A stretch of 58,812 nucleotides of DNA. Source: an uncultured Planctomycetaceae bacterium. Lineage in GTDB: Bacteria > Planctomycetota > Planctomycetia > Pirellulales > Thermoguttaceae. The notes beneath the pieces are model-generated. The model saw only the letters and a list, made by a program, of their open reading frames with translations. It did no database searches and had not been told where the DNA came from. Location of the stretch: the NCBI GenBank assembly GCA_964652875.1, contig CAZZEF010000002.1, positions 1 to 58,812 of the forward strand. The letters run 5' to 3'. Below, piece after piece: positions 1-58,812 of this stretch. Made by a program: the position numbers and the translations under genes. The stretch's first letter is position 1. Every line of letters starts with the position of its first letter.

Positions 1-60
1 TAAATTGACAAACGGAAGGTCTTGTATTGCTTCTTTTTTTATATCAATCCATTCATCCAT
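1..60 (-). CDS. DUF551-like phage protein, N-terminal 20 codons only (gene runs off the left edge)
   Basis: Minus-strand ATG at 60 reads MDEWIDIKKEAIQDLPFVNL. The first residues and the nucleotides around the ATG match the internal MDEWIDV start at 2860. A GA-rich SD inside repeat P1 precedes it. Confidence 0.4.
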   Translation of the reverse strand, partial: MDEWIDIKKEAIQDLPFVNL

Positions 61-65
61 TCTTA

Positions 66-115
66 TTCTTCCTTCTTTTCTCCGTGTCTTTGTGCCTTTG
101 TGTGAGATAATATAT
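66..115 (-). repeat. Phage leader repeat P1 (proximal arm only), immediately upstream of the ATG at 60
   Basis: Minus-strand reading is ATATATTATCTCACACAAAGGCACAAAGACACGGAGAAAAGAAGGAAGAATAAGAATG. It shares the CTCACACAAAGGCACAAAGACACG-GA-rich core with P2-P4. Confidence 0.8.
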
Positions 116-140
116 CCCTTCCGAATCCGGAAGAAAAATA

Positions 141-287
141 TTATTCGATCTTTTCCGCGGGGGAGTTGTTCTCTTCCGCTTTGCGCGCCTTGATCGCCGC
201 GACCAACTTGTTATGCAGTTCGATGATCTCGTCGCCGTATTCGGCCCACAATTCAATAAAGGTTACCAGCGCCTTAAATATCTTCAT
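141..287 (-). CDS. Small phage protein, unknown function
   Basis: Internal ATG at 287 (MKIFKALVTFIELWAEYGDEIIELHNKL...) sits in a TAATATG junction with the stop of the 289..588 ORF. The longer 141..362 reading overlaps that ORF. Confidence 0.4.
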   Translation of the reverse strand: MKIFKALVTFIELWAEYGDEIIELHNKLVAAIKARKAEENNSPAEKIE

Positions 288-288
288 A

Positions 289-588
289 TTATTTGTTCCT
301 ATCTTCTGTTTGGTTGCGTACAAGGTCCGCAATTGTTTTCTGATCTTCTTCCCGCTGATCAATCAGCCGACTGATCTCTTTTATTAACTCTTCAATACGT
401 TTATTTTTTTCTTCTATAACCGACTGCGTTTTGGGCAGAACCGTTCTCATGTATGTCCAAATAATAAAAAACAGCAAGGCGCCGAAGGTGATCTTTTCGT
501 AAGGGAATTTTAAAAAATCAAGGTCCGGCGTCGACGCAAAAAGTGTTATTGTCGCCGACAGTATAAAAGCGTTTATCGAATTAATCAC
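289..588 (-). CDS. Membrane protein with C-terminal coiled coil (holin/spanin-like position)
   Basis: 99-aa ORF with two hydrophobic segments followed by a charged helical tail (EEKNKRIEELIKEISRLIDQREEDQ). It lies downstream of the peptidase and membrane-protein genes. Confidence 0.5.
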   Translation of the reverse strand: MINSINAFILSATITLFASTPDLDFLKFPYEKITFGALLFFIIWTYMRTVLPKTQSVIEEKNKRIEELIKEISRLIDQREEDQKTIADLVRNQTEDRNK

Positions 589-997
589 TTTTTCCCCTTT
601 TTATTCTGTTTCCGATTTTTTCAGCGAGAACGCCCGCGTAACAGATCCCCGCGAAAATCGAAGCGGCGGTCAATACGATCTTAATCGCGAGCTGTTTTAA
701 ATACGTTATTAACTCATTTTTCGCCTCGCTCATTACCGATCCCGCTTTGTCAACAAGGTCATTTCCCGCCTTTTCAATCGCGCCCGTTATCGCGTCAGAA
801 ATGATCGTTTTCGCTTCCGCGGATACCTTCGCGGCTTCCTGTTCCGCTTCCTGTTCCGGCCCCGCCTGCTGAACGCAGGATCCGTCCTGACAGTAATAAT
901 AATACTGACCGTTCGCGAGACGATACCCCGACGTTAAAAAGAGGAGAATCACCAGTATCGTCGCTATCACCGACTTTTTTTTCATTTTGTTATCCAT
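581..997 (-). CDS. Two-TM membrane protein, unknown function
   Basis: 138-aa ORF with an N-terminal TM (VIATILVILLFLTS), an acidic EQEAEQEAA linker and a C-terminal TM. Its start lies 2 nt downstream of the stop of the preceding gene (999..1946). Confidence 0.55.
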   Translation of the reverse strand: MDNKMKKKSVIATILVILLFLTSGYRLANGQYYYYCQDGSCVQQAGPEQEAEQEAAKVSAEAKTIISDAITGAIEKAGNDLVDKAGSVMSEAKNELITYLKQLAIKIVLTAASIFAGICYAGVLAEKIGNRIKRGKSD

Positions 998-998
998 T

Positions 999-1946
999 TT
1001 ATACCCTCGTTATCTCTCCAAGATTTCCGTACCAGTCCCCGTACATGTTGTTATATTGGCCAATCCGGTCAAATAGACTCTCATTGAGCCAACATCCATA
1101 TTGCGCGCCTTTATGCAGTGTGTCCCCCTCGTAAATCGCCCCGTGAGAATTTTCAAGGTAAACATAACGCTCCCCTGACCGGCCCTTCCATGCGGCAATT
1201 AAGGCCATTGAGTGCCCACCTCCTGACCAGCCTTTTGCTAGCGCAAGCCCATCATTATTTTGTCTCGCTGAAGTAGGGTATTCCCCCGCCCCAATATTGA
1301 TTCCAATTCCCGCGGAACAGACACGATAAACCGTATCAAACGTAATTTCCGGCAAGCGAAAAACAATCGATTGAGTTTCCAGCGCGTGTTGTGTCTGTTC
1401 CGAACCGTCCTGGTATTTGCGGACATAAGAGCCCCCGTTATACTTGCCAAAATCATCGACCCAAAAGTTACCATATTCGGCGGCATAACTTGCCATTGGA
1501 TTGAGATTAAGACCGTCGCCAAAACGGGGTGTCCCGTCCCCTCTGGCAATAGCGTAAACGACACTTTGCGCCGTATCGCGCGGTTTAATTCCGGTGCGAA
1601 TTGCGTTGGTAAGATTGGACGCCTTAAGACTGTTGCGGTGCCCGAACGAACAGCAGTCGCCTCTTGTTTGCGGATAGGCGTAACCGTCGATCCAGTCAAG
1701 TTCAAGATTTTTGTAAGCGTTCCAGGGGAGGTAATTTTCCCGACCGTCAACGTCAATTAAACGCGCCCGCCGGTCAAGATAATCCTCCAGCTCACTATTC
1801 CACGAAAGGACTTTTGCAGTATTATTGTTATCGCTCCAGATCGTTGAGAGTGATACCGCCGACCCGTAGCAGAGCGCGGCAAGCTCAAGATCGCGCGGAG
1901 TGGAAAGACGTAAACCATTACTCATCTCATACGTAACATTGGACAT
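999..1946 (-). CDS. Papain-like (C1-type fold) cysteine peptidase; candidate lysin or virion-associated peptidase
   Basis: 315-aa ORF with Cys motif RGDCCSFG, His motif GGGHSMALIAAW and Asn motif LENSHG in the papain order Cys-His-Asn. Confidence 0.65.
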   Translation of the reverse strand: MSNVTYEMSNGLRLSTPRDLELAALCYGSAVSLSTIWSDNNNTAKVLSWNSELEDYLDRRARLIDVDGRENYLPWNAYKNLELDWIDGYAYPQTRGDCCSFGHRNSLKASNLTNAIRTGIKPRDTAQSVVYAIARGDGTPRFGDGLNLNPMASYAAEYGNFWVDDFGKYNGGSYVRKYQDGSEQTQHALETQSIVFRLPEITFDTVYRVCSAGIGINIGAGEYPTSARQNNDGLALAKGWSGGGHSMALIAAWKGRSGERYVYLENSHGAIYEGDTLHKGAQYGCWLNESLFDRIGQYNNMYGDWYGNLGEITRV

Positions 1947-2343
1947 GATATACCTCGCTTTTTATATGGTTAATCTTTGTTTGATCGGAGACGATTAAAA
2001 TTGTTATAACAATATCAATTCTCTCCGGAAGATCTTTAAAACTGACATCGTTAAACTCTTTGATAATTTCTTCCCGGCATCCGATCGGGAGTTCCGAGTA
2101 AAGAGCGGATCGGGCAGCCGAGACAGTTTTTATTTTTCCGGTCACAATTTCAGATTTTACAAATTCCAGCGCGTCCAAGACCGCTTCTTTTTGTTCCGCC
2201 GTCAATCGTATTGTCTTTTTTTCCGGCGTTACGAACGCCATTGTAAAAATCCAGATCGAGCAAAACGACAGAAGGATAAAAATAAAGATCGCCTTCTCTG
2301 TCGATATAAAACTTAATAAGTTATCAATATTCATAATTTTCAT
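1927..2343 (-). CDS. N-terminally membrane-anchored phage protein, unknown function
   Basis: Start chosen at MKIMNIDNLL (ATG 2343), preceded by GGAGAAAAGAAGGAAG of repeat P2. The ORF-track start at 2403 lies inside the repeat hairpin. Confidence 0.55.
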   Translation of the reverse strand: MKIMNIDNLLSFISTEKAIFIFILLSFCSIWIFTMAFVTPEKKTIRLTAEQKEAVLDALEFVKSEIVTGKIKTVSAARSALYSELPIGCREEIIKEFNDVSFKDLPERIDIVITILIVSDQTKINHIKSEVYHVQCYV

Positions 2344-2348
2344 TTTTG

Positions 2349-2427
2349 TTCTTCCTTCTTTTCTCCGCGCCTTTGCGCCTCTGTGTGAGATAAATATTTT
2401 CACACAAAGGCACGGAGGCGCAAAGGG
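2349..2427 (-). repeat. Phage leader repeat P2 (full hairpin form)
   Basis: Minus-strand reading is CCCTTTGCGCCTCCGTGCCTTTGTGTGA-AAATATTTAT-CTCACACAGAGGCGCAAAGGCGCGGAGAAAAGAAGGAAGAAC, followed by AAAAATG. I counted 20 of 28 arm positions as pairable. Confidence 0.85.
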
Positions 2428-2490
2428 AATATTTTAAAATGGTGTTTTCACCAACTGTTTGTCAACATTGAATTAAAACCCTTTTTATTA

Positions 2491-2570
2491 TTCTTCCTTC
2501 TTTTCTTCGTGTCTTTGTGCCTTTGCGTGAGATAAATATTTTCACACAAAGGCACGGAGGCGCAAAGGGG
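2491..2570 (-). repeat. Phage leader repeat P3 (full hairpin form, no ORF behind it)
   Basis: Near-identical to P2 and 63 nt upstream of it in the minus-strand sense. Only a 6-codon ORF follows. Confidence 0.85.
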
Positions 2571-2575
2571 ATATT

Positions 2576-3115
2576 TTAAAATTCATTTGTTATTTTCGGC
2601 GGACCGGGCAGCGGCATCCAATGCGTTACACTTTCCGGGTGAAAGAGAACATATTCTTGTTTCTTCTTATTTTTTTCATTTATCTTATCGATATAATCCA
2701 ATACGTTTTGATCTTCCCAGAAAAAAGGGTAATCGCCATGTTTCGTTGCGTCAGGAATCTTTACACGTTTCCAAACGCTGTATTTATTATCGATTGTCAT
2801 AACAAAAACAGGCTGGTCATAATCCGGCAACCGGCCTTTTACGTCGATCCATTCATCCATTCTTCTTCTCTCTTTCTTCTCTTCTTCGTGTCTTTGTGCC
2901 TTTGTGTGAGACAATATATCCTCCCCCGCAGGTGTGAAATTATCGCAATACCGGGCGTTGCAGTAGGTGGATCGGACCTCGTTTAATCCTTTTGGATCAT
3001 AATTCCAATGTCTCGCCGCTTCTCCTCCCGGCTGATAGCTGCAATAATAAACCTTGCACGGATAATTTTTATTTAGCCATGGTTTTTCAGTTTTATTACA
3101 GTGTATACAATCCAT
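2576..3115 (-). CDS. Cys-rich N-terminal module read in frame through repeat P4 into a DUF551-like domain; the DUF551 part probably starts independently at ATG 2860
   Basis: The C-terminal 95 aa (MDEWIDVKGRLPDYDQPVFV...SVTHWMPLPGPP) have the DUF551 pattern ending in HWMPLP.PP. The N-terminal 85 aa carry CxxC and multiple Cys. No stop codon lies between the two parts. Confidence 0.6.
   Translation of the reverse strand: MDCIHCNKTEKPWLNKNYPCKVYYCSYQPGGEAARHWNYDPKGLNEVRSTYCNARYCDNFTPAGEDILSHTKAQRHEEEKKERRRMDEWIDVKGRLPDYDQPVFVMTIDNKYSVWKRVKIPDATKHGDYPFFWEDQNVLDYIDKINEKNKKKQEYVLFHPESVTHWMPLPGPPKITNEF
2861..2919 (-). repeat. Phage leader repeat P4 (proximal arm only), inside ORF 2576..3115
   Basis: Minus-strand reading is ATATATTGTCTCACACAAAGGCACAAAGACACGAAGAAGAGAAGAAAGAGAGAAGAAGAATG. 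Confidence 0.8.
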
Positions 3116-3116
3116 T

Positions 3117-4019
3117 TTATCCCATATAAACTATTAATAATTTTATTGATCCTGTTTCATTTTCTTTGTATACATAATTACCATCATAGTGTTCGTACCT
3201 GTTATAAACTTCCGTTGCCTCTTCATTCATGAAATTCGAATAATAAGGCAAAACGCCTTCCTGAATATCGTGGTGTTCATTGTTCAATCCCCAATTATAA
3301 TAGTATTTATAATGATAAGTGGAGCTAAATGAACAGGTATACCATGTTTTTGAAACATGAAGCGTGTGTGATTCAGGTAAATAAATTTTATTTTGTTCAA
3401 GTCGTAATTCGCCCCGTATTATATTATTAAAACATTCATGATTAGACTCAATCGGGCATGAATTGTAAGGATATCCAATAATCTGTCCTTCCTTTTTTAC
3501 GTAACCGGCAGGAGCGTATAAAATGTAGTCACAGTCAGTCAAGCTGTATACACCTGTTGCCAGCCAAGTCGAAACATAAACACCGCAAACGTTCGCCTCT
3601 ATTCCTGTTAATATAGAACCACGACAAACGGGACAATGAAATAATGTTGTAAAATCATAAGGCGGTGATATTTTATCGGAATGAATAACTTCCGGTAACG
3701 TCATTTCTTTTGTTTCTTCGTGTTTAATTATTTTTAAACTTGTCTCCCAAGTATAATCTTGTCGATAGGCGTTGTAATAATTTCCCGGTCCGCATTGAGG
3801 TCCCCATTCTCCTATGCGTATTCCGTTATCAAGTGTGTTTTCATAAAAAATTGTGTTTTCTTCAGTATAAGTATTATCAACAACTGTTTCTGAAGACAAT
3901 GTATTTTTTATATTACACGGGATTTCTTCGAAAATCAAACAACAACTTTTTGCGTTTCCATTTTGACAGCAGCATCCGGGGGTCCATCTTGAGTAAGGCA
4001 TGATTAATTCTCCGGGCAT
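3117..4019 (-). CDS. Phage structural-block protein, unknown (Cys-rich N-terminus; possible fibre or receptor-binding protein)
   Basis: 300-aa ORF packed tightly against its neighbours, with a 16-nt overlap with the upstream gene. No motif recognised. Confidence 0.55.
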   Translation of the reverse strand: MPGELIMPYSRWTPGCCCQNGNAKSCCLIFEEIPCNIKNTLSSETVVDNTYTEENTIFYENTLDNGIRIGEWGPQCGPGNYYNAYRQDYTWETSLKIIKHEETKEMTLPEVIHSDKISPPYDFTTLFHCPVCRGSILTGIEANVCGVYVSTWLATGVYSLTDCDYILYAPAGYVKKEGQIIGYPYNSCPIESNHECFNNIIRGELRLEQNKIYLPESHTLHVSKTWYTCSFSSTYHYKYYYNWGLNNEHHDIQEGVLPYYSNFMNEEATEVYNRYEHYDGNYVYKENETGSIKLLIVYMG

Positions 4020-4348
4020 TGCGCCGCGATAATATTCCAGTTCCCGGACCGGTCCTGATCGATAATGCAGACCGTCCCCGCCTCAATCGTCTCGCCCGAA
4101 CGCAACAGCGGCGCAAAACATTTGTATTGCTTTGTCATGTTATTCTTCATCGTAACCGTTACGTACTTTTCTTCAGAAGAACTTCTTATCTCACTATTCA
4201 GAGTGCCAACACAATGATTTGTATTTTTCGAAAATACTCTTGGTCTTCGAACCCGATGGTGTTTTACACTGCAATATATTACAACTTTTGTACCATAACT
4301 AACAATAGACTGGCATGTCTTTTTTCCGTAATGAGAAATGAACATCAA
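4004..4348 (-). CDS. Phage protein, unknown
   Basis: 114-aa ORF with a 4-nt overlap with the stop of 4345..5328. Confidence 0.5.
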   Translation of the reverse strand: MMFISHYGKKTCQSIVSYGTKVVIYCSVKHHRVRRPRVFSKNTNHCVGTLNSEIRSSSEEKYVTVTMKNNMTKQYKCFAPLLRSGETIEAGTVCIIDQDRSGNWNIIAAQCPEN

Positions 4349-5328
4349 TTTACCTTTGGTAATTTTAAAAATTCATAATTAATTGGTTGAAATAGTGAAC
4401 CAATAAGGTAAACGGGAGCTTGTTGACCGTTCACAAACGGACTTATACATGTTCCACTTTTGGCTAAATAGACAGGTTCTCCTACTTCTTCACCATCAGT
4501 CGCTTCACTCAATATATACTCCGCTAAAGTGCCATAACAGCTTCCTTGCCCCCAAGTCCAAAGACGCGCTAAACCATTTTGAGTCATTATATGATCTCCT
4601 AAATTTGGAAATGGCTTATTAAAGCTTTGTGGATCCGCTAGTAATTCCAAGGAGACATTGTAATACTCATATTTAATAGAACCATCTCTATGATAAAGAT
4701 ATTTTTTTCTTATCTCAATTTTATTAATAAGAAGTGTTCTCTCAGGAAAATTTAATCCTGCAACAACGGCGGGATACGCATTGGTTTTAAAAACATATAG
4801 CCACACCGAATCCGGATTTACATATTGAAGATTATAAGAAAATGAAATATGAGCCAATCCGCGTGAAACAGTCCCATCAAAAAGTACACCCGCAGAATTT
4901 GCAAGAGGGACAGATACTATACTTTCAGAAGGCCATACATTATATGTTGTTGATTTTTCCGATTCCGTAACTATTTGAAAATTTTGAATACGCCATAGCC
5001 AAGGTGGCGTCATTTCAGTTAATATATTGTTATTTTGATCTTTTTCTACATCGCATTCATATAAGGTTGAACATTTATATTTAACTGAAATATCCACTTT
5101 ATGATCTGAACGCGGTTCAGAAATTCTGTTAAGTTCACATGTCTTAATACGAAATGCGGGAAAATACTGCACTAACATTCCACTTGATGGAAGATAGCCG
5201 ACAAAAGTTGTCAAATCGTCAATATTCATCAATCTATAATATTCTTCGAATGTACACGTACGAATATTATCGTCATCAACACCGCCACCAAGAATTCGAC
5301 GACCAAGGTATTCATATTGAAGAGACAT
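4345..5328 (-). CDS. Phage structural-block protein, unknown
   Basis: 327-aa ORF in the tail-side gene block. No motif recognised. Confidence 0.55.
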   Translation of the reverse strand: MSLQYEYLGRRILGGGVDDDNIRTCTFEEYYRLMNIDDLTTFVGYLPSSGMLVQYFPAFRIKTCELNRISEPRSDHKVDISVKYKCSTLYECDVEKDQNNNILTEMTPPWLWRIQNFQIVTESEKSTTYNVWPSESIVSVPLANSAGVLFDGTVSRGLAHISFSYNLQYVNPDSVWLYVFKTNAYPAVVAGLNFPERTLLINKIEIRKKYLYHRDGSIKYEYYNVSLELLADPQSFNKPFPNLGDHIMTQNGLARLWTWGQGSCYGTLAEYILSEATDGEEVGEPVYLAKSGTCISPFVNGQQAPVYLIGSLFQPINYEFLKLPKVN

Positions 5329-5358
5329 TAAAACCTCACTTGATTATGATGTATTTTT

Positions 5359-6063
5359 TCAGGAATTTTTACTGTAAATAGTTTTTAAAGTCTTAAAAAA
5401 CAAGTCCGTTGTTTTATTTATTTCTTCAACATTATCATGAAAATTCTTCTTTTCTTTTTTAAATTTTTGATTGCCGTAAATAATTTGTTTTTCCAAATTT
5501 TCTACATCATATCCCAATGCGCCTGTTATCAATAAAATAAGCCAAGTCATTGACGATAATAAATGATCTCTTTTATCGGGTTTAAACAATCCTTGAAAAT
5601 TTAAAGATCGAAAAGCTTGTTCGCGAATTAATACTTTACGATTGATTTTTATTTTTTCGGGATCTAATGCAAATCTTTGACAGTAACAATATTTTAGAAA
5701 CATATATTTGTTTTGTATAAAATTTTTAATTTCATTTTCAAAACAAATATTTTCCGCTTCTCGTCTTTGACGTGTTGCACATAGAATTTCACGAATTATA
5801 AATTCAGCCAAAAGACAGTTATTGGAAATGTACTCTTGAGCTCTGACCTTTCCTATTGGTTGTACTGTTTTTGAATCAAGAAAACAATTTGCAAGAATAG
5901 TCACACACAATGATTTATCCACTATTTTGTTAATAATAGATGACTGTGTATGGTCGTCGATTGTCTTTATTTTGAATATTTTTTTATCTGCCGATATATT
6001 TATGATTTCTTCGCAAGGATCTTCGGACAAATATTTGTTGTAAATAAATACGTTTTTAATCAT
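5359..6063 (-). CDS. AT-rich unknown protein (moron-like insert in the tail block)
   Basis: 234-aa ORF. I counted 23% GC in 5401-5460. Intergenic gaps flank it on both sides, unlike the overlapping neighbours. Confidence 0.5.
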   Translation of the reverse strand: MIKNVFIYNKYLSEDPCEEIINISADKKIFKIKTIDDHTQSSIINKIVDKSLCVTILANCFLDSKTVQPIGKVRAQEYISNNCLLAEFIIREILCATRQRREAENICFENEIKNFIQNKYMFLKYCYCQRFALDPEKIKINRKVLIREQAFRSLNFQGLFKPDKRDHLLSSMTWLILLITGALGYDVENLEKQIIYGNQKFKKEKKNFHDNVEEINKTTDLFFKTLKTIYSKNS

Positions 6064-6185
6064 CTTATTGATTTTATTTTAATGTTTTTAAAAACAGAAC
6101 AATCATTTTTTCAGGATTTATTTTTTACATTTACATAGCTATATTTCATCTTAAAATGGCTGTAAAACATAATACCGATAAAATT

Positions 6186-6617
6186 TTACGAAACTGACGG
6201 CAAATCACCGGCCTCGCCCCCTTCCGGCTGAAGTTTTATTATTGAAGTACTGTTACCGCTTGAGTTTTTTACTGTTTCGATTCCACAAATCGAACATTTA
6301 GGAATTGTTAAACTGGAAGATGTCCCATTAGGTGGAGTATAAACAAAAGTTGCGCTCGAAACTGTCCCTGCTGTATACGCACTTATTAAAGTTGTATAAA
6401 CAAGCGTTAAATCGGTTTCGATTGTCAACTGAATTGGCATAAATCCTATCGGTTTTCCTACAATTGTTCTTCCAGTTAATTCATTAGTATTGTCCGTCAT
6501 AATCGTCCAGGAATTTGCGTCTTTTAGAGACGGTAATTCCTTTGCAGTACAATCAAAAGTAATTCCGTTCCAAGTCACACGAACAAGATTCAGATTTCTT
6601 ATTTTATTGTTAGACAT
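6186..6617 (-). CDS. Putative major tail/tube protein (by position)
   Basis: 143-aa ORF directly downstream of the terminator-like gene, rich in T/S/beta-type residues. The functional call rests on position only. Confidence 0.4.
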   Translation of the reverse strand: MSNNKIRNLNLVRVTWNGITFDCTAKELPSLKDANSWTIMTDNTNELTGRTIVGKPIGFMPIQLTIETDLTLVYTTLISAYTAGTVSSATFVYTPPNGTSSSLTIPKCSICGIETVKNSSGNSTSIIKLQPEGGEAGDLPSVS

Positions 6618-6638
6618 TTTTGCTCCTTTTTATTATGC

Positions 6639-7076
6639 CTATTCAAAACAATCGGCGGTAATAACGACTTCAATACCGCATACATTATCGGAAAATGAAA
6701 TTGGGTGTTGTTCGGTTCCGCGAATAAATACTTGTTTGTTATCAACAATAAAACCAGCCCGATCCGAATCTCCCAATGACCAAAGCGAAGCGATTCTATC
6801 AGCCGCTTCAGAAAGATGTGAATACCCAGTATTTTTTGAAACATTGACTCTGAATACAATATTAAAATGAAGTATGCTTTCGGTTTCAGTATTAATACTT
6901 TCACCTTTGGGGATAAGTGAAAGATCTATCCATAAAGACTTGCCACTTCTCACAAATACTTCGTTCGGCAGATTAATGTTTTCTTCTCTAAATTCCGGAA
7001 ATTGATTCGTTAACGTAAGCAATTTTGATTTGCATAAAGTCAATATAGAAAGCATGTTCATCGTGTCTTGATCCAA
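6639..7076 (-). CDS. Tail-terminator / tail-completion-like protein (DUF4128-like pattern)
   Basis: 145-aa ORF. The layout ENINLP....WIDLSLIP....FNIVFRVNV....AADRIASLW....GIEVVI resembles DUF4128 tail terminators as I recall them. Confidence 0.45.
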   Translation of the reverse strand: MDQDTMNMLSILTLCKSKLLTLTNQFPEFREENINLPNEVFVRSGKSLWIDLSLIPKGESINTETESILHFNIVFRVNVSKNTGYSHLSEAADRIASLWSLGDSDRAGFIVDNKQVFIRGTEQHPISFSDNVCGIEVVITADCFE

Positions 7077-7178
7077 TTTCTAAATCATTTCTATTGAAGA
7101 TCTCGTTGTTATTTTTACGAAGAAGAATATCAAATAATAATCCCAATTCAAGTTTTAAAATATTTTTACAAAAATTAT

Positions 7179-7285
7179 TTATACTGCTTTTATTTTAAAT
7201 TTTCCATTATTTCCGTCGATTGACTGCGTAAATCGGCGGTTCTTTAGACGTTATTACAGAAAATTCATGATGGAAACGATATACA
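7179..7285 (+). repeat. PAL element copy A (left arm), with a degenerate inverted right arm around 7474-7531
   Basis: Sequence is TTTATACTGCTTTTATTTTAAATTTTCCATTATTTCCGTCGATTGACTGCGTAAATCGGCGGTTCTTTAGACGTTATTACAGAAAATTCATGATGG. The hairpin is CCGTCGATT / AATCGGCGG with loop GACTGCGTA. Confidence 0.85.
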
Positions 7286-7544
7286 ACAGTCACACCAATG
7301 AATTTTAAATAATTATTTTCATAAAAACTTGTTTTCATACTACAAGTGGTTAAATTACACCTTTGTAAATAATTATCGCGGACTTTTTGTTCCGAATTTG
7401 AGCTGTACGCAACATCATAATTATATAGAGAATACATGCGGCAAATTCGAAAACGGCAACAGACTCTGTTGTTTGACGGATTCAACACTGAATCAAAAGC
7501 CGGAATAAAAAGTCCTGACCATTTTTATATAAGGAGAAACATTT

Positions 7545-8234
7545 ATGAATCTGTTCGACAGGTTTGAAACGAAAGAAAAAATTTTAACAGCTTTAGAAGA
7601 ATGTATTCAACAGGACATTAACGGAAATTATTTTCTTTCCAATCCGGACGACAAAGGCAAAACATCCGAATTCACTCAACTGCATCAAGAGTATCAAAAA
7701 CTTTTAGAAGAAAATGAAAAACTTAAGAAAGAAACTGCCTCTGGGCATGCCGCAATTGAAGAGCTTGCGAGTTTAAATCCGAGTGAACTCCAAAAGAAAA
7801 TGAAAAATTACACAAAAGAGAAATCGGAACTTCTCGCCAACAATGAACACCTGACCAATGAGCTTAAAAAGCTTAATGACGAACTCGAATATTATCACCA
7901 AAAAGAAAGAGAAGATCAAATTCGCACCATTCTTCATGAAGAAGCGGAAAAGCTTGGCATTCGCCCGGAGGCAATACGCGATGTTGATCGATTGATTTAT
8001 TGGGTTTATGAAAATGAAGACGGTTCGCTCACAACTGAAGACGGATTGACTATTTCGGAACTTCTCAAAAATGAGCTTGCACTTTCTCCGCATTGGCTTC
8101 CAGACTCACTAGCCGGGGGCAGTCACTCCATCCAACCTTTTCTTTCTTCCATGCCACAAAATATTCAATTCGAAAACGCAAAAAAAAATCAGGACATTAC
8201 CGGAATGATTCTGAATGCTCCCATTATTGACTAA
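7545..8234 (+). CDS. Putative capsid scaffolding protein
   Basis: 229-aa acidic coiled-coil protein (EYQKLLEENEKLKKE, LTNELKKLNDELEYYHQKE) immediately upstream of the major capsid gene. AGGAG SD precedes the ATG. Confidence 0.55.
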   Translation: MNLFDRFETKEKILTALEECIQQDINGNYFLSNPDDKGKTSEFTQLHQEYQKLLEENEKLKKETASGHAAIEELASLNPSELQKKMKNYTKEKSELLANNEHLTNELKKLNDELEYYHQKEREDQIRTILHEEAEKLGIRPEAIRDVDRLIYWVYENEDGSLTTEDGLTISELLKNELALSPHWLPDSLAGGSHSIQPFLSSMPQNIQFENAKKNQDITGMILNAPIID

Positions 8235-8246
8235 AAAGGAGAATTA

Positions 8247-9389
8247 ATGACAGCTATCAACAGTTATGAATGGAACAGTTTAAAAAGAGATTTTTCAGAA
8301 GTTCTTTCGGCCGTTACAGCGGCAGCGCCAAGTTTTCTAACGCTGTTTCCTCTTAAAGGACACGCCGTTAATACTAAACATGAATGGCTGGAAGATCAAA
8401 TTAAACCGAAACAAATAGCGTATTCTGCCTACGCATCAGGGACTTTTACTGTTACCGATTCCAGTGGCTGGGAAGCAGGAGATTATGTAAATATTCTCGG
8501 TAATTCAGCTATTTTTAAAATCGCCAGCAAAACAAGTACAACAATTGTTGTTACACTTGTGGCCGCCAATGGCGGATATTCCGCACTTTCAAGTACCGGA
8601 TCTCCCGGTTCTGGAGCTGGTACACTCTGTTTTATTTCCCGACCAATGTCAGAAGGGAGTTCAAGCGGAATTGATGTTCACCGACAATCCTCAGTCGAAT
8701 ACAATTATTCTCAAATCGTTCGACGGGATATTGCTTTGAGCGGAACATCAACCGCCGTTCAAACCTACGGAATGGAAAATGCCGCCGCTTATCAAGAAGC
8801 AGAAGCCATTCGACAAATAGTCTATGAAATGAATTCCATTGCCCTTTTCGGAGTACGTCAACAGAGAACCTCCTCTGCGCTTGGAACAACTGGCGGGCTT
8901 TATTATTTCGGAACACAAACAGGGTGCTTAAGTGATGACTATTCATCCAATCCTGCAGCACTCACCACATCGATCATCAATAAAGGTGCACAAAAGATCG
9001 TCGAAGCTGGCGGAACTCCCAATGTTATTCTTTGCGGAACAGGGCAGGCTCGTGTTATTTCCCGACTTTATAATTCGACTCTCCATGTTGAAAGAGCAGA
9101 TCAGGTCCGGGGATCTTTTGTTTCGCATATTATCAATGAATCGACAGGTGGATTAATGCAAGTCTTTGTCGAACCCAATATGCTCGATACCGATATTTGG
9201 GTTATTGATCCGAGTGGTTTCGGAATGATCTGGCTTCGCGATCTTGTTTCATCTGACGCTACGGTTACCAACCAGGACGGTTTTTCCAGAAAAATAATCG
9301 GAGAATTTTCGCTCGAATTCAAAAATTCCAAACAAAAACTCTGCCGTATCAGTGGACTTCAAGCTTCTGCAACAACACTCAACTCTTGA
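8247..9389 (+). CDS. Phage major capsid protein (HK97 fold, DUF5309/SU10-type pattern)
   Basis: 380-aa ORF with an early HEWLEDQ motif, YNYSQIVRRDIALSGT and EAEAIRQIVYEMNSIALFG, typical of this capsid family as I recall it. A scaffold-like gene lies upstream and a strong terminator downstream. Confidence 0.7.
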   Translation: MTAINSYEWNSLKRDFSEVLSAVTAAAPSFLTLFPLKGHAVNTKHEWLEDQIKPKQIAYSAYASGTFTVTDSSGWEAGDYVNILGNSAIFKIASKTSTTIVVTLVAANGGYSALSSTGSPGSGAGTLCFISRPMSEGSSSGIDVHRQSSVEYNYSQIVRRDIALSGTSTAVQTYGMENAAAYQEAEAIRQIVYEMNSIALFGVRQQRTSSALGTTGGLYYFGTQTGCLSDDYSSNPAALTTSIINKGAQKIVEAGGTPNVILCGTGQARVISRLYNSTLHVERADQVRGSFVSHIINESTGGLMQVFVEPNMLDTDIWVIDPSGFGMIWLRDLVSSDATVTNQDGFSRKIIGEFSLEFKNSKQKLCRISGLQASATTLNS

Positions 9390-9460
9390 GTATTTCAATA
9401 TTAATTTCATTCGATAAGACTCATCATATAAACTAATAAACAGAGGTCCAATCGAATGAA

Positions 9461-9495
9461 GCGCCGGAAAACAATATTATTTCCGGCGTTTTTTG
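9461..9495 (+). terminator. Rho-independent terminator after the capsid gene
   Basis: CGCCGGAAA-ACAATATTA-TTTCCGGCG followed by TTTTTT. Confidence 0.75.
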
Positions 9496-9689
9496 TCAGC
9501 TTTTTATTATGTAAACAATAACCGCAATATAGATATATTGTGATTTTGTCAATGATAACTTAATTCATACTCTCCTCTTTTAAAATTTTTCATGTCTGCG
9601 GACTTTATGTATTAATCTTACCGACAGATAAAAGAAAAATTTTAAGCGGAAACAATAGAATCAGTATTATAAAAAAGGAGTTCATCACT

Positions 9690-9920
9690 ATGAAAATTCT
9701 TTCCATCGAAAAAGGTTATAATCATAATATAATTAACTACGAGTATCACAATGAGATCTGTCAATTTATTTTTGCTCGAGATCAAGACGTTGAAACCGCT
9801 ATAAAAAATTTATCAGCACTATATGAAAAAAAAGATATGGAGGATCTCTCGAAAAAAGAAAAATCAAGAATAATTACAAAGAAATTATCAAAGAAAAATC
9901 AGGAGAATAAAACATTATGA
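9690..9920 (+). CDS. Small phage protein, unknown
   Basis: 76-aa ORF with AAGGAG SD and an ATGA overlap with the next gene. Confidence 0.5.
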   Translation: MKILSIEKGYNHNIINYEYHNEICQFIFARDQDVETAIKNLSALYEKKDMEDLSKKEKSRIITKKLSKKNQENKTL

Positions 9921-10369
9921 TATGGCTGACTCTTAACGAAGCTGTTCTGTATTTTTCCAACAGACCGTTTGCTTCTTCCTGGATTGAGGCATCAAACGAT
10001 TTGAAAACCAAATGTTTGAGCTGGTCTGAAATTATTTTGGACAGCGCCTTCACTTGGTCGCACAACGCTTTTAATATTGATATTTCCGGCAATATTATTG
10101 CGCATGAAAAAATAAAAAATGCGGTTTGCGAACAAGCTCTTTGGTTATTAGAAAAGAATAATTCAGCCGAAATTCCTTTTTTTCAAAAAGAGTTGGAGTC
10201 CGTCTCACTCAACGGCATTAGTGTAAAATTTTCTCAAAATATTAATTCTTTGACACAGATCGATAAACTTCTTTCTTTTAGCGCTGTTTTATTGATCGGA
10301 AATCTTGGGATTCTAAAAAAAGAAAACAGAGAAAACGGAACGATTTTATCAAGTATGCTTGAACGGTAA
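9917..10369 (+). CDS. Putative head-tail adaptor/connector (DnaT_2 / gp6-like pattern)
   Basis: 150-aa ORF. The N-terminus LTLNEAVLYFSNRPFASSWIEASNDLKTKCLSWSEIILD resembles the head-completion adaptor family. It lies downstream of the capsid gene. Confidence 0.45.
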   Translation: MIWLTLNEAVLYFSNRPFASSWIEASNDLKTKCLSWSEIILDSAFTWSHNAFNIDISGNIIAHEKIKNAVCEQALWLLEKNNSAEIPFFQKELESVSLNGISVKFSQNINSLTQIDKLLSFSAVLLIGNLGILKKENRENGTILSSMLER

Positions 10370-10760
10370 GGAGAATATTTTGATTACTCAAACCTGTCTT
10401 ACACATTTTGTTCAAAGAAAAATAAAGGATTTGTTTCATTTGCTTGGTTCAGAAATCACTATTACTGGTGTTTGGCCGAAAGAAGAGAGTCAATCGTTAT
10501 ACGATTACAAAGAAACTGGTCATCTGGTTTTATTTATTCCAACATCTTTTATTCCAGATATAATCGAAAGCAATGACCGATTACATTCCGCGACAGGTGA
10601 AAACATTTCCGGACTTGTCTTTTACGAAAACAACTTTAATATTCCCACTCCCTATTGCGGGGCGGTAATTTTCAACGATAATATTTATCAGCTTACCAGT
10701 CTTGAAAAAGAGTATTGGGGAACAGAACTTGTAATTTTAAAATTTAAAGGAACCCGATAA
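10359..10760 (+). CDS. Phage head-block protein, unknown (TTG start; alternative TTG at 10380 behind AAGGAG)
   Basis: 133-aa ORF and the last gene of the plus-strand head block. Confidence 0.45.
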   Translation: MNGKENILITQTCLTHFVQRKIKDLFHLLGSEITITGVWPKEESQSLYDYKETGHLVLFIPTSFIPDIIESNDRLHSATGENISGLVFYENNFNIPTPYCGAVIFNDNIYQLTSLEKEYWGTELVILKFKGTR

Positions 10761-11233
10761 TTTTCCCTTTTATTATCCATCGTTGAGATCAAATTCTATT
10801 TAAGCATCAATTTCAACGTTTTATAAATTTATACATGAAATCAACTTCAGAAATTTTTCCAACTTCAAGAATTATTCTTCGGCTAAACATTACTTTTTTC
10901 TCTAACTCCAAAGAACCGTTCTCTAACGAAATCAATGATCGAAAATATGAAAAATAAAAATCGACAGTATAAAATACTAGTTTAAAATCTTTATGAGAAC
11001 CTTTTTTTGACATTTATATAAAGAGTCCCGTTTTAAATACGTTCAGCCCAGAATGGCATAATTTTAAAACGGGACCTTAATTAAACTTACTTTTATACCG
11101 GTTATTTTTTATTGATCTTTAATCGAAAAAACAGTCTGTATAAATATCGTTTAAAACTTTTCAATAGTGATTGGATGTATTTTATAAAACATATGAATTA
11201 ACGAAAAAATGACTTTTCGCAATGCGCCAAATC

Positions 11234-11809
11234 TTATTTCTTTTCGGAATTCTTAGCGGCGGCTTTTTGATCCGCTTTAGCTTTGGCTTTTGCCGCTCGA
11301 TCCGCTTTAACTTTGACTTGCCGCTGATCCGCTTTTTTCTTCTGTTCCGCTTTTAACATTGACAAATTATCATCATATTCTTTTTTCTGCTCCGGTGTCA
11401 ATGTCGCAATTATTTTATCTTTACATTCACGATCAAGATTCGCAAGACGAGCCCGAAGAGATGCGACAACTTCGTTGTATTCCGCTTGAATTTTAAATAT
11501 CGCTTCTTTTTGCGGATCTGTCAATTTTTGTTTAAATTTATAAAACTGAAAAGGAAGACGTTTTTGAAATTTTTTAGTCTTAATTTTTTCAAGACAAACC
11601 TTACCGGAAGCTCTATTCATCATTGATTTGAGTTCTTCTTTTTCAGCCATCAATAAAGATGTCGGAGTAGCAGGCGCGGCAGGTGCCGGAGCAGCCTGAG
11701 CCGGTGCAGGCTTGACTGGGACAGGCTTGGCAGTATTTTGTGCCATTGAAAATGATCCAAAAACAAAAACAGAAAGAATGACAGCAAATGGCATAATAAA
11801 ATTCTTCAT
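11234..11809 (-). CDS. Periplasmic LTXXQ-motif (Spy/CpxP-like) protein
   Basis: Signal peptide, Pro/Ala linker, two LTxxQ motifs (LTDPQKEAI, LTPEQKKEY) and a Lys/Ala-rich tail. Confidence 0.6.
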   Translation of the reverse strand: MKNFIMPFAVILSVFVFGSFSMAQNTAKPVPVKPAPAQAAPAPAAPATPTSLLMAEKEELKSMMNRASGKVCLEKIKTKKFQKRLPFQFYKFKQKLTDPQKEAIFKIQAEYNEVVASLRARLANLDRECKDKIIATLTPEQKKEYDDNLSMLKAEQKKKADQRQVKVKADRAAKAKAKADQKAAAKNSEKK

Positions 11810-12593
11810 TTAAACCCTTTCCTTAATTTAACAAAAAATACTTACAACAATTTTGAATAAGAAAGTTTGATAACTTTCCCTAACTTAATAATACTTTTCG
11901 AAACAAACGAAAATTCTGACATACATTACTAATTTTTACGAGCTTAAAAATAACGATATTTTCCCAATATTTTAAAAAATAATATCGCTTTTGAATAAAA
12001 GGAACGCTAATGCGTTAAAATATTAAATATCATATATAATTTTAACTTTCTTTTACATAAAATCAACACATAAATAATATTTTTATTATTATATATCATC
12101 TTAACAGAATTATACTTTAAAAACAATTAGCCATCTCAAGAATACAAATAAAAAATAAAATTAAGCAAGATAGATAATAAAATATGGAGGATTCTTTTAT
12201 ATTAACCAAAGAAAAAGATCATTGCAAAATCAAAATAAATAACAAGATCAAAATCATCACAAAATTGCAGCTCAACTGCAATAAATAATGTTATTTTTCC
12301 ATTCTCAATGGCGTTGTAAATATTCGTTTATCGAACAAACCAGTTTAAATTTGAGAAATATCAATAAAAACTGCTATTAACGGATTTTTGATTGACCAGT
12401 TGAGAAAATCCCAAAAACACTCCTTAAAAAAAGGTTTAACGTTTTTTGATTTTTACGACTGTCTTTTTATGTCAATGTCATATATAGGCTAAAACAAATA
12501 AATAAAAACAGAAAACACCTTGGCGAAACAATGAGTGACGATATAATATTTTATATTGTTCAATTTTAAAAATTTTTCGTCGGCAAATTAAAT

Positions 12594-14276
12594 TTGTCGG
12601 TCGGAGCGTTCACGATGAAAAACACCTCGGAATCAGAAAACACGGACTTCTTTGACGATCCCTATCTGAATTTGTCGCTGGGTGACTATATGATCTTGCG
12701 TCGTATTGGATCCGGAGCCATGGCCGATGTCTATCTGGCTAAACAGATCTCTCTTGACCGCGAAATTGCACTTAAAATTCTTAAAGAAGATCTCTCCAAC
12801 GATGAAACTGGTGTCCGCCGATTTGTTCAGGAGGCACAGGCTGCCGCCCGACTTGAACACCCTAATATCGTTCATATTTATGAAGTCGGATCCGTTCTTT
12901 ATCCGGGTACCGCATCAAAACAGGGACCTTTCTCTTTCTTGCGCCGTTTTTTTTCACGAAAAATCAAACATCCGTCGATCCATTATATTGCGCAGGAATA
13001 TGTGCCCGGTCTCAATCTTCAGCAATTTTTGCGAATGCGGGGAAAACTTTCTGTTCATCAGACGCTGACCATTTTACTCAATATCTGTTCCGCACTTGAG
13101 AAAGCCGGAAAATTTGGTATTGTTCATCGCGATATCAAACCGGAAAACATTCTTTTAAGCACACAAGGAACTGTTAAAATTACAGATTTCGGCTTGGCGT
13201 ATCTCGAAACAATGCACGCAGAACGAAGTCTTTCCTTAACTCAAATTGGTTTGACTCTCGGAACCCCGCTTTACATGAGCCCGGAACAGGCCGAGGGTGG
13301 ATTAATCGACTTTCGAAGCGATCTTTATTCACTAGGCATTACCGCGTTCCATATGCTGGCCGGTCAACCTCCTTTTGTTGCAGATACTCCTCTTTCCGTT
13401 ATTCTGCAACATATGAATCGGGCCATTCCCAATATTAGAGACTTTCGACCGGAAGTATCAGAAACTTTTTCCGCTATCATTCAAAAAATGATGGCTAAAA
13501 AACCTCAAGATCGTTTTCAATCGGTTACGGATTTACTGGATCTCTTGAAAAAAGAATTAAAAGAGGTCAATCGTCAAACATCTTTTGCGGAAGACGATCC
13601 CGACCTTGAACGCTGGAATTCGGCCAAAATTTTTCAAGATCAAACAGAACAGGATGCGTTCGAAAGTTCCTTGCGACGAAACGAACTGTCCATGACGCTT
13701 CAAACTTCATTATTTCATTTAAAAACACTCAAAGAACAAGAACACCGTTCGATATGGCTAAATCCTCAAGCGAAAAGATCCTTCTTTATTCTGATCTTTT
13801 TCGCTTTTCTTACGGGGATTGCTTCCGTTTTTTTTACCCAATTATCTCCTGCTCCTTTCGCGGAACGTGAACAATCCGTTTCCATTGCCCAACTTAATAC
13901 CGTTGAAGAACAATGGGTCTTCGCGTCTCAACTTGGTACCATTGACGCCTGGAAAAGTGTTATTCGTTTCTTTCCTGAAAAAGAATATTGGAAAAGAAAG
14001 GCTCTGCAGCAGCTTGCCTTGGTTTATATGCGCGAAAATAATCGAAATGAAGCTAAAAAAATATTTATCGATTTCATCGAAATGACTCCTTTTGATAAAA
14101 AATACAAAAATTTCGGTCTTGCCGGACTTGCCTGGTGTATGGCTTGCGATGGTAAAGAAAGTGAAGCAGTTTGGACTCTTTCCAATCTTCGGTCCGAACA
14201 AAATACAACATTTGACCGGTTAACAGAAGATATTATCTCAAAAACGCAGGAAATGATTCGAAGCAGAAAAAGTTAG
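12594..14276 (+). CDS. Ser/Thr protein kinase with TM segment and TPR-like C-terminal domain
   Basis: Contains GSGAMADVYLA...ALK, HRDIKPENILL, DFGLA and GTPLYMSPEQ. A TM lies around FFILIFFAFLTGIASVFF. Confidence 0.9.
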   Translation: MSVGAFTMKNTSESENTDFFDDPYLNLSLGDYMILRRIGSGAMADVYLAKQISLDREIALKILKEDLSNDETGVRRFVQEAQAAARLEHPNIVHIYEVGSVLYPGTASKQGPFSFLRRFFSRKIKHPSIHYIAQEYVPGLNLQQFLRMRGKLSVHQTLTILLNICSALEKAGKFGIVHRDIKPENILLSTQGTVKITDFGLAYLETMHAERSLSLTQIGLTLGTPLYMSPEQAEGGLIDFRSDLYSLGITAFHMLAGQPPFVADTPLSVILQHMNRAIPNIRDFRPEVSETFSAIIQKMMAKKPQDRFQSVTDLLDLLKKELKEVNRQTSFAEDDPDLERWNSAKIFQDQTEQDAFESSLRRNELSMTLQTSLFHLKTLKEQEHRSIWLNPQAKRSFFILIFFAFLTGIASVFFTQLSPAPFAEREQSVSIAQLNTVEEQWVFASQLGTIDAWKSVIRFFPEKEYWKRKALQQLALVYMRENNRNEAKKIFIDFIEMTPFDKKYKNFGLAGLAWCMACDGKESEAVWTLSNLRSEQNTTFDRLTEDIISKTQEMIRSRKS

Positions 14277-14500
14277 TTTCGTCTTTTTGTCCATTATAAT
14301 TTTAAAAAAACTGATTTTGGACTTGCGGCAAATTCATAAAATCATCATACTCAAAATCTGTCCTCATATCAACTCGCAACAGAAAAACAAACATTTAGAA
14401 TCTCTCCTTTGTTTCAGGGTTGAACTTTCAATGAGTCTAAATAGATATTGTGTCCGTTTTGACAATCAATAAGTTTCAATATTTTACCTTACTGCGAAAA

Positions 14501-15256
14501 ATGAACCTGTTAAGAAAGAAAAAAGCGAATAACCGACGAACGGAAGATAAACTGTTCAACCAGTTTATCCTTTTGGTTATCGTGTTAATATTCATTTCTT
14601 TCATCATATTTTCCGGGTGCGCCGGTGTTCCGGAAAAGGTTCCGTCCTTGGAAATAGCTTCCGGGAGTACTGGGAATCTAAACCCGCTTTATATCAGAAC
14701 CGATGATAACCAATGGCTTTGGGAATCCATCGTCGATGTTGTCGACAATTATTTTGAAATTACCGACGAATCACCAGTCTTGAAGGATGAAATTCAAAAA
14801 AACGGTTCTCTTGTCCGTCGTTATACCGAAGGCAGACTTGATACAAAACCGGTTATCGCGCCGGGGGTTTTTCAGCCTTGGAAAAAAAGTTCCGCCAATA
14901 TCTCACAACGCTGGCAAGCAACTTTTCAAACGGTTCGCCGATACGCTGTTGTTCGTGTTGTTCCAGAAGATAACGGTTTTAAGATCAATTTGGCCGTTTA
15001 TAATGAAATGGAAAACCAATCGAATCCAATGAATTCAAACAAATCGATCTCGAACTTTACTTTCTCGGACGACTTGAGTCAGTTGGAACTCCCTGCTGGT
15101 CCAAACGCGCCTTCGGAAGGCTGGTTTCCAATCGGCCGCAATTTTGAACTGGAACAAACTATTCTTGAAGAACTTGCCTGGCGCTTAAATAATCCACCTT
15201 ATCTTGTTAACCCGCAAAATTCATCTCCGTCAGCAAAGCAGCCGATCGTCCCTTAG
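14501..15256 (+). CDS. Lipoprotein, unknown function
   Basis: Start chosen at MNLLRKKK. Hydrophobic segment ends in the lipobox-like FSGC. Confidence 0.6.
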   Translation: MNLLRKKKANNRRTEDKLFNQFILLVIVLIFISFIIFSGCAGVPEKVPSLEIASGSTGNLNPLYIRTDDNQWLWESIVDVVDNYFEITDESPVLKDEIQKNGSLVRRYTEGRLDTKPVIAPGVFQPWKKSSANISQRWQATFQTVRRYAVVRVVPEDNGFKINLAVYNEMENQSNPMNSNKSISNFTFSDDLSQLELPAGPNAPSEGWFPIGRNFELEQTILEELAWRLNNPPYLVNPQNSSPSAKQPIVP

Positions 15257-15575
15257 TTTTAGAATTTTCAATTTTTAAAAAAGGTTTTATTTTTTGAAAA
15301 ATTTTTTCTCCGATTCCGTGAACCAGCATCAAATCTTCCAGATGATCAAATCCGCCCAATTCCTGCCGTTTATCTATAATTTTATCGGCAAGCGCTGGAC
15401 CAATTCCCGGAATCAACCTTAACTCCGACTTATCCGCCTTGTTTACATCCACTTGAAAGATGTAAGAACACGCAGAACGATCTTCCTTACGATCAGCAAA
15501 GACAATATTTATAAAAAGAAAAACCAACGACATCAAAACAATCAACGACAGCGCATCTTTTAACGTCAGTTTCAT
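15207..15575 (-). CDS. comEA: ComEA-type helix-hairpin-helix DNA-binding protein
   Basis: N-terminal TM, then VDVNKADKSELRLIPGIGPALADKIIDKRQELGGFDHLEDLMLVHGIGEKIFQKI. Confidence 0.8.
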   Translation of the reverse strand: MKLTLKDALSLIVLMSLVFLFINIVFADRKEDRSACSYIFQVDVNKADKSELRLIPGIGPALADKIIDKRQELGGFDHLEDLMLVHGIGEKIFQKIKPFLKIENSKTKGRSAALLTEMNFAG

Positions 15576-15760
15576 TCCGTTTTCTTTTTCCGTTACCGCT
15601 TAGCTCAACATTTTTTAAGAAGTCATATAAGCAAGTCATCCATTGATACAGTCAATGCATGATTTTCATCATTTGCCAAATGCTTTGACAAGCCGGTTTA
15701 TAAGGTCATCCCCCAAAATCGATCTCTCTTTTACAGAAACAGCCATAAATGATTCAGAAC

Positions 15761-16678
15761 TTATTCAATCTTATCGGAGGTATCGTCTTCCACGCTTTCC
15801 TTGCATTCCAAAGAAGGAATAGCGACATCTCTTGTTAAAGAAGCCAAATAATCGGAAAACAAAGAGATCATATCCAAAAGATTTTCATATTCACGAAGAG
15901 GAAGAAAAACACCGCCATCTGGAATAATTTCTTTTAACGCAGAAATTTTATCCGAATTTTGCTGTTTTTCTGAACGAGACAAAAAAGCTTTTTGAAGAAA
16001 ACTTTTTTTCTTGGCCATATGTCCCTGTTTATCGCCATCAAGATCTTCAAGACCTTTAAAAGAGGCATCGACACTGACATCAAACGAACGTATATTTTCG
16101 AGCAGATCACGAAAACGCGCAACGAAATAGGTAAAGAAAATCGTCATCTGCGCAATTTGACCTGGCGCAAGATGAGCAGGGATCTTTGGAGGAAAAGCGG
16201 ATCGAAGCAATTCAGATTCACTTTTGGAAAACAATTCATCTTTCAGCGCAGAGTAATAAGTTTTTTCCCAAGAGAGGTCATCTTTGGGATCTTTGGCAAG
16301 AAAATCCGTTACCGTAACAGACGGGAAAGATTTTTCGCCTTGTTTTAGTCTGTTTCTAATATCTTTCAAGCGCTCCGCAATTTCTTGACGAGAACCGAAC
16401 AAAAAGCTTGTTCGCCCCAAAGAGATCAAATCGCCCGGACGAAGGAACCAGAACTGAACCACTTCTCCATTGACTTGGGTTCCGTTGGTACTTCCCAAAT
16501 CGACTAAAAGCGGCATATCCGACTCATAAACAATTTTAAGATGAAAACGACTGACTCGTTCATCTTTCAGTTCAATTGTATTTTCTTTTTCGCGACCAAT
16601 ACTGATCGGAAAAGACATATCGGAAAAAACGGTGCCTGTATCGGGACCATCAATAACTCGAAGAGTAATCGGATCCAT
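15761..16678 (-). CDS. FHA-domain protein
   Basis: Start chosen at MDPITLRVIDG. The FHA signature is ISIGREKENTIELKDERVSRFHLKI...GSTNGTQVNGE. Confidence 0.8.
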   Translation of the reverse strand: MDPITLRVIDGPDTGTVFSDMSFPISIGREKENTIELKDERVSRFHLKIVYESDMPLLVDLGSTNGTQVNGEVVQFWFLRPGDLISLGRTSFLFGSRQEIAERLKDIRNRLKQGEKSFPSVTVTDFLAKDPKDDLSWEKTYYSALKDELFSKSESELLRSAFPPKIPAHLAPGQIAQMTIFFTYFVARFRDLLENIRSFDVSVDASFKGLEDLDGDKQGHMAKKKSFLQKAFLSRSEKQQNSDKISALKEIIPDGGVFLPLREYENLLDMISLFSDYLASLTRDVAIPSLECKESVEDDTSDKIE

Positions 16679-16844
16679 CCTGTTTCCTCGACAAAAAAAA
16701 CGTTTATGGAAAACAGAAGCCCGGTACCGACAACGCGGCACGGGCCCAACATAAAAATACATAATTACCCCTATTTCATGTATTTATCAATATACATGAA
16801 ACAGAAACTTTGGACGAAATCGAAAACATACAGCTTTCGTTGAA

Positions 16845-17129
16845 CTATTTGTTCTCAGCCTGAGCTTTTTTTACTTTCAAAATCAATGAAGAAAGTCTCG
16901 ATTTTTTGCGCGCCGCGGTGTTTGCGTGCCACAAATTACGGCAAACAGCCTTATCCAACGAACTGCAAATACCCCGGAACTGGGTTTCCGCTTCGGCAAC
17001 ATTGCCGTCTTTCAGGATTTTGATTAAATTCTTGATCCGATTGCGAACGAGGGAACGGGCCGCGCGATTACGCTCACGATGAGCTATCGACTGTCGCAGT
17101 TGTTTTTTTGCACTTTTAATGTTTGGCAT
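16845..17129 (-). CDS. rpsT: 30S ribosomal protein S20
   Basis: MPNIKSAKKQLRQSIAHRERNRAARS...; 94 aa and basic. Confidence 0.9.
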   Translation of the reverse strand: MPNIKSAKKQLRQSIAHRERNRAARSLVRNRIKNLIKILKDGNVAEAETQFRGICSSLDKAVCRNLWHANTAARKKSRLSSLILKVKKAQAENK

Positions 17130-17261
17130 AATACTTTAAATACTGGAACTTGGGAGATAAACTCCGTTAAACTGATTCAAAACCTACTTTTACGCTTGTT
17201 CGCCGATCAGGAGTTCAATAGAAATCTCCTTTACTTTTTACAACGAACCTATTTTGAAAGA

Positions 17262-18221
17262 TCAATTATGACTCTTTTTTTCTATTTTGTCCAGTAGGTC
17301 CCCCAGATCTTTATAAGAAAAATCTATACTGGCCAAGCGAGTCGCGTATTTTTCCGCTTTGGAAATGTCTTCCAAAAAGAACGCAAGTTTAGCGGCCTGA
17401 TACAGAGCCTGACAGACCAATTCATCCGTATCTTCAAACAGAACAAGGACTTCGTCATAATGCATCATGGCCAATCGATATTGTTTAATCTGCTGAAAAC
17501 AACTTGCCAGGCAGACAAGACATTCTTTTTTGACGCTTATATCCGCTTTAGCCGCCTGAAATTCGGAAATCGCTTCTTTTATTTTTCCGTGAGCGCGAAG
17601 AAAAAGTCCGTATTCATAATGCGCTGACGTATCCTGATTGTTTTTTTCCAACCGGTAAAGAATCAAATTCAATTTTTTTGTTTCATAATCATTACGGAGC
17701 TTGACATAACGTGTCTTCAGTTCTTCAGACGGTTCTTTTTTATAAAGTTCGATCAATTTTTCTAGATCATTTCTGGACCGCTGTTTTTGAACTTCCAAAA
17801 ATTTGGGCATAAATTCAATGTCATCAGGAAAAATTTTAAGCGCCCGACGGTAAGTGTCTTCCACTTTTTTCAAATTTCCCCGGACATTAAAATAATCAAT
17901 CATATCGCGGTAAAGTTCCCGGGAATCAGGATCTTTTTTGACCTGACGCTCGAACTCATCCTCTTTGGATAATTTTGGACGACCGTCATCTTCTTCTATT
18001 TCTTCCGGTTTTTTATATTTGTTTTTTTCAATAGTTTTTTCCAAAAGGATATCGCTGACCATTCGACCGGCTTCCGAATCGTCCGGTTTAATCTTTAGTA
18101 TTCGCTGCCAGCAAGCCAACGCATCGTCAAAACGCTCTCTTCGATAAAGTTCCTGACCTGCATAACGGTTGTTCTCAACATTTTCCGGTTCCGCTTCAAC
18201 CGCATGCTTCAGCCAAGCCAT
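17262..18221 (-). CDS. TPR-repeat protein, C-terminal part (appears split from 18259..18606 by a 1-nt frameshift)
   Basis: Repeated A..Y....A...pattern helices. The reading frame stays open upstream of its ATG (ISHACTELGYEDAAMAWLKHAVEAEPEN). Confidence 0.7.
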   Translation of the reverse strand: MAWLKHAVEAEPENVENNRYAGQELYRRERFDDALACWQRILKIKPDDSEAGRMVSDILLEKTIEKNKYKKPEEIEEDDGRPKLSKEDEFERQVKKDPDSRELYRDMIDYFNVRGNLKKVEDTYRRALKIFPDDIEFMPKFLEVQKQRSRNDLEKLIELYKKEPSEELKTRYVKLRNDYETKKLNLILYRLEKNNQDTSAHYEYGLFLRAHGKIKEAISEFQAAKADISVKKECLVCLASCFQQIKQYRLAMMHYDEVLVLFEDTDELVCQALYQAAKLAFFLEDISKAEKYATRLASIDFSYKDLGDLLDKIEKKSHN

Positions 18222-18258
18222 TGCGGCATCTTCATAACCAAGTTCAGTACAAGCATGA

Positions 18259-18606
18259 CTAATGGCAAAAAGGATTGGTCTTCAGCGCGTCAAGACCTCC
18301 TTTGATCACCCCTTCCCAATTTTTACGAAGTTCAGCTGTTTTATAAGGCTTGAGGCCCGTTTTAAAAAACTTTTTGGATCCCTTTTTATTGTCGCCATAT
18401 TTGACTCGAAGATTAACGATAAAGGAATTCATATAAAGCAGATTCTGCGGATCACCCATAACACAGGAATAAAACATATCGGTTGCGTAATCAAACTGTC
18501 CGATCTGCATTTGTTTGTTGCCGTGTTCAAAAATCTTTTGATATTTTCTCTGCTCTTCCGGAGACAAACGACTTTCCGTTGAATTCTCTTTTGAATCTTC
18601 AGCCAT
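18259..18606 (-). CDS. TPR-repeat protein, N-terminal part (see frameshift finding)
   Basis: 115-aa ORF that ends just after an A5 run at 18267-18271. Removing one base fuses it to the downstream ORF. Confidence 0.6.
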   Translation of the reverse strand: MAEDSKENSTESRLSPEEQRKYQKIFEHGNKQMQIGQFDYATDMFYSCVMGDPQNLLYMNSFIVNLRVKYGDNKKGSKKFFKTGLKPYKTAELRKNWEGVIKGGLDALKTNPFCH

Positions 18607-19276
18607 AACAAACTCCCAATACTTGTTTATTTCAATATCAAACGCTGCTTATATTTTTATTTTAAAAACAAATGATTTTCAACTGCTTACTTTTTCTTAA
18701 TAGTAATTTTAATGATCTGTATTATATACTGTTTATTTTCAGTATTTTTTTTTAGTAAAAGTAATCGGTCACTTAGGAAATTTTCGTTTTTTCGAAATAT
18801 TATCAATCTCCCTTTTTTTGTTTACGGGATTAACACCATTAATTTTTGTTGTTCAATTCTGTTTTCAAAAAGACAAACTGAAAACAGACGTTCTTCTCCA
18901 CATTTTCCAATCTTTTTTAGGTCAGATACTCCTGCTTACATTTTCTATTGTCCGATTGTACGTTTAGTTTTCACAATGTCAATTCTTTTTGACAAAGATC
19001 TCTAATAACAGCCAACATTTATTCAAAACGGTCGTTATTATCGGAACCCCCAAAATAATTTTATTTTCTACAAATCAATAAAAACGAAAAACAAATAAAA
19101 ATCAAGCAAACCGTTATCAGCCGATCTGATCAAGCATGATTTGAAATTCATCCCGTCTGTCAATATATACCGTTATTGATCTGAAAAAATTTTTGCAATC
19201 GACACTGGACGGCAACATCATACTCCGACTCTGTTTTCACGAAGTCACAAAAAAGTCAAGCGACGAAGTCTGCCTG

Positions 19277-20362
19277 TTATTTTTCTTTGAATTTTAATCG
19301 GAAAAAGTCCGCACGGGCAACACTTTCTTCTTCTCCTTCAAGAACACGACCAAGCCGGCGTTTCAAATGAGCGGATTGCGATAAAAGCATGATCTCATTA
19401 AGATCTTCAAAAGCGAAATTTTTGATCAAATTGAGATGAATTCCCAACCGAACGCTTGAAAGATACTCCATCGATTCCTCCAGCGTCATTGTGTGCGCAG
19501 TTTGCAAAATAGCCATTGCCCGACAACATTTATCCAAAAGTCGGGAATGATAATTCTCAAGCAAATGCTCTCGCGCCTTGCGTTCGTATTCTACTGTACG
19601 CGGAACCACTTCGCAAAGCTGAGCAATCAGTTCCTCTTCACAGCGTCCAAGGGTCGTCTGATTACTTATTTGAAAAAATTCCCCCAACGCGTTTGAACCT
19701 TCTCCGTAAATTCCCCGAACAGCCAAATTAATTTTCTGAAGACCGCGAAAAACACGTTCCGCTTCGCCCGTTTCAACAAGTCCCGGAATATGCAACATGA
19801 CGCTAACACGAATACCTGTTCCGACATTGGATGGACATGCCGTCAAATAGCCGAGTTTTTGATCAAACGCAAAAGAAAGTTCGTTCTCTAATTGGTTATC
19901 AAGTTCATCTGTCTGAGCCCAAAGCTGCCGCAATTCGAACCCGCTGCACATACGTTGAATGCGAAGATGGTCTTCTTCGTTCACCATAATGCAGAATTCT
20001 TCTTTTTTATCGATTATCGCAGCGCACGGATACTCCGCCTCGACAAGATCCTTACTGATTAACTGCCGTTCCAAAAGGACCTGACGATCAAGCCGCGAAA
20101 CATCATCAAAATCAAGATAAAAAATCGACGATGCGTCAAAAATTTTATCGGAAGCCGCTTTGACTTTTTCAAGAATAGCCCGCTGTTCCGCTTCTGTTGC
20201 CCTGTTCACAAACGGAAACTCATCTATATTTCGGGCCAATCTGATCCTGCTGGAAACAACAACGTCTGAATCCGATCCGATGCCTCGCAGCCAGGCACTC
20301 TGCTGATTAAACAATTCGTCCAATTTCACAATATTCTCTGTTCTATTCTGTTTTTTTGGCAA
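19277..20362 (-). CDS. mcsB: Protein arginine kinase McsB (ATP:guanido phosphotransferase family)
   Basis: Contains RIRLARNI, MVNEEDHLRIQ, LTACPSNVGTGIRVSVMLHIPGL and a C-terminal helical domain. Confidence 0.85.
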   Translation of the reverse strand: MPKKQNRTENIVKLDELFNQQSAWLRGIGSDSDVVVSSRIRLARNIDEFPFVNRATEAEQRAILEKVKAASDKIFDASSIFYLDFDDVSRLDRQVLLERQLISKDLVEAEYPCAAIIDKKEEFCIMVNEEDHLRIQRMCSGFELRQLWAQTDELDNQLENELSFAFDQKLGYLTACPSNVGTGIRVSVMLHIPGLVETGEAERVFRGLQKINLAVRGIYGEGSNALGEFFQISNQTTLGRCEEELIAQLCEVVPRTVEYERKAREHLLENYHSRLLDKCCRAMAILQTAHTMTLEESMEYLSSVRLGIHLNLIKNFAFEDLNEIMLLSQSAHLKRRLGRVLEGEEESVARADFFRLKFKEK

Positions 20363-20620
20363 TGATTATATCTTTAAGAAATTAACTCCAAAATATTTCT
20401 GTTGTCCGCGGCAAAACAAAAAACACATAACTCTTTGTTTTATTGTATGTTACGTTCTTATTGATCAACAACAGATCGCAATTGTTCCAAACCATAAATC
20501 AAACGGAACCTTTTTATTTACGATTCTTTATTCCCGCAAGACACAGTAATTTATAAGCTTTATTATAACAACAGTTTTTAAATTTTACAAAGCGGAGAAA
20601 GATGTTTTTACAAGAAAAAT

Positions 20621-20659
20621 AAAAAATCCTTTGGAAAAATTTTCTCCAAAGGATTTTTT
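20621..20659 (-). terminator. Bidirectional hairpin terminator at the 3' end of the tRNA cluster
   Basis: AAAAAATCCTTTGGA-AAAATTTTC-TCCAAAGGATTTTTT is a 15-bp perfect stem with A/T runs on both sides. It is adjacent to the tRNA-Asn 3' end. Confidence 0.65.
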
Positions 20660-20661
20660 AG

Positions 20662-20734
20662 CGCCTCGACAAGGACTCGAACCTTGGACCCAGCGGTTAA
20701 CAGCCGCTTGCTCTACCAACTGAGCTATCAAGGC
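20662..20734 (-). tRNA. tRNA-Asn (GTT)
   Basis: Hand-folded. The acceptor is GCCTTGA/TCGAGGC, the anticodon loop CTGTTAA and the T-arm CAAGG-TTCGAGT-CCTTG. No CCA is encoded. Confidence 0.85.
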
Positions 20735-20848
20735 GTCCGGATAAGAATAATTTCTTACCGATTAATTTTTATTCTATATGCTTTTTTATTTCTTTCAAGA
20801 GGCACCTAAAAAATTTTTTAGATCTTGAACAAAAACATATAAAATAAA

Positions 20849-20934
20849 TACCGAAGAGAGGACTCGAACCTCCACCTCCTGTAACAGAGACTAGGACCTG
20901 AACCTAGCGCGTCTACCAATTCCGCCACTTCGGC
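20849..20934 (-). tRNA. tRNA-Leu (CAG), long variable arm
   Basis: Sequence is GCCGAAGTGGCGGAATTGGTAGACGCGCTAGGTTCAGGTCCTAG..., with anticodon loop TTCAGGT and T-arm GGAGGTTCGAGTCCTC. Confidence 0.85.
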
Positions 20935-20960
20935 AACATTTTCAATTTTTTATTGGAAAA

Positions 20961-21031
20961 CAACCCGGCAAGGATTCGAACCTTGACTGAGGGAACCAAA
21001 ATCCCTTGTGCTGCCATTACACAACCGGGTT
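20961..21031 (-). tRNA. tRNA-Gln (TTG)
   Basis: The acceptor is AACCCGG/CCGGGTT, the anticodon stem-loop AGGGA-TTTTGGT-TCCCT and the T-arm CAAGG-TTCGAAT-CCTTG. Confidence 0.8.
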
Positions 21032-21315
21032 ATACGACTGCCCGGCCGAAAATAAGCCGATCGGTCGCTTATCCAATTAAAGGGTTATTTTACTGTTCCT
21101 TCTTTTTTTAACAAGGGGGGAGCAATTATTTTCTCCTTTTCTTGATCGCGAAATAGTAAATTTTCAGTATACGTTCAGTTCGTCGATTTTAAAAACTTGA
21201 TTTAAGACGCTTTATTTATATTATAAATAATATTAAGATCAAAATATTATTAACAATATTCGTCGCATATTTCAAAATGCGTTCATAATTTTCTTCCAAC
21301 AAAGGAGTTCCAACG

Positions 21316-22065
21316 ATGAGCAACGAGCCCGATAATGCTTCTTTCCCCTCTCCTGAACTGCGGAAATATATTGAAGAATTTCAACTGTTTATAAAAAGTC
21401 TCCCGACGGTTTATGAAGAAAACCCTTTGGACAATAACGACGATGTTATTTGGCCGATCAATAGCGACAGCGGCAATGAAGAACCTGCTGTAAATAATCC
21501 CGATTTTTCAGATCCCCCTCAAATGAACATTACCGACAACAATTATGATAATCGTATGATTAATATATCAAACATTAATCATGTCAGCAGGGAATCCGAT
21601 GATATCCCCTTTTTAAATAACTCAAAAAATAACATGCTTTTCTCGGAAAAACATGATGGTGACTCCCCAATTTTTAATAAAAAAACAGATCCCCAAAACA
21701 ATTTCTCCAATCAGAATTTTACTAATCAAATTAAGAACAACGATCAATCGCTTCCCCGAAAACCGGACAATTCTATTAAAAAATCGGTTTCAGATCCTGC
21801 TTCGGTCACCAGTCTTTCGAAAAATTCTGCTCACGGCATAAAAAAAGAAAAATTTTCAAAATATCCCTTTAATGAAACAGAAGAGGAAATTCCGTTAAGA
21901 AGTCCTTTTACTAAAAGAAATCCGTTTTTCGGTCAATCTTATTCCGATCAAAAAACCGTCAAAGAATGTTTAAAAGGAATAAAAGATCTCCAAAAAGCGG
22001 TCGATAAATTAAACCATACTAATATTCTTGAAAAAAAAGAAAAAATAAAAATTATTTTCGATTAA
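21316..22065 (+). CDS. Asn/Ser/Pro-rich low-complexity protein, unknown
   Basis: 249-aa ORF with AGGAG SD and a terminator downstream. No motif recognised. Confidence 0.5.
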   Translation: MSNEPDNASFPSPELRKYIEEFQLFIKSLPTVYEENPLDNNDDVIWPINSDSGNEEPAVNNPDFSDPPQMNITDNNYDNRMINISNINHVSRESDDIPFLNNSKNNMLFSEKHDGDSPIFNKKTDPQNNFSNQNFTNQIKNNDQSLPRKPDNSIKKSVSDPASVTSLSKNSAHGIKKEKFSKYPFNETEEEIPLRSPFTKRNPFFGQSYSDQKTVKECLKGIKDLQKAVDKLNHTNILEKKEKIKIIFD

Positions 22066-22144
22066 AACAATGAAAACCATTTTTTGCTTTATTTAAAATT
22101 GAATATTTAAACATTATTCCGTTCATTATACCTTCATTTTTACC

Positions 22145-22183
22145 AAAAGTCTTTCTGCGGCAAACAGAAAGACTTTTTTATTT
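22145..22183 (+). terminator. Rho-independent terminator
   Basis: AAAAGTCTTTCTG-CGGCAAA-CAGAAAGACTTTT followed by TTATTT. Confidence 0.7.
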
Positions 22184-22520
22184 GTCGACTCCTGCAAAAA
22201 AGACCTTTTCATATGACCGACGCTTTAATTATTTCTTTTTTTCGTCCGTTAACTTTATGAACCGTCTGCCCTTTTGATGCCTGAACAGGAAATTACCAAG
22301 CACAATCGGCATAATGCCCCAAAGAGAAAACACTCGGTAATCGGTGTTAAATAAAAAGAAGAAGAAGAAATATTGGGATTGTCACAACCTGTAAAACGAA
22401 TATAATATATATTTAATTGAACAATAAGGAACAATTTCTTATTAAACAACGATTTACAGTCCTCTTTAAAATGCGGTCTTAAAGAACGGACTGTCTAAAA
22501 ATTTTTCAGAAAAAAAACAA

Positions 22521-24071
22521 ATGCCTGAAGACAAACTCAGCGGTGAAAACGCAGCAAACGAAACAGTGACAGTTCAAAAAAATTCCGATTCAAAAACTTC
22601 TGAAACGGAATTGATCCAAGAAACAGAATCAATAGCCCCTTCGGAACCCCTGACCGAATGCGGTGAAGCGGACTCGAACGCCGCTTTTGTCTGTTCAGAG
22701 AAACCGAACACCGTTTCTAATACTATTGATTCGGAAGAAATCAAAGAAGAAAATGAATTTGACACTGATTCAAAAAGCCAGAGCGATTCTTTGTCCGAAA
22801 CAGTGCCCGACAACCGTTCCTTATCGGAAGTATTAGAGCAATATGACATAAAGCTTTCCGCAAAAAAAATACGTCTTCTCGAAACCTATTGCCAGGAACT
22901 TTGGAAGATCAATGAACATCTCAATTTGACTCGTCATACCAGTTACGAAAAATTCGTAACACTTGACCTGCTCGACGCCATTCATTTAGCGGACCAGCTC
23001 CAAATCGGAGAACACGTTCTTGATGTCGGAACCGGCGGAGGAATGCCCGGTGTTCTTTTAGCGATTCTCCGATCCGATATTACGGTTGAGCTTTGCGATT
23101 CAACCAGAAAAAAAACGGAGGCACTCGGACAAATTCTCGACGCGATGAATCTGAATTTGAATGTCTGGTACGCCAAAGGAGAAAATCTTTTAAAGGTGCA
23201 TCGGTTTCATACAATCGTTATTCGGGCGGTTTCTAAACTGGATAAACTCTTGCGCGATTTTTCAACCGTTTGGTTCGCTTTTGACCGAATGCTTTTGATC
23301 AAAGGACATCAATGGGTTGCCGAACGGGGAGAAGCCCGTCATTATAATCTTCTGAATAACATTGCGCTTCGCAAAGTAGACGAGTATCTAAATCCCGGTT
23401 TCGACAATCCAAGTGTTATTCTTCAGCTCTGTCAAAAGAAGCGTTTTGAAGAGATCCAGAAACGGGAATCGGACCGTCTTGAAGGAAAACCGATCGATTC
23501 ACTTCCGGAAATGATTGGAATTGAAAGCGGTCCTGCACAAACAGAAAGACCTCGTTCTTCCGGTAAAAGATCCTTTTCCGGCAAAGGTAAAGAAGAATTC
23601 GACAAAAAGAGATCAAGATATGGCGAATCTTCTTCCAAGAGATCTTATTCCGACCGAAAACCTTACTCCGCCGGAAGAAATAAATTCGCCGGAGACGCGG
23701 ATCGGGATTCGGGAAAAGGGGAAGACCGATCTTTCAGCAGAGACAGAGATCAAAACGGCGATTCTAAATCGTCCTCCGGGCGTTCCGGTGAATCTTCCTC
23801 CAAGAGATCTTATTCCGACCGAAAACCTTACTCCGCCGGAAGAAAAAAATTCGCCGGAGACACAGATCGGGATTCGGGGAAAGGGGAAAGTCGATCTTTC
23901 AGCAGAGACAGAGATCAAAACGGCAGTTCAAAATCGTCGTTCGGCCATTCCGGCAAATCTTCCTCCAAGAGATCTTATTCCGATCAAAAACCAAGGCAGG
24001 GAGGCAATCGCTCGGGATCCGTTCATCGATCTTTTAAACAGGACAAACCAAACAAACATTCAGAAGGTTAA
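22521..24071 (+). CDS. rsmG: 16S rRNA m7G methyltransferase RsmG (GidB) core with acidic N-terminal extension and Arg/Ser/Asp-rich repeat tail
   Basis: The core has NLTRHTSYEKFVTLDLLD and VLDVGTGGGMPGVLLAI. The N-terminal ~105 aa and C-terminal ~215 aa are extensions. Confidence 0.8.
   Translation: MPEDKLSGENAANETVTVQKNSDSKTSETELIQETESIAPSEPLTECGEADSNAAFVCSEKPNTVSNTIDSEEIKEENEFDTDSKSQSDSLSETVPDNRSLSEVLEQYDIKLSAKKIRLLETYCQELWKINEHLNLTRHTSYEKFVTLDLLDAIHLADQLQIGEHVLDVGTGGGMPGVLLAILRSDITVELCDSTRKKTEALGQILDAMNLNLNVWYAKGENLLKVHRFHTIVIRAVSKLDKLLRDFSTVWFAFDRMLLIKGHQWVAERGEARHYNLLNNIALRKVDEYLNPGFDNPSVILQLCQKKRFEEIQKRESDRLEGKPIDSLPEMIGIESGPAQTERPRSSGKRSFSGKGKEEFDKKRSRYGESSSKRSYSDRKPYSAGRNKFAGDADRDSGKGEDRSFSRDRDQNGDSKSSSGRSGESSSKRSYSDRKPYSAGRKKFAGDTDRDSGKGESRSFSRDRDQNGSSKSSFGHSGKSSSKRSYSDQKPRQGGNRSGSVHRSFKQDKPNKHSEG
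23625..23990 (+). repeat. In-frame 165-nt tandem repeat (about 2.2 units) in the RsmG tail
   Basis: GAATCTTC(T/C)TCCAAGAGATCTTATTCCGA recurs at 23625, 23790 and 23955. It encodes the SSSKRSYSDRKPYSAGRKKFAGDxDRDSGKGExRSFSRDRDQNG units. Confidence 0.85.
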
Positions 24072-24109
24072 CCGATACGGATATCGTAATTAAGAGAAAG
24101 TTTAATGTT

Positions 24110-26152
24110 ATGAAACAGTTTAATAATTTTCATTTTTGTGTTATATTGTTTTTGTCAGCAGTTCTTTGTTCAACAGGTTGCAACAAAAGTAAAGAGGCTC
24201 AAGCTCCAGTATCGTCCAATACTCCTGTTTCGCAAGAAGAAATAATGGCCGCCGTTAAAGACGATTCCATTCGGTCGCTGTCAGCGGATCAACTTGCTTT
24301 ACTCGGAGCCAAAAATAATATCAATACCGACTTTGTTTTTCCTAACGCTCATCTGGTCCGTTATATCAATCCAAAACATTTTCTGAAATACGGTTCCGCG
24401 AAAAATGTTTTAAATTATTTGCAGTCGTCCGTAATGCAGTTGCCGTTCGCGGATCAGTTTGATACGATCGATTCTTTTGTTTGGAGTTCCAAAGTTGTCC
24501 TGTCCGATCTGAAAGATCCGAAAACCAAACAGTCGATTAATCAGCCGCTTGATACTCCCATTCAAAGTTTTTATGTTAAAAAGTTGAAACCTGTCGAACA
24601 GGAGAGCCTGTTGGAACTTCTTTTCAAAGGACTCGATAAAAGCAAACTGACCAAGAAAAAATACGGTAATCTTGAAGTCTCCTGTTTTCCCGTTCAGATC
24701 CCGGTACGCCTTGATGAAAAGGGCGAAAAAACGGCCTTCCTTGATTTCGTTCAAACATTCTGTTTCCCGACCCCGGACTCTTTTGTCATCGCGGTCGGAC
24801 CGCAAGAGCAAATTGATCTCTTTTACAACGGATCCAAAGGAGATCATCGAGGAATCGCGGCCCAACGTCTGGCCCGTTTGGATGATAAAAACAGTGACTT
24901 TTTGTTTGTTTACGATTTTAGTCATCCGCTCGGCGCCAGAAATCAAATCTTTTTGTTCCCGGAAAATCTGATGCGTCAAATCGCGGTCGAAACAGACTCG
25001 GTTATTTTTGCGATTAATACCGCCGCTTCAGAAAAAGATCCTCTTCTTCACATGACAATTAGGGGCAAAAAAACAGCGGACATGAACAAGATCAACTCGG
25101 AACTTTCCGCTCTTTTAATGGATCTTGACCGAAACGCCAAATCCGACGCCGCAAAAATGCCGAACTTGCCCGGATTCTTAAAAGATGTTAATCTTTGGCT
25201 TAAAAATGTTAAAATTGTTCTGAAAGACACTTCGACGCTGGACGCTGATATCATCAATACAAAAGATGTCCAAAATTATTGCCAAAACATGTTTATTGAA
25301 TTGAACAAGGCAATCGAAAACGAGAAAAAGGCTCAATACGCAATGGCACTTCAAAATCAATTCGGAGCCTTGGCGCAAGTCTTTACCAAATATTTCTCCA
25401 AATTCAATAAATACCCGCCTCTGGCCATTAAGGACGCCAAAGGAACTCCAATTTTAAGCTGGCGCGTTGCGCTTTTACCCGCATTCGGTCCGCAAGGAGA
25501 AGATCTTTACAAACAGTTCAAATTGGACGAACCCTGGAATGGTCCCAACAATATAAAATTGCTTGAAAAAATTCCTTCCGTCTACCGGACTTCCGTTGAC
25601 AAGATCAACGCTGCGAAAACAGTATTTCAAATTCCGTCTTCCGCCGGTACCCCTTACGCAAAAAAATCGGACGGACCCGCGTTAAAAGACATTGAAAACC
25701 CGGCCCGAACTTATCTCGTCGTTGCTGTTAATGAAAAATCCGCTGTTGAATGGACAAAACCTGAAAACCTTACTTACCAAGCGGACAAATTAAAAGAAAC
25801 TTTCGGCGATTTTATTATCGGTATTCCTTTTATGGGTGATCCGCATCCTATTCTGACGGACTCGCCGGATGCCGCAGCCAAAGCTGATGAATGGATCCTC
25901 GGTATTGCTCCTGTCACGGCAACAACTCCTATTAAAACTGCCGATATCACCAAACCGGCAAACACAAACGCAAAACCCGCCGATAGCGCCAAACCGGCAA
26001 ACACAAACGCAAAACCTGCCGATAGCGCCAAACCGGTAAATACAAACGCAAAACCTGCCGATAGCGCCAAACCGGTAAATACAAACGCAAAACCTGCCGA
26101 TAGCGCCAAACCGGTAAATACAAACGCAAAACCCGCGGAACAGAAAAAATAA
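24110..26152 (+). CDS. Large lipoprotein with DUF1559-like motif and C-terminal KPADSAKP(A/V)NTNA repeats
   Basis: Lipobox LCSTGC. It has LSWRVALLPAFGPQGEDLYKQFKLDEPWNGPNN and five 13-aa C-terminal repeats. Confidence 0.7.
   Translation: MKQFNNFHFCVILFLSAVLCSTGCNKSKEAQAPVSSNTPVSQEEIMAAVKDDSIRSLSADQLALLGAKNNINTDFVFPNAHLVRYINPKHFLKYGSAKNVLNYLQSSVMQLPFADQFDTIDSFVWSSKVVLSDLKDPKTKQSINQPLDTPIQSFYVKKLKPVEQESLLELLFKGLDKSKLTKKKYGNLEVSCFPVQIPVRLDEKGEKTAFLDFVQTFCFPTPDSFVIAVGPQEQIDLFYNGSKGDHRGIAAQRLARLDDKNSDFLFVYDFSHPLGARNQIFLFPENLMRQIAVETDSVIFAINTAASEKDPLLHMTIRGKKTADMNKINSELSALLMDLDRNAKSDAAKMPNLPGFLKDVNLWLKNVKIVLKDTSTLDADIINTKDVQNYCQNMFIELNKAIENEKKAQYAMALQNQFGALAQVFTKYFSKFNKYPPLAIKDAKGTPILSWRVALLPAFGPQGEDLYKQFKLDEPWNGPNNIKLLEKIPSVYRTSVDKINAAKTVFQIPSSAGTPYAKKSDGPALKDIENPARTYLVVAVNEKSAVEWTKPENLTYQADKLKETFGDFIIGIPFMGDPHPILTDSPDAAAKADEWILGIAPVTATTPIKTADITKPANTNAKPADSAKPANTNAKPADSAKPVNTNAKPADSAKPVNTNAKPADSAKPVNTNAKPAEQKK
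25951..26135 (+). repeat. In-frame 39-nt tandem repeat, about 4.7 units
   Basis: CAAACCGG(C/T)AAA(C/T)ACAAACGCAAAACC(C/T)GCCGATAGCGC recurs at 25951, 25990, 26029, 26068 and 26107. Confidence 0.9.
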
Positions 26153-26393
26153 CGCCGCTCAAACAAACACCTGAATTTAAGTCTCGTGTTTGAGACATAC
26201 TTTTTCAGCTTGCTCCCCGAAAAATATTTCGAATCCCGAAAACATTTGGAATTCGAAATATTTTTCTGTTTTATCGAAAAAGCAAATCATGTCCGCAAAA
26301 TCAGTTCGGCGGAGCCAATTAAATAAAACATTACTGCCGCAATTCCATTTTTTATAAAATTTTGACAATAAAAATTTTTCCAAGGATCGTTAC

Positions 26394-27716
26394 ATGAAAA
26401 TTCATTATTTTTTATTAGCCGGTCTGATTTTAATTCTTTTGACCGTTTCGTCGGAGAGCAAAGAGTCGAAAGAGGAGAAAACGCCGGAAAGAGAAACGGT
26501 TCCTGAAGCTCAAAGAATGGTGATTGATGTTTTGGTTCCGACAAAACAGCTGAAAAATATCGATGTATTAAAAGCGATGATGCGGGTACCGCGTGACCAG
26601 TTTGTCGCCAAAGATCTTCGTCCATTCGCATATCAGGACATAACACTTCCGATTGGCAATTCTCAAACAATTTCCCCTCCCTTTGTTGTTGCGTATATGA
26701 CGGAGCAACTTGATCCGAAACCAACCGACCGCATTTTGGAAATCGGCACCGGAAGCGGATATCAGGCCGCCGTTCTCGGTTTGCTTGTTCAGGATGTTTA
26801 CACCATTGAAATTGTAAAAAATCTCGGACAACGAGCAGAAACTCTTTTAAAGCGGTTGAAATATGCCAATATTCATTGCAAAGTCGGCGACGGTTATCTT
26901 GGCTGGCCGGACGCGGCTCCGTTCGATAAAATCATTGTTACCTGTTCCCCCGAAAAAATACCGCAGCCATTGGTCGATCAGCTCAAAGAAGGCGGAAAAA
27001 TTCTCATTCCGCTGGGTGACCGTTATCAGCAGTATTTTTATTTGTTCACCAAAGTAAACGGACAAATGGAAAAACAGACTCTTATTCCCGCCTTTTTTGT
27101 CCCGATGACCGGTGAAGCGGAAAGTAAACGAATCGTCAAACCGGATCCTAAAAATCCGGCTCTCGTCGGCGGCGACTTTGAAGAGATCAATGAAGGAAGC
27201 AATACTCCTGTCGGCTGGTATTATACGCGAAACGTCGCAATCGCTCCCGAAGAGAATGCCCCAAGCGGAAGCTCTGTTCTCCTTTTCAATAATGAAAAAG
27301 TTCTTCAAGAGCAGTTGAAAAAAGAAAAGATCGGTCAATCGGTCGGAACAGTCATGACCGCCGCGCAAAAGAGTCATGAATTAATGGCTCATTCTCTTCA
27401 GGCATTCGCTATCGACGGTAATTATGTCAAAAAACTGAATCTTTCCTGTTATATTCGAGCAAACGATCTGAAATCCAACGATGGAAGCCGAATGATCCCT
27501 GTTGTTGTTCTTTCTTTTTTTGATAAAGAACGGTCTTTTATTGGAGAAAAAATCATTGTCGCGGTCCCGACTTCCAATTTTGACTGGAAAATTTTTGAAC
27601 GTCAGGATATAGCAGTACCTAAAAAAGCGAAAGAAGGAGCTATCCGTATCGGTATATTAACGGGCACTGGTGAATTGGCTATTGATAAAATTGAGATCAA
27701 AAAGAGTTCTCGATAG
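26394..27716 (+). CDS. pcm: Secreted protein-L-isoaspartate O-methyltransferase fused to a ~200-aa C-terminal domain
   Basis: Signal peptide, then VPRDQFV, QTISPPFVVAYMTE, LEIGTGSGYQAAVL and the PCM core to about aa 230. A beta-rich extension ends in GAIRIGILTGTGELAIDKIEI. Confidence 0.8.
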   Translation: MKIHYFLLAGLILILLTVSSESKESKEEKTPERETVPEAQRMVIDVLVPTKQLKNIDVLKAMMRVPRDQFVAKDLRPFAYQDITLPIGNSQTISPPFVVAYMTEQLDPKPTDRILEIGTGSGYQAAVLGLLVQDVYTIEIVKNLGQRAETLLKRLKYANIHCKVGDGYLGWPDAAPFDKIIVTCSPEKIPQPLVDQLKEGGKILIPLGDRYQQYFYLFTKVNGQMEKQTLIPAFFVPMTGEAESKRIVKPDPKNPALVGGDFEEINEGSNTPVGWYYTRNVAIAPEENAPSGSSVLLFNNEKVLQEQLKKEKIGQSVGTVMTAAQKSHELMAHSLQAFAIDGNYVKKLNLSCYIRANDLKSNDGSRMIPVVVLSFFDKERSFIGEKIIVAVPTSNFDWKIFERQDIAVPKKAKEGAIRIGILTGTGELAIDKIEIKKSSR

Positions 27717-27787
27717 TTTTTGGAGGATTCATCGCAGCTATGTTTTTCATTTAAATTCTAAATGCGAAGATAAAAAAATATTCTCCA

Positions 27788-27884
27788 ATGATGTCTGTTT
27801 TTCCGATTTTAAAGTCGAAAAATCAGCCGATCCGCAAAATCAACCTGCCGGAAAAACAGAATATTAAAAAACGCTCCGTATAAA
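27788..27884 (-). repeat. PAL element copy L (diverged)
   Basis: Plus strand reads ...GTCGAAAAATCAGCCGATCCGCAAAATCAACCTGCCGGAAAAACAGAATATTAAAAAACGCTCCGTATAAAA. It aligns with the minus-orientation copy at 38942-39047. Confidence 0.55.
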
Positions 27885-28407
27885 ATTTTCTGACAAGTTT
27901 ACAAAAATAACCGCAAATTTTTTGCGTCTAAAGACTTGATTTTATCAATCGTTCAAAAGATCTTTAAGAATTTTTGTAACTTTTCTGTCAGAGACTTGCG
28001 ACGAAACATTTTTTTTGGTAAAATACAGAAAATAAAGAAAACATCGCTTTGTTTCCCTGTTCTTTATTTCGGAATAACAATAATCCGTAAAGCATACCCG
28101 CCCTAAACAAAGGATCTGATCTGAATTAACATATAATGAAAACAAACGGTTTATACCGCAATTCAAACCGTTTTCAGAACAGATTCTCAACTTTAGATCT
28201 TTCAGTCGGTTTTACAATTGAAAAAACACTGTTGTTATTCCCGCCGAAATATTCGAATTTTATTAAATTTTCGGTCTTGGTATTCCCCCCAACATGCAGA
28301 AACCTGACAACATAAGTTCGGCGTATTCCCCCAAAAACAAGCTTGACCAACCCGCAACAAATACAACGGAAACTATTCGTTATCATTCATCTGTCGAGAG
28401 GTTTTTT

Positions 28408-29778
28408 ATGAACAACAATATGTCGCGTCGATCCTTTACAAAATTGGGAGCCCTTGGAGCGGTTCTCGGCGCGGGAACTGTTTTCGGCGCCCCCGCTGTT
28501 CAGGATTCAAAATCCAAACACAAGATCATTGGCGCCAACGACAAAATCCGATGCGCTTTCGTCGGGGTCGGAACTCGCGGCTTTCAGCTTCTGGATCGTG
28601 TCAAAACTATTGATAAGATCGAAATTTCTGCTTTCTCCGATGCGGACACCGCGTTAATGGACAAGGCCGCAGAAAAATTCAACGCTAAAGGCCGAAAAGA
28701 AAAAGATTTCAGAAAATTTCTCGACAAAGAGGCCGGCATTGACACAATGGTGATCGCGACCCCTAATCACTGGCACGGATTTCAGGTTTTGGAATCGCTA
28801 AAAGCTCTTAAAGATGTTTACATCGAAAAACCAATGACCAATACCGTTCGGGAAGGACGGTATATTATTGAAACAGTCCGACGCAATCAAAATATTGTTC
28901 AAGTTGGAATTCAGCATCGAAGCAGTCCGCTCTATCAAAAGATCATTAACGATCGGATCTTTTGGCGGGTCGGCAATATTATTTCCGCTCATACCGCTTA
29001 TTGCGACAATATGTCTCCTTACGGAATCGGAAGAGAGCAGTTTATTGACCCGCCGGCAACTCTTGACTGGAATCTCTGGATGGGACCGGTCTATCAACCG
29101 TTCCAAAAAAACATTGCGCCCGCAAAATTCCGCTGGTGGGTCGAATTCGTTAATCCATTCGCGACACAGGCCATTCATCTGCTGGACATGATCCGATGGA
29201 TCTATCGGGAACGCGGACCAGCTTCCGTTTCCGCTTATTCCAATAAACTCGGCTTTCGTGATGACAGAACTGTTCCGACGACCGTCGAAGCCGTTATGCG
29301 TTTCCCGTCAGGAAGACTCGTTAGTCTCAGCTGTCACGAAGCATCCGGTAATCCTCGAATGGGTACCGATGAAAAATATGAAGCACTCGGCGATATCGAA
29401 CTCAGAGGCAACCTTTCAACACTCTATTTTAACGATAATCGTTTTGTTGTTAAAAAAGAACGGATCGGATCATTTCAGCCCAAAGATACCTGGCGCCGAA
29501 ATAATGAAATTTTTGAGCTGAAAGAAGAAGAGAAAAAAATTGACGCGACCAAAGCTCATCTTGAAGATTTCTTCAACTGCGTCCGTTCCCGGGAAAAAAA
29601 CCGGATGCCCGCCGACGAAGGTTATTATACCGACACAATGTTTCATATGATCGCCGCTTCTCTTATTACCGGAACATCGCTCGATTGGGATTTCGGACGG
29701 GAACGGTTCGCCAATCATATTGCCGCCAATGAGTTGCTCGAATACGAGTATTATCCGCCCTGGAAACTCGAACCCTGA
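28408..29778 (+). CDS. Gfo/Idh/MocA-family oxidoreductase with twin-arginine signal
   Basis: Start at MNNNMSRRSFTKLGALGAVLGAG behind GAGAGG. It has the Rossmann motif IRCAFVGVGTRG and EKPM. Confidence 0.8.
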   Translation: MNNNMSRRSFTKLGALGAVLGAGTVFGAPAVQDSKSKHKIIGANDKIRCAFVGVGTRGFQLLDRVKTIDKIEISAFSDADTALMDKAAEKFNAKGRKEKDFRKFLDKEAGIDTMVIATPNHWHGFQVLESLKALKDVYIEKPMTNTVREGRYIIETVRRNQNIVQVGIQHRSSPLYQKIINDRIFWRVGNIISAHTAYCDNMSPYGIGREQFIDPPATLDWNLWMGPVYQPFQKNIAPAKFRWWVEFVNPFATQAIHLLDMIRWIYRERGPASVSAYSNKLGFRDDRTVPTTVEAVMRFPSGRLVSLSCHEASGNPRMGTDEKYEALGDIELRGNLSTLYFNDNRFVVKKERIGSFQPKDTWRRNNEIFELKEEEKKIDATKAHLEDFFNCVRSREKNRMPADEGYYTDTMFHMIAASLITGTSLDWDFGRERFANHIAANELLEYEYYPPWKLEP

Positions 29779-29794
29779 TGCGGACATTGATCTT

Positions 29795-29828
29795 GACGGT
29801 CTGAATTTTTACAGGAAGACCGTCTTTC
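29795..29828 (+). terminator. Hairpin terminator after the oxidoreductase gene
   Basis: GACGGTCT-N14-AGACCGTC followed by TTTCG. Confidence 0.55.
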
Positions 29829-29925
29829 GCAATCTGTTTTTAAAGAATACGCAATCTTCCCGGCCTCTTATAAGCGGATCTCATTTCTGCTTTTGTGTTT
29901 CGTCTTCAAAATTTTTTATTTACCG

Positions 29926-29970
29926 AAAAAAATAACCGTCCTGTTTTAAACGACAGAACGGTTATTTTTC
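29926..29970. terminator. Bidirectional terminator between convergent genes
   Basis: AAAAA-AATAACCGTCCTGT-TTTAAACG-ACAGAACGGTTATT-TTTC is a 14-bp stem with one mismatch. Confidence 0.75.
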
Positions 29971-30036
29971 ATTTATACTTTTATAATATTACAAAAACTA
30001 TTTCATTGAAGGAGCTGTTGCTGAACCGGAAGCGTT

Positions 30037-31635
30037 TCAGTGGACAATATCAAAGAAGTAAGCGGTATTTTTACGAATCAGATAAATACGCGCTTTTTGA
30101 TTTTCTTCTTTTTGCGGCAGACGTTCCCAAGCGTCGGCAATATAGCAGCAGTCGTCAAGCGAAGTAACGCACCAGCGATTTTCATCGCTCTGGCCAATGA
30201 CGAAGCCAAAAATAACATCACCTTTTTCAAGTCGTTCATTTTTCGTTTTGAACAAACTCGTGTCTGAAACGGCAGTTACCCGAACTCCGCCGGTCGGATG
30301 AATTTTATACCGGCCCATTGTAATGCTTTGCAGATCAGGATAAAGTTCGCGGTATTTCTCTTGAGAAACAGGCTCAATTTGAATACCGAACTTACTCCAA
30401 AGATATTCTTCTTTATTATTGGCCGTCAGAATAATTTCATTTGATTCGGCCGTTGTTTTCTGGGCGTAAACTGTTCGCGTTTCCGATTCAGCAGAAGCGG
30501 GCCGGGCAGCATGAAACTGAATGCCGACATTTTTCTGTTCGTCAAGCTGAAGCGAAAGTTCGAGTTGATGTCCGTTTCGGCTGACGATCACTTTTATTGG
30601 ATTTTCGCGCGGATGATCAATCAACGAACAAGTAAAATCAAGCGGAGAATGAATGTCGTTCTTATTGGAAACGAGTAAAAAATCGCCTTTTCTCAAACCG
30701 GATCGCGCGGCTGGACTGGTCTCTTCAAGATTTTGAACGATGCAACGGGCAACTGATCCGTGTTTTTTCCCCTGCTCTTCAAGATCAACTTGACGAAGCG
30801 AAATGCCGGTATTCTGTATTCCCGTTACCGATTCCCGGATCATACGATCGGCCACTTCGATTACTATGTCGACCGGAATGGCAAAAGCAATATTTTCCGC
30901 GCCTTCTCGAACCGCGGCATTAAGACCAATCATTTCTCCTTTGATATTCACCAACGGACCTCCGGAATTACCCGGATTGATCGCCGCGTCCGTCTGAATG
31001 ACATTTTCATAAAAAAGCGTTTCGCTCGCTTTAAGAGGACGATTCAACCCGCTGACAATACCCCGCGAAACCGAGGCCTGATAGCCGAACGGATTGCCAA
31101 TCGCAATAACGTCTTCCGCCAAAAAAACATTTTCCGATCGTCCAAAAGCAATCTTTTGCAATTTATTGACCGGCTTGATTTTTAAAAGGGCAAGATCCGT
31201 CGTTAAATCGTTGCGAATAAATTCAACATCCCGATAAATTGCTCCGTCGCTTGTTGTGATCTGGATCTTGGTAAGACCTTTAACAACATGATAATTCGTT
31301 ATTATATAGCCCCGTTCATCAACAATAATTCCGGTGCCCATTCCAATATGCGTTACTGTTTCGCGTCCGCTTTTGCCTCGATTGGACGTTTCATAAGATT
31401 CGGATCCTTCGGCCTGTTTTTCCCCTTGAATACTGACAACCGACGGATTCGCCCGAGCAACGGCCCGGACAAAACCGGTCTTTTCCGACAAGAGCGGATC
31501 ATCTTCCCGAAGCGTTAATGTCGAAACTCCTTGAGAGAATAATTCGCCCGTAAACGAAAAACTCAGTAATATAAGAATTCCCCAAAACCAAATAGATCTG
31601 TTTGCCGTTCGGAGATGGAAAGTTGTTCGTTTCAT
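30037..31635 (-). CDS. HtrA/DegP-like trypsin-type serine protease with PDZ region
   Basis: Signal/TM segment, then TNYHVV, DLALLKI and INPGNSGGPLVN (His-Asp-Ser order), followed by a PDZ-like segment. Confidence 0.85.
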   Translation of the reverse strand: MKRTTFHLRTANRSIWFWGILILLSFSFTGELFSQGVSTLTLREDDPLLSEKTGFVRAVARANPSVVSIQGEKQAEGSESYETSNRGKSGRETVTHIGMGTGIIVDERGYIITNYHVVKGLTKIQITTSDGAIYRDVEFIRNDLTTDLALLKIKPVNKLQKIAFGRSENVFLAEDVIAIGNPFGYQASVSRGIVSGLNRPLKASETLFYENVIQTDAAINPGNSGGPLVNIKGEMIGLNAAVREGAENIAFAIPVDIVIEVADRMIRESVTGIQNTGISLRQVDLEEQGKKHGSVARCIVQNLEETSPAARSGLRKGDFLLVSNKNDIHSPLDFTCSLIDHPRENPIKVIVSRNGHQLELSLQLDEQKNVGIQFHAARPASAESETRTVYAQKTTAESNEIILTANNKEEYLWSKFGIQIEPVSQEKYRELYPDLQSITMGRYKIHPTGGVRVTAVSDTSLFKTKNERLEKGDVIFGFVIGQSDENRWCVTSLDDCCYIADAWERLPQKEENQKARIYLIRKNTAYFFDIVH

Positions 31636-32430
31636 TTGTCTTCACCAATATTCTGGAACATCGCGGATCCGTCCGCAATGAATTTACTTATCAACTTCTT
31701 TTTCATCGGTCATTCTTCCGCCTCCTCTTTACAAACTCTTGGAATTATCCTGTTTTTCCTTGTTTTTAATACAATTCCTCTTACCGAAACACCTTTTTAT
31801 ATTTACTCATTTTTTGTATTTTTTACTGTTTAATATTTTATTTCATTTTAATTACGATGTTTTTTCTGACATTTATCTTTTCTGCTTTAATTTATGATTT
31901 CGCAATCAGGGTTTGATATTATTATTTTTAGTATTTTATATCACCGCAATTCATTTGCTAATAAACAGATAGTCAAGCATACTGATTCAAACAGTCAATT
32001 GGCGTATGAACAAAATTAAAAAGAAAGCAGTAAAAAAACTTCTTCTTCAGACTGTAATTATGTCAAGGCTTTTTTCTTGATTAATTCAATTGTATTTTTG
32101 TACTGTATTTTATATATTGTCTTTATAATTTTTATGTCGTCTCTATTTCTGTTGACAAGTATTCGATCTAATTTCAAAATTGACGAAACGATTGTCCGGA
32201 TAAGATAAATAATAATATTGACAGGACATAGTAAAACGGGTAAAATTTTTCTGTCGTTTGCTGCTCATTATTCCGCTTTCTATCCATTTAACCGAAGTTA
32301 TTCCGATTACATTTGATTTCCTTATTAACTGATTAAATGGAACCAAATAACAAAGCCGTTCGACACAAATTATCGAAAATCCTAAATACAAACCATTTAA
32401 AATAAACAGTAAAATCAAACTGGAGAAGGT

Positions 32431-33291
32431 ATGACAATAAAATCGCTCAACATTATCGGTGAATCGATTAACGATTCCGTCCCTTCGACACATAATTTTT
32501 ATGACACAGAAGACTGGAACGGCATTCGCGGCTTGGCGTTAAGTCAACAGGATGGAGGAGCGGCCTATCTTGATGTCAATGTCGGAGGACGCGGGGCCGA
32601 GATGATGATTAAAGCGGTCAAAACCGTTCAAGAAAGTTCATCACTTCCGATCTCCGTTGATTCGCCTGATCCAATTCTCGCGGAAGCCGGACTGAAAGTA
32701 TACGATGCGGCCCGCGGAAAACCGATTTTAAATTCGATCTCTCCTTTGCGGACAGAAATGTTCGATCTTTATAAAATTACCCCGTTTCGGCCAATCCTGC
32801 TGATCTCGGAATTTATTAATTCCAACGGAGAGGAAGGACCGGCCCGAACGGCAGAGGAAACTTACGACGCGGCTTTGGATCTTTTTCAAAAAGCCAAGAC
32901 CGCCGGTATTCCCAACGAGGACATGATTTTCGATCCGGGCATTGCTCCGATTGGGTCTGATTACGAAGATAATTTAAAACGACTGCTTGATACTCTGAAA
33001 ATGATTCAGCAAAATCCGGAAATGTCCGGTGTTCACGCTTCCGTCGGATTAAGCAATTTTACGGTCATGCTTCCTCCCAAAACCAAAGGCGGGCTGGCAG
33101 TTAAAAGTACTTTGGAAAGCGCCTTTTTAACGGTCGCTCTTCCGCTCGGACTTGATTATGTTGTCGGTTCGGTAAAGAGAAAATATGAGATCTTGAATGA
33201 CGATCATCCGGCCATGCTTTGCCTGAACGACTGTCTTGCCGCCGGCGGGTTTGAATCGCTGGCACGTGTTCGACAATTTTATTCAAATTAA
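32431..33291 (+). CDS. Pterin-binding domain protein (methyltetrahydrofolate methyltransferase / DHPS-like TIM barrel)
   Basis: Contains LNIIGESINDSVP, AYLDVNVG, PISVDSPDP, ILNSIS and IFDPGIAPIG. Confidence 0.65.
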   Translation: MTIKSLNIIGESINDSVPSTHNFYDTEDWNGIRGLALSQQDGGAAYLDVNVGGRGAEMMIKAVKTVQESSSLPISVDSPDPILAEAGLKVYDAARGKPILNSISPLRTEMFDLYKITPFRPILLISEFINSNGEEGPARTAEETYDAALDLFQKAKTAGIPNEDMIFDPGIAPIGSDYEDNLKRLLDTLKMIQQNPEMSGVHASVGLSNFTVMLPPKTKGGLAVKSTLESAFLTVALPLGLDYVVGSVKRKYEILNDDHPAMLCLNDCLAAGGFESLARVRQFYSN

Positions 33292-33304
33292 TTATTTCGT
33301 TATT

Positions 33305-33407
33305 CCGGTTTCATGATGAATTTCATGTCCTGTCATCAAAAGAACCGCCGCCGATTCGCAGAGGCAGCCGGTAAAATCACGGAAAATTAAAAAGAGGACA
33401 GTATAAA
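33305..33407 (-). repeat. PAL element copy F (diverged, hairpin eroded)
   Basis: The reverse complement reads TTTATACTGTCCTCTTTTTAATTTTCCGTGATTTTACCGGCTGCCTCTGCGAATCGGCGGCGGTTCTTTTGATGACAGGACATGAAATTCATCATGAAACCGG. Confidence 0.65.
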
Positions 33408-33502
33408 GTCAGTCGGTTCAGTTATCCCGACGATACGAACAAAGTATTTTTCATACGTTTTACGGTTCTTGTGAATTTCAACAACAGGAAAGGATTTTCG
33501 AG

Positions 33503-34330
33503 ATGCGTTCAATCGCAATTATGAATCAAAAAGGGGGCGTCGGTAAAACAACGACATCGGCGAATCTGAGCGCGGCTTTAGCGGAAGCGGGCTATCGGGT
33601 CCTGCTGATTGATCTTGATCCGCAGGCTCATGCTTCTCTGCATTTCGGAATTGAACCCGGTCTCGATTTTCCTTCCGTTTACGATGTTCTTGTCGATGAC
33701 AAGGAACTTCGGGATGTTCGGCAAAAAGTAACGGAAACCGACAAACTTTGGCTGATTCCGGCTCATCTTGATCTGGCCGCCGCGGAGTTCGAACTCTCAA
33801 GTGTTGTCGGACGGGAAGTCATTTTGCGTGATAAACTGGCCAATGATGATATGACTTTCGATTATATTATCATTGATTGTCCGCCCTCTCTGGGAATTCT
33901 TTCTTTAAACGCGCTGGCCGCTGTTGAAGAAGTGTTTATTCCCTTGCAGCCTCATTCACTGGCCCTTCATGGGTTGAGTAAACTGCTCAATACCGTCGAT
34001 CTCGTTGTCAAAAGACTTAATCGAAAGCTTCATGTTTCCGGCGTTGTCTTCTGTCTGTTCGAACGAACCGCACTGGCTCGCGAAGTTGTCGAAGACATGG
34101 AAAAATTTGTCGAACAGGAATCCGGTAAAGATTCCCCCTGGTCGAATATAACGCTCTTCGATACTAAAATTCGGCGAAACGTTCGGCTTGCGGAGGCCCC
34201 AAGCTTTGGACAATCCATTTTCTGTTATGATCCGGCCTCAAATGGAGCCGAAGATTACCGCGCATTGGCCAAAGAAGTCATTGCGCAGGAAAATACGATC
34301 ATCAAAACTGCTGCCAAACAGACTGAATAA
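33503..34330 (+). CDS. parA: ParA/Soj-family ATPase
   Basis: IAIMNQKGGVGKTTTSANLSAALAEAG (deviant Walker A) and LLIDLDPQ. Confidence 0.85.
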   Translation: MRSIAIMNQKGGVGKTTTSANLSAALAEAGYRVLLIDLDPQAHASLHFGIEPGLDFPSVYDVLVDDKELRDVRQKVTETDKLWLIPAHLDLAAAEFELSSVVGREVILRDKLANDDMTFDYIIIDCPPSLGILSLNALAAVEEVFIPLQPHSLALHGLSKLLNTVDLVVKRLNRKLHVSGVVFCLFERTALAREVVEDMEKFVEQESGKDSPWSNITLFDTKIRRNVRLAEAPSFGQSIFCYDPASNGAEDYRALAKEVIAQENTIIKTAAKQTE

Positions 34331-34511
34331 CAAATTAAGCCAAACGGAACCCGATTAATGTTTTTTAAACAACATTGACCAAACATATTATTTCTTTGGA
34401 AACGGCAGGTCCCGTTGGATCAATACTATTGTTTGCCATTTGACATTGAGAGAATCAACCAAGACAAAACATATTTTGATCAGACCTTATGTTCATAGAA
34501 AAGGACTGGAG

Positions 34512-34907
34512 ATGTTTGAGGAAACCATTCATCCGCAATTTTCTGATTCCGATCTGTTCGGACATACCAATTACCTTGCAGCGGCGCGCTGGTTTGAACG
34601 GGGACGAACTCCGCTGTATCTCGAAATAGATCCCGAAATGAATCCAGCCAAAATGGGAATGGTCATCGTCAAAACGGAAGTTCTCTATTTTTTGGAAATC
34701 TTCATTGACCGGCCCGTTATCATAAAAACATTTGTTTCCAAAATTGGAATAAAGTCGTTTACTGTCGAACAGGAAGCCTGGCAAAACGATCATTTATGCG
34801 CGAAAAATACAACCGTTTTCTGCGGCTTCAATTCGACAACTCATTCAAGCGCGGTTCTTCCCGATTCGACCAAGGATATTTTAAAAAAACATTTGCCGCA
34901 AGTTTAA
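34512..34907 (+). CDS. Hotdog-fold acyl-CoA thioesterase (4HBT/YbgC-like)
   Basis: Start at MFEETIHPQFSDSDLFGHTNY behind AAGGACTGGAG. This is the typical 4HBT N-terminal motif. Confidence 0.6.
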   Translation: MFEETIHPQFSDSDLFGHTNYLAAARWFERGRTPLYLEIDPEMNPAKMGMVIVKTEVLYFLEIFIDRPVIIKTFVSKIGIKSFTVEQEAWQNDHLCAKNTTVFCGFNSTTHSSAVLPDSTKDILKKHLPQV

Positions 34908-34961
34908 AACAACTTCATGTCAAAACCATTGATAAAAACAAAAATAACAGGAGTACCTTTA

Positions 34962-36620
34962 ATGAAATTAACCTTGCTTCTTTCTATTATTGCAATTTGT
35001 ACAGGAGTCATCATGACAGAAAAAACTTCCGAAGCCGCGAACTCCGCCAAAAGTTTGACGCAGTTTATGAAACAGTATCAAACAGACTTTCATAAAATGT
35101 ATTGCGATGTTTCCTATTCCTGGTGGGACGCAATGATCACCGGCAATGAAAAGGCGTTTGAAAAAAGTTCACAGGCCCAACTGGCCATTTCAACCTATCA
35201 CAGTTCGCCGGAAAAATATAATACTCTTAAAAAACTGATCGCCGATACCCAGGACGCTTCGCCAGTTCTCCTGCGATCCGCTCACGCCGCTCTTAAAAAT
35301 TTCGAGCAGAACCAGCTTCCCCCCGATCTGATGAAAAAAGAAATTGAAATGTCCAATGAGATCGAACAGATCTTTCAAACACAGCGCGGTGTTCTCAACG
35401 GTAAAAAATACACCAATAATGAACTTTTGGAAATGCTCGAAAAAGAAACCGATTCCGCCAAACGTTTCGCCATTTGGGACTCGCTCAAACAGGTCGGCCA
35501 GATGGTCGCCCCGAAACTGATCAAACTGGCCGAAGTCAGAAATGAAATGGCCCGAAAGCTCGGCTATAAGAATTATTGGGAAATGTCAGTCTCCTTTCAG
35601 GATTATATTCCCGCGGAACTGACGAAAATTTTCGAAGAACTCGAAACGATGACGACTCCTTATTTCAAGGCAATGAAAGACGAAATGGACACGGAACTCA
35701 AAACCAAATTCAACGTCGATCGAATCATGCCCTGGCATTATGACAACCCGTTCTTTCAACAGGCTCCGCCGTCAAGTGAAGTCGACCCCAATGAATTTTA
35801 CAAAAACTTCAAAAAAGAAGATATCGTTTCTCTGGCTGAAAAATTTTATGACTCAATCGGTCTTGATACCCGCCCGATCGTCAAAAACAGTGATCTTTTT
35901 GAAAAGCCGGGCAAGTCACAACACGGTTTCTGTAATAACATGAATTTCGAAGGAGATGTCCGCATTCTCTGTAATATCAAGCCGACCGCCGAATGGATGG
36001 ATACGCAGTTACATGAACTCGGACACGGCGTTTACGATTTCAATGTCGATCGTTCGCTTCCCTGCAATATCCGCGAAGCCTGTCATATTTTTACAACCGA
36101 AGGCGTTGCAATGATGTTCGGCGCAATGGCCCGCGATCCCGACTGGCTGATCCAGTTCGCCGGTGCCGATCCGAAACGAGTCAAAGAAGTCGCTCCCGCT
36201 CTTAAAAAACAGCGTCTGCGCGAACAGCTGATCTTCTGCCGATGGACGATTGTCATGTTCCATTTTGAAAAAATGCTTTATGAAAATCCGCAGCGCGATC
36301 TCAATTCGCTTTGGTGGGACACCGTTGAAAAATACCAAATGATGCCCCGACCGGAAAACAGAAATTTGGGCGACTGGGCTTCCAAACCGCATTTCGTCAT
36401 CGCTCCGGTCTATTATCATAATTACATGCTCGGTGAACTTTTCGGCGCTCAGTTGCGAAACGCTTACAGCGGTCTTTATAAAAAGAATCCCAAAGAATTC
36501 GGAACGATTATGACCGAAAAAGTTTTCGCGCCCGGCAACAGATATCCTTGGCAGGAATTCGTTGAAAAAGCCACCGGAAAACCGTTCTCCGCCAAAGCTT
36601 TTGCCGATGAACTTAAATAA
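34962..36620 (+). CDS. Secreted zinc metallopeptidase, ACE-like (M2) gluzincin
   Basis: Start at MKLTLLLSIIAIC behind AGGAG. HELGH is followed by E about 25 aa later (TTEGVAMMFG). PHFVIAPVYYHNYMLGELFGAQL resembles the M2 C-terminal motif. Confidence 0.65.
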   Translation: MKLTLLLSIIAICTGVIMTEKTSEAANSAKSLTQFMKQYQTDFHKMYCDVSYSWWDAMITGNEKAFEKSSQAQLAISTYHSSPEKYNTLKKLIADTQDASPVLLRSAHAALKNFEQNQLPPDLMKKEIEMSNEIEQIFQTQRGVLNGKKYTNNELLEMLEKETDSAKRFAIWDSLKQVGQMVAPKLIKLAEVRNEMARKLGYKNYWEMSVSFQDYIPAELTKIFEELETMTTPYFKAMKDEMDTELKTKFNVDRIMPWHYDNPFFQQAPPSSEVDPNEFYKNFKKEDIVSLAEKFYDSIGLDTRPIVKNSDLFEKPGKSQHGFCNNMNFEGDVRILCNIKPTAEWMDTQLHELGHGVYDFNVDRSLPCNIREACHIFTTEGVAMMFGAMARDPDWLIQFAGADPKRVKEVAPALKKQRLREQLIFCRWTIVMFHFEKMLYENPQRDLNSLWWDTVEKYQMMPRPENRNLGDWASKPHFVIAPVYYHNYMLGELFGAQLRNAYSGLYKKNPKEFGTIMTEKVFAPGNRYPWQEFVEKATGKPFSAKAFADELK

Positions 36621-36759
36621 CTGTCTTGCACTGGATCAATCTGGCACAATGTTTTAAAAGTACTTGAACTTTATTTCAAATACAAATCTCCCGCCCCAGG
36701 CGGGACAAATCATTATCCCTCTATCTTTTTAACTTTGTACGGAATCAGCAGGAAATTTA

Positions 36760-38691
36760 ATGGAAGAAGACAATACAACACTCAGACCCGATGAAAAAGC
36801 TTTTTTGGGACATCCGATGGGACTTTGGGTCCTGTTCACAACGGAAATGTGGGAACGTTTCTGCTATTATGGAATGCGCGCCTTTCTCGTTTTGTATATT
36901 TATCAGTCGATCAAGGGAACCAATCCCGGACTCGGCTGGACCGAAAAGGAAGCTTACAATCTTTACGGTTGGCTCACCAGTCTGATTTATCTTTTTCCGC
37001 TGTTCGGAGGATATATCGCTGACCGCTTTATCGGCCAGCATAAATCGGTTTTTTGGGGAGGAACATTAATCGCGCTTGGCGAATTCGCTCTCTTCTTTAC
37101 TGAATATTTTCGAAAATACGCAACCGAACCGATTACTCTGTCTTCCGCGCCGGCCGCATGGCTCTGCTTTATGGGCGGCTTGGCACTTATCGTTGTCGGT
37201 ACCGGTTTTTTCAAACCTTGCATTTCGATCATGGTCGGACAGCTTTATCATCAAAATGACAGCCGACGCGATGTCGCCTTCACTATTTTTTATATGGGTA
37301 TTAACCTCGGTGCGTTAATCGCTCCTTTTATCGCCGGTACTTTCGCTGAAATTTACGGCTGGCACTGGGGCTTTTTGACCGCCGCCATTGGCATGATTTT
37401 CGGCCTTTGCACTTACTCATTCTTTCGACCGCGTTATCTCGGTAAAGTCGGAACACTCGGTTATGTCGTTCCCGGATCCGATGCTGATCTTGATCGAAAA
37501 CAAAAAAAAGACGGTCAAGAGAACAGATCTGTCAAAGAATCCCCCAAGCCGCCGACCGGACGTTTGACCAAACGGGAAATCGACCGTGTCGCTGTTATCC
37601 TGATCCTCTCTTTCTTCTGCATTGCTTTTTGGGCGGTTTTCGAACAGGCGGGTTCCTCTTTGACAACGTTCGCTAAAAAGCAAACAGATCGGCGTGTCCC
37701 TCCGTTTGCCGCAAAATTCTTTCCCCAAGTTATTTTGGCCAATGAAAGCGAAAAAGACGCCGCAGCCGCATTTCGAAACGCGGAACTCGCCTGGATCGTC
37801 GATAAAAAGGTCAGCGACAAAGTAACCGGTTTCCTTGACGAAGGACTGGCCGCGCAAAAGAAATCGCAAATCGCCAGAAAAATCGCATCAATGAAAGAAC
37901 TTCCCCCTGTTACCGCCGAAGACCTCGAAGCCAAATGGATCAAAAAAAATTCAGAAATTGAGAAACAGGCTCAAGGTGACCCTAAAAAAATCAAGGATCT
38001 TTATTTACAATGGGAAAAAGATCTTGAATCGAAAGAAAACGTAACGGCCATTGACCAATCGTCGGCCCAAGATCCCAATTCCCCCGCGGAGACGCCGTCA
38101 AAAGAAACCGGATCCGTTGACGCCAAGGCCGCTGAAAACACTGTTTTCACTTTTCCCGCAACTTGGTATCAGTCGGTCAATCCAATCGGCATCGTTCTGT
38201 TCGCCCCGATCTTTGCGTTCCTTTGGGGATTTCTGGCCCGACGGCGGCTTGATCCTTCAACGCCCGTTAAATTCGGTATTGGACTGGTCGTTCTGGCCTG
38301 CGCGTTTATGTTTATGATCGGAGGAGCCATTCAATCACAAAAAACCGGAGGCAATGCCAGCGCCATTTGGCTTTTGGCTACTTACATCTTTTGTACTTGG
38401 GGTGAACTTTGCCTTTCACCGGTCGGGCTGTCGATGGTTTCCAAACTGGCTCCGCAAAAATATGCTTCGCTCCTGATGGGCGTTTGGCTCTTTTCCAGCG
38501 CGATCGCCAATTTCGTTGCCGCAAAACTGGCTTCCGTCTTCAGTACTTCCGGCGAAAGAATTTACTTCTTCTTCGGACAAGAGGGCGGCCTGGCCGACTT
38601 CTTCCTGCTTCTGACGATTATTCCGCTGGCTGTCGGTATTTTCGTTTTCCTCTTCGCTGGGAAAATTCGAAATATGATGCATGAAAATTGA
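36760..38691 (+). CDS. POT/PTR2-family proton-dependent oligopeptide transporter with ~150-aa internal insertion
   Basis: Contains GLWVLFTTEMWERFCYYGMRAFLVLY (ExxER), GGYIADRFIG, FEQAGSS and WYQSVNP. Confidence 0.9.
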   Translation: MEEDNTTLRPDEKAFLGHPMGLWVLFTTEMWERFCYYGMRAFLVLYIYQSIKGTNPGLGWTEKEAYNLYGWLTSLIYLFPLFGGYIADRFIGQHKSVFWGGTLIALGEFALFFTEYFRKYATEPITLSSAPAAWLCFMGGLALIVVGTGFFKPCISIMVGQLYHQNDSRRDVAFTIFYMGINLGALIAPFIAGTFAEIYGWHWGFLTAAIGMIFGLCTYSFFRPRYLGKVGTLGYVVPGSDADLDRKQKKDGQENRSVKESPKPPTGRLTKREIDRVAVILILSFFCIAFWAVFEQAGSSLTTFAKKQTDRRVPPFAAKFFPQVILANESEKDAAAAFRNAELAWIVDKKVSDKVTGFLDEGLAAQKKSQIARKIASMKELPPVTAEDLEAKWIKKNSEIEKQAQGDPKKIKDLYLQWEKDLESKENVTAIDQSSAQDPNSPAETPSKETGSVDAKAAENTVFTFPATWYQSVNPIGIVLFAPIFAFLWGFLARRRLDPSTPVKFGIGLVVLACAFMFMIGGAIQSQKTGGNASAIWLLATYIFCTWGELCLSPVGLSMVSKLAPQKYASLLMGVWLFSSAIANFVAAKLASVFSTSGERIYFFFGQEGGLADFFLLLTIIPLAVGIFVFLFAGKIRNMMHEN

Positions 38692-38711
38692 CCGTTGAAA
38701 ATTGCAGAACA

Positions 38712-38785
38712 TTTATTCTGATCCTTTTAATTTTACCGCCCTTTGTCTGCGTGAATCGACGGTTTTTAACATTAATACGGGACCA
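38712..38785 (+). repeat. PAL element copy H (left arm of an inverted pair)
   Basis: Sequence is TTTATTCTGATCCTTTTAATTTTACCGCCCTTTGTCTGCGTGAATCGACGGTTTTTAACATTAATACGGG. Confidence 0.7.
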
Positions 38786-38941
38786 TTTATGCGATGGGGC
38801 AACTTTATAATTGTCTGTTGGACAATCACAGCAAAGAATAAAACTGGAACGCAGATGTCTGATCAACATACCTGCAAAACAGATATCCCCGCCGGTTTTG
38901 ATACCTTGGATCAACTTGTAATTCAAAGGGTTACAAGTCAC

Positions 38942-39047
38942 TATACCGATTTCATCATGAATTTTCTGTTATAACGTCAAAAGAACAGCCGATTCACGCA
39001 ATCAATCGGCAGAGAAGACGGAAAATTTAAAAGAAATGCAGTATAAA
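38942..39047 (-). repeat. PAL element copy B (right arm of the inverted pair)
   Basis: The reverse complement reads TTTATACTGCATTTCTTTTAAATTTTCCGTCTTCTCTGCCGATTGATTGCGTGAATCGGCTGTTCTTTTGACGTTATAACAGAAAATTCATGATGAAATCGGTATA. Confidence 0.85.
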
Positions 39048-39515
39048 TCAGGATAATATGTTACCCGTATTATAAATTCTCTGCTTAATGCGGGAAAGCG
39101 CCGCGCAAACCGATTTTATACTTGACCGAAACGGAAAATAGTTCATGCCGTTTCGGTCTTTTCGTTCCATGTTAAAAACTATCCGTCTCTTGACCGCAAT
39201 ATCAGCACCCCTTGTCGTTTTCTCTATTCTTGTTGTTTTGACTTATCGGCACCACTATTTAATTTGTTATTCCTTCCCTATTTTTCCATTTTGTTATTTT
39301 TTCTTAATTTCACTTCTCTGTTTATTCGGAATATCCGTCATAAAAAACATGAAAAAATTTAAAAATATTTTAAATTTACCTTTCTGTTATCTGGATGATC
39401 TTTGACGATACGATTATTATTTAGGATTGTAAGGGGATTTTGTTTTCTGACAGAAATATTATGAAATGTCTATTATATCGGTTGGGCATTATGACTTCCG
39501 ATCACGAAAGCGGAT

Positions 39516-39610
39516 TATACCGATTTCACTTTAAATTTTTCCGTCAGACGAAACCAAGGCATTCTATTTCGAATGACATTGGAAAAATTATTCTGCATGC
39601 AGTATAAAAG
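39516..39610 (-). repeat. PAL element trace I (degenerate)
   Basis: It begins TATACCGATTTCAC and ends GCATGCAGTATAAAAG, like copy B. The interior is poorly conserved. Confidence 0.35.
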
Positions 39611-39642
39611 TCAACCGCAAATCATAATCAGGGATGAATTTG

Positions 39643-41694
39643 ATGAAAAAGGCAATTAAATTATTTTACGTTTTGAGTGCAGCCATTTTTGTGTTTTCAA
39701 ATTTTTTGTCCGCGGCGGAAAAAAATGGACCGACGATAAAAGAGCGGCCGGTCATAAAAATTGCGGTTGCTGACAAGAAAACTCAAAATGATTCGAACTC
39801 CGGTAACTCGCCGGTTAATCCGGTAAAAAAAGCCCTTTCCGCGGAAGACCGGTCTTTTTTGAAAAAAACAATTGGACTTTGTTCCGTATTGAAGAAGGAT
39901 TGTTCTGAACCCGATCAGAAAAAACAAATTCAACGTTTTGACATTCTTAAGAAAACAATCGCGGAATTGAAAGAAAATATTGCCAAAAGTTCCGATGAAG
40001 ACAACACACAATCATGGATTAATTTTCTTGAATTGAACGAGCTGGAAAAAGAACTCTCTTCGGACAAGCTCGATCTTAAGGCTTGCCAAAATACGCTTAA
40101 GGCTCTTAATTCGCAGGAATCCGGCTTGGAATTCGATATTTTTTTACCTCTTCGGGAAAAATTGACGGATCTTCTCAAGCAGAAAAAAACCAGCTGGACT
40201 CAGCAGGAAAAAGACGATTTCAAATACGTTTGCGACCAGCTTCCCAAAGATTTGGAAAATTTGCTGCGCGGATACGACAACAATAAAGCGGAACTGGCGA
40301 CAATTTCACTGGCCTATCTCCGCGATTATTCCGTAAATCAAACAACTTATGAAGAATTGAAAAATTTGGTTTTGGACTATTTTTCCAAGCCGAACTGTCG
40401 TCTTGTCATTTCCGACAAACTAATGCGAAAAGACAAAAAACAGAGCATCAATGAAAACATTGAAGTTTCCGAATACATCCGCGGCTCACAGGTTATCGGC
40501 AACGGCACCGTTTCCGGAACAGTTGACGCTCAATATGTTCCCAATGAAGAAAAAGCTGAAATTAAAATCGTCATTCACGCAACGGTCAATACGCAAACTT
40601 CCGCCTATCAAAACAGCGTTCAAGTCAAGTCTGACAATACAGGAACCATGTATGCGCAAAAATCGATTTTTTTCTCTGATTATATTACGTCAATGCCCGC
40701 CATTGTCAAAGGGAGCATGAATTCCAATATAACCGGAATTTTCTCCGATCGGACAATGGGTTGGAACATTATTCAACAGCGTGTTGCTGAAGAACAACCT
40801 TATTCCAAAGCGGAATCGCAGCGCCGGATGGAGGAACGTTTTTCCGAACGTCTGGATCGAGAAGTTGATTCCAGAATCGCGCCGACCAAAGAGTATCTGG
40901 ACCTGAAATTTTATAAATTTCTTCATGAGATCGATTTCGTTCCGCGCTTTATCAAATCAAGCACTACCGAAAAGAATCTATTCTGGTCTGCCTTGCTCGC
41001 CTCCAAAACCCAGTTGGGTCTTCCGAAAAACGATCTTCTTCCCCCAAAAGATAAAAATTCCTCTTCCGATGTTGATCTGTCTCTGCATGTCAGCGCCATT
41101 AATAATGCGTTTTTCAACAGCTTTTCCGGTAAACGCGTTTCCGATCAGGATATCGCCAAACGGCTTTCCGCTGTTTTTACTTCCGAAAAGAACAACGACA
41201 AGAAAACAACAGACACCCCTCTTTGGCTTATTTTCAGCAGTGACCTGCCAATTGACGTTTCATTCGCGAATAATGAAATAAAAACGGTCATGCACTTGGA
41301 CGGCTTTGAAAAAGACGATAAAAGTTATCCGGAACTGACTATCGAATTTGTCTATAAAATTGAAAAAACAAAAGAAGGTTTTGTCATTCGAAGAACCGTT
41401 TTGGACGCGCGCCCCGGCGATCTTGCCCCCGGTCAAATCATTCCCGCCCGATATCAGGCGATTCGAACGCTCATTCTTGACAAACTCGGTCCTTCACTCA
41501 AAGACAAAATAGAAGTCAATCCCATTGATACCGTAAAAATCGCAAAGGATCGTCAGAAAAAGGAATCCGCTGATAAACCTTCAAAAGAAAAAGTCGGTCT
41601 GCGCCCCGGCTTCTTTCTGCCCGTCGCCTGTTCTGCAAGCAACGGATGGCTGAGTTTGCAGTATATTTTTGTTCCTGATAAAAATTCCAAATAG
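39643..41694 (+). CDS. Large secreted protein, unknown function
   Basis: 683 aa from MKKAIKLFYVLSAAIFVFSNFLSA (an alternative ATG lies at 39634). No motif recognised. Confidence 0.7.
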   Translation: MKKAIKLFYVLSAAIFVFSNFLSAAEKNGPTIKERPVIKIAVADKKTQNDSNSGNSPVNPVKKALSAEDRSFLKKTIGLCSVLKKDCSEPDQKKQIQRFDILKKTIAELKENIAKSSDEDNTQSWINFLELNELEKELSSDKLDLKACQNTLKALNSQESGLEFDIFLPLREKLTDLLKQKKTSWTQQEKDDFKYVCDQLPKDLENLLRGYDNNKAELATISLAYLRDYSVNQTTYEELKNLVLDYFSKPNCRLVISDKLMRKDKKQSINENIEVSEYIRGSQVIGNGTVSGTVDAQYVPNEEKAEIKIVIHATVNTQTSAYQNSVQVKSDNTGTMYAQKSIFFSDYITSMPAIVKGSMNSNITGIFSDRTMGWNIIQQRVAEEQPYSKAESQRRMEERFSERLDREVDSRIAPTKEYLDLKFYKFLHEIDFVPRFIKSSTTEKNLFWSALLASKTQLGLPKNDLLPPKDKNSSSDVDLSLHVSAINNAFFNSFSGKRVSDQDIAKRLSAVFTSEKNNDKKTTDTPLWLIFSSDLPIDVSFANNEIKTVMHLDGFEKDDKSYPELTIEFVYKIEKTKEGFVIRRTVLDARPGDLAPGQIIPARYQAIRTLILDKLGPSLKDKIEVNPIDTVKIAKDRQKKESADKPSKEKVGLRPGFFLPVACSASNGWLSLQYIFVPDKNSK

Positions 41695-41796
41695 AATTAA
41701 CTGACTCCGAACATATAAATTTAAAGTCTGTCCTGAAAAATTGAACCCCGTTTCAGACCGTTCCTTTTCTCTTTCGAACTAATTTCAGGATGGACT

Positions 41797-41875
41797 TTTA
41801 TACAGATCTCTTTTAATTTTTCGTCATTTCTGCCGATTAACTGCGTAAATCGGAGGTTCGTTTAATACTTAAAAT
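41797..41875 (+). repeat. PAL element copy C
   Basis: Sequence is TTTATACAGATCTCTTTTAATTTTTCGTCATTTCTGCCGATTAACTGCGTAAATCGGAGGTTCGTTTAATACTT. Confidence 0.75.
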
Positions 41876-42209
41876 CTAATATTAAAATCGACATAATTGA
41901 CTTTTCCCCCATTGGGTATTACAATAGATCCAGCTCAGTCGGTTGAATTTAAATTTCATTTTCCAACGACAAATAATTACCGGTTTCGCAAAATTAACTG
42001 ATCAAAAAGAAGTAATACCGGCTGCATAATAAACCGTTCCGTCCGGTTTCGCGAAATATTTTCGAAAAATCTTTCGCAGACAAACAAGGTTCAGAAGTAA
42101 TTACGAAAAAATCTTTCTGTTTGCGTTCTCAATCAAGTTTTGGACAAAGAGATTGTCCTGATTCCGAATCAAATACGGACAGAACCGCATTATCTGTCAG
42201 ACCGGACGA

Positions 42210-42310
42210 TTATATACTGACCGTATTGTTAATTTCCGATTGTTCCGCCGTTTGACGTCATGAATCGGCTGTTTCTGACATTGAAAAGGGAAATTCATAA
42301 TGAAAACTTG
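42210..42310 (+). repeat. PAL element copy K
   Basis: Sequence is TTATATACTGACCGTATTGTTAATTTCCGATTGTTCCGCCGTTTGACGTCATGAATCGGCTGTTTCTGACATTGAAAAGGGAAATTCATAATGAAAAC. Confidence 0.75.
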
Positions 42311-42371
42311 ATAACATCTTCAAAACTAATTATTTGCGATTTTGATCAAATATCAATTCAGGAAAAAAGAA

Positions 42372-45300
42372 ATGAAAAAATTATTGCTGATTGCTTTGAC
42401 GCTTTTTTGTTCTATTTGTCAGGCTCAAACGTTGCAGGAAGGATTTACAACTCCCCCCGCGAGCGCCAAACCGGAAGTTTGGTGGCATTGGACAAGCGAC
42501 GATATCAACAAAGAAGGAATGACCGCCGATCTCGAATCGATGAAAAAAGTCGGGATCGACCGCGCCTATATTTTCTTCGTCAGCGGACCGGGCAAGGGGA
42601 TCGGATTGACTCCTGAACGGCTTGAATTCTATCGTTATGCGGCGGCGGAAGCCAAACGACTCGGGCTGACTCTCGGAATGCATAACTGTCCCGGATGGTC
42701 ATCCAGCGGAGGTCCCTGGATCACTCCCGAACAGTCGATGAAAGGACTCGTCTGTTCGGAAACTTTTTTGACCGGTGGACAAAAGATCAATATCAAACTG
42801 CCGCAGCCTCCAACACGGCTTGATTTCTATCGCGATGTTGCTGTTCTGGCTGTTCCGGTAAAAGACGGTCCGTTCGAACCGAAAATCGTTCTTAACGGAA
42901 AAGAAATCACCAAGCCCCAATTTCGGATCCCTGTCGCAGGCGAAGGAACCCAAGCCGATCTTGAATGCCGCTTCGATAAAAAAATTTCCGCCAACTCAAT
43001 TGGAATCGTTTTTTCGACATCCTCGTTAAACGTTGGCGGTAAAATCGACGCCGTCGACGAATACGGAAAGACACGTGAAGTTGGTCAGTTCCGGCTTCGA
43101 AAATTCGGCTGGCTCAATCACAGCGACCCGAACACCTGGCAAATTCTTGATCTCGCCGAAAAGGACGGATCTCCCGTTAAAGCGAAAACGTTCCGCCTTC
43201 ATTTTACCGGTCAGACCGGCAAGGAATTTCCCGTCCCGGTCAGCAAAATTCGTTTTTTCAATAATTCAATGATCGCCGATATCGACCAGAAGAACTCTTC
43301 AACAGACCGATTCGGCTATCAGGAACCAGTTCGACCTGATGAAAAAGGGATCAACCCGAACGATGTGATCGATCTTTCCGACAAGATGCGGAATGACGGA
43401 TCGCTTGACTGGAACGCTCCGATCGGGAATTATGTCGTTTTGCGAATCGGATGCACCGCGCTGGGTAAAATGTGCGCACCGGCTCATAAAAACATGCGGG
43501 GACTCGAATGCGACAAGCTGGCCAAATTCGGAATTGAAGAGCATTGGAAAAACATGATGGGTCCGGTTCTTAATCAGGTCAATCCTTACGGAACACTCCG
43601 CGTCTGTCTTATCGATAGTTACGAGATGGGCGGACAAAACTGGACATTCGAACTTGAAAATATTTTCAAAAACAAACGCGGATATTCGATGCGAAAATAT
43701 TTTCCTGCACTGTTCGGATACATGATCGGATCGGGCGCCGATTCCGCCGCATTTCTTTATGATTTCCAGCGAACCGTTTCCGACTGTTTTGTCGAAAATT
43801 ATTATGACCGTTTTTATGAACTTTGCAACGCCAATAATATTATGTCGAGTTGCGAATCGTATAACGGCCCGTTTGACGATTTACAGTGCGCGCATAAAAT
43901 ACCGCTCGCCGTAACTGAATTTTGGGTTGGCGGTAATGGATTGGGATCCCGTTACTCCGCGTCCGCGGCCCGTATTCACGGTCAGTCCGTCAACGGAGCC
44001 GAATCATTCACCGCGGAACCCGGTCCCGGCCGATGGCAGCAGGATCCCCGCCAGCTCAAGCGATACGGCGACATGGCTTGGATCGAAGGTGTCAACCTCC
44101 TGATCCTTCACAGTTACGTCCAGCAGCCTTACGGACAGGCCAAACCGGGCATGACGCTCATGCAATACGGAACTCATTTTGGCCGCAACAATACCTGGTG
44201 GTCAGAATCAAAGGGCTGGATGGATTATATGGCGCGCGGTCAGTTCCTTCTGCAAAGCGGTCACAGCACTTCGGAAATTCTCATACTGGCCGGTGAAAGC
44301 CGTCCGAACGCCTGCGGTATTCGAAAGGAGTTAACCAATGCCGGTTACGATTTCGATTACTGCGATGCCGAAACCATTCATAAACGCCTCTCCTTTAAAA
44401 ACGGTAAAATTCATATCGACGGAGCGCTGGATTATGATGTCTTTTTCCTTGGATCAGAACGGCATCCATCGCTGGCAACCCTGCGCAAAGTCAAAGATCT
44501 GCTCGATCAGGGCGCGTTTGTCGCCGGTCAAAAACCGCTTGGTTCACCCAGTTTGGCTGATAAAAAAGATCTTACGGAATACAATCATCTTGTTCAAACA
44601 ATTTGGATCGATAAAAAATATCGAACCTTCCTTGAAACGAATGATGCACTTACGGCCTTGAAACAGGCCAAAATAGCCCCTGATTTCCAAAGCGTTAATC
44701 CGAATTTCATTACGATCTCCCGCGAAACACAACAAGAGCGGATCTATTTTATTATGAACACATCGGACGACGACTCGTTTGGTGTCTGCTCTTTCCGTGT
44801 TACAGGAATGACTCCTGAATTTTGGGATCCAATGACCGGAAAAATCTCGCCCGCTGCTTTTTGGAAACAGACCGAAAACAGACGAACGGAACTCCCGGTC
44901 AAACTGGCTCCGAACGGATCGACTTTTGTTGTTTTTTCAAAAAAACAGATCGAAGATCATCCCGTTGCTCTGATCGAAGGAAAAATCAAACCAGACAAAA
45001 ATAACAGTCTGACAATACTTGAAGCCAAATATCGGGTGCGCGGCGATAATACCGGAGGTGTTGATGTTTTGGATCGGGTAGTTCAGGCGATGGACAAGGA
45101 AGGCTTGAAACTTTTAGTCGAAAACAATACACTCGGCCGCAGGGACCCTTACCCGGATCAGTTCAAAGAACTTCTGCTGCATTATCGAATCAACGGAAAA
45201 GAAAAGATCGGCATTTATCCGGAACATACGAGTATTTATCTCCCTCTGATTCCGGAAGACGCTTTTATCGCCAATTATTTTACCGAGAGCAACAGACCGT

Positions 45301-45941
45301 CTGCGGAATTTACCCGCCCCGGAACCTTTGCTGTTAAACTCGCCTCGGGCAAAACTCTTTCTGCCTCCTGTTCTCAAACGATAAACGTACTTTCCCTGAA
45401 TGACAATTGGACCGTTGAATTCACCAAAGATCTCGGCGCGCCGGAGGGCAAAATTCCGTTCGGCAAACTGGTTTCCTGGTCAGATCGACCGGAATCCGGA
45501 ATCAAATACTTCTCCGGCAGTGCCGTTTACCGTAAAACCGTCTCTCTTACTCCGGACGAGTTCAAAACCAAAAAACATTTCTTACTTGATCTTGGGGAAG
45601 TAAAAAATCTGGCACGGGTCATTGTCAACGGAAAGGATCTCGGTATTCTTTGGACACCGCCTTTCTCAATGGACATTACCTCCGCGCTCAAGCCGGGCAA
45701 TAATCTTCTGGAGATCAAGGTGGTCAATCTTTGGGTCAATCGATTGATCGGCGATGAATTTCACCCAACCGCCAATCAAACCGAAAAGCCCGATTGGGTT
45801 GTCAAAGGACTTCCGAATTCCGGCGACGGTCGTTATACCTGGTCCTCCTGGAAGGGATGGAACAAAGACGACAAACCGCTTTCGTCCGGTCTTCTTGGAC
45901 CGGTTTCCCTCGAATCCCGCCCGGTACTTCCATTAAAGTAA
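42372..45941 (+). CDS. Large secreted glycoside-hydrolase-like protein (GH106-type rhamnosidase-like architecture, tentative)
   Basis: Start at MKKLLLIALTLFCSICQA. The N-terminus has PPASAKPEVWWHWTSDDINKEGMTADLESMKKVGI. The C-terminus has the sugar-binding-type motif FSGSAVYRKTV...VNGKDLG...PFSMDIT...GNNLLEIKVVNLWVNRL. Confidence 0.6.
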   Translation: MKKLLLIALTLFCSICQAQTLQEGFTTPPASAKPEVWWHWTSDDINKEGMTADLESMKKVGIDRAYIFFVSGPGKGIGLTPERLEFYRYAAAEAKRLGLTLGMHNCPGWSSSGGPWITPEQSMKGLVCSETFLTGGQKINIKLPQPPTRLDFYRDVAVLAVPVKDGPFEPKIVLNGKEITKPQFRIPVAGEGTQADLECRFDKKISANSIGIVFSTSSLNVGGKIDAVDEYGKTREVGQFRLRKFGWLNHSDPNTWQILDLAEKDGSPVKAKTFRLHFTGQTGKEFPVPVSKIRFFNNSMIADIDQKNSSTDRFGYQEPVRPDEKGINPNDVIDLSDKMRNDGSLDWNAPIGNYVVLRIGCTALGKMCAPAHKNMRGLECDKLAKFGIEEHWKNMMGPVLNQVNPYGTLRVCLIDSYEMGGQNWTFELENIFKNKRGYSMRKYFPALFGYMIGSGADSAAFLYDFQRTVSDCFVENYYDRFYELCNANNIMSSCESYNGPFDDLQCAHKIPLAVTEFWVGGNGLGSRYSASAARIHGQSVNGAESFTAEPGPGRWQQDPRQLKRYGDMAWIEGVNLLILHSYVQQPYGQAKPGMTLMQYGTHFGRNNTWWSESKGWMDYMARGQFLLQSGHSTSEILILAGESRPNACGIRKELTNAGYDFDYCDAETIHKRLSFKNGKIHIDGALDYDVFFLGSERHPSLATLRKVKDLLDQGAFVAGQKPLGSPSLADKKDLTEYNHLVQTIWIDKKYRTFLETNDALTALKQAKIAPDFQSVNPNFITISRETQQERIYFIMNTSDDDSFGVCSFRVTGMTPEFWDPMTGKISPAAFWKQTENRRTELPVKLAPNGSTFVVFSKKQIEDHPVALIEGKIKPDKNNSLTILEAKYRVRGDNTGGVDVLDRVVQAMDKEGLKLLVENNTLGRRDPYPDQFKELLLHYRINGKEKIGIYPEHTSIYLPLIPEDAFIANYFTESNRPSAEFTRPGTFAVKLASGKTLSASCSQTINVLSLNDNWTVEFTKDLGAPEGKIPFGKLVSWSDRPESGIKYFSGSAVYRKTVSLTPDEFKTKKHFLLDLGEVKNLARVIVNGKDLGILWTPPFSMDITSALKPGNNLLEIKVVNLWVNRLIGDEFHPTANQTEKPDWVVKGLPNSGDGRYTWSSWKGWNKDDKPLSSGLLGPVSLESRPVLPLK

Positions 45942-45973
45942 TTTTCAAAAACTGCTTGTTCTGTTCTGATATC

Positions 45974-46016
45974 GCGCCGGATTTCTGTCATAAACAGTCA
46001 CAACGGCGCTTTTCGT
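45974..46016 (+). terminator. Possible terminator after the hydrolase gene
   Basis: GCGCCG...(24-nt loop with inner CTGT/ACAG)...CGGCGC followed by TTTTCGTTATTTT. Confidence 0.4.
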
Positions 46017-46017
46017 T

Positions 46018-46124
46018 ATTTTATACTGCACTCCTTTTTAATTTTCCGTTATTTCCGCCGATTGACTGCGTGAATCGGCTGTTCTTTGTACGTTATAATG
46101 AAAAATTCAACAAGGAACCAGTAT
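46018..46124 (+). repeat. PAL element copy D (best preserved)
   Basis: Sequence is TTTTATACTGCACTCCTTTTTAATTTTCCGTTATTTCCGCCGATTGACTGCGTGAATCGGCTGTTCTTTGTACGTTATAATGAAAAATTCAACAAGGAACCAGTAT. Positions 46040-46124 are identical to 48886-48970. Confidence 0.9.
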
Positions 46125-46150
46125 CGAACAGAATCTTAACTGAATGGAGA

Positions 46151-46245
46151 TAAATGGAATTGACCATGTACGTTAAGTCACACCCCCAGGTGAATATACT
46201 TCCCAAATGGGGATTATGAATGGAATTAACCATGTACGTTAAGTC
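46151..46245. repeat. Two-unit direct repeat: 29-nt units, 37-nt spacer
   Basis: TAAATGGAATTGACCATGTACGTTAAGTC lies at 46151-46179 and TGAATGGAATTAACCATGTACGTTAAGTC at 46217-46245. A partial TGAATGGAGA lies at 46141. Confidence 0.8.
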
Positions 46246-46320
46246 GCTCTTCTTCAGAATATCGAAATTGAGTCTCCTGTAAATTTTCAGTAAATATGGT
46301 TCATTCTGTATTTCGGATAA

Positions 46321-46346
46321 GAAAAATGGGACACAGAATTCTGTCC
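46321..46346 (-). terminator. Terminator of the LRR gene
   Basis: The minus strand reads GGACAGAATTCTGTGTCC followed by CATTTTTC, 70 nt past the stop at 46415. Confidence 0.5.
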
Positions 46347-46414
46347 TGTTAAAATTAAATGTTATGTTTCATCATCGGGAAAGTCCGTCGCTGTTCCGGA
46401 ATCGATAAACGCTG

Positions 46415-47374
46415 TTATTTTGGAGGAATTTTCATCATAAACGGAATTTCATTTTCTTTTGCGTATTCTTGCGCAACGGAATTGGGCGCACCGGTAATAA
46501 TAAATTCACCGCAACAAAGGAACGCGTTATCTCCAATTTTTGTTACACCTTTTGGAAGATCAACAGATCTTAGGGAATCGCAGGACTCGAAGGTTCCTTC
46601 TTCAATTTCCTGAACACCTTCGGGAATTTCAACTGACTTTAAAGACTTGCAATCATTGAATGCGTGTTCCCCTATCTTCGTTATCCCTTGAGGAAATTCT
46701 ATCGATTTTAAACCGGTACAACCAGAGAACGCACAGGCACCAATCTCCTTTACATTTTCGGGAATGACTATTTTTCCTTCGGCGGACGGCCAGGCAACAA
46801 GAATTTTTCCGTCCCGACTTAACAGCATGCCGTCTTTTTCCGTATAAGACAAATTTTCTTCGGAAATAATTATTTCTGTTAAGGACGCGCAATACGCGAA
46901 CGCATCGTTATCAATTTTCTCAACGCTGGAGGGAATAACCACCGACCTCAAAGAATAACAGTATTTAAAAGCATCTTTTTGAATCATCGTCACCCCTTGA
47001 GGAATAATTATCGATTTTAAGGCGCAGCCGCAAAACACTCCCCGTCCTATTTTGGTCATAGCTTTGGGGATCTCTATTGACGACAAAGACTCGCAGCCGC
47101 CAAATGCGTTTTCTCCCATTGTCATTACCCCTTGAGGAATAGTCACCGATGTTAAAGACGAACAATATCTGAACGCGTTTCTTCCAATTGTTTTTACTTC
47201 TTCGGGAATTACCGCCGACGTTAGGGATTCACAGTTCATAAAAACCTTCGGACCGATCGACGTTACTGTTTTTTCGTCAATTTCCGCCGGAATTACGAGA
47301 TTATTCCCGGTGCCGATGTACCCTGTAATTTTGATGCCGTTGTCTTGTTCTTTCCATTCATATTCTGAATTCAT
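46415..47374 (-). CDS. BspA-type leucine-rich-repeat protein (LRR_5)
   Basis: About 23-aa periodic units of the form F..C.SL.SV.IP.GV..IG..AF..C, repeated about 10 times. No signal peptide is present. Confidence 0.85.
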   Translation of the reverse strand: MNSEYEWKEQDNGIKITGYIGTGNNLVIPAEIDEKTVTSIGPKVFMNCESLTSAVIPEEVKTIGRNAFRYCSSLTSVTIPQGVMTMGENAFGGCESLSSIEIPKAMTKIGRGVFCGCALKSIIIPQGVTMIQKDAFKYCYSLRSVVIPSSVEKIDNDAFAYCASLTEIIISEENLSYTEKDGMLLSRDGKILVAWPSAEGKIVIPENVKEIGACAFSGCTGLKSIEFPQGITKIGEHAFNDCKSLKSVEIPEGVQEIEEGTFESCDSLRSVDLPKGVTKIGDNAFLCCGEFIITGAPNSVAQEYAKENEIPFMMKIPPK

Positions 47375-47624
47375 TGATACTTTCTCTTTTTTTCTAATTT
47401 CATTTTATCCTAGTGCAACAATTATTTTTATTTAAGTCGCATTATGTTTTCGACTAATTGAATCAACGGGCGTTTTTAGAATTTTCGAACTTATGCTTAT
47501 TTCCAATTACAAGTATGTCTCAACCGCCGATTTACATTTTCAACGCGCAATACAAAATATTGACAGGAACGTTTTTTACATTGAAAGCGTTTTTTCATTT
47601 TACATCAATTTCGAACGTTCTCCA

Positions 47625-48221
47625 TTACTCTTCAATTTCCAACCGCCTTTCAAAATCATCGTCAGTCCAGCAGCCGGAAAGATCTCCCGAGTAAGCAACG
47701 TCCGCAAAACCGATTCCAAGAACTTTGTCCCGACAAGTAATTACACCTATTCCATGCTCTGCCTCTAATTCTGTTTCGAACGAATATCCGACCAGAGCAA
47801 TACCGTCCCGGACCACATCGGTCAAGGTGATACCTGAAAAATAAAAGATGCGGCCAAGTCCTTTGACAGAACTCAATTCCGGAAAATCGCCATCTTCTCC
47901 AAAATCATATAGATCCTCAAGTACTTTCATTTCTAATTTACGGTATTTTAGATAGAATGCATGCAGATCTTGAAGGATCACATCTTTGATCTTTTCTTCA
48001 TTTGTCTTTGTGTATTCCCAAGCTGCCCTTTGAGCAGTCAGCAGCTCATTGGGGACGGCATTGTTTTCCGTATGCCCCAAATCCACTATCAAACCGGAGA
48101 ACGGATTATCTTCGTCATATTCTTCCTGTTCTTGAATAAAATCCTGCCATGCGGGAAATTTCCATATAATCCATGCTCCGTTATCATCCTGCGTAAAGTC
48201 CGAAATCGATTCTGATGACAT
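47625..48221 (-). CDS. Acidic immunity-like protein (DUF6985-like pattern, tentative)
   Basis: 198 aa and highly acidic. The C-terminal ELEAEHGIGVITCRDKVLGIGFADVAY resembles the EHG-containing motif of that family as I recall it. Confidence 0.5.
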   Translation of the reverse strand: MSSESISDFTQDDNGAWIIWKFPAWQDFIQEQEEYDEDNPFSGLIVDLGHTENNAVPNELLTAQRAAWEYTKTNEEKIKDVILQDLHAFYLKYRKLEMKVLEDLYDFGEDGDFPELSSVKGLGRIFYFSGITLTDVVRDGIALVGYSFETELEAEHGIGVITCRDKVLGIGFADVAYSGDLSGCWTDDDFERRLEIEE

Positions 48222-48396
48222 TGCAAAAACTCTTTCTTCATAAGTAATATTATTTGACGAATGCTATTTCACCTCAATCAATCACTTCTATTTTTACAAA
48301 AAAAGAAGTGACCGTAAAAAAGGAGAACAGAAGTAAAATTTTATCGGTGTATACACAATATACACCGATAGTATTATGATTTTTTCATTCTAACCC

Positions 48397-48462
48397 TAAA
48401 AAACAACCGTTTTTCGCAATCACTCGGAGGAATTTAATTAATTTAAAAGGAGTACGGTATAA
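48397..48462 (-). repeat. PAL element copy G (diverged)
   Basis: The reverse complement reads TTATACCGTACTCCTTTTAAATTAATTAAATTCCTCCGAGTGATTGCGAAAAACGGTTGTTTTTT. Confidence 0.55.
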
Positions 48463-48864
48463 CATCTATGACCTTACAAACAAGTCCACTTCTCAATATT
48501 TTATAGCCAACATTGCAGAACGATCGATCAATACAAATTCAAGGATTTCTTTTTTATTCCGTCGGATCTCCGACCCTTGAAGAAAATCGGTCTTAACTCT
48601 TTTTTATTTCCTTCCATTCGGTTTTCTGTCCTTTTCCCGTTTGCAGTGATTAAATATATTTTCCATAATTACCCGACAAAGTCAAGTACTGTTTGATTGA
48701 CGCCTGATATAAAAGGATACCCAATCGTTTTTTGAAACCTAACCAGCACTATTGGTCCGCCCCTATTACCCAATTAATTCGAAACGGATTCCGTTCTATA
48801 TTGAGTTTAGTAAAACTGGCTCCTGGCAAAACGATTTCTATTAATAGCGTTTTTTCAAGACTAC

Positions 48865-48970
48865 TTTTATACTGCTCTTATTTTAAATTTTCCGTTATTT
48901 CCGCCGATTGACTGCGTGAATCGGCTGTTCTTTGTACGTTATAATGAAAAATTCAACAAGGAACCAGTAT
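48865..48970 (+). repeat. PAL element copy E
   Basis: TTTTATACTGCTCTTATTTTAAATTTTCCGTTATTTCCGCCGATTGACTGCGTGAATCGGCTG... Its last 85 nt are identical to copy D. Confidence 0.9.
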
Positions 48971-49019
48971 AACATTATTTTTTCCTGTTTCTTATACTTA
49001 CGAACGACTCTTTTCAATC

Positions 49020-50021
49020 TCAGTCCGGTATAACGGACATGCGGGCAATTTGAATCATCATTAAAATGAAGCCAAGAAAAAATATTCCAATAGCGGGCTG
49101 GAGAATAAAAAGCGAGAAAAGCGGCAAACAAAACAATAGTAAAATATAACAAAATATTTTTATTTCGACAGGATATTCTTTTTTTAATTCATTCTTCTCT
49201 TTTTTCTTTCTTTGATAAAAACAGGCATTCCCGCCCATTGCGGTAAGTCCTCCGTAAAATGCGGTTGCAGCGCAGATAAACGCCGCGGCTTTTTCTTCTC
49301 TTAAAAACAATCCAATAACCAAGAGATACCAAAGAGTCAAGGTGAACATAAAAAACATAAAAGCTTTTTCTCGTTTTTCATTTTTGTGCGATCCTGTCTT
49401 TCCGTTACTGGAGAGAAACCTCTGCTTCTCTCTGTTTTTTCGTTCTATGTATCGCAAAAGCGTTATCGTAAAATTCACCAAGGCAACTATCAGAAACAGA
49501 ATACCAACGCTGCCGAAATACAGATAAACCTCAAGAGCTTTTTCCGGCCCAAGTTGGGTTGTTCCGACAAGAGTCCCCTTGATTCGAGCATAACGGGGAC
49601 AGCTTTTATAGATCTCCATCTGTACTTTGTCCCCAGCATTAAAAAATGAGGCAGCAGTTCCCTTACAAGTAAAAGAATATTTTTTCCCGTTGAACTGATA
49701 CTCCCCTTCATACCCCTTAGGGAAAAAACTTTTTGTAATCCGAAATGTTTTCCGAACATTTCCTGTCGGTTCCGATTCGATACACCAGCCGTTTTGCCGA
49801 GAAGATAATGAAATAACCGCGCAATCGGGCCGCAATGCGACAAAGGCCAAAATATTCCAAGCCAGAATAAAAATGACCCCTCCAAACGCGGACACCGGGT
49901 GTCTGAACATTCCATTCGATTGGACAACATTTTTCAAACCCGATAATCTGATCTTCCGAGACATTTTCTTTCTCCAATTTCGAGAAGGATCTGTATTTTC
50001 GAACCTTTCAATTATTCCCAA
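49020..50021 (-). CDS. Multi-TM membrane protein with DUF3592-like central beta region
   Basis: 333 aa. TM segments flank EGEYQFNGKKYSFTCKGTAASFFNAGDKVQMEIYKSCPRYARI. Confidence 0.6.
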   Translation of the reverse strand: MGIIERFENTDPSRNWRKKMSRKIRLSGLKNVVQSNGMFRHPVSAFGGVIFILAWNILAFVALRPDCAVISLSSRQNGWCIESEPTGNVRKTFRITKSFFPKGYEGEYQFNGKKYSFTCKGTAASFFNAGDKVQMEIYKSCPRYARIKGTLVGTTQLGPEKALEVYLYFGSVGILFLIVALVNFTITLLRYIERKNREKQRFLSSNGKTGSHKNEKREKAFMFFMFTLTLWYLLVIGLFLREEKAAAFICAATAFYGGLTAMGGNACFYQRKKKEKNELKKEYPVEIKIFCYILLLFCLPLFSLFILQPAIGIFFLGFILMMIQIARMSVIPD

Positions 50022-50065
50022 AATTAATTACCGTCCGACTGATCGACGTCTTGAACATTTTTGTT

Positions 50066-50425
50066 TTAATATATTGACCATTTCCTGGTCCCTTTTGTTG
50101 CTGCATTACTTTCCATTTTTGTCACGTTCAAAAGATCTCGGGCGAACGTTGCCGCTCTGTTTTTTCCCTGTCTTGATTTCAAATATTCGCGGCAATTCCC
50201 TTTATCAATCGTCCGATTCAACTGAAGCGCAAGTTCGTAAAGAAGCGCCAGAAATGGTGCGGAGTCGTTATAGCGCCAGCTGTCGACCGATCGCTGAAAA
50301 CTCTCAAAAATAACTTCCGAATATTTTGGAAATTCTTTTGCAACAATATTAAAATGTTCCGCCCATAGAAATGAGGCGGTTAAATTCTTCTTCCAAAGTG
50401 TCCGAATCGATTCATGCAAAAACAT
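50066..50425 (-). CDS. Unknown protein, C-terminal part of a probably frameshifted gene
   Basis: The ORF starts inside a T5 run that also ends the upstream ORF. Confidence 0.4.
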   Translation of the reverse strand: MFLHESIRTLWKKNLTASFLWAEHFNIVAKEFPKYSEVIFESFQRSVDSWRYNDSAPFLALLYELALQLNRTIDKGNCREYLKSRQGKNRAATFARDLLNVTKMESNAATKGTRKWSIY

Positions 50426-50726
50426 TTGGGAAGTTCGTCAAACCGGTTGTCGTCGCGATACCCGTTGAAACGTCCCCATTTTTTATATTCGTAAAATCGC
50501 CCGTTGCCAAAATCGCCGTTTCAACAAACATGATAAAATTGCGATAAAGCGGAAAAGACTCTTTGTCAGACCTGTAAATACCTGTTATCCGTTGATGAAT
50601 TTCGTTTCCGGAAGATTTTCGGTTGGAGAATAAAACGAAACAGCACCTGAACATCACCCCCATTTCCCTGACAGGGGATACTATTTGACAACCAATCGAC
50701 AACAGGCAAATAACATTGTTTTCCAA
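50412..50726 (-). CDS. Unknown protein, N-terminal part of a probably frameshifted gene
   Basis: It ends with GTTTTTGCATGA. Removing one T fuses it to 50066..50425. Confidence 0.35.
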   Translation of the reverse strand: MENNVICLLSIGCQIVSPVREMGVMFRCCFVLFSNRKSSGNEIHQRITGIYRSDKESFPLYRNFIMFVETAILATGDFTNIKNGDVSTGIATTTGLTNFPNVFA

Positions 50727-50899
50727 TCTTTTCAGGCATTTTATAAATAATTCGAAATAACAGAAGAATTCAGCGTCGAAAGGACATCAGCAAGTTTTTT
50801 CCGCCGGCTCGGAAAAACTTTTGCTCCCGGACAAATCTTTCGATAAATTGTCTTTCATAACAGTCTCCTGTTCAATCGGATCCAATATAAATTGATCAA

Positions 50900-50966
50900 G
50901 GCCCTCCGCTCATTAACCGTTCGCCGAATTCCGAAAATTTCTTCATCTGTATGTTTTACAGTATAA
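50900..50966 (-). repeat. PAL element trace J (degenerate)
   Basis: CCGAAAATTTCTTCATCTGTATGTTTTACAGTATAAC resembles the outer end ACGGAAAATTTAAAAGAAATGCAGTATAAAT. The hairpin is not preserved. Confidence 0.3.
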
Positions 50967-51232
50967 CTAAAAAAGAAAATGAAAAAAAGCGTCTTTATTA
51001 GAATTTTAAAATTTTTTAGAAATATCGCGAAGAAAAGAACGTTGATAATTTTTCATCATTAGAAAAAGATACCCCTCCGTTTATTGGAGAAGGTTCTCCC
51101 GTTTCTTTCCCCAATTTTTCCGGAGCGAAATACCGCAAGCGGCGGATAATCCCTTTTTAAAATCGGAACCGCGACGCATATCTTCCGACCCTCTTCTTGT
51201 TTTTGGGATCCTGACTTAATAACAAACCTCTT

Positions 51233-52312
51233 TTATTTTATCTTTGTATTATTAGGAACTTTTTCTTTCAAATCGTTTTCCAGCTGGCGGGCCTCTTTCT
51301 GCGCAATGATACTTAAAATAATCAACTGAAGCGCATGAAAAATCATTGTTGGTAAAATAAGAATACCTGCCAAACGGGGATCCCCCAAAAGAACTTTCGA
51401 CATGACGGTTCCGTGAACAAGCGATTTTTTTGATCCGCAATAAGAAGCAGTGATCCGGTCGCCCCTGTTAAAACACAAAAAATGACAGATCAGCGAAATG
51501 ACACCGAATACGATAAAGAAAATCGCAGCCATCGCGGCACATAAAATCAGCAGAGATTTCGTTGAAAGTCCGGAAAACATATCCTCTTCAAACGACTGAC
51601 AAAATGAGGTATAAACGATAAGAAGAATAACGCCCTGATCAAATTTTTTGAGCGCCGAATTATGGCGTTTTGAAAACGATCCCAGCCACCGATGCATAAA
51701 AATTCCCAAAAGAACGGGTACCAGGACCTGCAAGATCAAATTAAACAGAACCTTGGAGAAATCATGTCCGCCTGTCTCGCCGGTAATGAAAATACTCATC
51801 CAAAGCGGCGTTAGAAAGACCCCTAAAATACTGGATAAACTGGCGTTGAAAATGGCGCCTGTTACATTTCCGCGGGCAATGTTCACCATTACAACCGACG
51901 AAGAAACCGTCGAAGGGAGAGCAGCCAGAAAAAAAGTTCCCAGCCATAAACCAGTCTTGACCGACTGATCAGAACCAAGTCCTTCCGCAATCAGAACAGT
52001 AATATCTTCCGGAGTCGGGATCCGATAAAAGACTTTCATAAAAATAAGGATCAGCAACGGGAAAAAAACGAACGTTCCGAATAAAACAACCAAATGCAGT
52101 TTCCAATTGGTCAAGCCGGCCCAAATCTCCGGCCAGTCCATTCGCAGTCCATAAAAGAAAAAAATGGCGGAAATTCCGTAAGCGGCGGCAGTATGCAGAG
52201 AAAAAAGATCTGTTCCACTTCCGATCTTTGGACAAAGCCAAGCCAGCAGGATCATTATAAAAAGCAGAACAACAAAAGGTTCAAGTCCGAACCGTCTCAA
52301 TTTTTCACTCAT
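51233..52312 (-). CDS. Bile acid:sodium symporter-family (SBF-like/YfeH-type) transporter
   Basis: 359 aa with about 10 TM segments, matching the SBF-like layout. Confidence 0.65.
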   Translation of the reverse strand: MSEKLRRFGLEPFVVLLFIMILLAWLCPKIGSGTDLFSLHTAAAYGISAIFFFYGLRMDWPEIWAGLTNWKLHLVVLFGTFVFFPLLILIFMKVFYRIPTPEDITVLIAEGLGSDQSVKTGLWLGTFFLAALPSTVSSSVVMVNIARGNVTGAIFNASLSSILGVFLTPLWMSIFITGETGGHDFSKVLFNLILQVLVPVLLGIFMHRWLGSFSKRHNSALKKFDQGVILLIVYTSFCQSFEEDMFSGLSTKSLLILCAAMAAIFFIVFGVISLICHFLCFNRGDRITASYCGSKKSLVHGTVMSKVLLGDPRLAGILILPTMIFHALQLIILSIIAQKEARQLENDLKEKVPNNTKIK

Positions 52313-52663
52313 CGTTCCCCGGCCGCTTTCTGTTACACAGATCGTTATTTTATATTGCTCTCATTTGAAATTTCGCGATTTACACCGGACGGTATTAGAG
52401 CCCGGTGCTGACAACGGGACAATAAAAATTTTAAGCAAACACAAGAATATCAGGCAAAATTTCAACAGAATCAATACCGTTTGAATTCTTAAAATTTTGA
52501 TCAAGTCGCTTACAGTAAACAATAGTACCCGCCTCTTTTATTGTATCGTCTCAATCACTTCGTCAACCATCTGACTAAAAAAAATGCGGAAAAACAATTT
52601 CATTCTGACGTTCAAGTCTCAATGAATTTATTTTTCCGCAATATCCGATTCGGATCGATAATT

Positions 52664-55135
52664 TTATTTAATCGGTTTCGGCGGGAAGGGAGAAGGCCCC
52701 AGGATCTCTGTCAAACGATTGGTGTCAAGCTCTTCCTCTTCGATCAGCGCACTGCTGAGTTTATCCAGCAACTCGCGTTTTTCATTCAAAATAGTATCGG
52801 CCTGATGATCCGATTCATCCAAAATTCTTCGAATTTCCTCGTCGATAATTTGCGCGGTCGCTTCGCTGTATTCGCGGCTTTCGGAAATTTCCCTACCCAA
52901 GAACGGATGCGATTCACCGGTTCGGAAGGCAAGCGGCCCCAACTTGGGACTCATTCCCCAATTGACAACCATTCGGCGCGCTGTTTGTGTTGCCTGTTTC
53001 AAGTCACTCTCGGCACCGGCACTTATTTCATTAAAGATCAAACGTTCGGCCGCGCGGCCTCCGAGCGTCATCGCCAACTTCGCCCGAACTTTTGACTCGG
53101 TGATATTGAGCTGCTCTTCTTCCGGCAGAAAATAAGTTACACCAAGCGCTTGACCGCGCGGAATGATCGTTACCTTTTGAACATGCATGTCGCGCATCGT
53201 AAACCAGCCGATGATCGTATGCCCCGCTTCATGATAAGCCGTATTGCGTTTCTCTTCGTCAGAAATGACTTCTTCCCGTTTGAGTCCCATGACAACTTTT
53301 TCATGCGCAAATTCAAGATCCGCCATGTCAACCTTCGTTTTATTATTGCGGGTCGCCCAAAGCGCGGCTTCATTGACTAAATTACGAATATCCGCTCCCG
53401 TAAAACCGACCGTACTTCGAGCCAGCCGTTCGGCATCAACATCATCGGCGCAAGGGATCTTCGTCAAATAAACTTTGAAAATGTCAACACGTCCTTTAAG
53501 CGATGGCCGATCAACAGTAATATGCCGGTCGAACCGTCCGGGACGCATCAGCGCCTGATCCAAAACGTCCGGTCTGTTCGTCGCCGCCATTACCATTACC
53601 GACTCGGTCTGCGTAAACCCGTCCATTTCGCTAAGGATCTGATTGAGTGTCTGCTCCCGTTCATCATGACCGCCGCCGAGACCTGTTCCCCGCTGCCGGC
53701 CAACCGCGTCAATTTCGTCGATAAAGAGAATAGACGGCGCATTTTGCTTGGCAACATTAAACAAATCGCGGACTCGGCTTGCCCCGACACCAACATAAAG
53801 CTGAATAAATTCAGATCCGTTGATTGAGAAGAATGGAACACCCGCTTCACCGGCAACCGCTCGTCCAAGCAATGTTTTACCGGTTCCCGGAGGGCCGAAC
53901 AGCAACGTTCCTTTTGGAACCCGGGCACCCATCTTGCGGTATTTTTCCGGATTCTTTAGAAAATCGACTATTTCAACCAGTTCCTGCTTGACATTCTCCA
54001 AACCCGCAACATCCTTGAAGGTGATCGTTTCGCCGGAATTCGGTTCATAACGGCGCGCCGGACTGCTGCTGAACGTATTGAGATAATTTCCCTGATCAAC
54101 GGTTCGTCGCATTCTGAAGATCATCCAAATCAGAAAAATCGTCAGCCCGATCGAAATGATCATTGTAATCATTCCCGAACGATCAGAAGGCGTTTCGGAA
54201 GTAAACGTTTTAACGCCGTTTCGAATTTTTTCATCCAAATTTTGGTCGGCGTAAGCAGTTATCGGGATCTCACAGCTGAAATCGGAAGTAATATAATACC
54301 CGGTTCGTTTTACTTTGCCGTTATCAAGCTTATATACAATTTCATAATAGCCGGGAACAGTCTTTTCTTCTTTTTTTCTGTTTTTGATTTTTTTATACTG
54401 TGCGCCCCAATATTTATTGACTTTATCAGGATCGCCGTCTTTGCATTCGGAAATAATCGCGGCCCGTTGAATCGCGGTTAATTTGGGCGCCGCTTTTCGA
54501 AGCAGTTTGTCAAACAGCTGGTCACCATTCGGTATAATCTTGGGAACAGTCCAAAGAACAGGCGGTTCGGTCAATTCTCCCTGAATGGCATTTCCTTTAA
54601 GATTGACGGTATCGATCTTTCCGGAAACCAGCAGATAATTGAAACCGTTCCAGGAAACAGTCATTTTGTCCGACGCTCCGAAAAAATTCGAAAACAACAG
54701 ACAGATGAGAAGACAGGCCGCCAGAAGAATTATAAACGAAGGAAAGGGCGACTTCGGAGGAAGCGATCGTTCAGATCCGTTTTTATCATGTCCTGAATCA
54801 ACGCGATGAATTGTCACTCGCGGCTTATGCTGATCAGAATTTTGACCGTCCGAAGACGAGTCAGGAGCTTGGGGGTTCTGATCACCGTTGGAATCAGATC
54901 CTTTACTGTCGTCTTTGTTATCGTTCGAAAAACTCCGGTCATCGGTTTCCGACGAGTTTTCATTATCTGAAATTCCCGAATCGGTTTTACCTGTTTTTCC
55001 GTTCGAATCATTATTGCCGGAGTCAGAGTTTATATTGGTCATCAGAGAGTTTCCCTGAAAACATAATTGCGGTTTGCGAACGCGTAACAGTTTTGCGATA
55101 ATTTCAGCTAAATAGTCCTTCATTGTTTTATCCAA
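52664..55135 (-). CDS. ftsH: ATP-dependent zinc metalloprotease FtsH with long low-complexity N-terminal extension
   Basis: Contains [26 protein letters not shown], the SRH region and HEAGHTI. Confidence 0.9.
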
Positions 55136-55666
55136 ATGCTTTCAAGTCTTTCAGGAATTTTTCCTTTAGTTTGTGTATATTGTCTATTATATCCAGGAAC
55201 AGTAAAATAGCCATAGCCAAATTTCGAATTTTTCTTTAAATTAAACACGAAACAGTTTTCTCTATCTTTTTATTATTTTCGACCGATTAATAACCTAAAT
55301 GTCATTTTATGTTTACAGTTCTTTATATTAATTATTAACACCATTTTCTTTTATGTATTTTCAATTTCCTTCAACTCAGACATAAACATACTTAAAAGTT
55401 TCCTGTTTTGAGTAATTCTTTTAAACCAGCTCTTCTAGTCATAAAAGAAACACCCAAAAAAATTTGTCTATAATAAATAAACCGTCTATAAGGTCCTGTT
55501 TATAAAATTACCGGTCTTGTCAGAAGAAAATGCGAAAAATTAAAACGGAAAAATTTTCTTACTTTTGCGGCTGCAACGGGCTAAACTTATAATGATCAAT
55601 AAAGTGAAAGGCCGAAAATTTCGGAAAGATCAAAATTGTTCTCCGCAACAAATAAAGGAAGGTTAA

Positions 55667-55960
55667 ATGAAAGCGTTTTTTAGAATCTTATTATTATTTT
55701 TAATAATATTTGTTATTTATGAAACAAAGAACACAAGTTTTGCTCGGGAACCGTCTTCCGCCAGCATATTGAGACAATACAATCAAATTTTTCTACCGCC
55801 GGTCAATGTTGTAAACTCACCTCCGGTTTATGTCGGGCCAACTTACACGACCTATTATAACCCTCCGGTTTACGTTAATAATTATCCGCCTGTTTGGCTT
55901 CCCGGCCCGGTTATTATCCGCTACCCTGGACACCCGTTTTTAAGAACATTTATTCCTTGA
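55667..55960 (+). CDS. Small secreted protein with PPVYV repeats
   Basis: Signal peptide, then SPPVYVGPTYTTYYNPPVYVNNYPPVWLPGP. AAGGAAGG SD precedes the start. Confidence 0.5.
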   Translation: MKAFFRILLLFLIIFVIYETKNTSFAREPSSASILRQYNQIFLPPVNVVNSPPVYVGPTYTTYYNPPVYVNNYPPVWLPGPVIIRYPGHPFLRTFIP

Positions 55961-56034
55961 TTATTCGGCTATCAAACCGCCTTTTTTGGGGTTGATTTAA
56001 AACAGCAGTTAAATCTTAATTATATAAAATAAAA

Positions 56035-56070
56035 AATGACAGAGAACAGTATTTATAACTCTCTGTCATT
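56035..56070 (-). terminator. Terminator of ybjQ
   Basis: The TGACAGAGA/TCTCTGTCA stem is followed by a T6 run on the minus strand. Confidence 0.7.
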
Positions 56071-56134
56071 TATAAAAATAGAAGATCTTTATTCATCAAG
56101 GAATTTCATGAGGACAACCGCATCGCATTGAATA

Positions 56135-56461
56135 TTATTCTTTTTCAAGAACAACAGCAGTTCCGTAACAGCTTATTTCACTGGCCTGTTGCGTAACGGC
56201 GCTAGTCGAAAAACGAACACCAACAACAGCATTGGCGCCAAGATTTTTCGCATTTTCGATCATTCGATTGATTGCTTCCGCCCGACTTTCGGTTAAAAGT
56301 TCGGTATAACCGGCCAATTCTCCCCCCATAATATTTTTTAGTCCCGCCATAATATCCCGGCCGATATGTTTGCAACGAACCGTATTGCCGCTGACAATTC
56401 CCAACATCTCTTTAATCTTATATCCTGCAACATATTCTGTTGTTACTATAATCATATACAA
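56135..56461 (-). CDS. ybjQ: YbjQ/UPF0145-family protein
   Basis: Contains GYKIKEMLGIVSGNTVRCKHIGRDIMAGLKNIMGGELAGYTELL...ANAVVGVRF....GTAVV. Confidence 0.8.
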   Translation of the reverse strand: MYMIIVTTEYVAGYKIKEMLGIVSGNTVRCKHIGRDIMAGLKNIMGGELAGYTELLTESRAEAINRMIENAKNLGANAVVGVRFSTSAVTQQASEISCYGTAVVLEKE

Positions 56462-56601
56462 TACCTTTAATATCCAGCATAAATGCTATGTTATTTTATT
56501 ATTGAGCCAAGATTACTTTTTAGAATCGGCTATCAATAATTGTTAACAACATCTATCATTATCACTTCGAAATTGAAATATTTTATATCCCGGCGGAAAA
56601 C

Positions 56602-57675
56602 TCAAGATACAAAACGAAAATGCTCCGGAAGTCGAATCAGACATCCACCCCAAGAGAGTCCGACTCCAAATCCAATTAAAAGAGCCAACTGTTCTTTCCG
56701 CAAAAATCCCGAAGCCATTGCGTCAATAATTGCAATAGGAATACTGCTTGATACCGTATTACCGCGGTCCAGCATATTATTGAAATACTTGTTTTTATCA
56801 ATACAACAAAGATCCCGCAGCCGGTCAAGCATGTATTTATTGGCCTGATGAAAAATATAAGATTCGATCTCAATATTTTTTTCCTGGCAGTATCGGCGAT
56901 ATTCTTCAACCAAAGGCGGAATACGATCAATTGAAAATGTAAAAATACCGGGTCCGTTCATGTATAAATCGTTTTTTGTTCGAACGGCTCCCGAACTGTC
57001 GGTGTATTCTCTAGCGGTTTCTTCCGATTTTGCCAATCGCTGCGCTCCGGCGGGAACCATTAACAAATTCGCCCCGGATCCATCAGTTCCAAAATGAAAT
57101 TCGCCTAAGCGGTAGTCATGATCCGGCGCGTCGAAATCAGCATTAATCAGCGAAGCGGTCGCCCCGTCACCGAACAGAGGACGACTGGCCCGATCTTTTT
57201 TATTGATATATCGAGAATATGTTTCGGAGGTCACCAGGAGAATATTTTTCGCAAGTCCTGATTCAACAAGACCTTTGCAAACAGCGAGAGAATATATATA
57301 ACCGCTGCAACCAAGATTGAGATCAAATGCCCCCGACTGAACCGGAATGCCCAGTTTATTTTGCAAAATACAGGCAGAAGTTGGTAAAAAATAGTCCGGG
57401 GATTGAGTACAAAGAACAACGAAGTCAATTTGATCCGGTTTGCAAATTCCGCTGTCAAAAAGTTTCTGTCCGGCTTTAACCGCCATATCGAGGGCAGTTT
57501 CCCCTTCTGAAACGATGGGTCGGGTTTTAATGCCGAGTTTTCGTTCGATCTTCTCCGGCGTCCAGCCTGAAAAAATATTAGCTAACTCTTCATTTCCCAA
57601 TCTGTTATCCGGAAGATAGGAAGAAATACCGCTTATTTGGGCTGTAATCACCTGACTAAACTCCAAAGTTTCCAT
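56602..57675 (-). CDS. fabH: 3-oxoacyl-ACP synthase III (FabH-like)
   Basis: Contains the active-site context LNLGCSGYIYSLAVCKG, IFHQAN and GNTVSSSIPI. Confidence 0.8.
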   Translation of the reverse strand: METLEFSQVITAQISGISSYLPDNRLGNEELANIFSGWTPEKIERKLGIKTRPIVSEGETALDMAVKAGQKLFDSGICKPDQIDFVVLCTQSPDYFLPTSACILQNKLGIPVQSGAFDLNLGCSGYIYSLAVCKGLVESGLAKNILLVTSETYSRYINKKDRASRPLFGDGATASLINADFDAPDHDYRLGEFHFGTDGSGANLLMVPAGAQRLAKSEETAREYTDSSGAVRTKNDLYMNGPGIFTFSIDRIPPLVEEYRRYCQEKNIEIESYIFHQANKYMLDRLRDLCCIDKNKYFNNMLDRGNTVSSSIPIAIIDAMASGFLRKEQLALLIGFGVGLSWGGCLIRLPEHFRFVS

Positions 57676-58406
57676 TGAAACATTTTATTTACTATTTCGT
57701 TTCTCAATTATTACAAGCCAATCGATTTCATTTTGGCCTTCCGTTTCACAAACGAAAGACTTCTCTGCTTCCAAGCACAAACGACAATAAAACCAAAACT
57801 ATTCGAATGCTTTATAATTAAAAAAACGCGGTTTGATTCGGTATTATATTTCCTTACCGGATTTTATGTTCTGTCCTCAATAATCTTTTCAGTAAAATTG
57901 AAGGTCCATCCAGTAACAAAGGATATTCATTATCTTTGTTTACCAATACCTGAATACCTGTTTAATTCCAATATATTATTGCCATTCTTCAAAATTACGT
58001 CAAGACGACTTTTCGTTTTTTCGTTCGGAAACAACCGCTTCTTCCCCTTTTTTTAAATGATCGGTTCCAAGATCAACCGCACTGACTTTCAAACCAACGA
58101 ATTTTAGAAAAATACAATATTTTATTAGATGAAAAATTTTTAAAAAATGTATTACGGCTTCTTCCGAAAAAAAATGCATGGACTATAATATAATTAACAA
58201 GTGTTTGCGAGGAAACTCGAATTGTAATATTTTTATCAATTTTCTGTTTAATATTCATTTCCCAATCCTTCATTAATATTCAAATTAAAATACAAACTAT
58301 CCTGAAGGATAAGAAATGCCTTTCGATCATTTCACTCTATGCACTTATTGATATATCACGTTTTTTATTCCGTTTTATAAAATTTAATTCATTTTAAAGG
58401 TTTTTT

Positions 58407-58812
58407 ATGCCATTATTAATTTTAAGATGTATTTTTCTTTTGGTCGCCAGCGGCATCGGAGTTTTCTCCGTTCGTTCAGGAGGATTTTTCGATGAAAATC
58501 CTGGCGCCAATTTAGTTGTTTTTTTCGGTATTATTTTTTATACACTCGCCCTGATCTTTACCGATATGGCCTTTCCGAAAAAAAAGGTTCAATGGCTTTC
58601 CTCCATTTATTTCGGCATGCTGATCGGATTGGTTCTGACTTATTTTATGGGCATGGCCATCGAACCGTTTTTCAAAGAAGAAATTCGTCCGGACGGTACT
58701 GTAATCGTCAGTGAATTGAGACGAAATATTACGGCGATCATGTTGATCTCCTTCAGCTATTGCGGCATCAGTTTTCTTTGGCAAACATGCAACGATTTCC
58801 GTTTTATTATTC
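58407..58812 (+). CDS. Multi-TM protein, N-terminal part (YacL-like PIN/TRAM membrane protein?), runs off the right edge
   Basis: My own translation from ATG 58407 reads MPLLILRCIFLLVASGIGVF...CNDFRFII. It is open to the window end and is not in the ORF track. Confidence 0.45.
   Translation, partial: MPLLILRCIFLLVASGIGVFSVRSGGFFDENPGANLVVFFGIIFYTLALIFTDMAFPKKKVQWLSSIYFGMLIGLVLTYFMGMAIEPFFKEEIRPDGTVIVSELRRNITAIMLISFSYCGISFLWQTCNDFRFII

Follow-up and report, generated by a model that had tools for sequence, protein, structure and literature searches.

Among described bacterial repeats, the Correia elements of Neisseria (CREE or nemis) share with the family reported here a dispersed fold-back organization of ~100-150 bp with terminal inverted repeats of ~26-33 nt, a mostly intergenic location in both orientations, a division into subfamilies, and a TA at both ends. 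The RUP elements of pneumococcus and IS630-derived MITEs are comparable in being ~107 bp long, non-coding, and bounded by inverted ends with a flanking TA that, in RUP, has been ascribed to mobilization in trans by an IS630-family transposase; for both Correia and RUP elements, a DDE enzyme that targets TA (IS630/Tc1-mariner type) has been proposed. The ERIC (IRU) sequences of Enterobacteriaceae, imperfect palindromes of ~127 bp that occupy transcribed intergenic regions, present a further likeness, with old, diverged copies and no transposase assigned in either family. REP/BIME sequences, which are associated with RAYT transposases, likewise form clusters of extragenic palindromes whose stem is GC-rich, and individual REPs measure 20-40 nt and carry a GTAG or CGTC head (PMC3733652). 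RNase III acts on the RNA hairpin formed by a whole Correia element, the ends of the element can be promoters, and ERIC sequences influence mRNA stability (PMC10969869); RUP elements have been reviewed elsewhere (PMC3049150; PMC2229807).

The repeats examined here reside in a 58,812-nt stretch of DNA (the window) from an uncultured planctomycete of the class Planctomycetia, and we consider it likely that they constitute a lineage-specific, mostly old family of MITE-like, non-autonomous fold-back elements. As a sequence family they are new, and the kind of element to which they would belong is ordinary and already known. The resemblance to Correia/ERIC-type MITEs proposed in a preliminary description of this DNA is supported by the terminal inverted repeats, by the lack of a coding signature or a known RNA family, and by the absence of the element from syntenic relatives. 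There is no sequence similarity to Correia elements, whose host belongs to another phylum, and the 26-nt Correia repeat has no match at ≤3 mismatches. Whereas an IHF site, promoter activity, and RNA processing are features of Correia, which occurs in hundreds of copies, the planctomycete element is known from its sequence, with tens of copies seen. Unlike the case of RUP, the ORFs scanned here yielded no IS630-type element whose ends match those of the planctomycete family, the TA there being a putative duplication. ERIC is unrelated in sequence and host, and it is common to several genera, whereas the planctomycete family is missing even from relatives at ~72-73% protein identity.

Searching the window with an nhmmer profile built from eight seed copies revealed 12 solid copies, all with E<1e-5. 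The seed copies score between E 4e-15 and 4e-31, and the four copies absent from the seed were nonetheless recovered at E 8e-6 to 1.5e-9. Shuffled windows (n=20) yield 0.05 matches per window at E<0.01, a pattern representing the hairpin matches six times against 0.45 expected (none of 100 shuffles reaches six), and a three-block pattern matches four times against 0.00 expected. The repeat family is thereby confirmed as real, and chance is excluded. All 10 copies that had been listed as clear were detected at essentially the coordinates given, except that three of them (38711-38811, 41795-41897, and 48364-48462) extend further than described. Of three sites previously regarded as degenerate traces, 39516-39610 proves to be a full copy, each arm being found on its own, 9564-9610 scores marginally (E 0.28), and 50900-50966, which neither profile detects, is not a real copy. 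Pairwise identity among the 12 copies ranges from 44 to 94%, or from 44 to 83% once the youngest pair is set aside. The family has subfamilies, and its copies differ widely in age; most copies are old, and current mobility is therefore unsupported. A lack of copies elsewhere, which the preliminary description would have counted against the family, is not observed: outside the window there are two more, and a third cut by the contig end, in the adjacent 1.8 kb. Three same-sample contigs have six ends in all, of which five lie inside copies and the remaining one maps to an in-gene tandem repeat. Searches of other collections did not recover the family.

The repeated unit measures 93-111 nt (typically ~105 nt) and begins and ends with inverted termini, TTATACTG ... 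CAGTATAA, a feature that had been overlooked. The inner GCCGATT/AATCGGC hairpin and the outer imperfect pairing noted earlier were both recovered by pattern, fold, and pairing analyses, and the whole element is an imperfect fold-back whose ~33-nt arms surround this hairpin of 7-bp stem and 9-nt loop. The left arm has the layout TTATACTG-N8-TTTAAATTTTCCGT, and the right side carries an asymmetric extra segment of ~10 nt. Contrary to the suggestion that the loop is specially conserved, its majority fraction (0.78) is close to that of the whole element (0.76); the best-conserved segment is the left terminal octamer (0.96), the left mid-arm reaches 0.86, and the hairpin is less conserved than the termini. 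The family profile also matches the opposite strand of the best copies with 14-25 bits, and a profile of the arm alone finds arms solely as inverted pairs, at elements. With a three-helix model, 78.5% of cells pair, as compared with 30-45% when the partners are slid by 1-3 columns. In the youngest pair (46019-46127 and 48864-48973), whose members are 94-96% identical, similarity ends sharply, with TTTTATACTG as the left boundary and CCAGTAT as the right one. The element is a discrete unit with sharp ends, and at both of these a palindromic TA/TATA is invariant.

At least 76% of the window is coding, and none of the 12 copies overlaps an ORF of ≥100 aa. The copies are spread over nine intergenic regions of divergent, tandem, and convergent types, in both orientations (seven on the plus strand and five on the minus strand, with no strand bias), and this distribution agrees with the earlier judgment that they are neither plain terminators nor plain promoters. 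Full copies are found at 7178-7285 (plus; E 3.5e-29, both arms detected), 33298-33408 (minus; E 1.3e-23), and 38939-39048 (minus; E 1.5e-30), the last representing a subfamily designated B. Subfamily A comprises the full copies at 46019-46127 (plus; E 8.5e-31), in a convergent intergenic region, and 48864-48973 (plus; E 4.2e-31), the top match to the family profile. The copy at 42210-42315 (plus; E 7.8e-23) is full but diverged, that at 41795-41897 (plus; E 4.7e-19) has a degraded right arm, and that at 39513-39610 (minus), a seed copy with E 4e-15, retains both arms (E 5e-4 and 4e-3 separately) around a different core. The copies outside the seed are diverged: three of these had been listed before and were recovered independently, at 27799-27885 (minus; E 1.5e-9), 48364-48462 (minus; E 1.4e-7), and 38711-38811 (plus; E 8e-7, matched over 38711-38782), and the fourth, at 22214-22317 (plus; E 8e-6), has a degraded 5′ terminus and had been missed. 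The copy at 7178-7285 lies between divergent genes, 260 nt upstream of a phage-type head-gene block. Same-species contig L006 terminates 31 nt inside copy 38939-39048, and L016 and L030 both terminate inside copy 48864-48973.

Eight element ends lie less than 300 nt from a gene start that they face, the nearest being 23 nt upstream of a 686-aa gene (39513-39610) and 26 nt upstream of a GH106 rhamnosidase ORF (42210-42315), and the termini, read outward, give TATAAA or TATAAT, resembling a -10 box. These features could be taken to indicate a repeated protein-binding or promoter module (an operator, nucleoid-protein site, or outward promoter) common to a set of genes rather than mobile DNA. However, a similar number of ends face gene stops, convergent regions included; no sigma-70-type -35 box is present at the right spacing, the elements do not stand out in a promoter scan, and the module is absent at the orthologous genes of relatives. 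Moreover, the flanking genes, which encode a transporter, a glycosidase, ParA, a methyltransferase, and phage head proteins, have no function in common, and we judge such a module to be highly improbable.

Some observations might instead favor a structured RNA or transcript-level cis-element under selection, such as a terminator, 3′-end stabilizer, RNase III target, or small RNA gene, perhaps exapted, in place of selfish mobile DNA. Six copies lie 7-100 nt past a stop codon; for example, the copy at 33298-33408 begins 7 nt past that of the pterin-binding-enzyme gene, and the one at 38711-38811 lies 19 nt past that of the POT transporter gene. In the plus orientation, TGTTCTTT comes after the inner hairpin. 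The best copies out-fold their shuffles (z about -2.3 to -2.5, single strands), arm pairing is retained in old copies that are 55-70% identical, and in some of these, such as 27799-27885 and 39513-39610, both arms have changed in parallel, with the variant CTGTTTTTCCG present on both arms of the former. Yet the six stop-proximal copies divide into three sense and three antisense to the upstream gene, several copies fold no better than shuffles (z +0.1 to -0.9), and base-pair covariation among the aligned copies does not rise above the shuffle control, the observed values being reached by 86-408 of 500 shuffles depending on the measure. Rfam contains no match, either at its gathering threshold or with the limit set to E≤5, and the elements escape a terminator scan because their loop is 9 nt and the T-run weak. 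The same intergenic regions in relatives lack the elements, which consequently are not needed for those genes. On this evidence, an RNA-level function under selection seems an unlikely account of the family.

The GC-rich central hairpin is conserved, its loop is partly conserved, and copies cluster in twos or threes per intergenic region in a BIME-like manner, which might suggest a REP/BIME-like or IS200/IS605-derived palindrome that a Y1 (HUH) transposase (RAYT or TnpA) recognizes in single-stranded DNA and mobilizes. In contrast to the 20-40-nt GC-rich palindrome of that class, the planctomycete unit spans ~105 nt, has long AT-rich inverted arms, and lacks the conserved GTAG/CGTC head beside the hairpin (PMC3733652); CGTC appears only in copy 7178-7285, through a single substitution. 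Conservation of the termini exceeds that of the hairpin and strand bias is absent, which also argue against recognition of this type. Pfam scans of the 40 larger ORFs detected no transposase, consistent with the preliminary description, and specifically no Y1-transposase domain or RAYT, and we regard this origin as very unlikely.

The element is non-coding. In the plus orientation, frame 2 is open from end to end in three of the four best copies, as would befit a small-protein family of which the element formed a conserved tail or exon. However, the 30 variable sites among these four copies are split 10, 9, and 11 over the codon positions of frame 2 and are equally even in the other frames (9-11 per position), so that purifying selection, which the preliminary description would have taken as evidence against a repeat element, is seen in no reading frame. 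Most frames and copies contain stop codons, including frame 2 of 38939-39048 and of diverged copies; indel lengths are not multiples of three, neither a start codon nor an upstream ORF is present, and the translated frames found nothing among 5.8 billion proteins. A small-protein-family tail is refuted by the stop codons, the even codon-position spread, and the empty protein search, and we give it practically no credence.

The family appears lineage-specific, with no copy in syntenic DNA of three related planctomycete lineages: two relatives at ~72-73% protein identity (L012, L015, and L017) have no match across ~33 kb of syntenic sequence, nor do more distant relatives (L032 and L034) across ~43 kb. 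Between the pterin-binding-enzyme gene and parA, the window has a spacer of 211 nt that contains copy 33298-33408; the corresponding junction measures 14 nt in L012 and that in L017 measures 15 nt. This apparent between-species empty site differs by 197 nt, which is not one clean element length, and within the species no empty site was found, every same-species contig examined having the same copies. Direct repeats in the own flanks of copies score no better than those in mismatched flanks (mean 3.95 versus 3.99); only 41795-41897 is flanked by a 9/10 direct repeat (ATGGACTTTT / ATTGACTTTT). In the flanks examined, no target-site duplication is demonstrable beyond the palindromic TA/TATA, and none can be assigned because only this invariant sequence flanks the ends and it is inseparable from the inverted repeat itself.

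For the MITE-like family that we favor, copies would have been spread by a transposase supplied in trans and binding the arms. A DDE enzyme that targets TA, of the IS630/Tc1-mariner type, is suggested, short of proof, by the TA/TATA that is invariant at the two ends. Most copies are now old and probably immobile, and any influence on adjacent genes would be secondary; the candidate effects are 3′-end stabilization or RNase III processing through a long RNA hairpin, weak termination in the plus orientation, and outward promoter activity.

Besides the solid copies, the window holds one probable copy and about four weak remnants. The probable degenerate copy, at 10894-10974 (minus), scores E 0.029, or E 0.002 with a second-round profile from which it is omitted; it lies in a convergent intergenic region and had gone unnoticed, as had the weak remnants at 12549-12638 (plus), 31983-32032, and 52342-52456. 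A possible remnant at 31983-32032 (minus; E 0.03-0.05) consists of the left arm and part of the hairpin. Two possible distant relatives, neither significant alone, are located at 52342-52456 (plus; E 0.049, and repeat families D11 and D12) and 9564-9664 (plus; E 0.28). The former retains the 5′ module TTTTATATTG..TTTGAAATTT with a different GC-rich hairpin and a 3′ part like that of the latter, which itself retains the arm pairing AAAATTTTTC / GAAAAATTTT. Finally, a perfect palindrome with a 13-bp stem at 48341-48371 adjoins the 3′ end of copy 48364-48462.

Reading and aligning the listed copies established that the repeated module claimed in the preliminary description is real. Their alignment yields an element consensus of ~105 nt, TTTATACTGC-n5-TTTTAAATTTTCCGTTATTTCCGCCGATTGACTGCGTGAATCGGCnGTTCTTTnnACGTTAnAAnGAAAATTCAnnATGAAAnCGGTATAA, with individual copies ranging from 93 to 111 nt, a length that falls within the 50-800 bp given as a size criterion for MITEs of prokaryotes (PMC11602168, PMC10969869). 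A search of the window for GCCGATT-N9-AATCGGC with no more than two mismatches returned six matches against an expected 0.45, a count that was reached by none of 100 shuffles. When an nhmmer profile was built from eight copies, these seed copies were themselves matched with E values of 4e-15 to 4e-31, and the same profile recovered four copies outside the seed, located at 27799-27885 (minus strand, E 1.5e-9), 48364-48462 (minus strand, E 1.4e-7), 38711-38782 (plus strand, E 8e-7), and about 22216-22315 (plus strand, E 8e-6), the last of which had not been listed previously. With a second-round profile, a probable degenerate copy at 10894-10974 (minus strand) rose to E 0.002; the false-match rate, as estimated from 20 dinucleotide-shuffled windows, is 0.05 per window at E<0.01. 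Weak relatives at 31983-32032, 52342-52456, 9564-9664, and 12549-12638 have the 5′ module in common, and none is significant individually. A degenerate trace that had been proposed at 50900-50966 was detected neither by the whole-element profile nor by an arm-only profile. Pairwise identity between copies extends from 94-96% down to 44-70%, with 46019-46127 and 48864-48973 forming the closest pair, and the copies fall into at least two subfamilies that can be told apart by the right arm.

The termini of the element are inverted with respect to one another (TTATACTG ... CAGTATAA) and continue inward as imperfect arms of ~33 nt, the left of which follows the pattern TTATACTG-N8-TTTAAATTTTCC. One sequence, TATACYG-ATTTC-T..T.AATTTTCYGT, underlies both the left ~33 nt and, in reverse complement, the right ~33 nt; since both arms are versions of it, the element is a single long imperfect fold-back that has about 10 additional nucleotides on the right side of its central hairpin. 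The inner hairpin and one outer pairing had been described correctly from the outset, and it was the inverted outermost ends that had been overlooked. These ends and arms agree with the minimum of 10-15 bp set for the terminal inverted repeats of prokaryotic MITEs (PMC11602168, PMC10969869). The best copies are also matched on the opposite strand by the family profile, at 14-25 bits, and the arm-only profile detects arms solely as inverted pairs, at the elements. Under a three-helix model, 78.5% of cells pair, compared with 30-45% when the partners are slid by 1-3 columns. Single-strand folding of the best copies is modestly better than that of shuffled sequences (z of about -2.3 to -2.5), and several diverged copies fold no better than their shuffles. 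The highest conservation values among nine canonical copies are 0.96 for the left terminus, 0.86 for the left mid-arm, and 0.81-0.87 for the hairpin stems. The loop, which had been singled out as specially conserved, has a value of 0.78 that equals the element-wide mean of 0.76, and this claim therefore falls.

The sequence surrounding these copies is bacterial chromosome, bearing tRNA genes, housekeeping genes such as ftsH, fabH, parA, and one for a PCMT methyltransferase, a gene for a DUF1559 protein, and one for a POT transporter whose closest named homologues occur in Planctomycetia and Thermoguttaceae MAGs. None of the 12 solid copies overlaps an ORF of 100 aa or longer, in a window of which at least 76% is coding. 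They are spread over nine spacers between genes, some divergent, some tandem, and some convergent, with seven copies on the plus strand and five on the minus strand. Element ends face gene starts about as often as gene stops, and the flanking genes have no function in common. Such a distribution is that of the several dispersed, mainly intergenic copies by which a MITE family is recognized.

The first ~11000 nt of the window constitute a phage-derived block that includes genes for a DUF551 protein (2576-3115, minus strand), an SU10-type major head protein (8247-9389, plus strand), and a head-tail adaptor (9917-10369, plus strand). A copy at 7178-7285 resides within this block together with the weak relatives at 9564-9664 and 10894-10974, and the host repeat thus occurs in phage-like DNA as well. 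MITEs common to hosts and their phages have been reported, and the presence of one copy in this block fits such sharing (PMC11602168). Elsewhere, the closest pair of copies, which lie in the same orientation, brackets a 2.8-kb segment of lower GC content (about 0.38-0.40, versus 0.46-0.48 upstream) in which a BspA-type LRR gene and a DUF6985 gene reside. This segment between 46019-46127 and 48864-48973 could be a MITE-bounded insertion or a recombination substrate.

The same two copies, which are the youngest, define the limits of the duplicated unit. Their similarity ends abruptly at TTTTATACTG on the left and at CCAGTAT on the right, and these sharp boundaries indicate that the element itself, rather than a larger segment, has been duplicated. 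TA or TATA is nearly invariant at both element ends (T-TA-TA-CTG ... CAG-TA-TA-A). A TA-duplicating enzyme of the IS630/Tc1-mariner type would leave such ends; because TA and TATA are palindromic, however, they are indistinguishable from a part of the inverted repeat. Prokaryotic MITEs are expected to be flanked at each copy by a target-site duplication of 2-10 bp (PMC11602168, PMC10969869). Direct repeats longer than 2-4 nt were no better in a copy's own flanks (3.95) than in mismatched flanks (3.99), and only the copy at 41795-41897 has a flanking direct repeat with 9 of 10 positions identical (ATGGACTTTT at 41785-41794 and ATTGACTTTT at 41895-41904). A (T/G)GACTT motif also precedes the 5′ end of the copies at 33298-33408 and 39513-39610, a recurrence that could stem from a preference in targets or from a left end that is slightly longer. 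Adjoining the 3′ end of the copy at 48364-48462 is a perfect palindrome, TTATCGGTGTATACACAATATACACCGATAG (48341-48371), which has a 13-bp stem and resembles a head-to-head junction of two element termini (ATCGGTGTATA / TATACACCGAT).

Empty sites or presence-absence polymorphism constitute another criterion by which insertion of MITEs is demonstrated (PMC11602168, PMC10969869). Neither a copy nor an arm module was found in the syntenic contigs of three related lineages (L012; L015 and L017; and the more distant L032 and L034), the first two of which have about 72-73% protein identity to the window. The spacer between the pterin-binding-enzyme gene and parA is 14 nt in L012 and 15 nt in L017, versus 211 nt in the window, where a full copy starts 7 nt past the stop codon of the pterin-binding-enzyme gene. 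As the extra DNA amounts to 197 nt and does not correspond to one clean element, this comparison is supportive of insertion but not decisive. Contigs of the same species that come from other samples have this copy too, and no presence-absence polymorphism was seen within the species. Comparison of these relatives also revealed a conserved non-coding stretch of ~590 nt (73.6% identity; 12290-12870 in L012 and 4290-4865 in L015) upstream of a gene of unknown function encoding 686 or 701 aa. About 100 nt of this stretch is recognizable in the window at 39353-39458, between two element copies, and the full stretch is possibly a long leader, or a small gene or RNA that escaped annotation.

The possibility that the element represents the tail of a coding sequence was considered, and one frame does stay open across three of the best four. 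The 30 variable sites of these four copies are distributed 10/9/11 over the codon positions of that frame, however, and equally evenly in the other frames; the remaining copies contain stop codons, which occur in most frames and copies, and non-triplet indels. This even spread, together with the stops and indels, rules out the coding-tail reading. Purifying selection on a single frame, which the preliminary description had identified as evidence that would count against a mobile repeat, is likewise not apparent, with no codon-position bias in any frame. The translated frames have no match among 5.8 billion predicted proteins, and the element has neither a transposase nor other coding capacity, as is typical of MITEs.

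Selection for an RNA structure was rejected on the grounds that covariation within the element does not exceed that of shuffled controls by any measure, with 86 of 500 shuffles reaching the observed score. Rather, the arm pairing is what an inherited inverted repeat yields. A search of the window with Rfam 15 produced only three tRNAs at the gathering threshold, nothing was matched at E<=5 at the copies in the region 38600-49100, and the elements did not stand out in scans with terminator and promoter consensus sequences.

Catalogues of small dispersed fold-back repeats are extensive for Proteobacteria, Firmicutes, cyanobacteria, and Bacteroidota. The planctomycete element works like the Correia, RUP, and ERIC types, but it belongs to none of those families. 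The consensus of the 26-bp Correia terminal repeat has no match within three mismatches in the window, and the termini of the planctomycete element are instead TTATACTG... REP and BIME sequences are 20-40-nt GC-rich palindromes with a GTAG or CGTC head (PMC3733652). By contrast, the unit described here is ~105 nt long and its central hairpin is preceded by TTTCC, with no conserved GTAG or CGTC at that position, which places it outside the REP definition of the same study. A REP system would also be expected to include a gene for a Y1 (RAYT) transposase. Pfam searches of 40 window ORFs, including all of at least 190 aa, revealed no transposase, integrase, or Y1 enzyme, in agreement with the initial impression that the window holds no transposase. 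An autonomous element whose transposase gene is flanked by the same ends is a further hallmark of prokaryotic MITEs (PMC11602168, PMC10969869), and no cognate transposase was present among these 40 ORFs. Size, terminal inverted repeats, absence of coding capacity, and dispersed intergenic copies all correspond to published descriptions of prokaryotic MITEs (PMC11602168, PMC10969869), and the repeats are probably best classified as a MITE-like family that is new and specific to the lineage of this uncultured planctomycete. No such family from Planctomycetes is described in the titles or abstracts of eight papers retrieved from the full-text literature on MITEs and Planctomycetes.

We consider it improbable that the old copies have instead been kept for a role as modules in transcripts or in DNA architecture, or that recognition of the central hairpin is the way they are moved. 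Among copies only 55-70% identical, the hairpin sequence differs in some, yet both arms and the hairpin are kept, and recruitment by the host would explain this retention. The copies would then be candidates for bidirectional hairpins at 3′ ends, RNase III sites, or nucleoid-protein sites; for hairpin-guided movement, the mover could be an unusual hairpin-recognizing enzyme rather than a classical end-binding DDE transposase.

The MITE-like family extends beyond the window. The same-species contig L016 runs 1.8 kb past the window end and contains two further diverged copies, with E values of 4e-9 and 7e-7, at its positions 48-141 and 1018-1093. It starts inside a third copy, the 3′ arm of which occupies positions 1-25, and the further members lie about 0.7-1.8 kb beyond the window end. 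The absence of copies elsewhere, which had been put forward as an outcome unfavorable to a dispersed family, is therefore not observed, given these two to three copies just outside the window. Of the six ends of three same-sample contigs, five are inside copies, and the remaining one corresponds to a tandem repeat within a gene. The 31-mers at the termini of L006 and L030, two same-species contigs, are unique within the sequence available. The breaks hint at copies elsewhere, a sign of little weight that is inseparable from assembler behavior.

Searches of wider collections gave only chance matches or none. Five loci matching a 20-nt hairpin/loop pattern in a 596-Gb genome collection are attributed to chance, as the pattern is too short and the loci, in unrelated genomes of high GC content, lack the remainder of the element. 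A three-block pattern had no match in JGI metagenomes, and the 12 matches there to a looser arm-to-arm pattern are likewise chance, being located in AT-rich contigs with none fitting the family profile. Two patterns gave no match in IMG/VR, blastn gave none between the element and INPHARED phages or PLSDB plasmids, and no copy occurs in nine phage contigs that encode a related head protein. Paralogues of the DUF1559 protein were sought as a way into other regions of the same genome, and the loci recovered were all orthologues from distant relatives and carried no copies.

The practical consequences of the family are modest, and no new mechanism is opened. It breaks short-read assemblies of this organism, five of six contig ends lying inside copies; it also marks lineage-specific insertions in otherwise syntenic operons and provides a sequence tag for recognizing this uncultured lineage in metagenomes.

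Several other repeats were observed in the window. The phage-like left end contains a second, unrelated family at 43-117, 2326-2440, 2468-2582, and 2847-2921, whose unit, TTCTTCCTTCTTTTCTCCGYGYCTTTGYGCCTYTGYGTGAGATAA, is followed in two copies by its own inverted partner, CACACAAAGGCACGGAGGCGCAAAGG. Two tandem arrays are coding. A 39-nt unit is repeated six times at the 3′ end of the gene for the DUF1559 protein (25895-26178), an array in which the contig L006 starts, and a 165-nt unit is present about 2.2 times in a GidB-domain ORF (23622-23992). Finally, just downstream of the element copy at 46019-46127, a 30-nt direct repeat, ATRAATGGAATTRACCATGTACGTTAAGTC, occurs at 46150-46179 and 46216-46245, the two occurrences being 93% identical and 66 nt apart.

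Follow-up and report, generated by a model that had tools for sequence, protein, structure and literature searches.

A new family of small palindromic repeats, with a near-identical pair that flanks genes for a leucine-rich-repeat protein and a DUF6985 protein

The 58.8-kb stretch of DNA that we analyzed (the window) contains ten clear copies of an AT-rich imperfect palindrome of about 108 nt. Two of these copies, which we will call D (46019..46126) and E (48865..48972), are nearly identical. They are in direct orientation, and they enclose the genes for a leucine-rich-repeat (LRR) protein and an acidic protein of the family DUF6985. On balance, we favor the view that this pair is the youngest in a family of non-coding repeats that is specific to the lineage and similar to MITEs or to ERIC, and that the two copies flank resident genes. 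The chromosome that hosts the family is probably from the Planctomycetota. The repeats are a previously undescribed family of a known kind and do not represent a new mechanism.

The palindromic repeat family

All ten copies are intergenic. They occur on both strands and in both orientations relative to the genes. Their GC content is 28–42%, versus 40% for the window. The element has no coding capacity: there is no start-to-stop open reading frame inside it, and because the copies differ by insertions and deletions, no reading frame is common to them. D and E are 93–96% identical to each other, while the next most similar pair is 84% identical and the other pairs are 42–81% identical. The majority of the copies are heavily decayed (42–67% identity). 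An earlier interpretation of this DNA (the sequence-only reading) had described the copies other than D and E as clearly diverged, and indeed none of them is over 84% identical to any other copy.

The copy at 7178..7285 (+ strand) lies between divergent genes in the part of the window that is prophage-like. The copy at 27796..27885 (– strand) is 3' of a PCMT gene, and the copy at 33302..33409 (– strand) is between the genes for a pterin-binding enzyme and a ParA-like protein. A copy that is 79–80% identical to D and E (38942..39048, – strand) is 3' of a POT transporter gene. Two copies are 5' of the gene for a GH106 α-L-rhamnosidase: the first is at 41796..41862 (+ strand), and the other, at 42209..42303 (+ strand), is directly 5' of the gene. 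D, whose GC content is 37%, is between the GH106 gene and the LRR gene, which are convergent. E is 50 nt past the stop codon of the gene for a 314-amino-acid membrane protein. The most diverged copy (52342..52435, + strand) is between the genes for an SBF-like transporter and FtsH; it is also present in L003, a contig from Logan. (The tenth copy lies between D and E and is described below.) The neighbors of the repeats include housekeeping genes (FtsH, the SBF transporter, PCMT, the pterin-binding enzyme, and the POT transporter), in either orientation. A 14-kb region (38.9–52.4 kb) contains seven of the ten copies, and this clustering is as compatible with local duplication or conversion as it is with transposition.

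The ends of the element (TTATACTG...CAGTATAA) are terminal inverted repeats. These are perfect in E, although the perfect portion at the termini is just 8 nt long. If gaps are allowed, the two arms align with each other for about 35 nt in D, in E, and in the copy at 38942, and the terminal helix is preserved in 78% of cells across the copies. The palindromic register is preserved in 74% of cells, versus 36–44% after sliding the register. At the center of the element is the hairpin GCCGATT-N9-AATCGGC, which is conserved in 9–10 of the 10 copies and is followed by GTTCTTT. The left end (TTTTATAC) is better conserved than the right end, and is conserved further out, which is atypical of a simple element with terminal inverted repeats. 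Target-site duplications are not informative here: TA is found on both sides of eight of the ten copies, but it is not separable from the conserved termini of the element, to which TA also belongs. In D, one side is TA and the other is TC.

As RNA, copy D is predicted to form an imperfect hairpin from end to end (–25.9 kcal/mol, z = –2.85; none of 200 shuffled sequences folded as well). The corresponding z score for DNA is –1.78. The end-to-end fold is present in the young copies and is lost in the decayed ones.

We considered that the elements might be functional sites that are not mobile, such as bidirectional terminators or attenuators, or binding sites for nucleoid or regulatory proteins. 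Such sites would have spread by duplication, and D and E would be so similar because they are under the strongest constraint. This would fit with the strictly intergenic locations, with the conserved central hairpin and the GTTCTTT that follows, and with the long stretches of the element that are conserved as sequence, beyond structure alone. Also, by our tally, six of eight associations with the 3' ends of genes are in the same relative orientation. But this bias is not significant, and there are also copies that are 5' of a gene or that lie between two divergent genes. The hairpin and its tail would be a weak terminator, and a consensus scan did not call a promoter or a terminator inside D or E. 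(D and E do contain TTGACT and TATAAT, but the spacing of 26 nt between them is too long for a promoter.) There is no covariation in the family above that in shuffled alignments, and RNAalifold retains only the central hairpin. A search of 45900–49100 against Rfam gave no matches at the gathering score or at E ≤ 1. Finally, most of the copies have decayed, as neutral relics would. We consider it quite unlikely that the elements are functional sites of this kind.

Copies D and E and their junctions

The sequence-only reading reported that 46040–46124 is identical to 48886–48970 and that these are members of one palindrome family in the same orientation. Both statements are correct: we found that the 85 nt are identical, that the perfect match does not extend by even one base on either side, and that both copies are on the + strand. 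If mismatches are tolerated, then the match begins at 46019 in D and 48865 in E and extends for 106 nt, with four mismatches (96% identity). The similarity stops exactly at 46124 and 48970 on the right and at 46019 and 48865 on the left, with none outside of the element on either side. The starts of the two copies are 2846 nt apart. Each of the two is an entire element, and neither is the edge of some larger duplicated block. We rejected segmental (tandem) duplication, as the similarity stops at the edges of the element and TRF reports nothing.

All four differences between D and E (at 46030, 46033, 46034, and 46039) are confined to 10 nt of the left arm. Given four differences, a perfect run of 85 nt is not expected by chance (P ~ 0.006). 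Furthermore, the left arm of E resembles those of the copies at 7178 (+ strand) and 38942 (– strand), while the left arm of D resembles those of the copies at 48376 and 33302 (both on the – strand). Since the differences are clustered and each left arm resembles different members of the family, the pair is a mosaic. This pattern suggests that the pair arose by gene conversion, or from two source copies that were slightly different, rather than by simple duplication.

The near-identity of D and E could be due to a recent origin from closely related source copies, to gene conversion that homogenized these neighbors, or to both. If conversion occurred, then the right limit of the tract would be the right edge of the element, where the homology stops, and its left limit would be inside the left arm. 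Because no other pair comes close to D and E in similarity, recency is a fair inference, and as the remaining pairs are 42–84% identical, we take D and E to be the youngest pair. Of the earlier proposal of a very recent duplication or insertion, the recency is reasonable, while the clustered mismatches and the mosaic arms argue against a simple duplication.

Might one of the copies, or the placement of the segment between them, be an error by the assembler? The organism is present in three public sequencing runs (SRR29243425, SRR8925725, and SRR8925722). In the Logan contigs, the right junction of D and both junctions of E are reproduced at 99.96–100% identity in two to three independent samples: the right junction of E is in contigs L003, L004, and L005, and its left junction is in L001 and L002. 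The exception is the left junction of D, which joins the GH106 flank to D's variant left arm and which is not in any independent contig. Logan contigs from SRR29243425 and SRR8925725 terminate exactly 30 nt inside the edges of the repeat (at 46095 and 48941), as would be expected of graphs with k = 31 at a true repeat. The Logan contigs all break at the repeat and thus do not show linkage across it; L005, which lacks one expected break, is described below. Another contig (L002) terminates at 48895, which suggests that another copy with E's left arm is present elsewhere. As three of the four junctions are reproduced in independent samples, an assembly artifact is unlikely. Also, since their left arms differ, D and E are not a single copy that was collapsed, and a repeat of 106 nt is probably shorter than single reads or than the largest k of common assemblers. 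Overall, an artifact seems extremely improbable.

The segment between D and E

The gene nearest to D encodes the LRR protein (46415..47374, – strand; 319 amino acids; pI 4.81), which was previously described as BspA-type. It matches LRR_5 (PF13306) with E = 7.6e-71, which confirms that description. The N-terminus of this protein does not have signal-peptide-like character. The GC content of the gene is 41.8%, and a terminator-like hairpin with a run of Ts (46329..46346, – strand) is located 70 nt past the stop codon.

The other gene (47625..48221, – strand) encodes a protein of 198 amino acids that matches DUF6985 (PF22481; 41.6 bits versus a cut-off of 24.5). We found 205 homologues, all distant, of which the closest is 50% identical and is on a 1.2-kb contig with no gene context. 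All 59 of the aligned relatives match PF22481 as well. In relatives, the DUF6985 domain is fused to ankyrin, pentapeptide, or UBA-like domains, but these fusions are not diagnostic. The AF2 model of the protein has a pLDDT of 90, and no fold in PDB matches it at E ≤ 0.001. The best matches were to uracil-DNA-glycosylase inhibitors; these had E ~ 1, which is not significant, and we rejected this candidate. We did not find any papers that mention the family. The sequence-only reading described this protein as acidic and immunity-like. It is acidic (pI 4.18), and this is the sole trait that supports the description; it has no match in PADLOC, NCBIfam, or PDB, and a Pfam scan of the neighboring genes did not find any toxin domains. 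The immunity label is thus a guess.

The tenth copy of the repeat (48376..48465, – strand) is 5' of the DUF6985 gene and is inverted relative to D and E. It was found with nhmmer using D as the single query (E = 2.9e-6). The sequence-only reading had placed a diverged inverted copy here, at 48397–48462. This copy is old and decayed: it is 64–65% identical to D and E, and the end-to-end fold is lost. Beside it is a perfect palindrome with a 13-bp stem (48341..48371), which is terminator-like on both strands. Just to the right of D are two 30-nt direct repeats (46150–46179 and 46216–46245, + strand), separated by 36 nt; these were previously reported as a 29-nt mini-repeat. The two units are 93% identical, and the repeat is found nowhere else in the window (none are expected by chance). 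It has no match in Rfam, has no unusual fold, and is not reported by TRF. We rejected a CRISPR-like array because the repeat has just two units and no notable fold, does not match a CRISPR-DR family in Rfam, and is not accompanied by cas genes.

Outside of the segment, the GH106 gene (42372..45941, + strand; PF17132, E = 4.8e-168) ends 78 nt before D; its closest relatives are 72–75% identical and do not share its neighbors. On the other side of E, the 314-amino-acid protein (49020..49964, – strand) is a basic membrane protein with about five hydrophobic segments. It is an orphan, with no Pfam family at E ≤ 0.01 and no homologues found. It had been thought to be DUF3592-like, but it has no match to PF12158, or to anything like DUF3592, even at E ≤ 10. 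No word-sharing homologues were found for either this protein or the DUF6985 protein.

We favor the explanation that two insertions came by happenstance to flank the LRR and DUF6985 genes, which would be resident accessory genes and not the cargo of a cassette. The elements may be mobilized in trans by an unseen transposase. Among the roughly 40 open reading frames in the window that we scanned, there were no integrases, transposases, tyrosine recombinases, or RAYT genes, and the window does not contain a full-length insertion sequence whose ends match the element.

Alternatively, the 2.85-kb unit comprising one element, the LRR gene, and the DUF6985 gene might itself be mobile or excisable, either by recombination of a circle with a resident copy or as a composite bounded by MITEs, and could be lost by recombination between D and E. 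MITE-bounded units include the MITE-flanked class 1 integrons of Acinetobacter and integron mobilization units. More generally, DNA between pairs of MITEs can be mobilized, and MITEs are recombination hotspots (PMC10969869). As in those units, two homologous copies surround a few kb of accessory-type genes. D and E are nearly identical and in direct orientation, and hybrid left arms are the expected remnant of a crossover between copies that differ slightly. The outer flanks of D and E are both TA, but a match of 2 nt carries no weight, and there is no informative duplication of the target. Unlike MITE-bounded units, the segment shows no sign of movement. Its composition is host-like (GC of 38.6% versus 40.3% for the window, GC3 of 0.40, and a tetranucleotide distance within the normal range). 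The exact LRR and DUF6985 proteins are found only on contigs that are collinear with the window, so they are seen in one context only; the DUF6985 protein has no close homologue, as the next best is 50% identical; and the segment has no blastn match to plasmids. The remaining hint of mobility is from SRR8925722, in which contig L005 continues past the branch point that is expected from the D junction. We do not take this as evidence for an empty site because this low-coverage sample also lacks neighboring genes, such as the SBF gene. We did not observe any presence/absence polymorphism, but none of the collections that we searched contains a close relative, and the more distant ones share no synteny with the window. 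We consider it unlikely that the segment is a mobile unit.

The sequence-only reading also proposed that the gene blocks and elements have a cassette-like arrangement, which recalls the gene cassettes of integrons, with the elements as the attC recombination sites. Like attC sites, the elements are imperfect palindromes, of comparable length, that lie 3' of minus-strand genes, and the ATTCAAC at one end of D and E fits the consensus RYYYAAC. But this motif is not conserved (most copies have ATTCATG or ATTCATC instead), and it is not paired with GTTRRRY at the opposite end, so there are no conserved core sites and no attC signature. The elements are in mixed orientations, including the inverted copy within the segment, and the genes that they flank include FtsH and other housekeeping genes. 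No integrase was found among the scanned open reading frames. An integron-like arrangement is contradicted by the data and has next to no chance of being correct. The host-like composition of the segment and the single context of its genes also speak against the cassette-like reading. A looser version is that the palindromes are sites for an undescribed system of cassette exchange in this planctomycete-like lineage, with a recombinase or transposase that is encoded elsewhere in the genome. D, E, and the segment would then be a freshly captured and excisable two-gene cassette, whose integration, whether site-specific or driven by homology, would have left the hybrid left arms behind as its footprint. 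We think this is very doubtful.

Comparison with known repeats, and implications

MITEs are non-coding elements of under 500 bp (typically 70–300 bp) with terminal inverted repeats of about 4–30 bp; they are dispersed, multi-copy, AT-rich, and intergenic, they form stem-loops when single-stranded or transcribed, they have target-site duplications at young copies, and they are mobilized in trans by related insertion sequences (PMC10969869, PMC3733652). The element in our window matches this description in its size and lack of coding capacity, its terminal inverted repeats, its AT-rich and intergenic copies, and its stable stem-loop. Bacterial MITEs of about 100–150 nt include RUP from Streptococcus pneumoniae (107 nt), Correia/NEMIS from Neisseria, and MITEAba12. 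Our element shares with these the small non-coding palindrome that folds as a hairpin over its whole length, as well as the coexistence of young and decayed subfamilies and the presence of local clusters. Unlike them, it has no similarity to any entry in Rfam or to plasmids or phages, and no cognate insertion sequence or transposase is known. It also differs in its short perfect terminal repeat, in the asymmetric conservation of its ends, and in its uncultured host, which is probably from the Planctomycetota.

ERIC, the enterobacterial repetitive intergenic consensus, is an imperfect palindrome of 127 nt, and copies of it are transcribed. Both ERIC and our element are long intergenic imperfect palindromes whose copies range from conserved to decayed, and for both, mobility is inferred and no transposase has been identified. 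The two are unrelated in sequence and are from different phyla. REP/BIME are also intergenic palindromic repeats, and are mobilized by RAYT transposases. Our element is about three times longer than these, neither tag (GTAG or CGTC) is adjacent to its central hairpin, and we saw no RAYT genes among the open reading frames that were scanned. REP/BIME palindromes are 20–40 nt and have such tags, and intergenic palindromic repeats have been reported in the PVC superphylum as well (PMC3733652).

We searched for the element in other DNA. Two IUPAC patterns had no matches in JGI metagenome contigs, one IUPAC pattern had no matches in viral contigs, and blastn against plasmids and phages gave no matches. 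Among GTDB representative genomes, a scan based on the GH106 protein gave a best match of 72% amino acid identity, in a Planctomycetia MAG (L006) that has other neighbors and lacks the element. Two more relatives of the GH106 protein (from L083 and L084; 73–75% amino acid identity) show no synteny with the window. The GTDB representatives, judging by a single gene, do not include the organism; it is likewise missing from the JGI metagenome contigs and from the collections of viral, plasmid, and phage sequences.

Recombination between short direct repeats, whether dependent on RecA or independent of it, is well established, and direct repeats of the length of D and E are a plausible substrate for deletion. 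The 2.85-kb segment might occasionally be deleted by recombination between D and E. The finding would carry greater weight only if the elements were shown to mediate the capture and loss of gene modules. If our preferred reading holds, namely that D and E are young members of a MITE-like or ERIC-like family that flank resident genes, then this is a new family of small palindromic repeats in a poorly sampled lineage, probably within the Planctomycetota. The repeat would flag sites where assemblies break and could be used as a marker for strain typing, and it might mark a hotspot for small deletions in which accessory genes are lost.

A young pair of direct repeats

The sequence-only reading held that one 85-nt sequence occurs twice without a difference, at 46040-46124 and 48886-48970. 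We confirmed this: the match cannot be extended by one base on either side and is far beyond chance. With mismatches allowed, the two repeats, D (46019-46126) and E (48865-48972), align over 106 nt at 96% identity from 46019 and 48865. Both are on the plus strand, with starts 2846 nt apart. Similarity ends abruptly on the right at 46124/48970, and there is no alignable sequence beyond these positions or, on the left, beyond 46019/48865.

Contigs from three other runs, retrieved from Logan by exact-protein look-up, are 99.96-100% identical to the window. One (from SRR29243425) covers 46095-48892, and two others both stop at 48941. Measured from the right edge of D or E, these ends, 46095 and 48941, each fall exactly 30 nt inside the repeat, where a k=31 graph, the kind used by Logan, should break on meeting a true repeat. 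Three of the four D/E junctions, all except the left junction of D, were reproduced independently in these other samples, which contradicts an assembly artefact as the source of the pair; we consider that explanation very improbable. The contigs are compatible with an integrated, a deleted or a circular arrangement. Another contig, L002, continues for exactly 30 nt past the first base of E, to 48895, which implies a further locus with an E-type left arm in that sample. In contig L005 (SRR8925722) the break predicted for 48941 is missing, but we give little weight to this hint of another arrangement because that run covers the organism poorly.

All four differences between D and E (46030, 46033, 46034, 46039) are confined to ten bases of the left arm. 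If four differences were placed randomly, an 85-nt perfect run would have a probability of about 0.006. The left arm of E (GCTCTTATTTTAAATTTT) is similar to those of the copies at 7178-7285(+) and 38942-39048(-), and the left arm of D (GCACTCCTTTTTAATTTT) is similar to those of the copies at 48376-48465(-) and 33302-33409(-). Judging by pairwise identity, D and E are clearly the youngest pair of the family (93-96%): the copies at 38942 and 7178 come next (84%; 77-81% against D and E), and the remaining pairs are at 42-67%. A recent pair in direct orientation, as first read, holds up, but D and E are no simple duplicates: the differences cluster and the left arms are mosaic. Gene conversion between neighboring copies could have produced this mosaic, with the right limit of the tract set by the end of homology; crossing over between two copies, or an origin from two parent copies that differed slightly, would have given the same result.

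A family of palindromic elements

Searching the 58.8-kb window with D and then with a profile gave 10 clear copies and a few weaker traces. Besides the six copies already located, these are at 27796-27885(-), 41796-41862(+), 42209-42303(+) and 52342-52435(+). (Seven of the 10 fall within 38.9-52.4 kb. Some copies form close pairs: a weak plus-strand copy at 38707-38782 faces the minus-strand copy at 38942-39048, within 38694-39068, and two plus-strand copies 415 nt apart lie upstream of the GH106 gene, within 41784-42324.) The copy at 7178 is in a prophage-like block (1-11800), which has many ORFs without a Pfam family, an SU10-type major capsid protein (8247-9389) and a DUF551 protein (2576-3115). 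Elsewhere, a minus-strand cluster of three tRNA genes (20662-21031) adjoins a McsB-like guanidino kinase gene (19277-20362).

The aligned consensus of about 108 nt reads TTTTATACTG ... TTTTAATTTTCCG ... GCCGATTGACTGCGTGAATCGGC ... GTTCTTT ... AAAATTCAT.ATGAAACCGGTATAA. Its termini are inverted repeats (TTATACTG/CAGTATAA), the arms align over about 35 nt, and young copies form a single long imperfect hairpin from end to end (for D, RNA z -2.85 and DNA z -1.78). When all copies are taken together, 74% of cells retain the palindromic register, versus 36-44% after sliding. The palindromy looks inherited rather than demonstrably selected, because covariation among the copies is not above that of shuffles and RNAalifold keeps the central hairpin alone.

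The element is AT-rich (28-42% GC), with no reading frame common to its copies and no Rfam match. All copies are intergenic, and they lie 3' of genes in both orientations, upstream of genes, or between divergent genes; the adjoining genes include those for FtsH, an SBF-type transporter, PCMT, a pterin-binding enzyme, a ParA-like ATPase, a POT transporter and the GH106 rhamnosidase. The elements might be functional sites, such as terminators or binding sites, but we consider this quite unlikely given the decay of most copies and a weak bias in orientation.

The element shares defining traits of bacterial MITEs and ERIC-like repeats (PMC10969869, PMC3733652): it is palindromic, AT-rich, intergenic and without a reading frame. 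As to two other defining traits of MITEs, TA flanks eight of the 10 copies but cannot be told apart from the conserved ends, and is hence uninformative as a target-site duplication, and no cognate transposase was found among about 40 window ORFs scanned against Pfam. It is a new, probably lineage-specific family within this known MITE/ERIC-like kind. A weak profile match (E 7.7e-4) beside a PIN-domain gene in a contig from SRR29243425 (L003, 342-403), about 750-810 nt past the right end of the window, suggests that the family extends beyond it.

The bracketed segment

Between D and E are a 319-aa BspA-type LRR protein (46415-47374(-); PF13306, E 7.6e-71), whose gene is followed by a terminator-like hairpin, and an acidic 198-aa DUF6985 protein (47625-48221(-); pI 4.18). 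Directly right of D, at 46150-46245, are two 30-nt direct repeats (93% identical, 36 nt between them), unique in the window, with no Rfam match, notable fold or cas genes. Upstream of the DUF6985 gene and adjoining the decayed, inverted copy at 48376-48465 is a perfect palindrome with a 13-bp stem (48341-48371, TTATCGGTGTATAC...GTATACACCGATA), terminator-like on both strands, which could also be an operator.

The DUF6985 protein had been called immunity-like. This is unproven: PADLOC and NCBIfam gave nothing, we found no literature on its function, and its AlphaFold model, a confident one (pLDDT 90, pTM 0.86), has no significant structural neighbor in the PDB. Its closest homolog is 50% identical. 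W152, E155, H156, G145, G159 and G171 are near-invariant, and some relatives carry ankyrin, pentapeptide or UBA-like domains as fusions. To the right of E, the 314-aa protein at 49020-49964(-) is an orphan membrane protein; its earlier label, DUF3592-like, is unsupported.

The main and more interesting alternative is that the segment and element form an inserted or excisable MITE-bounded module. Its support consists of the geometry of D and E and their hybrid left arms. However, the segment's composition is typical of the window (38.6% GC, GC3 0.40, ordinary tetranucleotide content), its two proteins were found in a single context, on contigs collinear with the window, and no transposase, integrase or resolvase appeared in the Pfam scan of about 40 window ORFs. 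We therefore think such a module unlikely, and the cassette framing of the sequence-only reading finds no support. (Positions 1-11800, unlike the segment, have deviant tetranucleotide content and GC down to 27%.) Integron-like cassettes are contradicted by the data and hardly credible.

Host lineage and a possible role in deletion

The window encodes a DUF1559 protein, and the nearest named relative of its GH106 protein (72% amino acid identity) is from a Planctomycetia MAG; other matches, from Phycisphaerae and Opitutales, are below 40%. Because of these proteins, we infer that the host is from Planctomycetota, in a poorly sampled lineage. The three closest GH106 loci have neither the element nor any neighbors in common with the window, and searches of JGI metagenome contigs, viral contigs, plasmids and phages did not find the element pattern. 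(Directly 3' of a 75%-identical GH106 gene, an ENA contig from ERZ15185696 has a tandem repeat of about 75 nt at 5930-6130, beginning GGGATGTAACATCCCCGGAAGG..., in which two complete units are followed by part of another; its sequence is unrelated to the element.)

We think it probable that D and E are two young, lineage-specific MITE/ERIC-like repeats, possibly homogenized by conversion, that flank resident genes. Short direct repeats are known to recombine. MITEs are described as hotspots of recombination (PMC10969869). It is therefore plausible that the D/E pair could serve as a substrate for occasional deletion of the segment.
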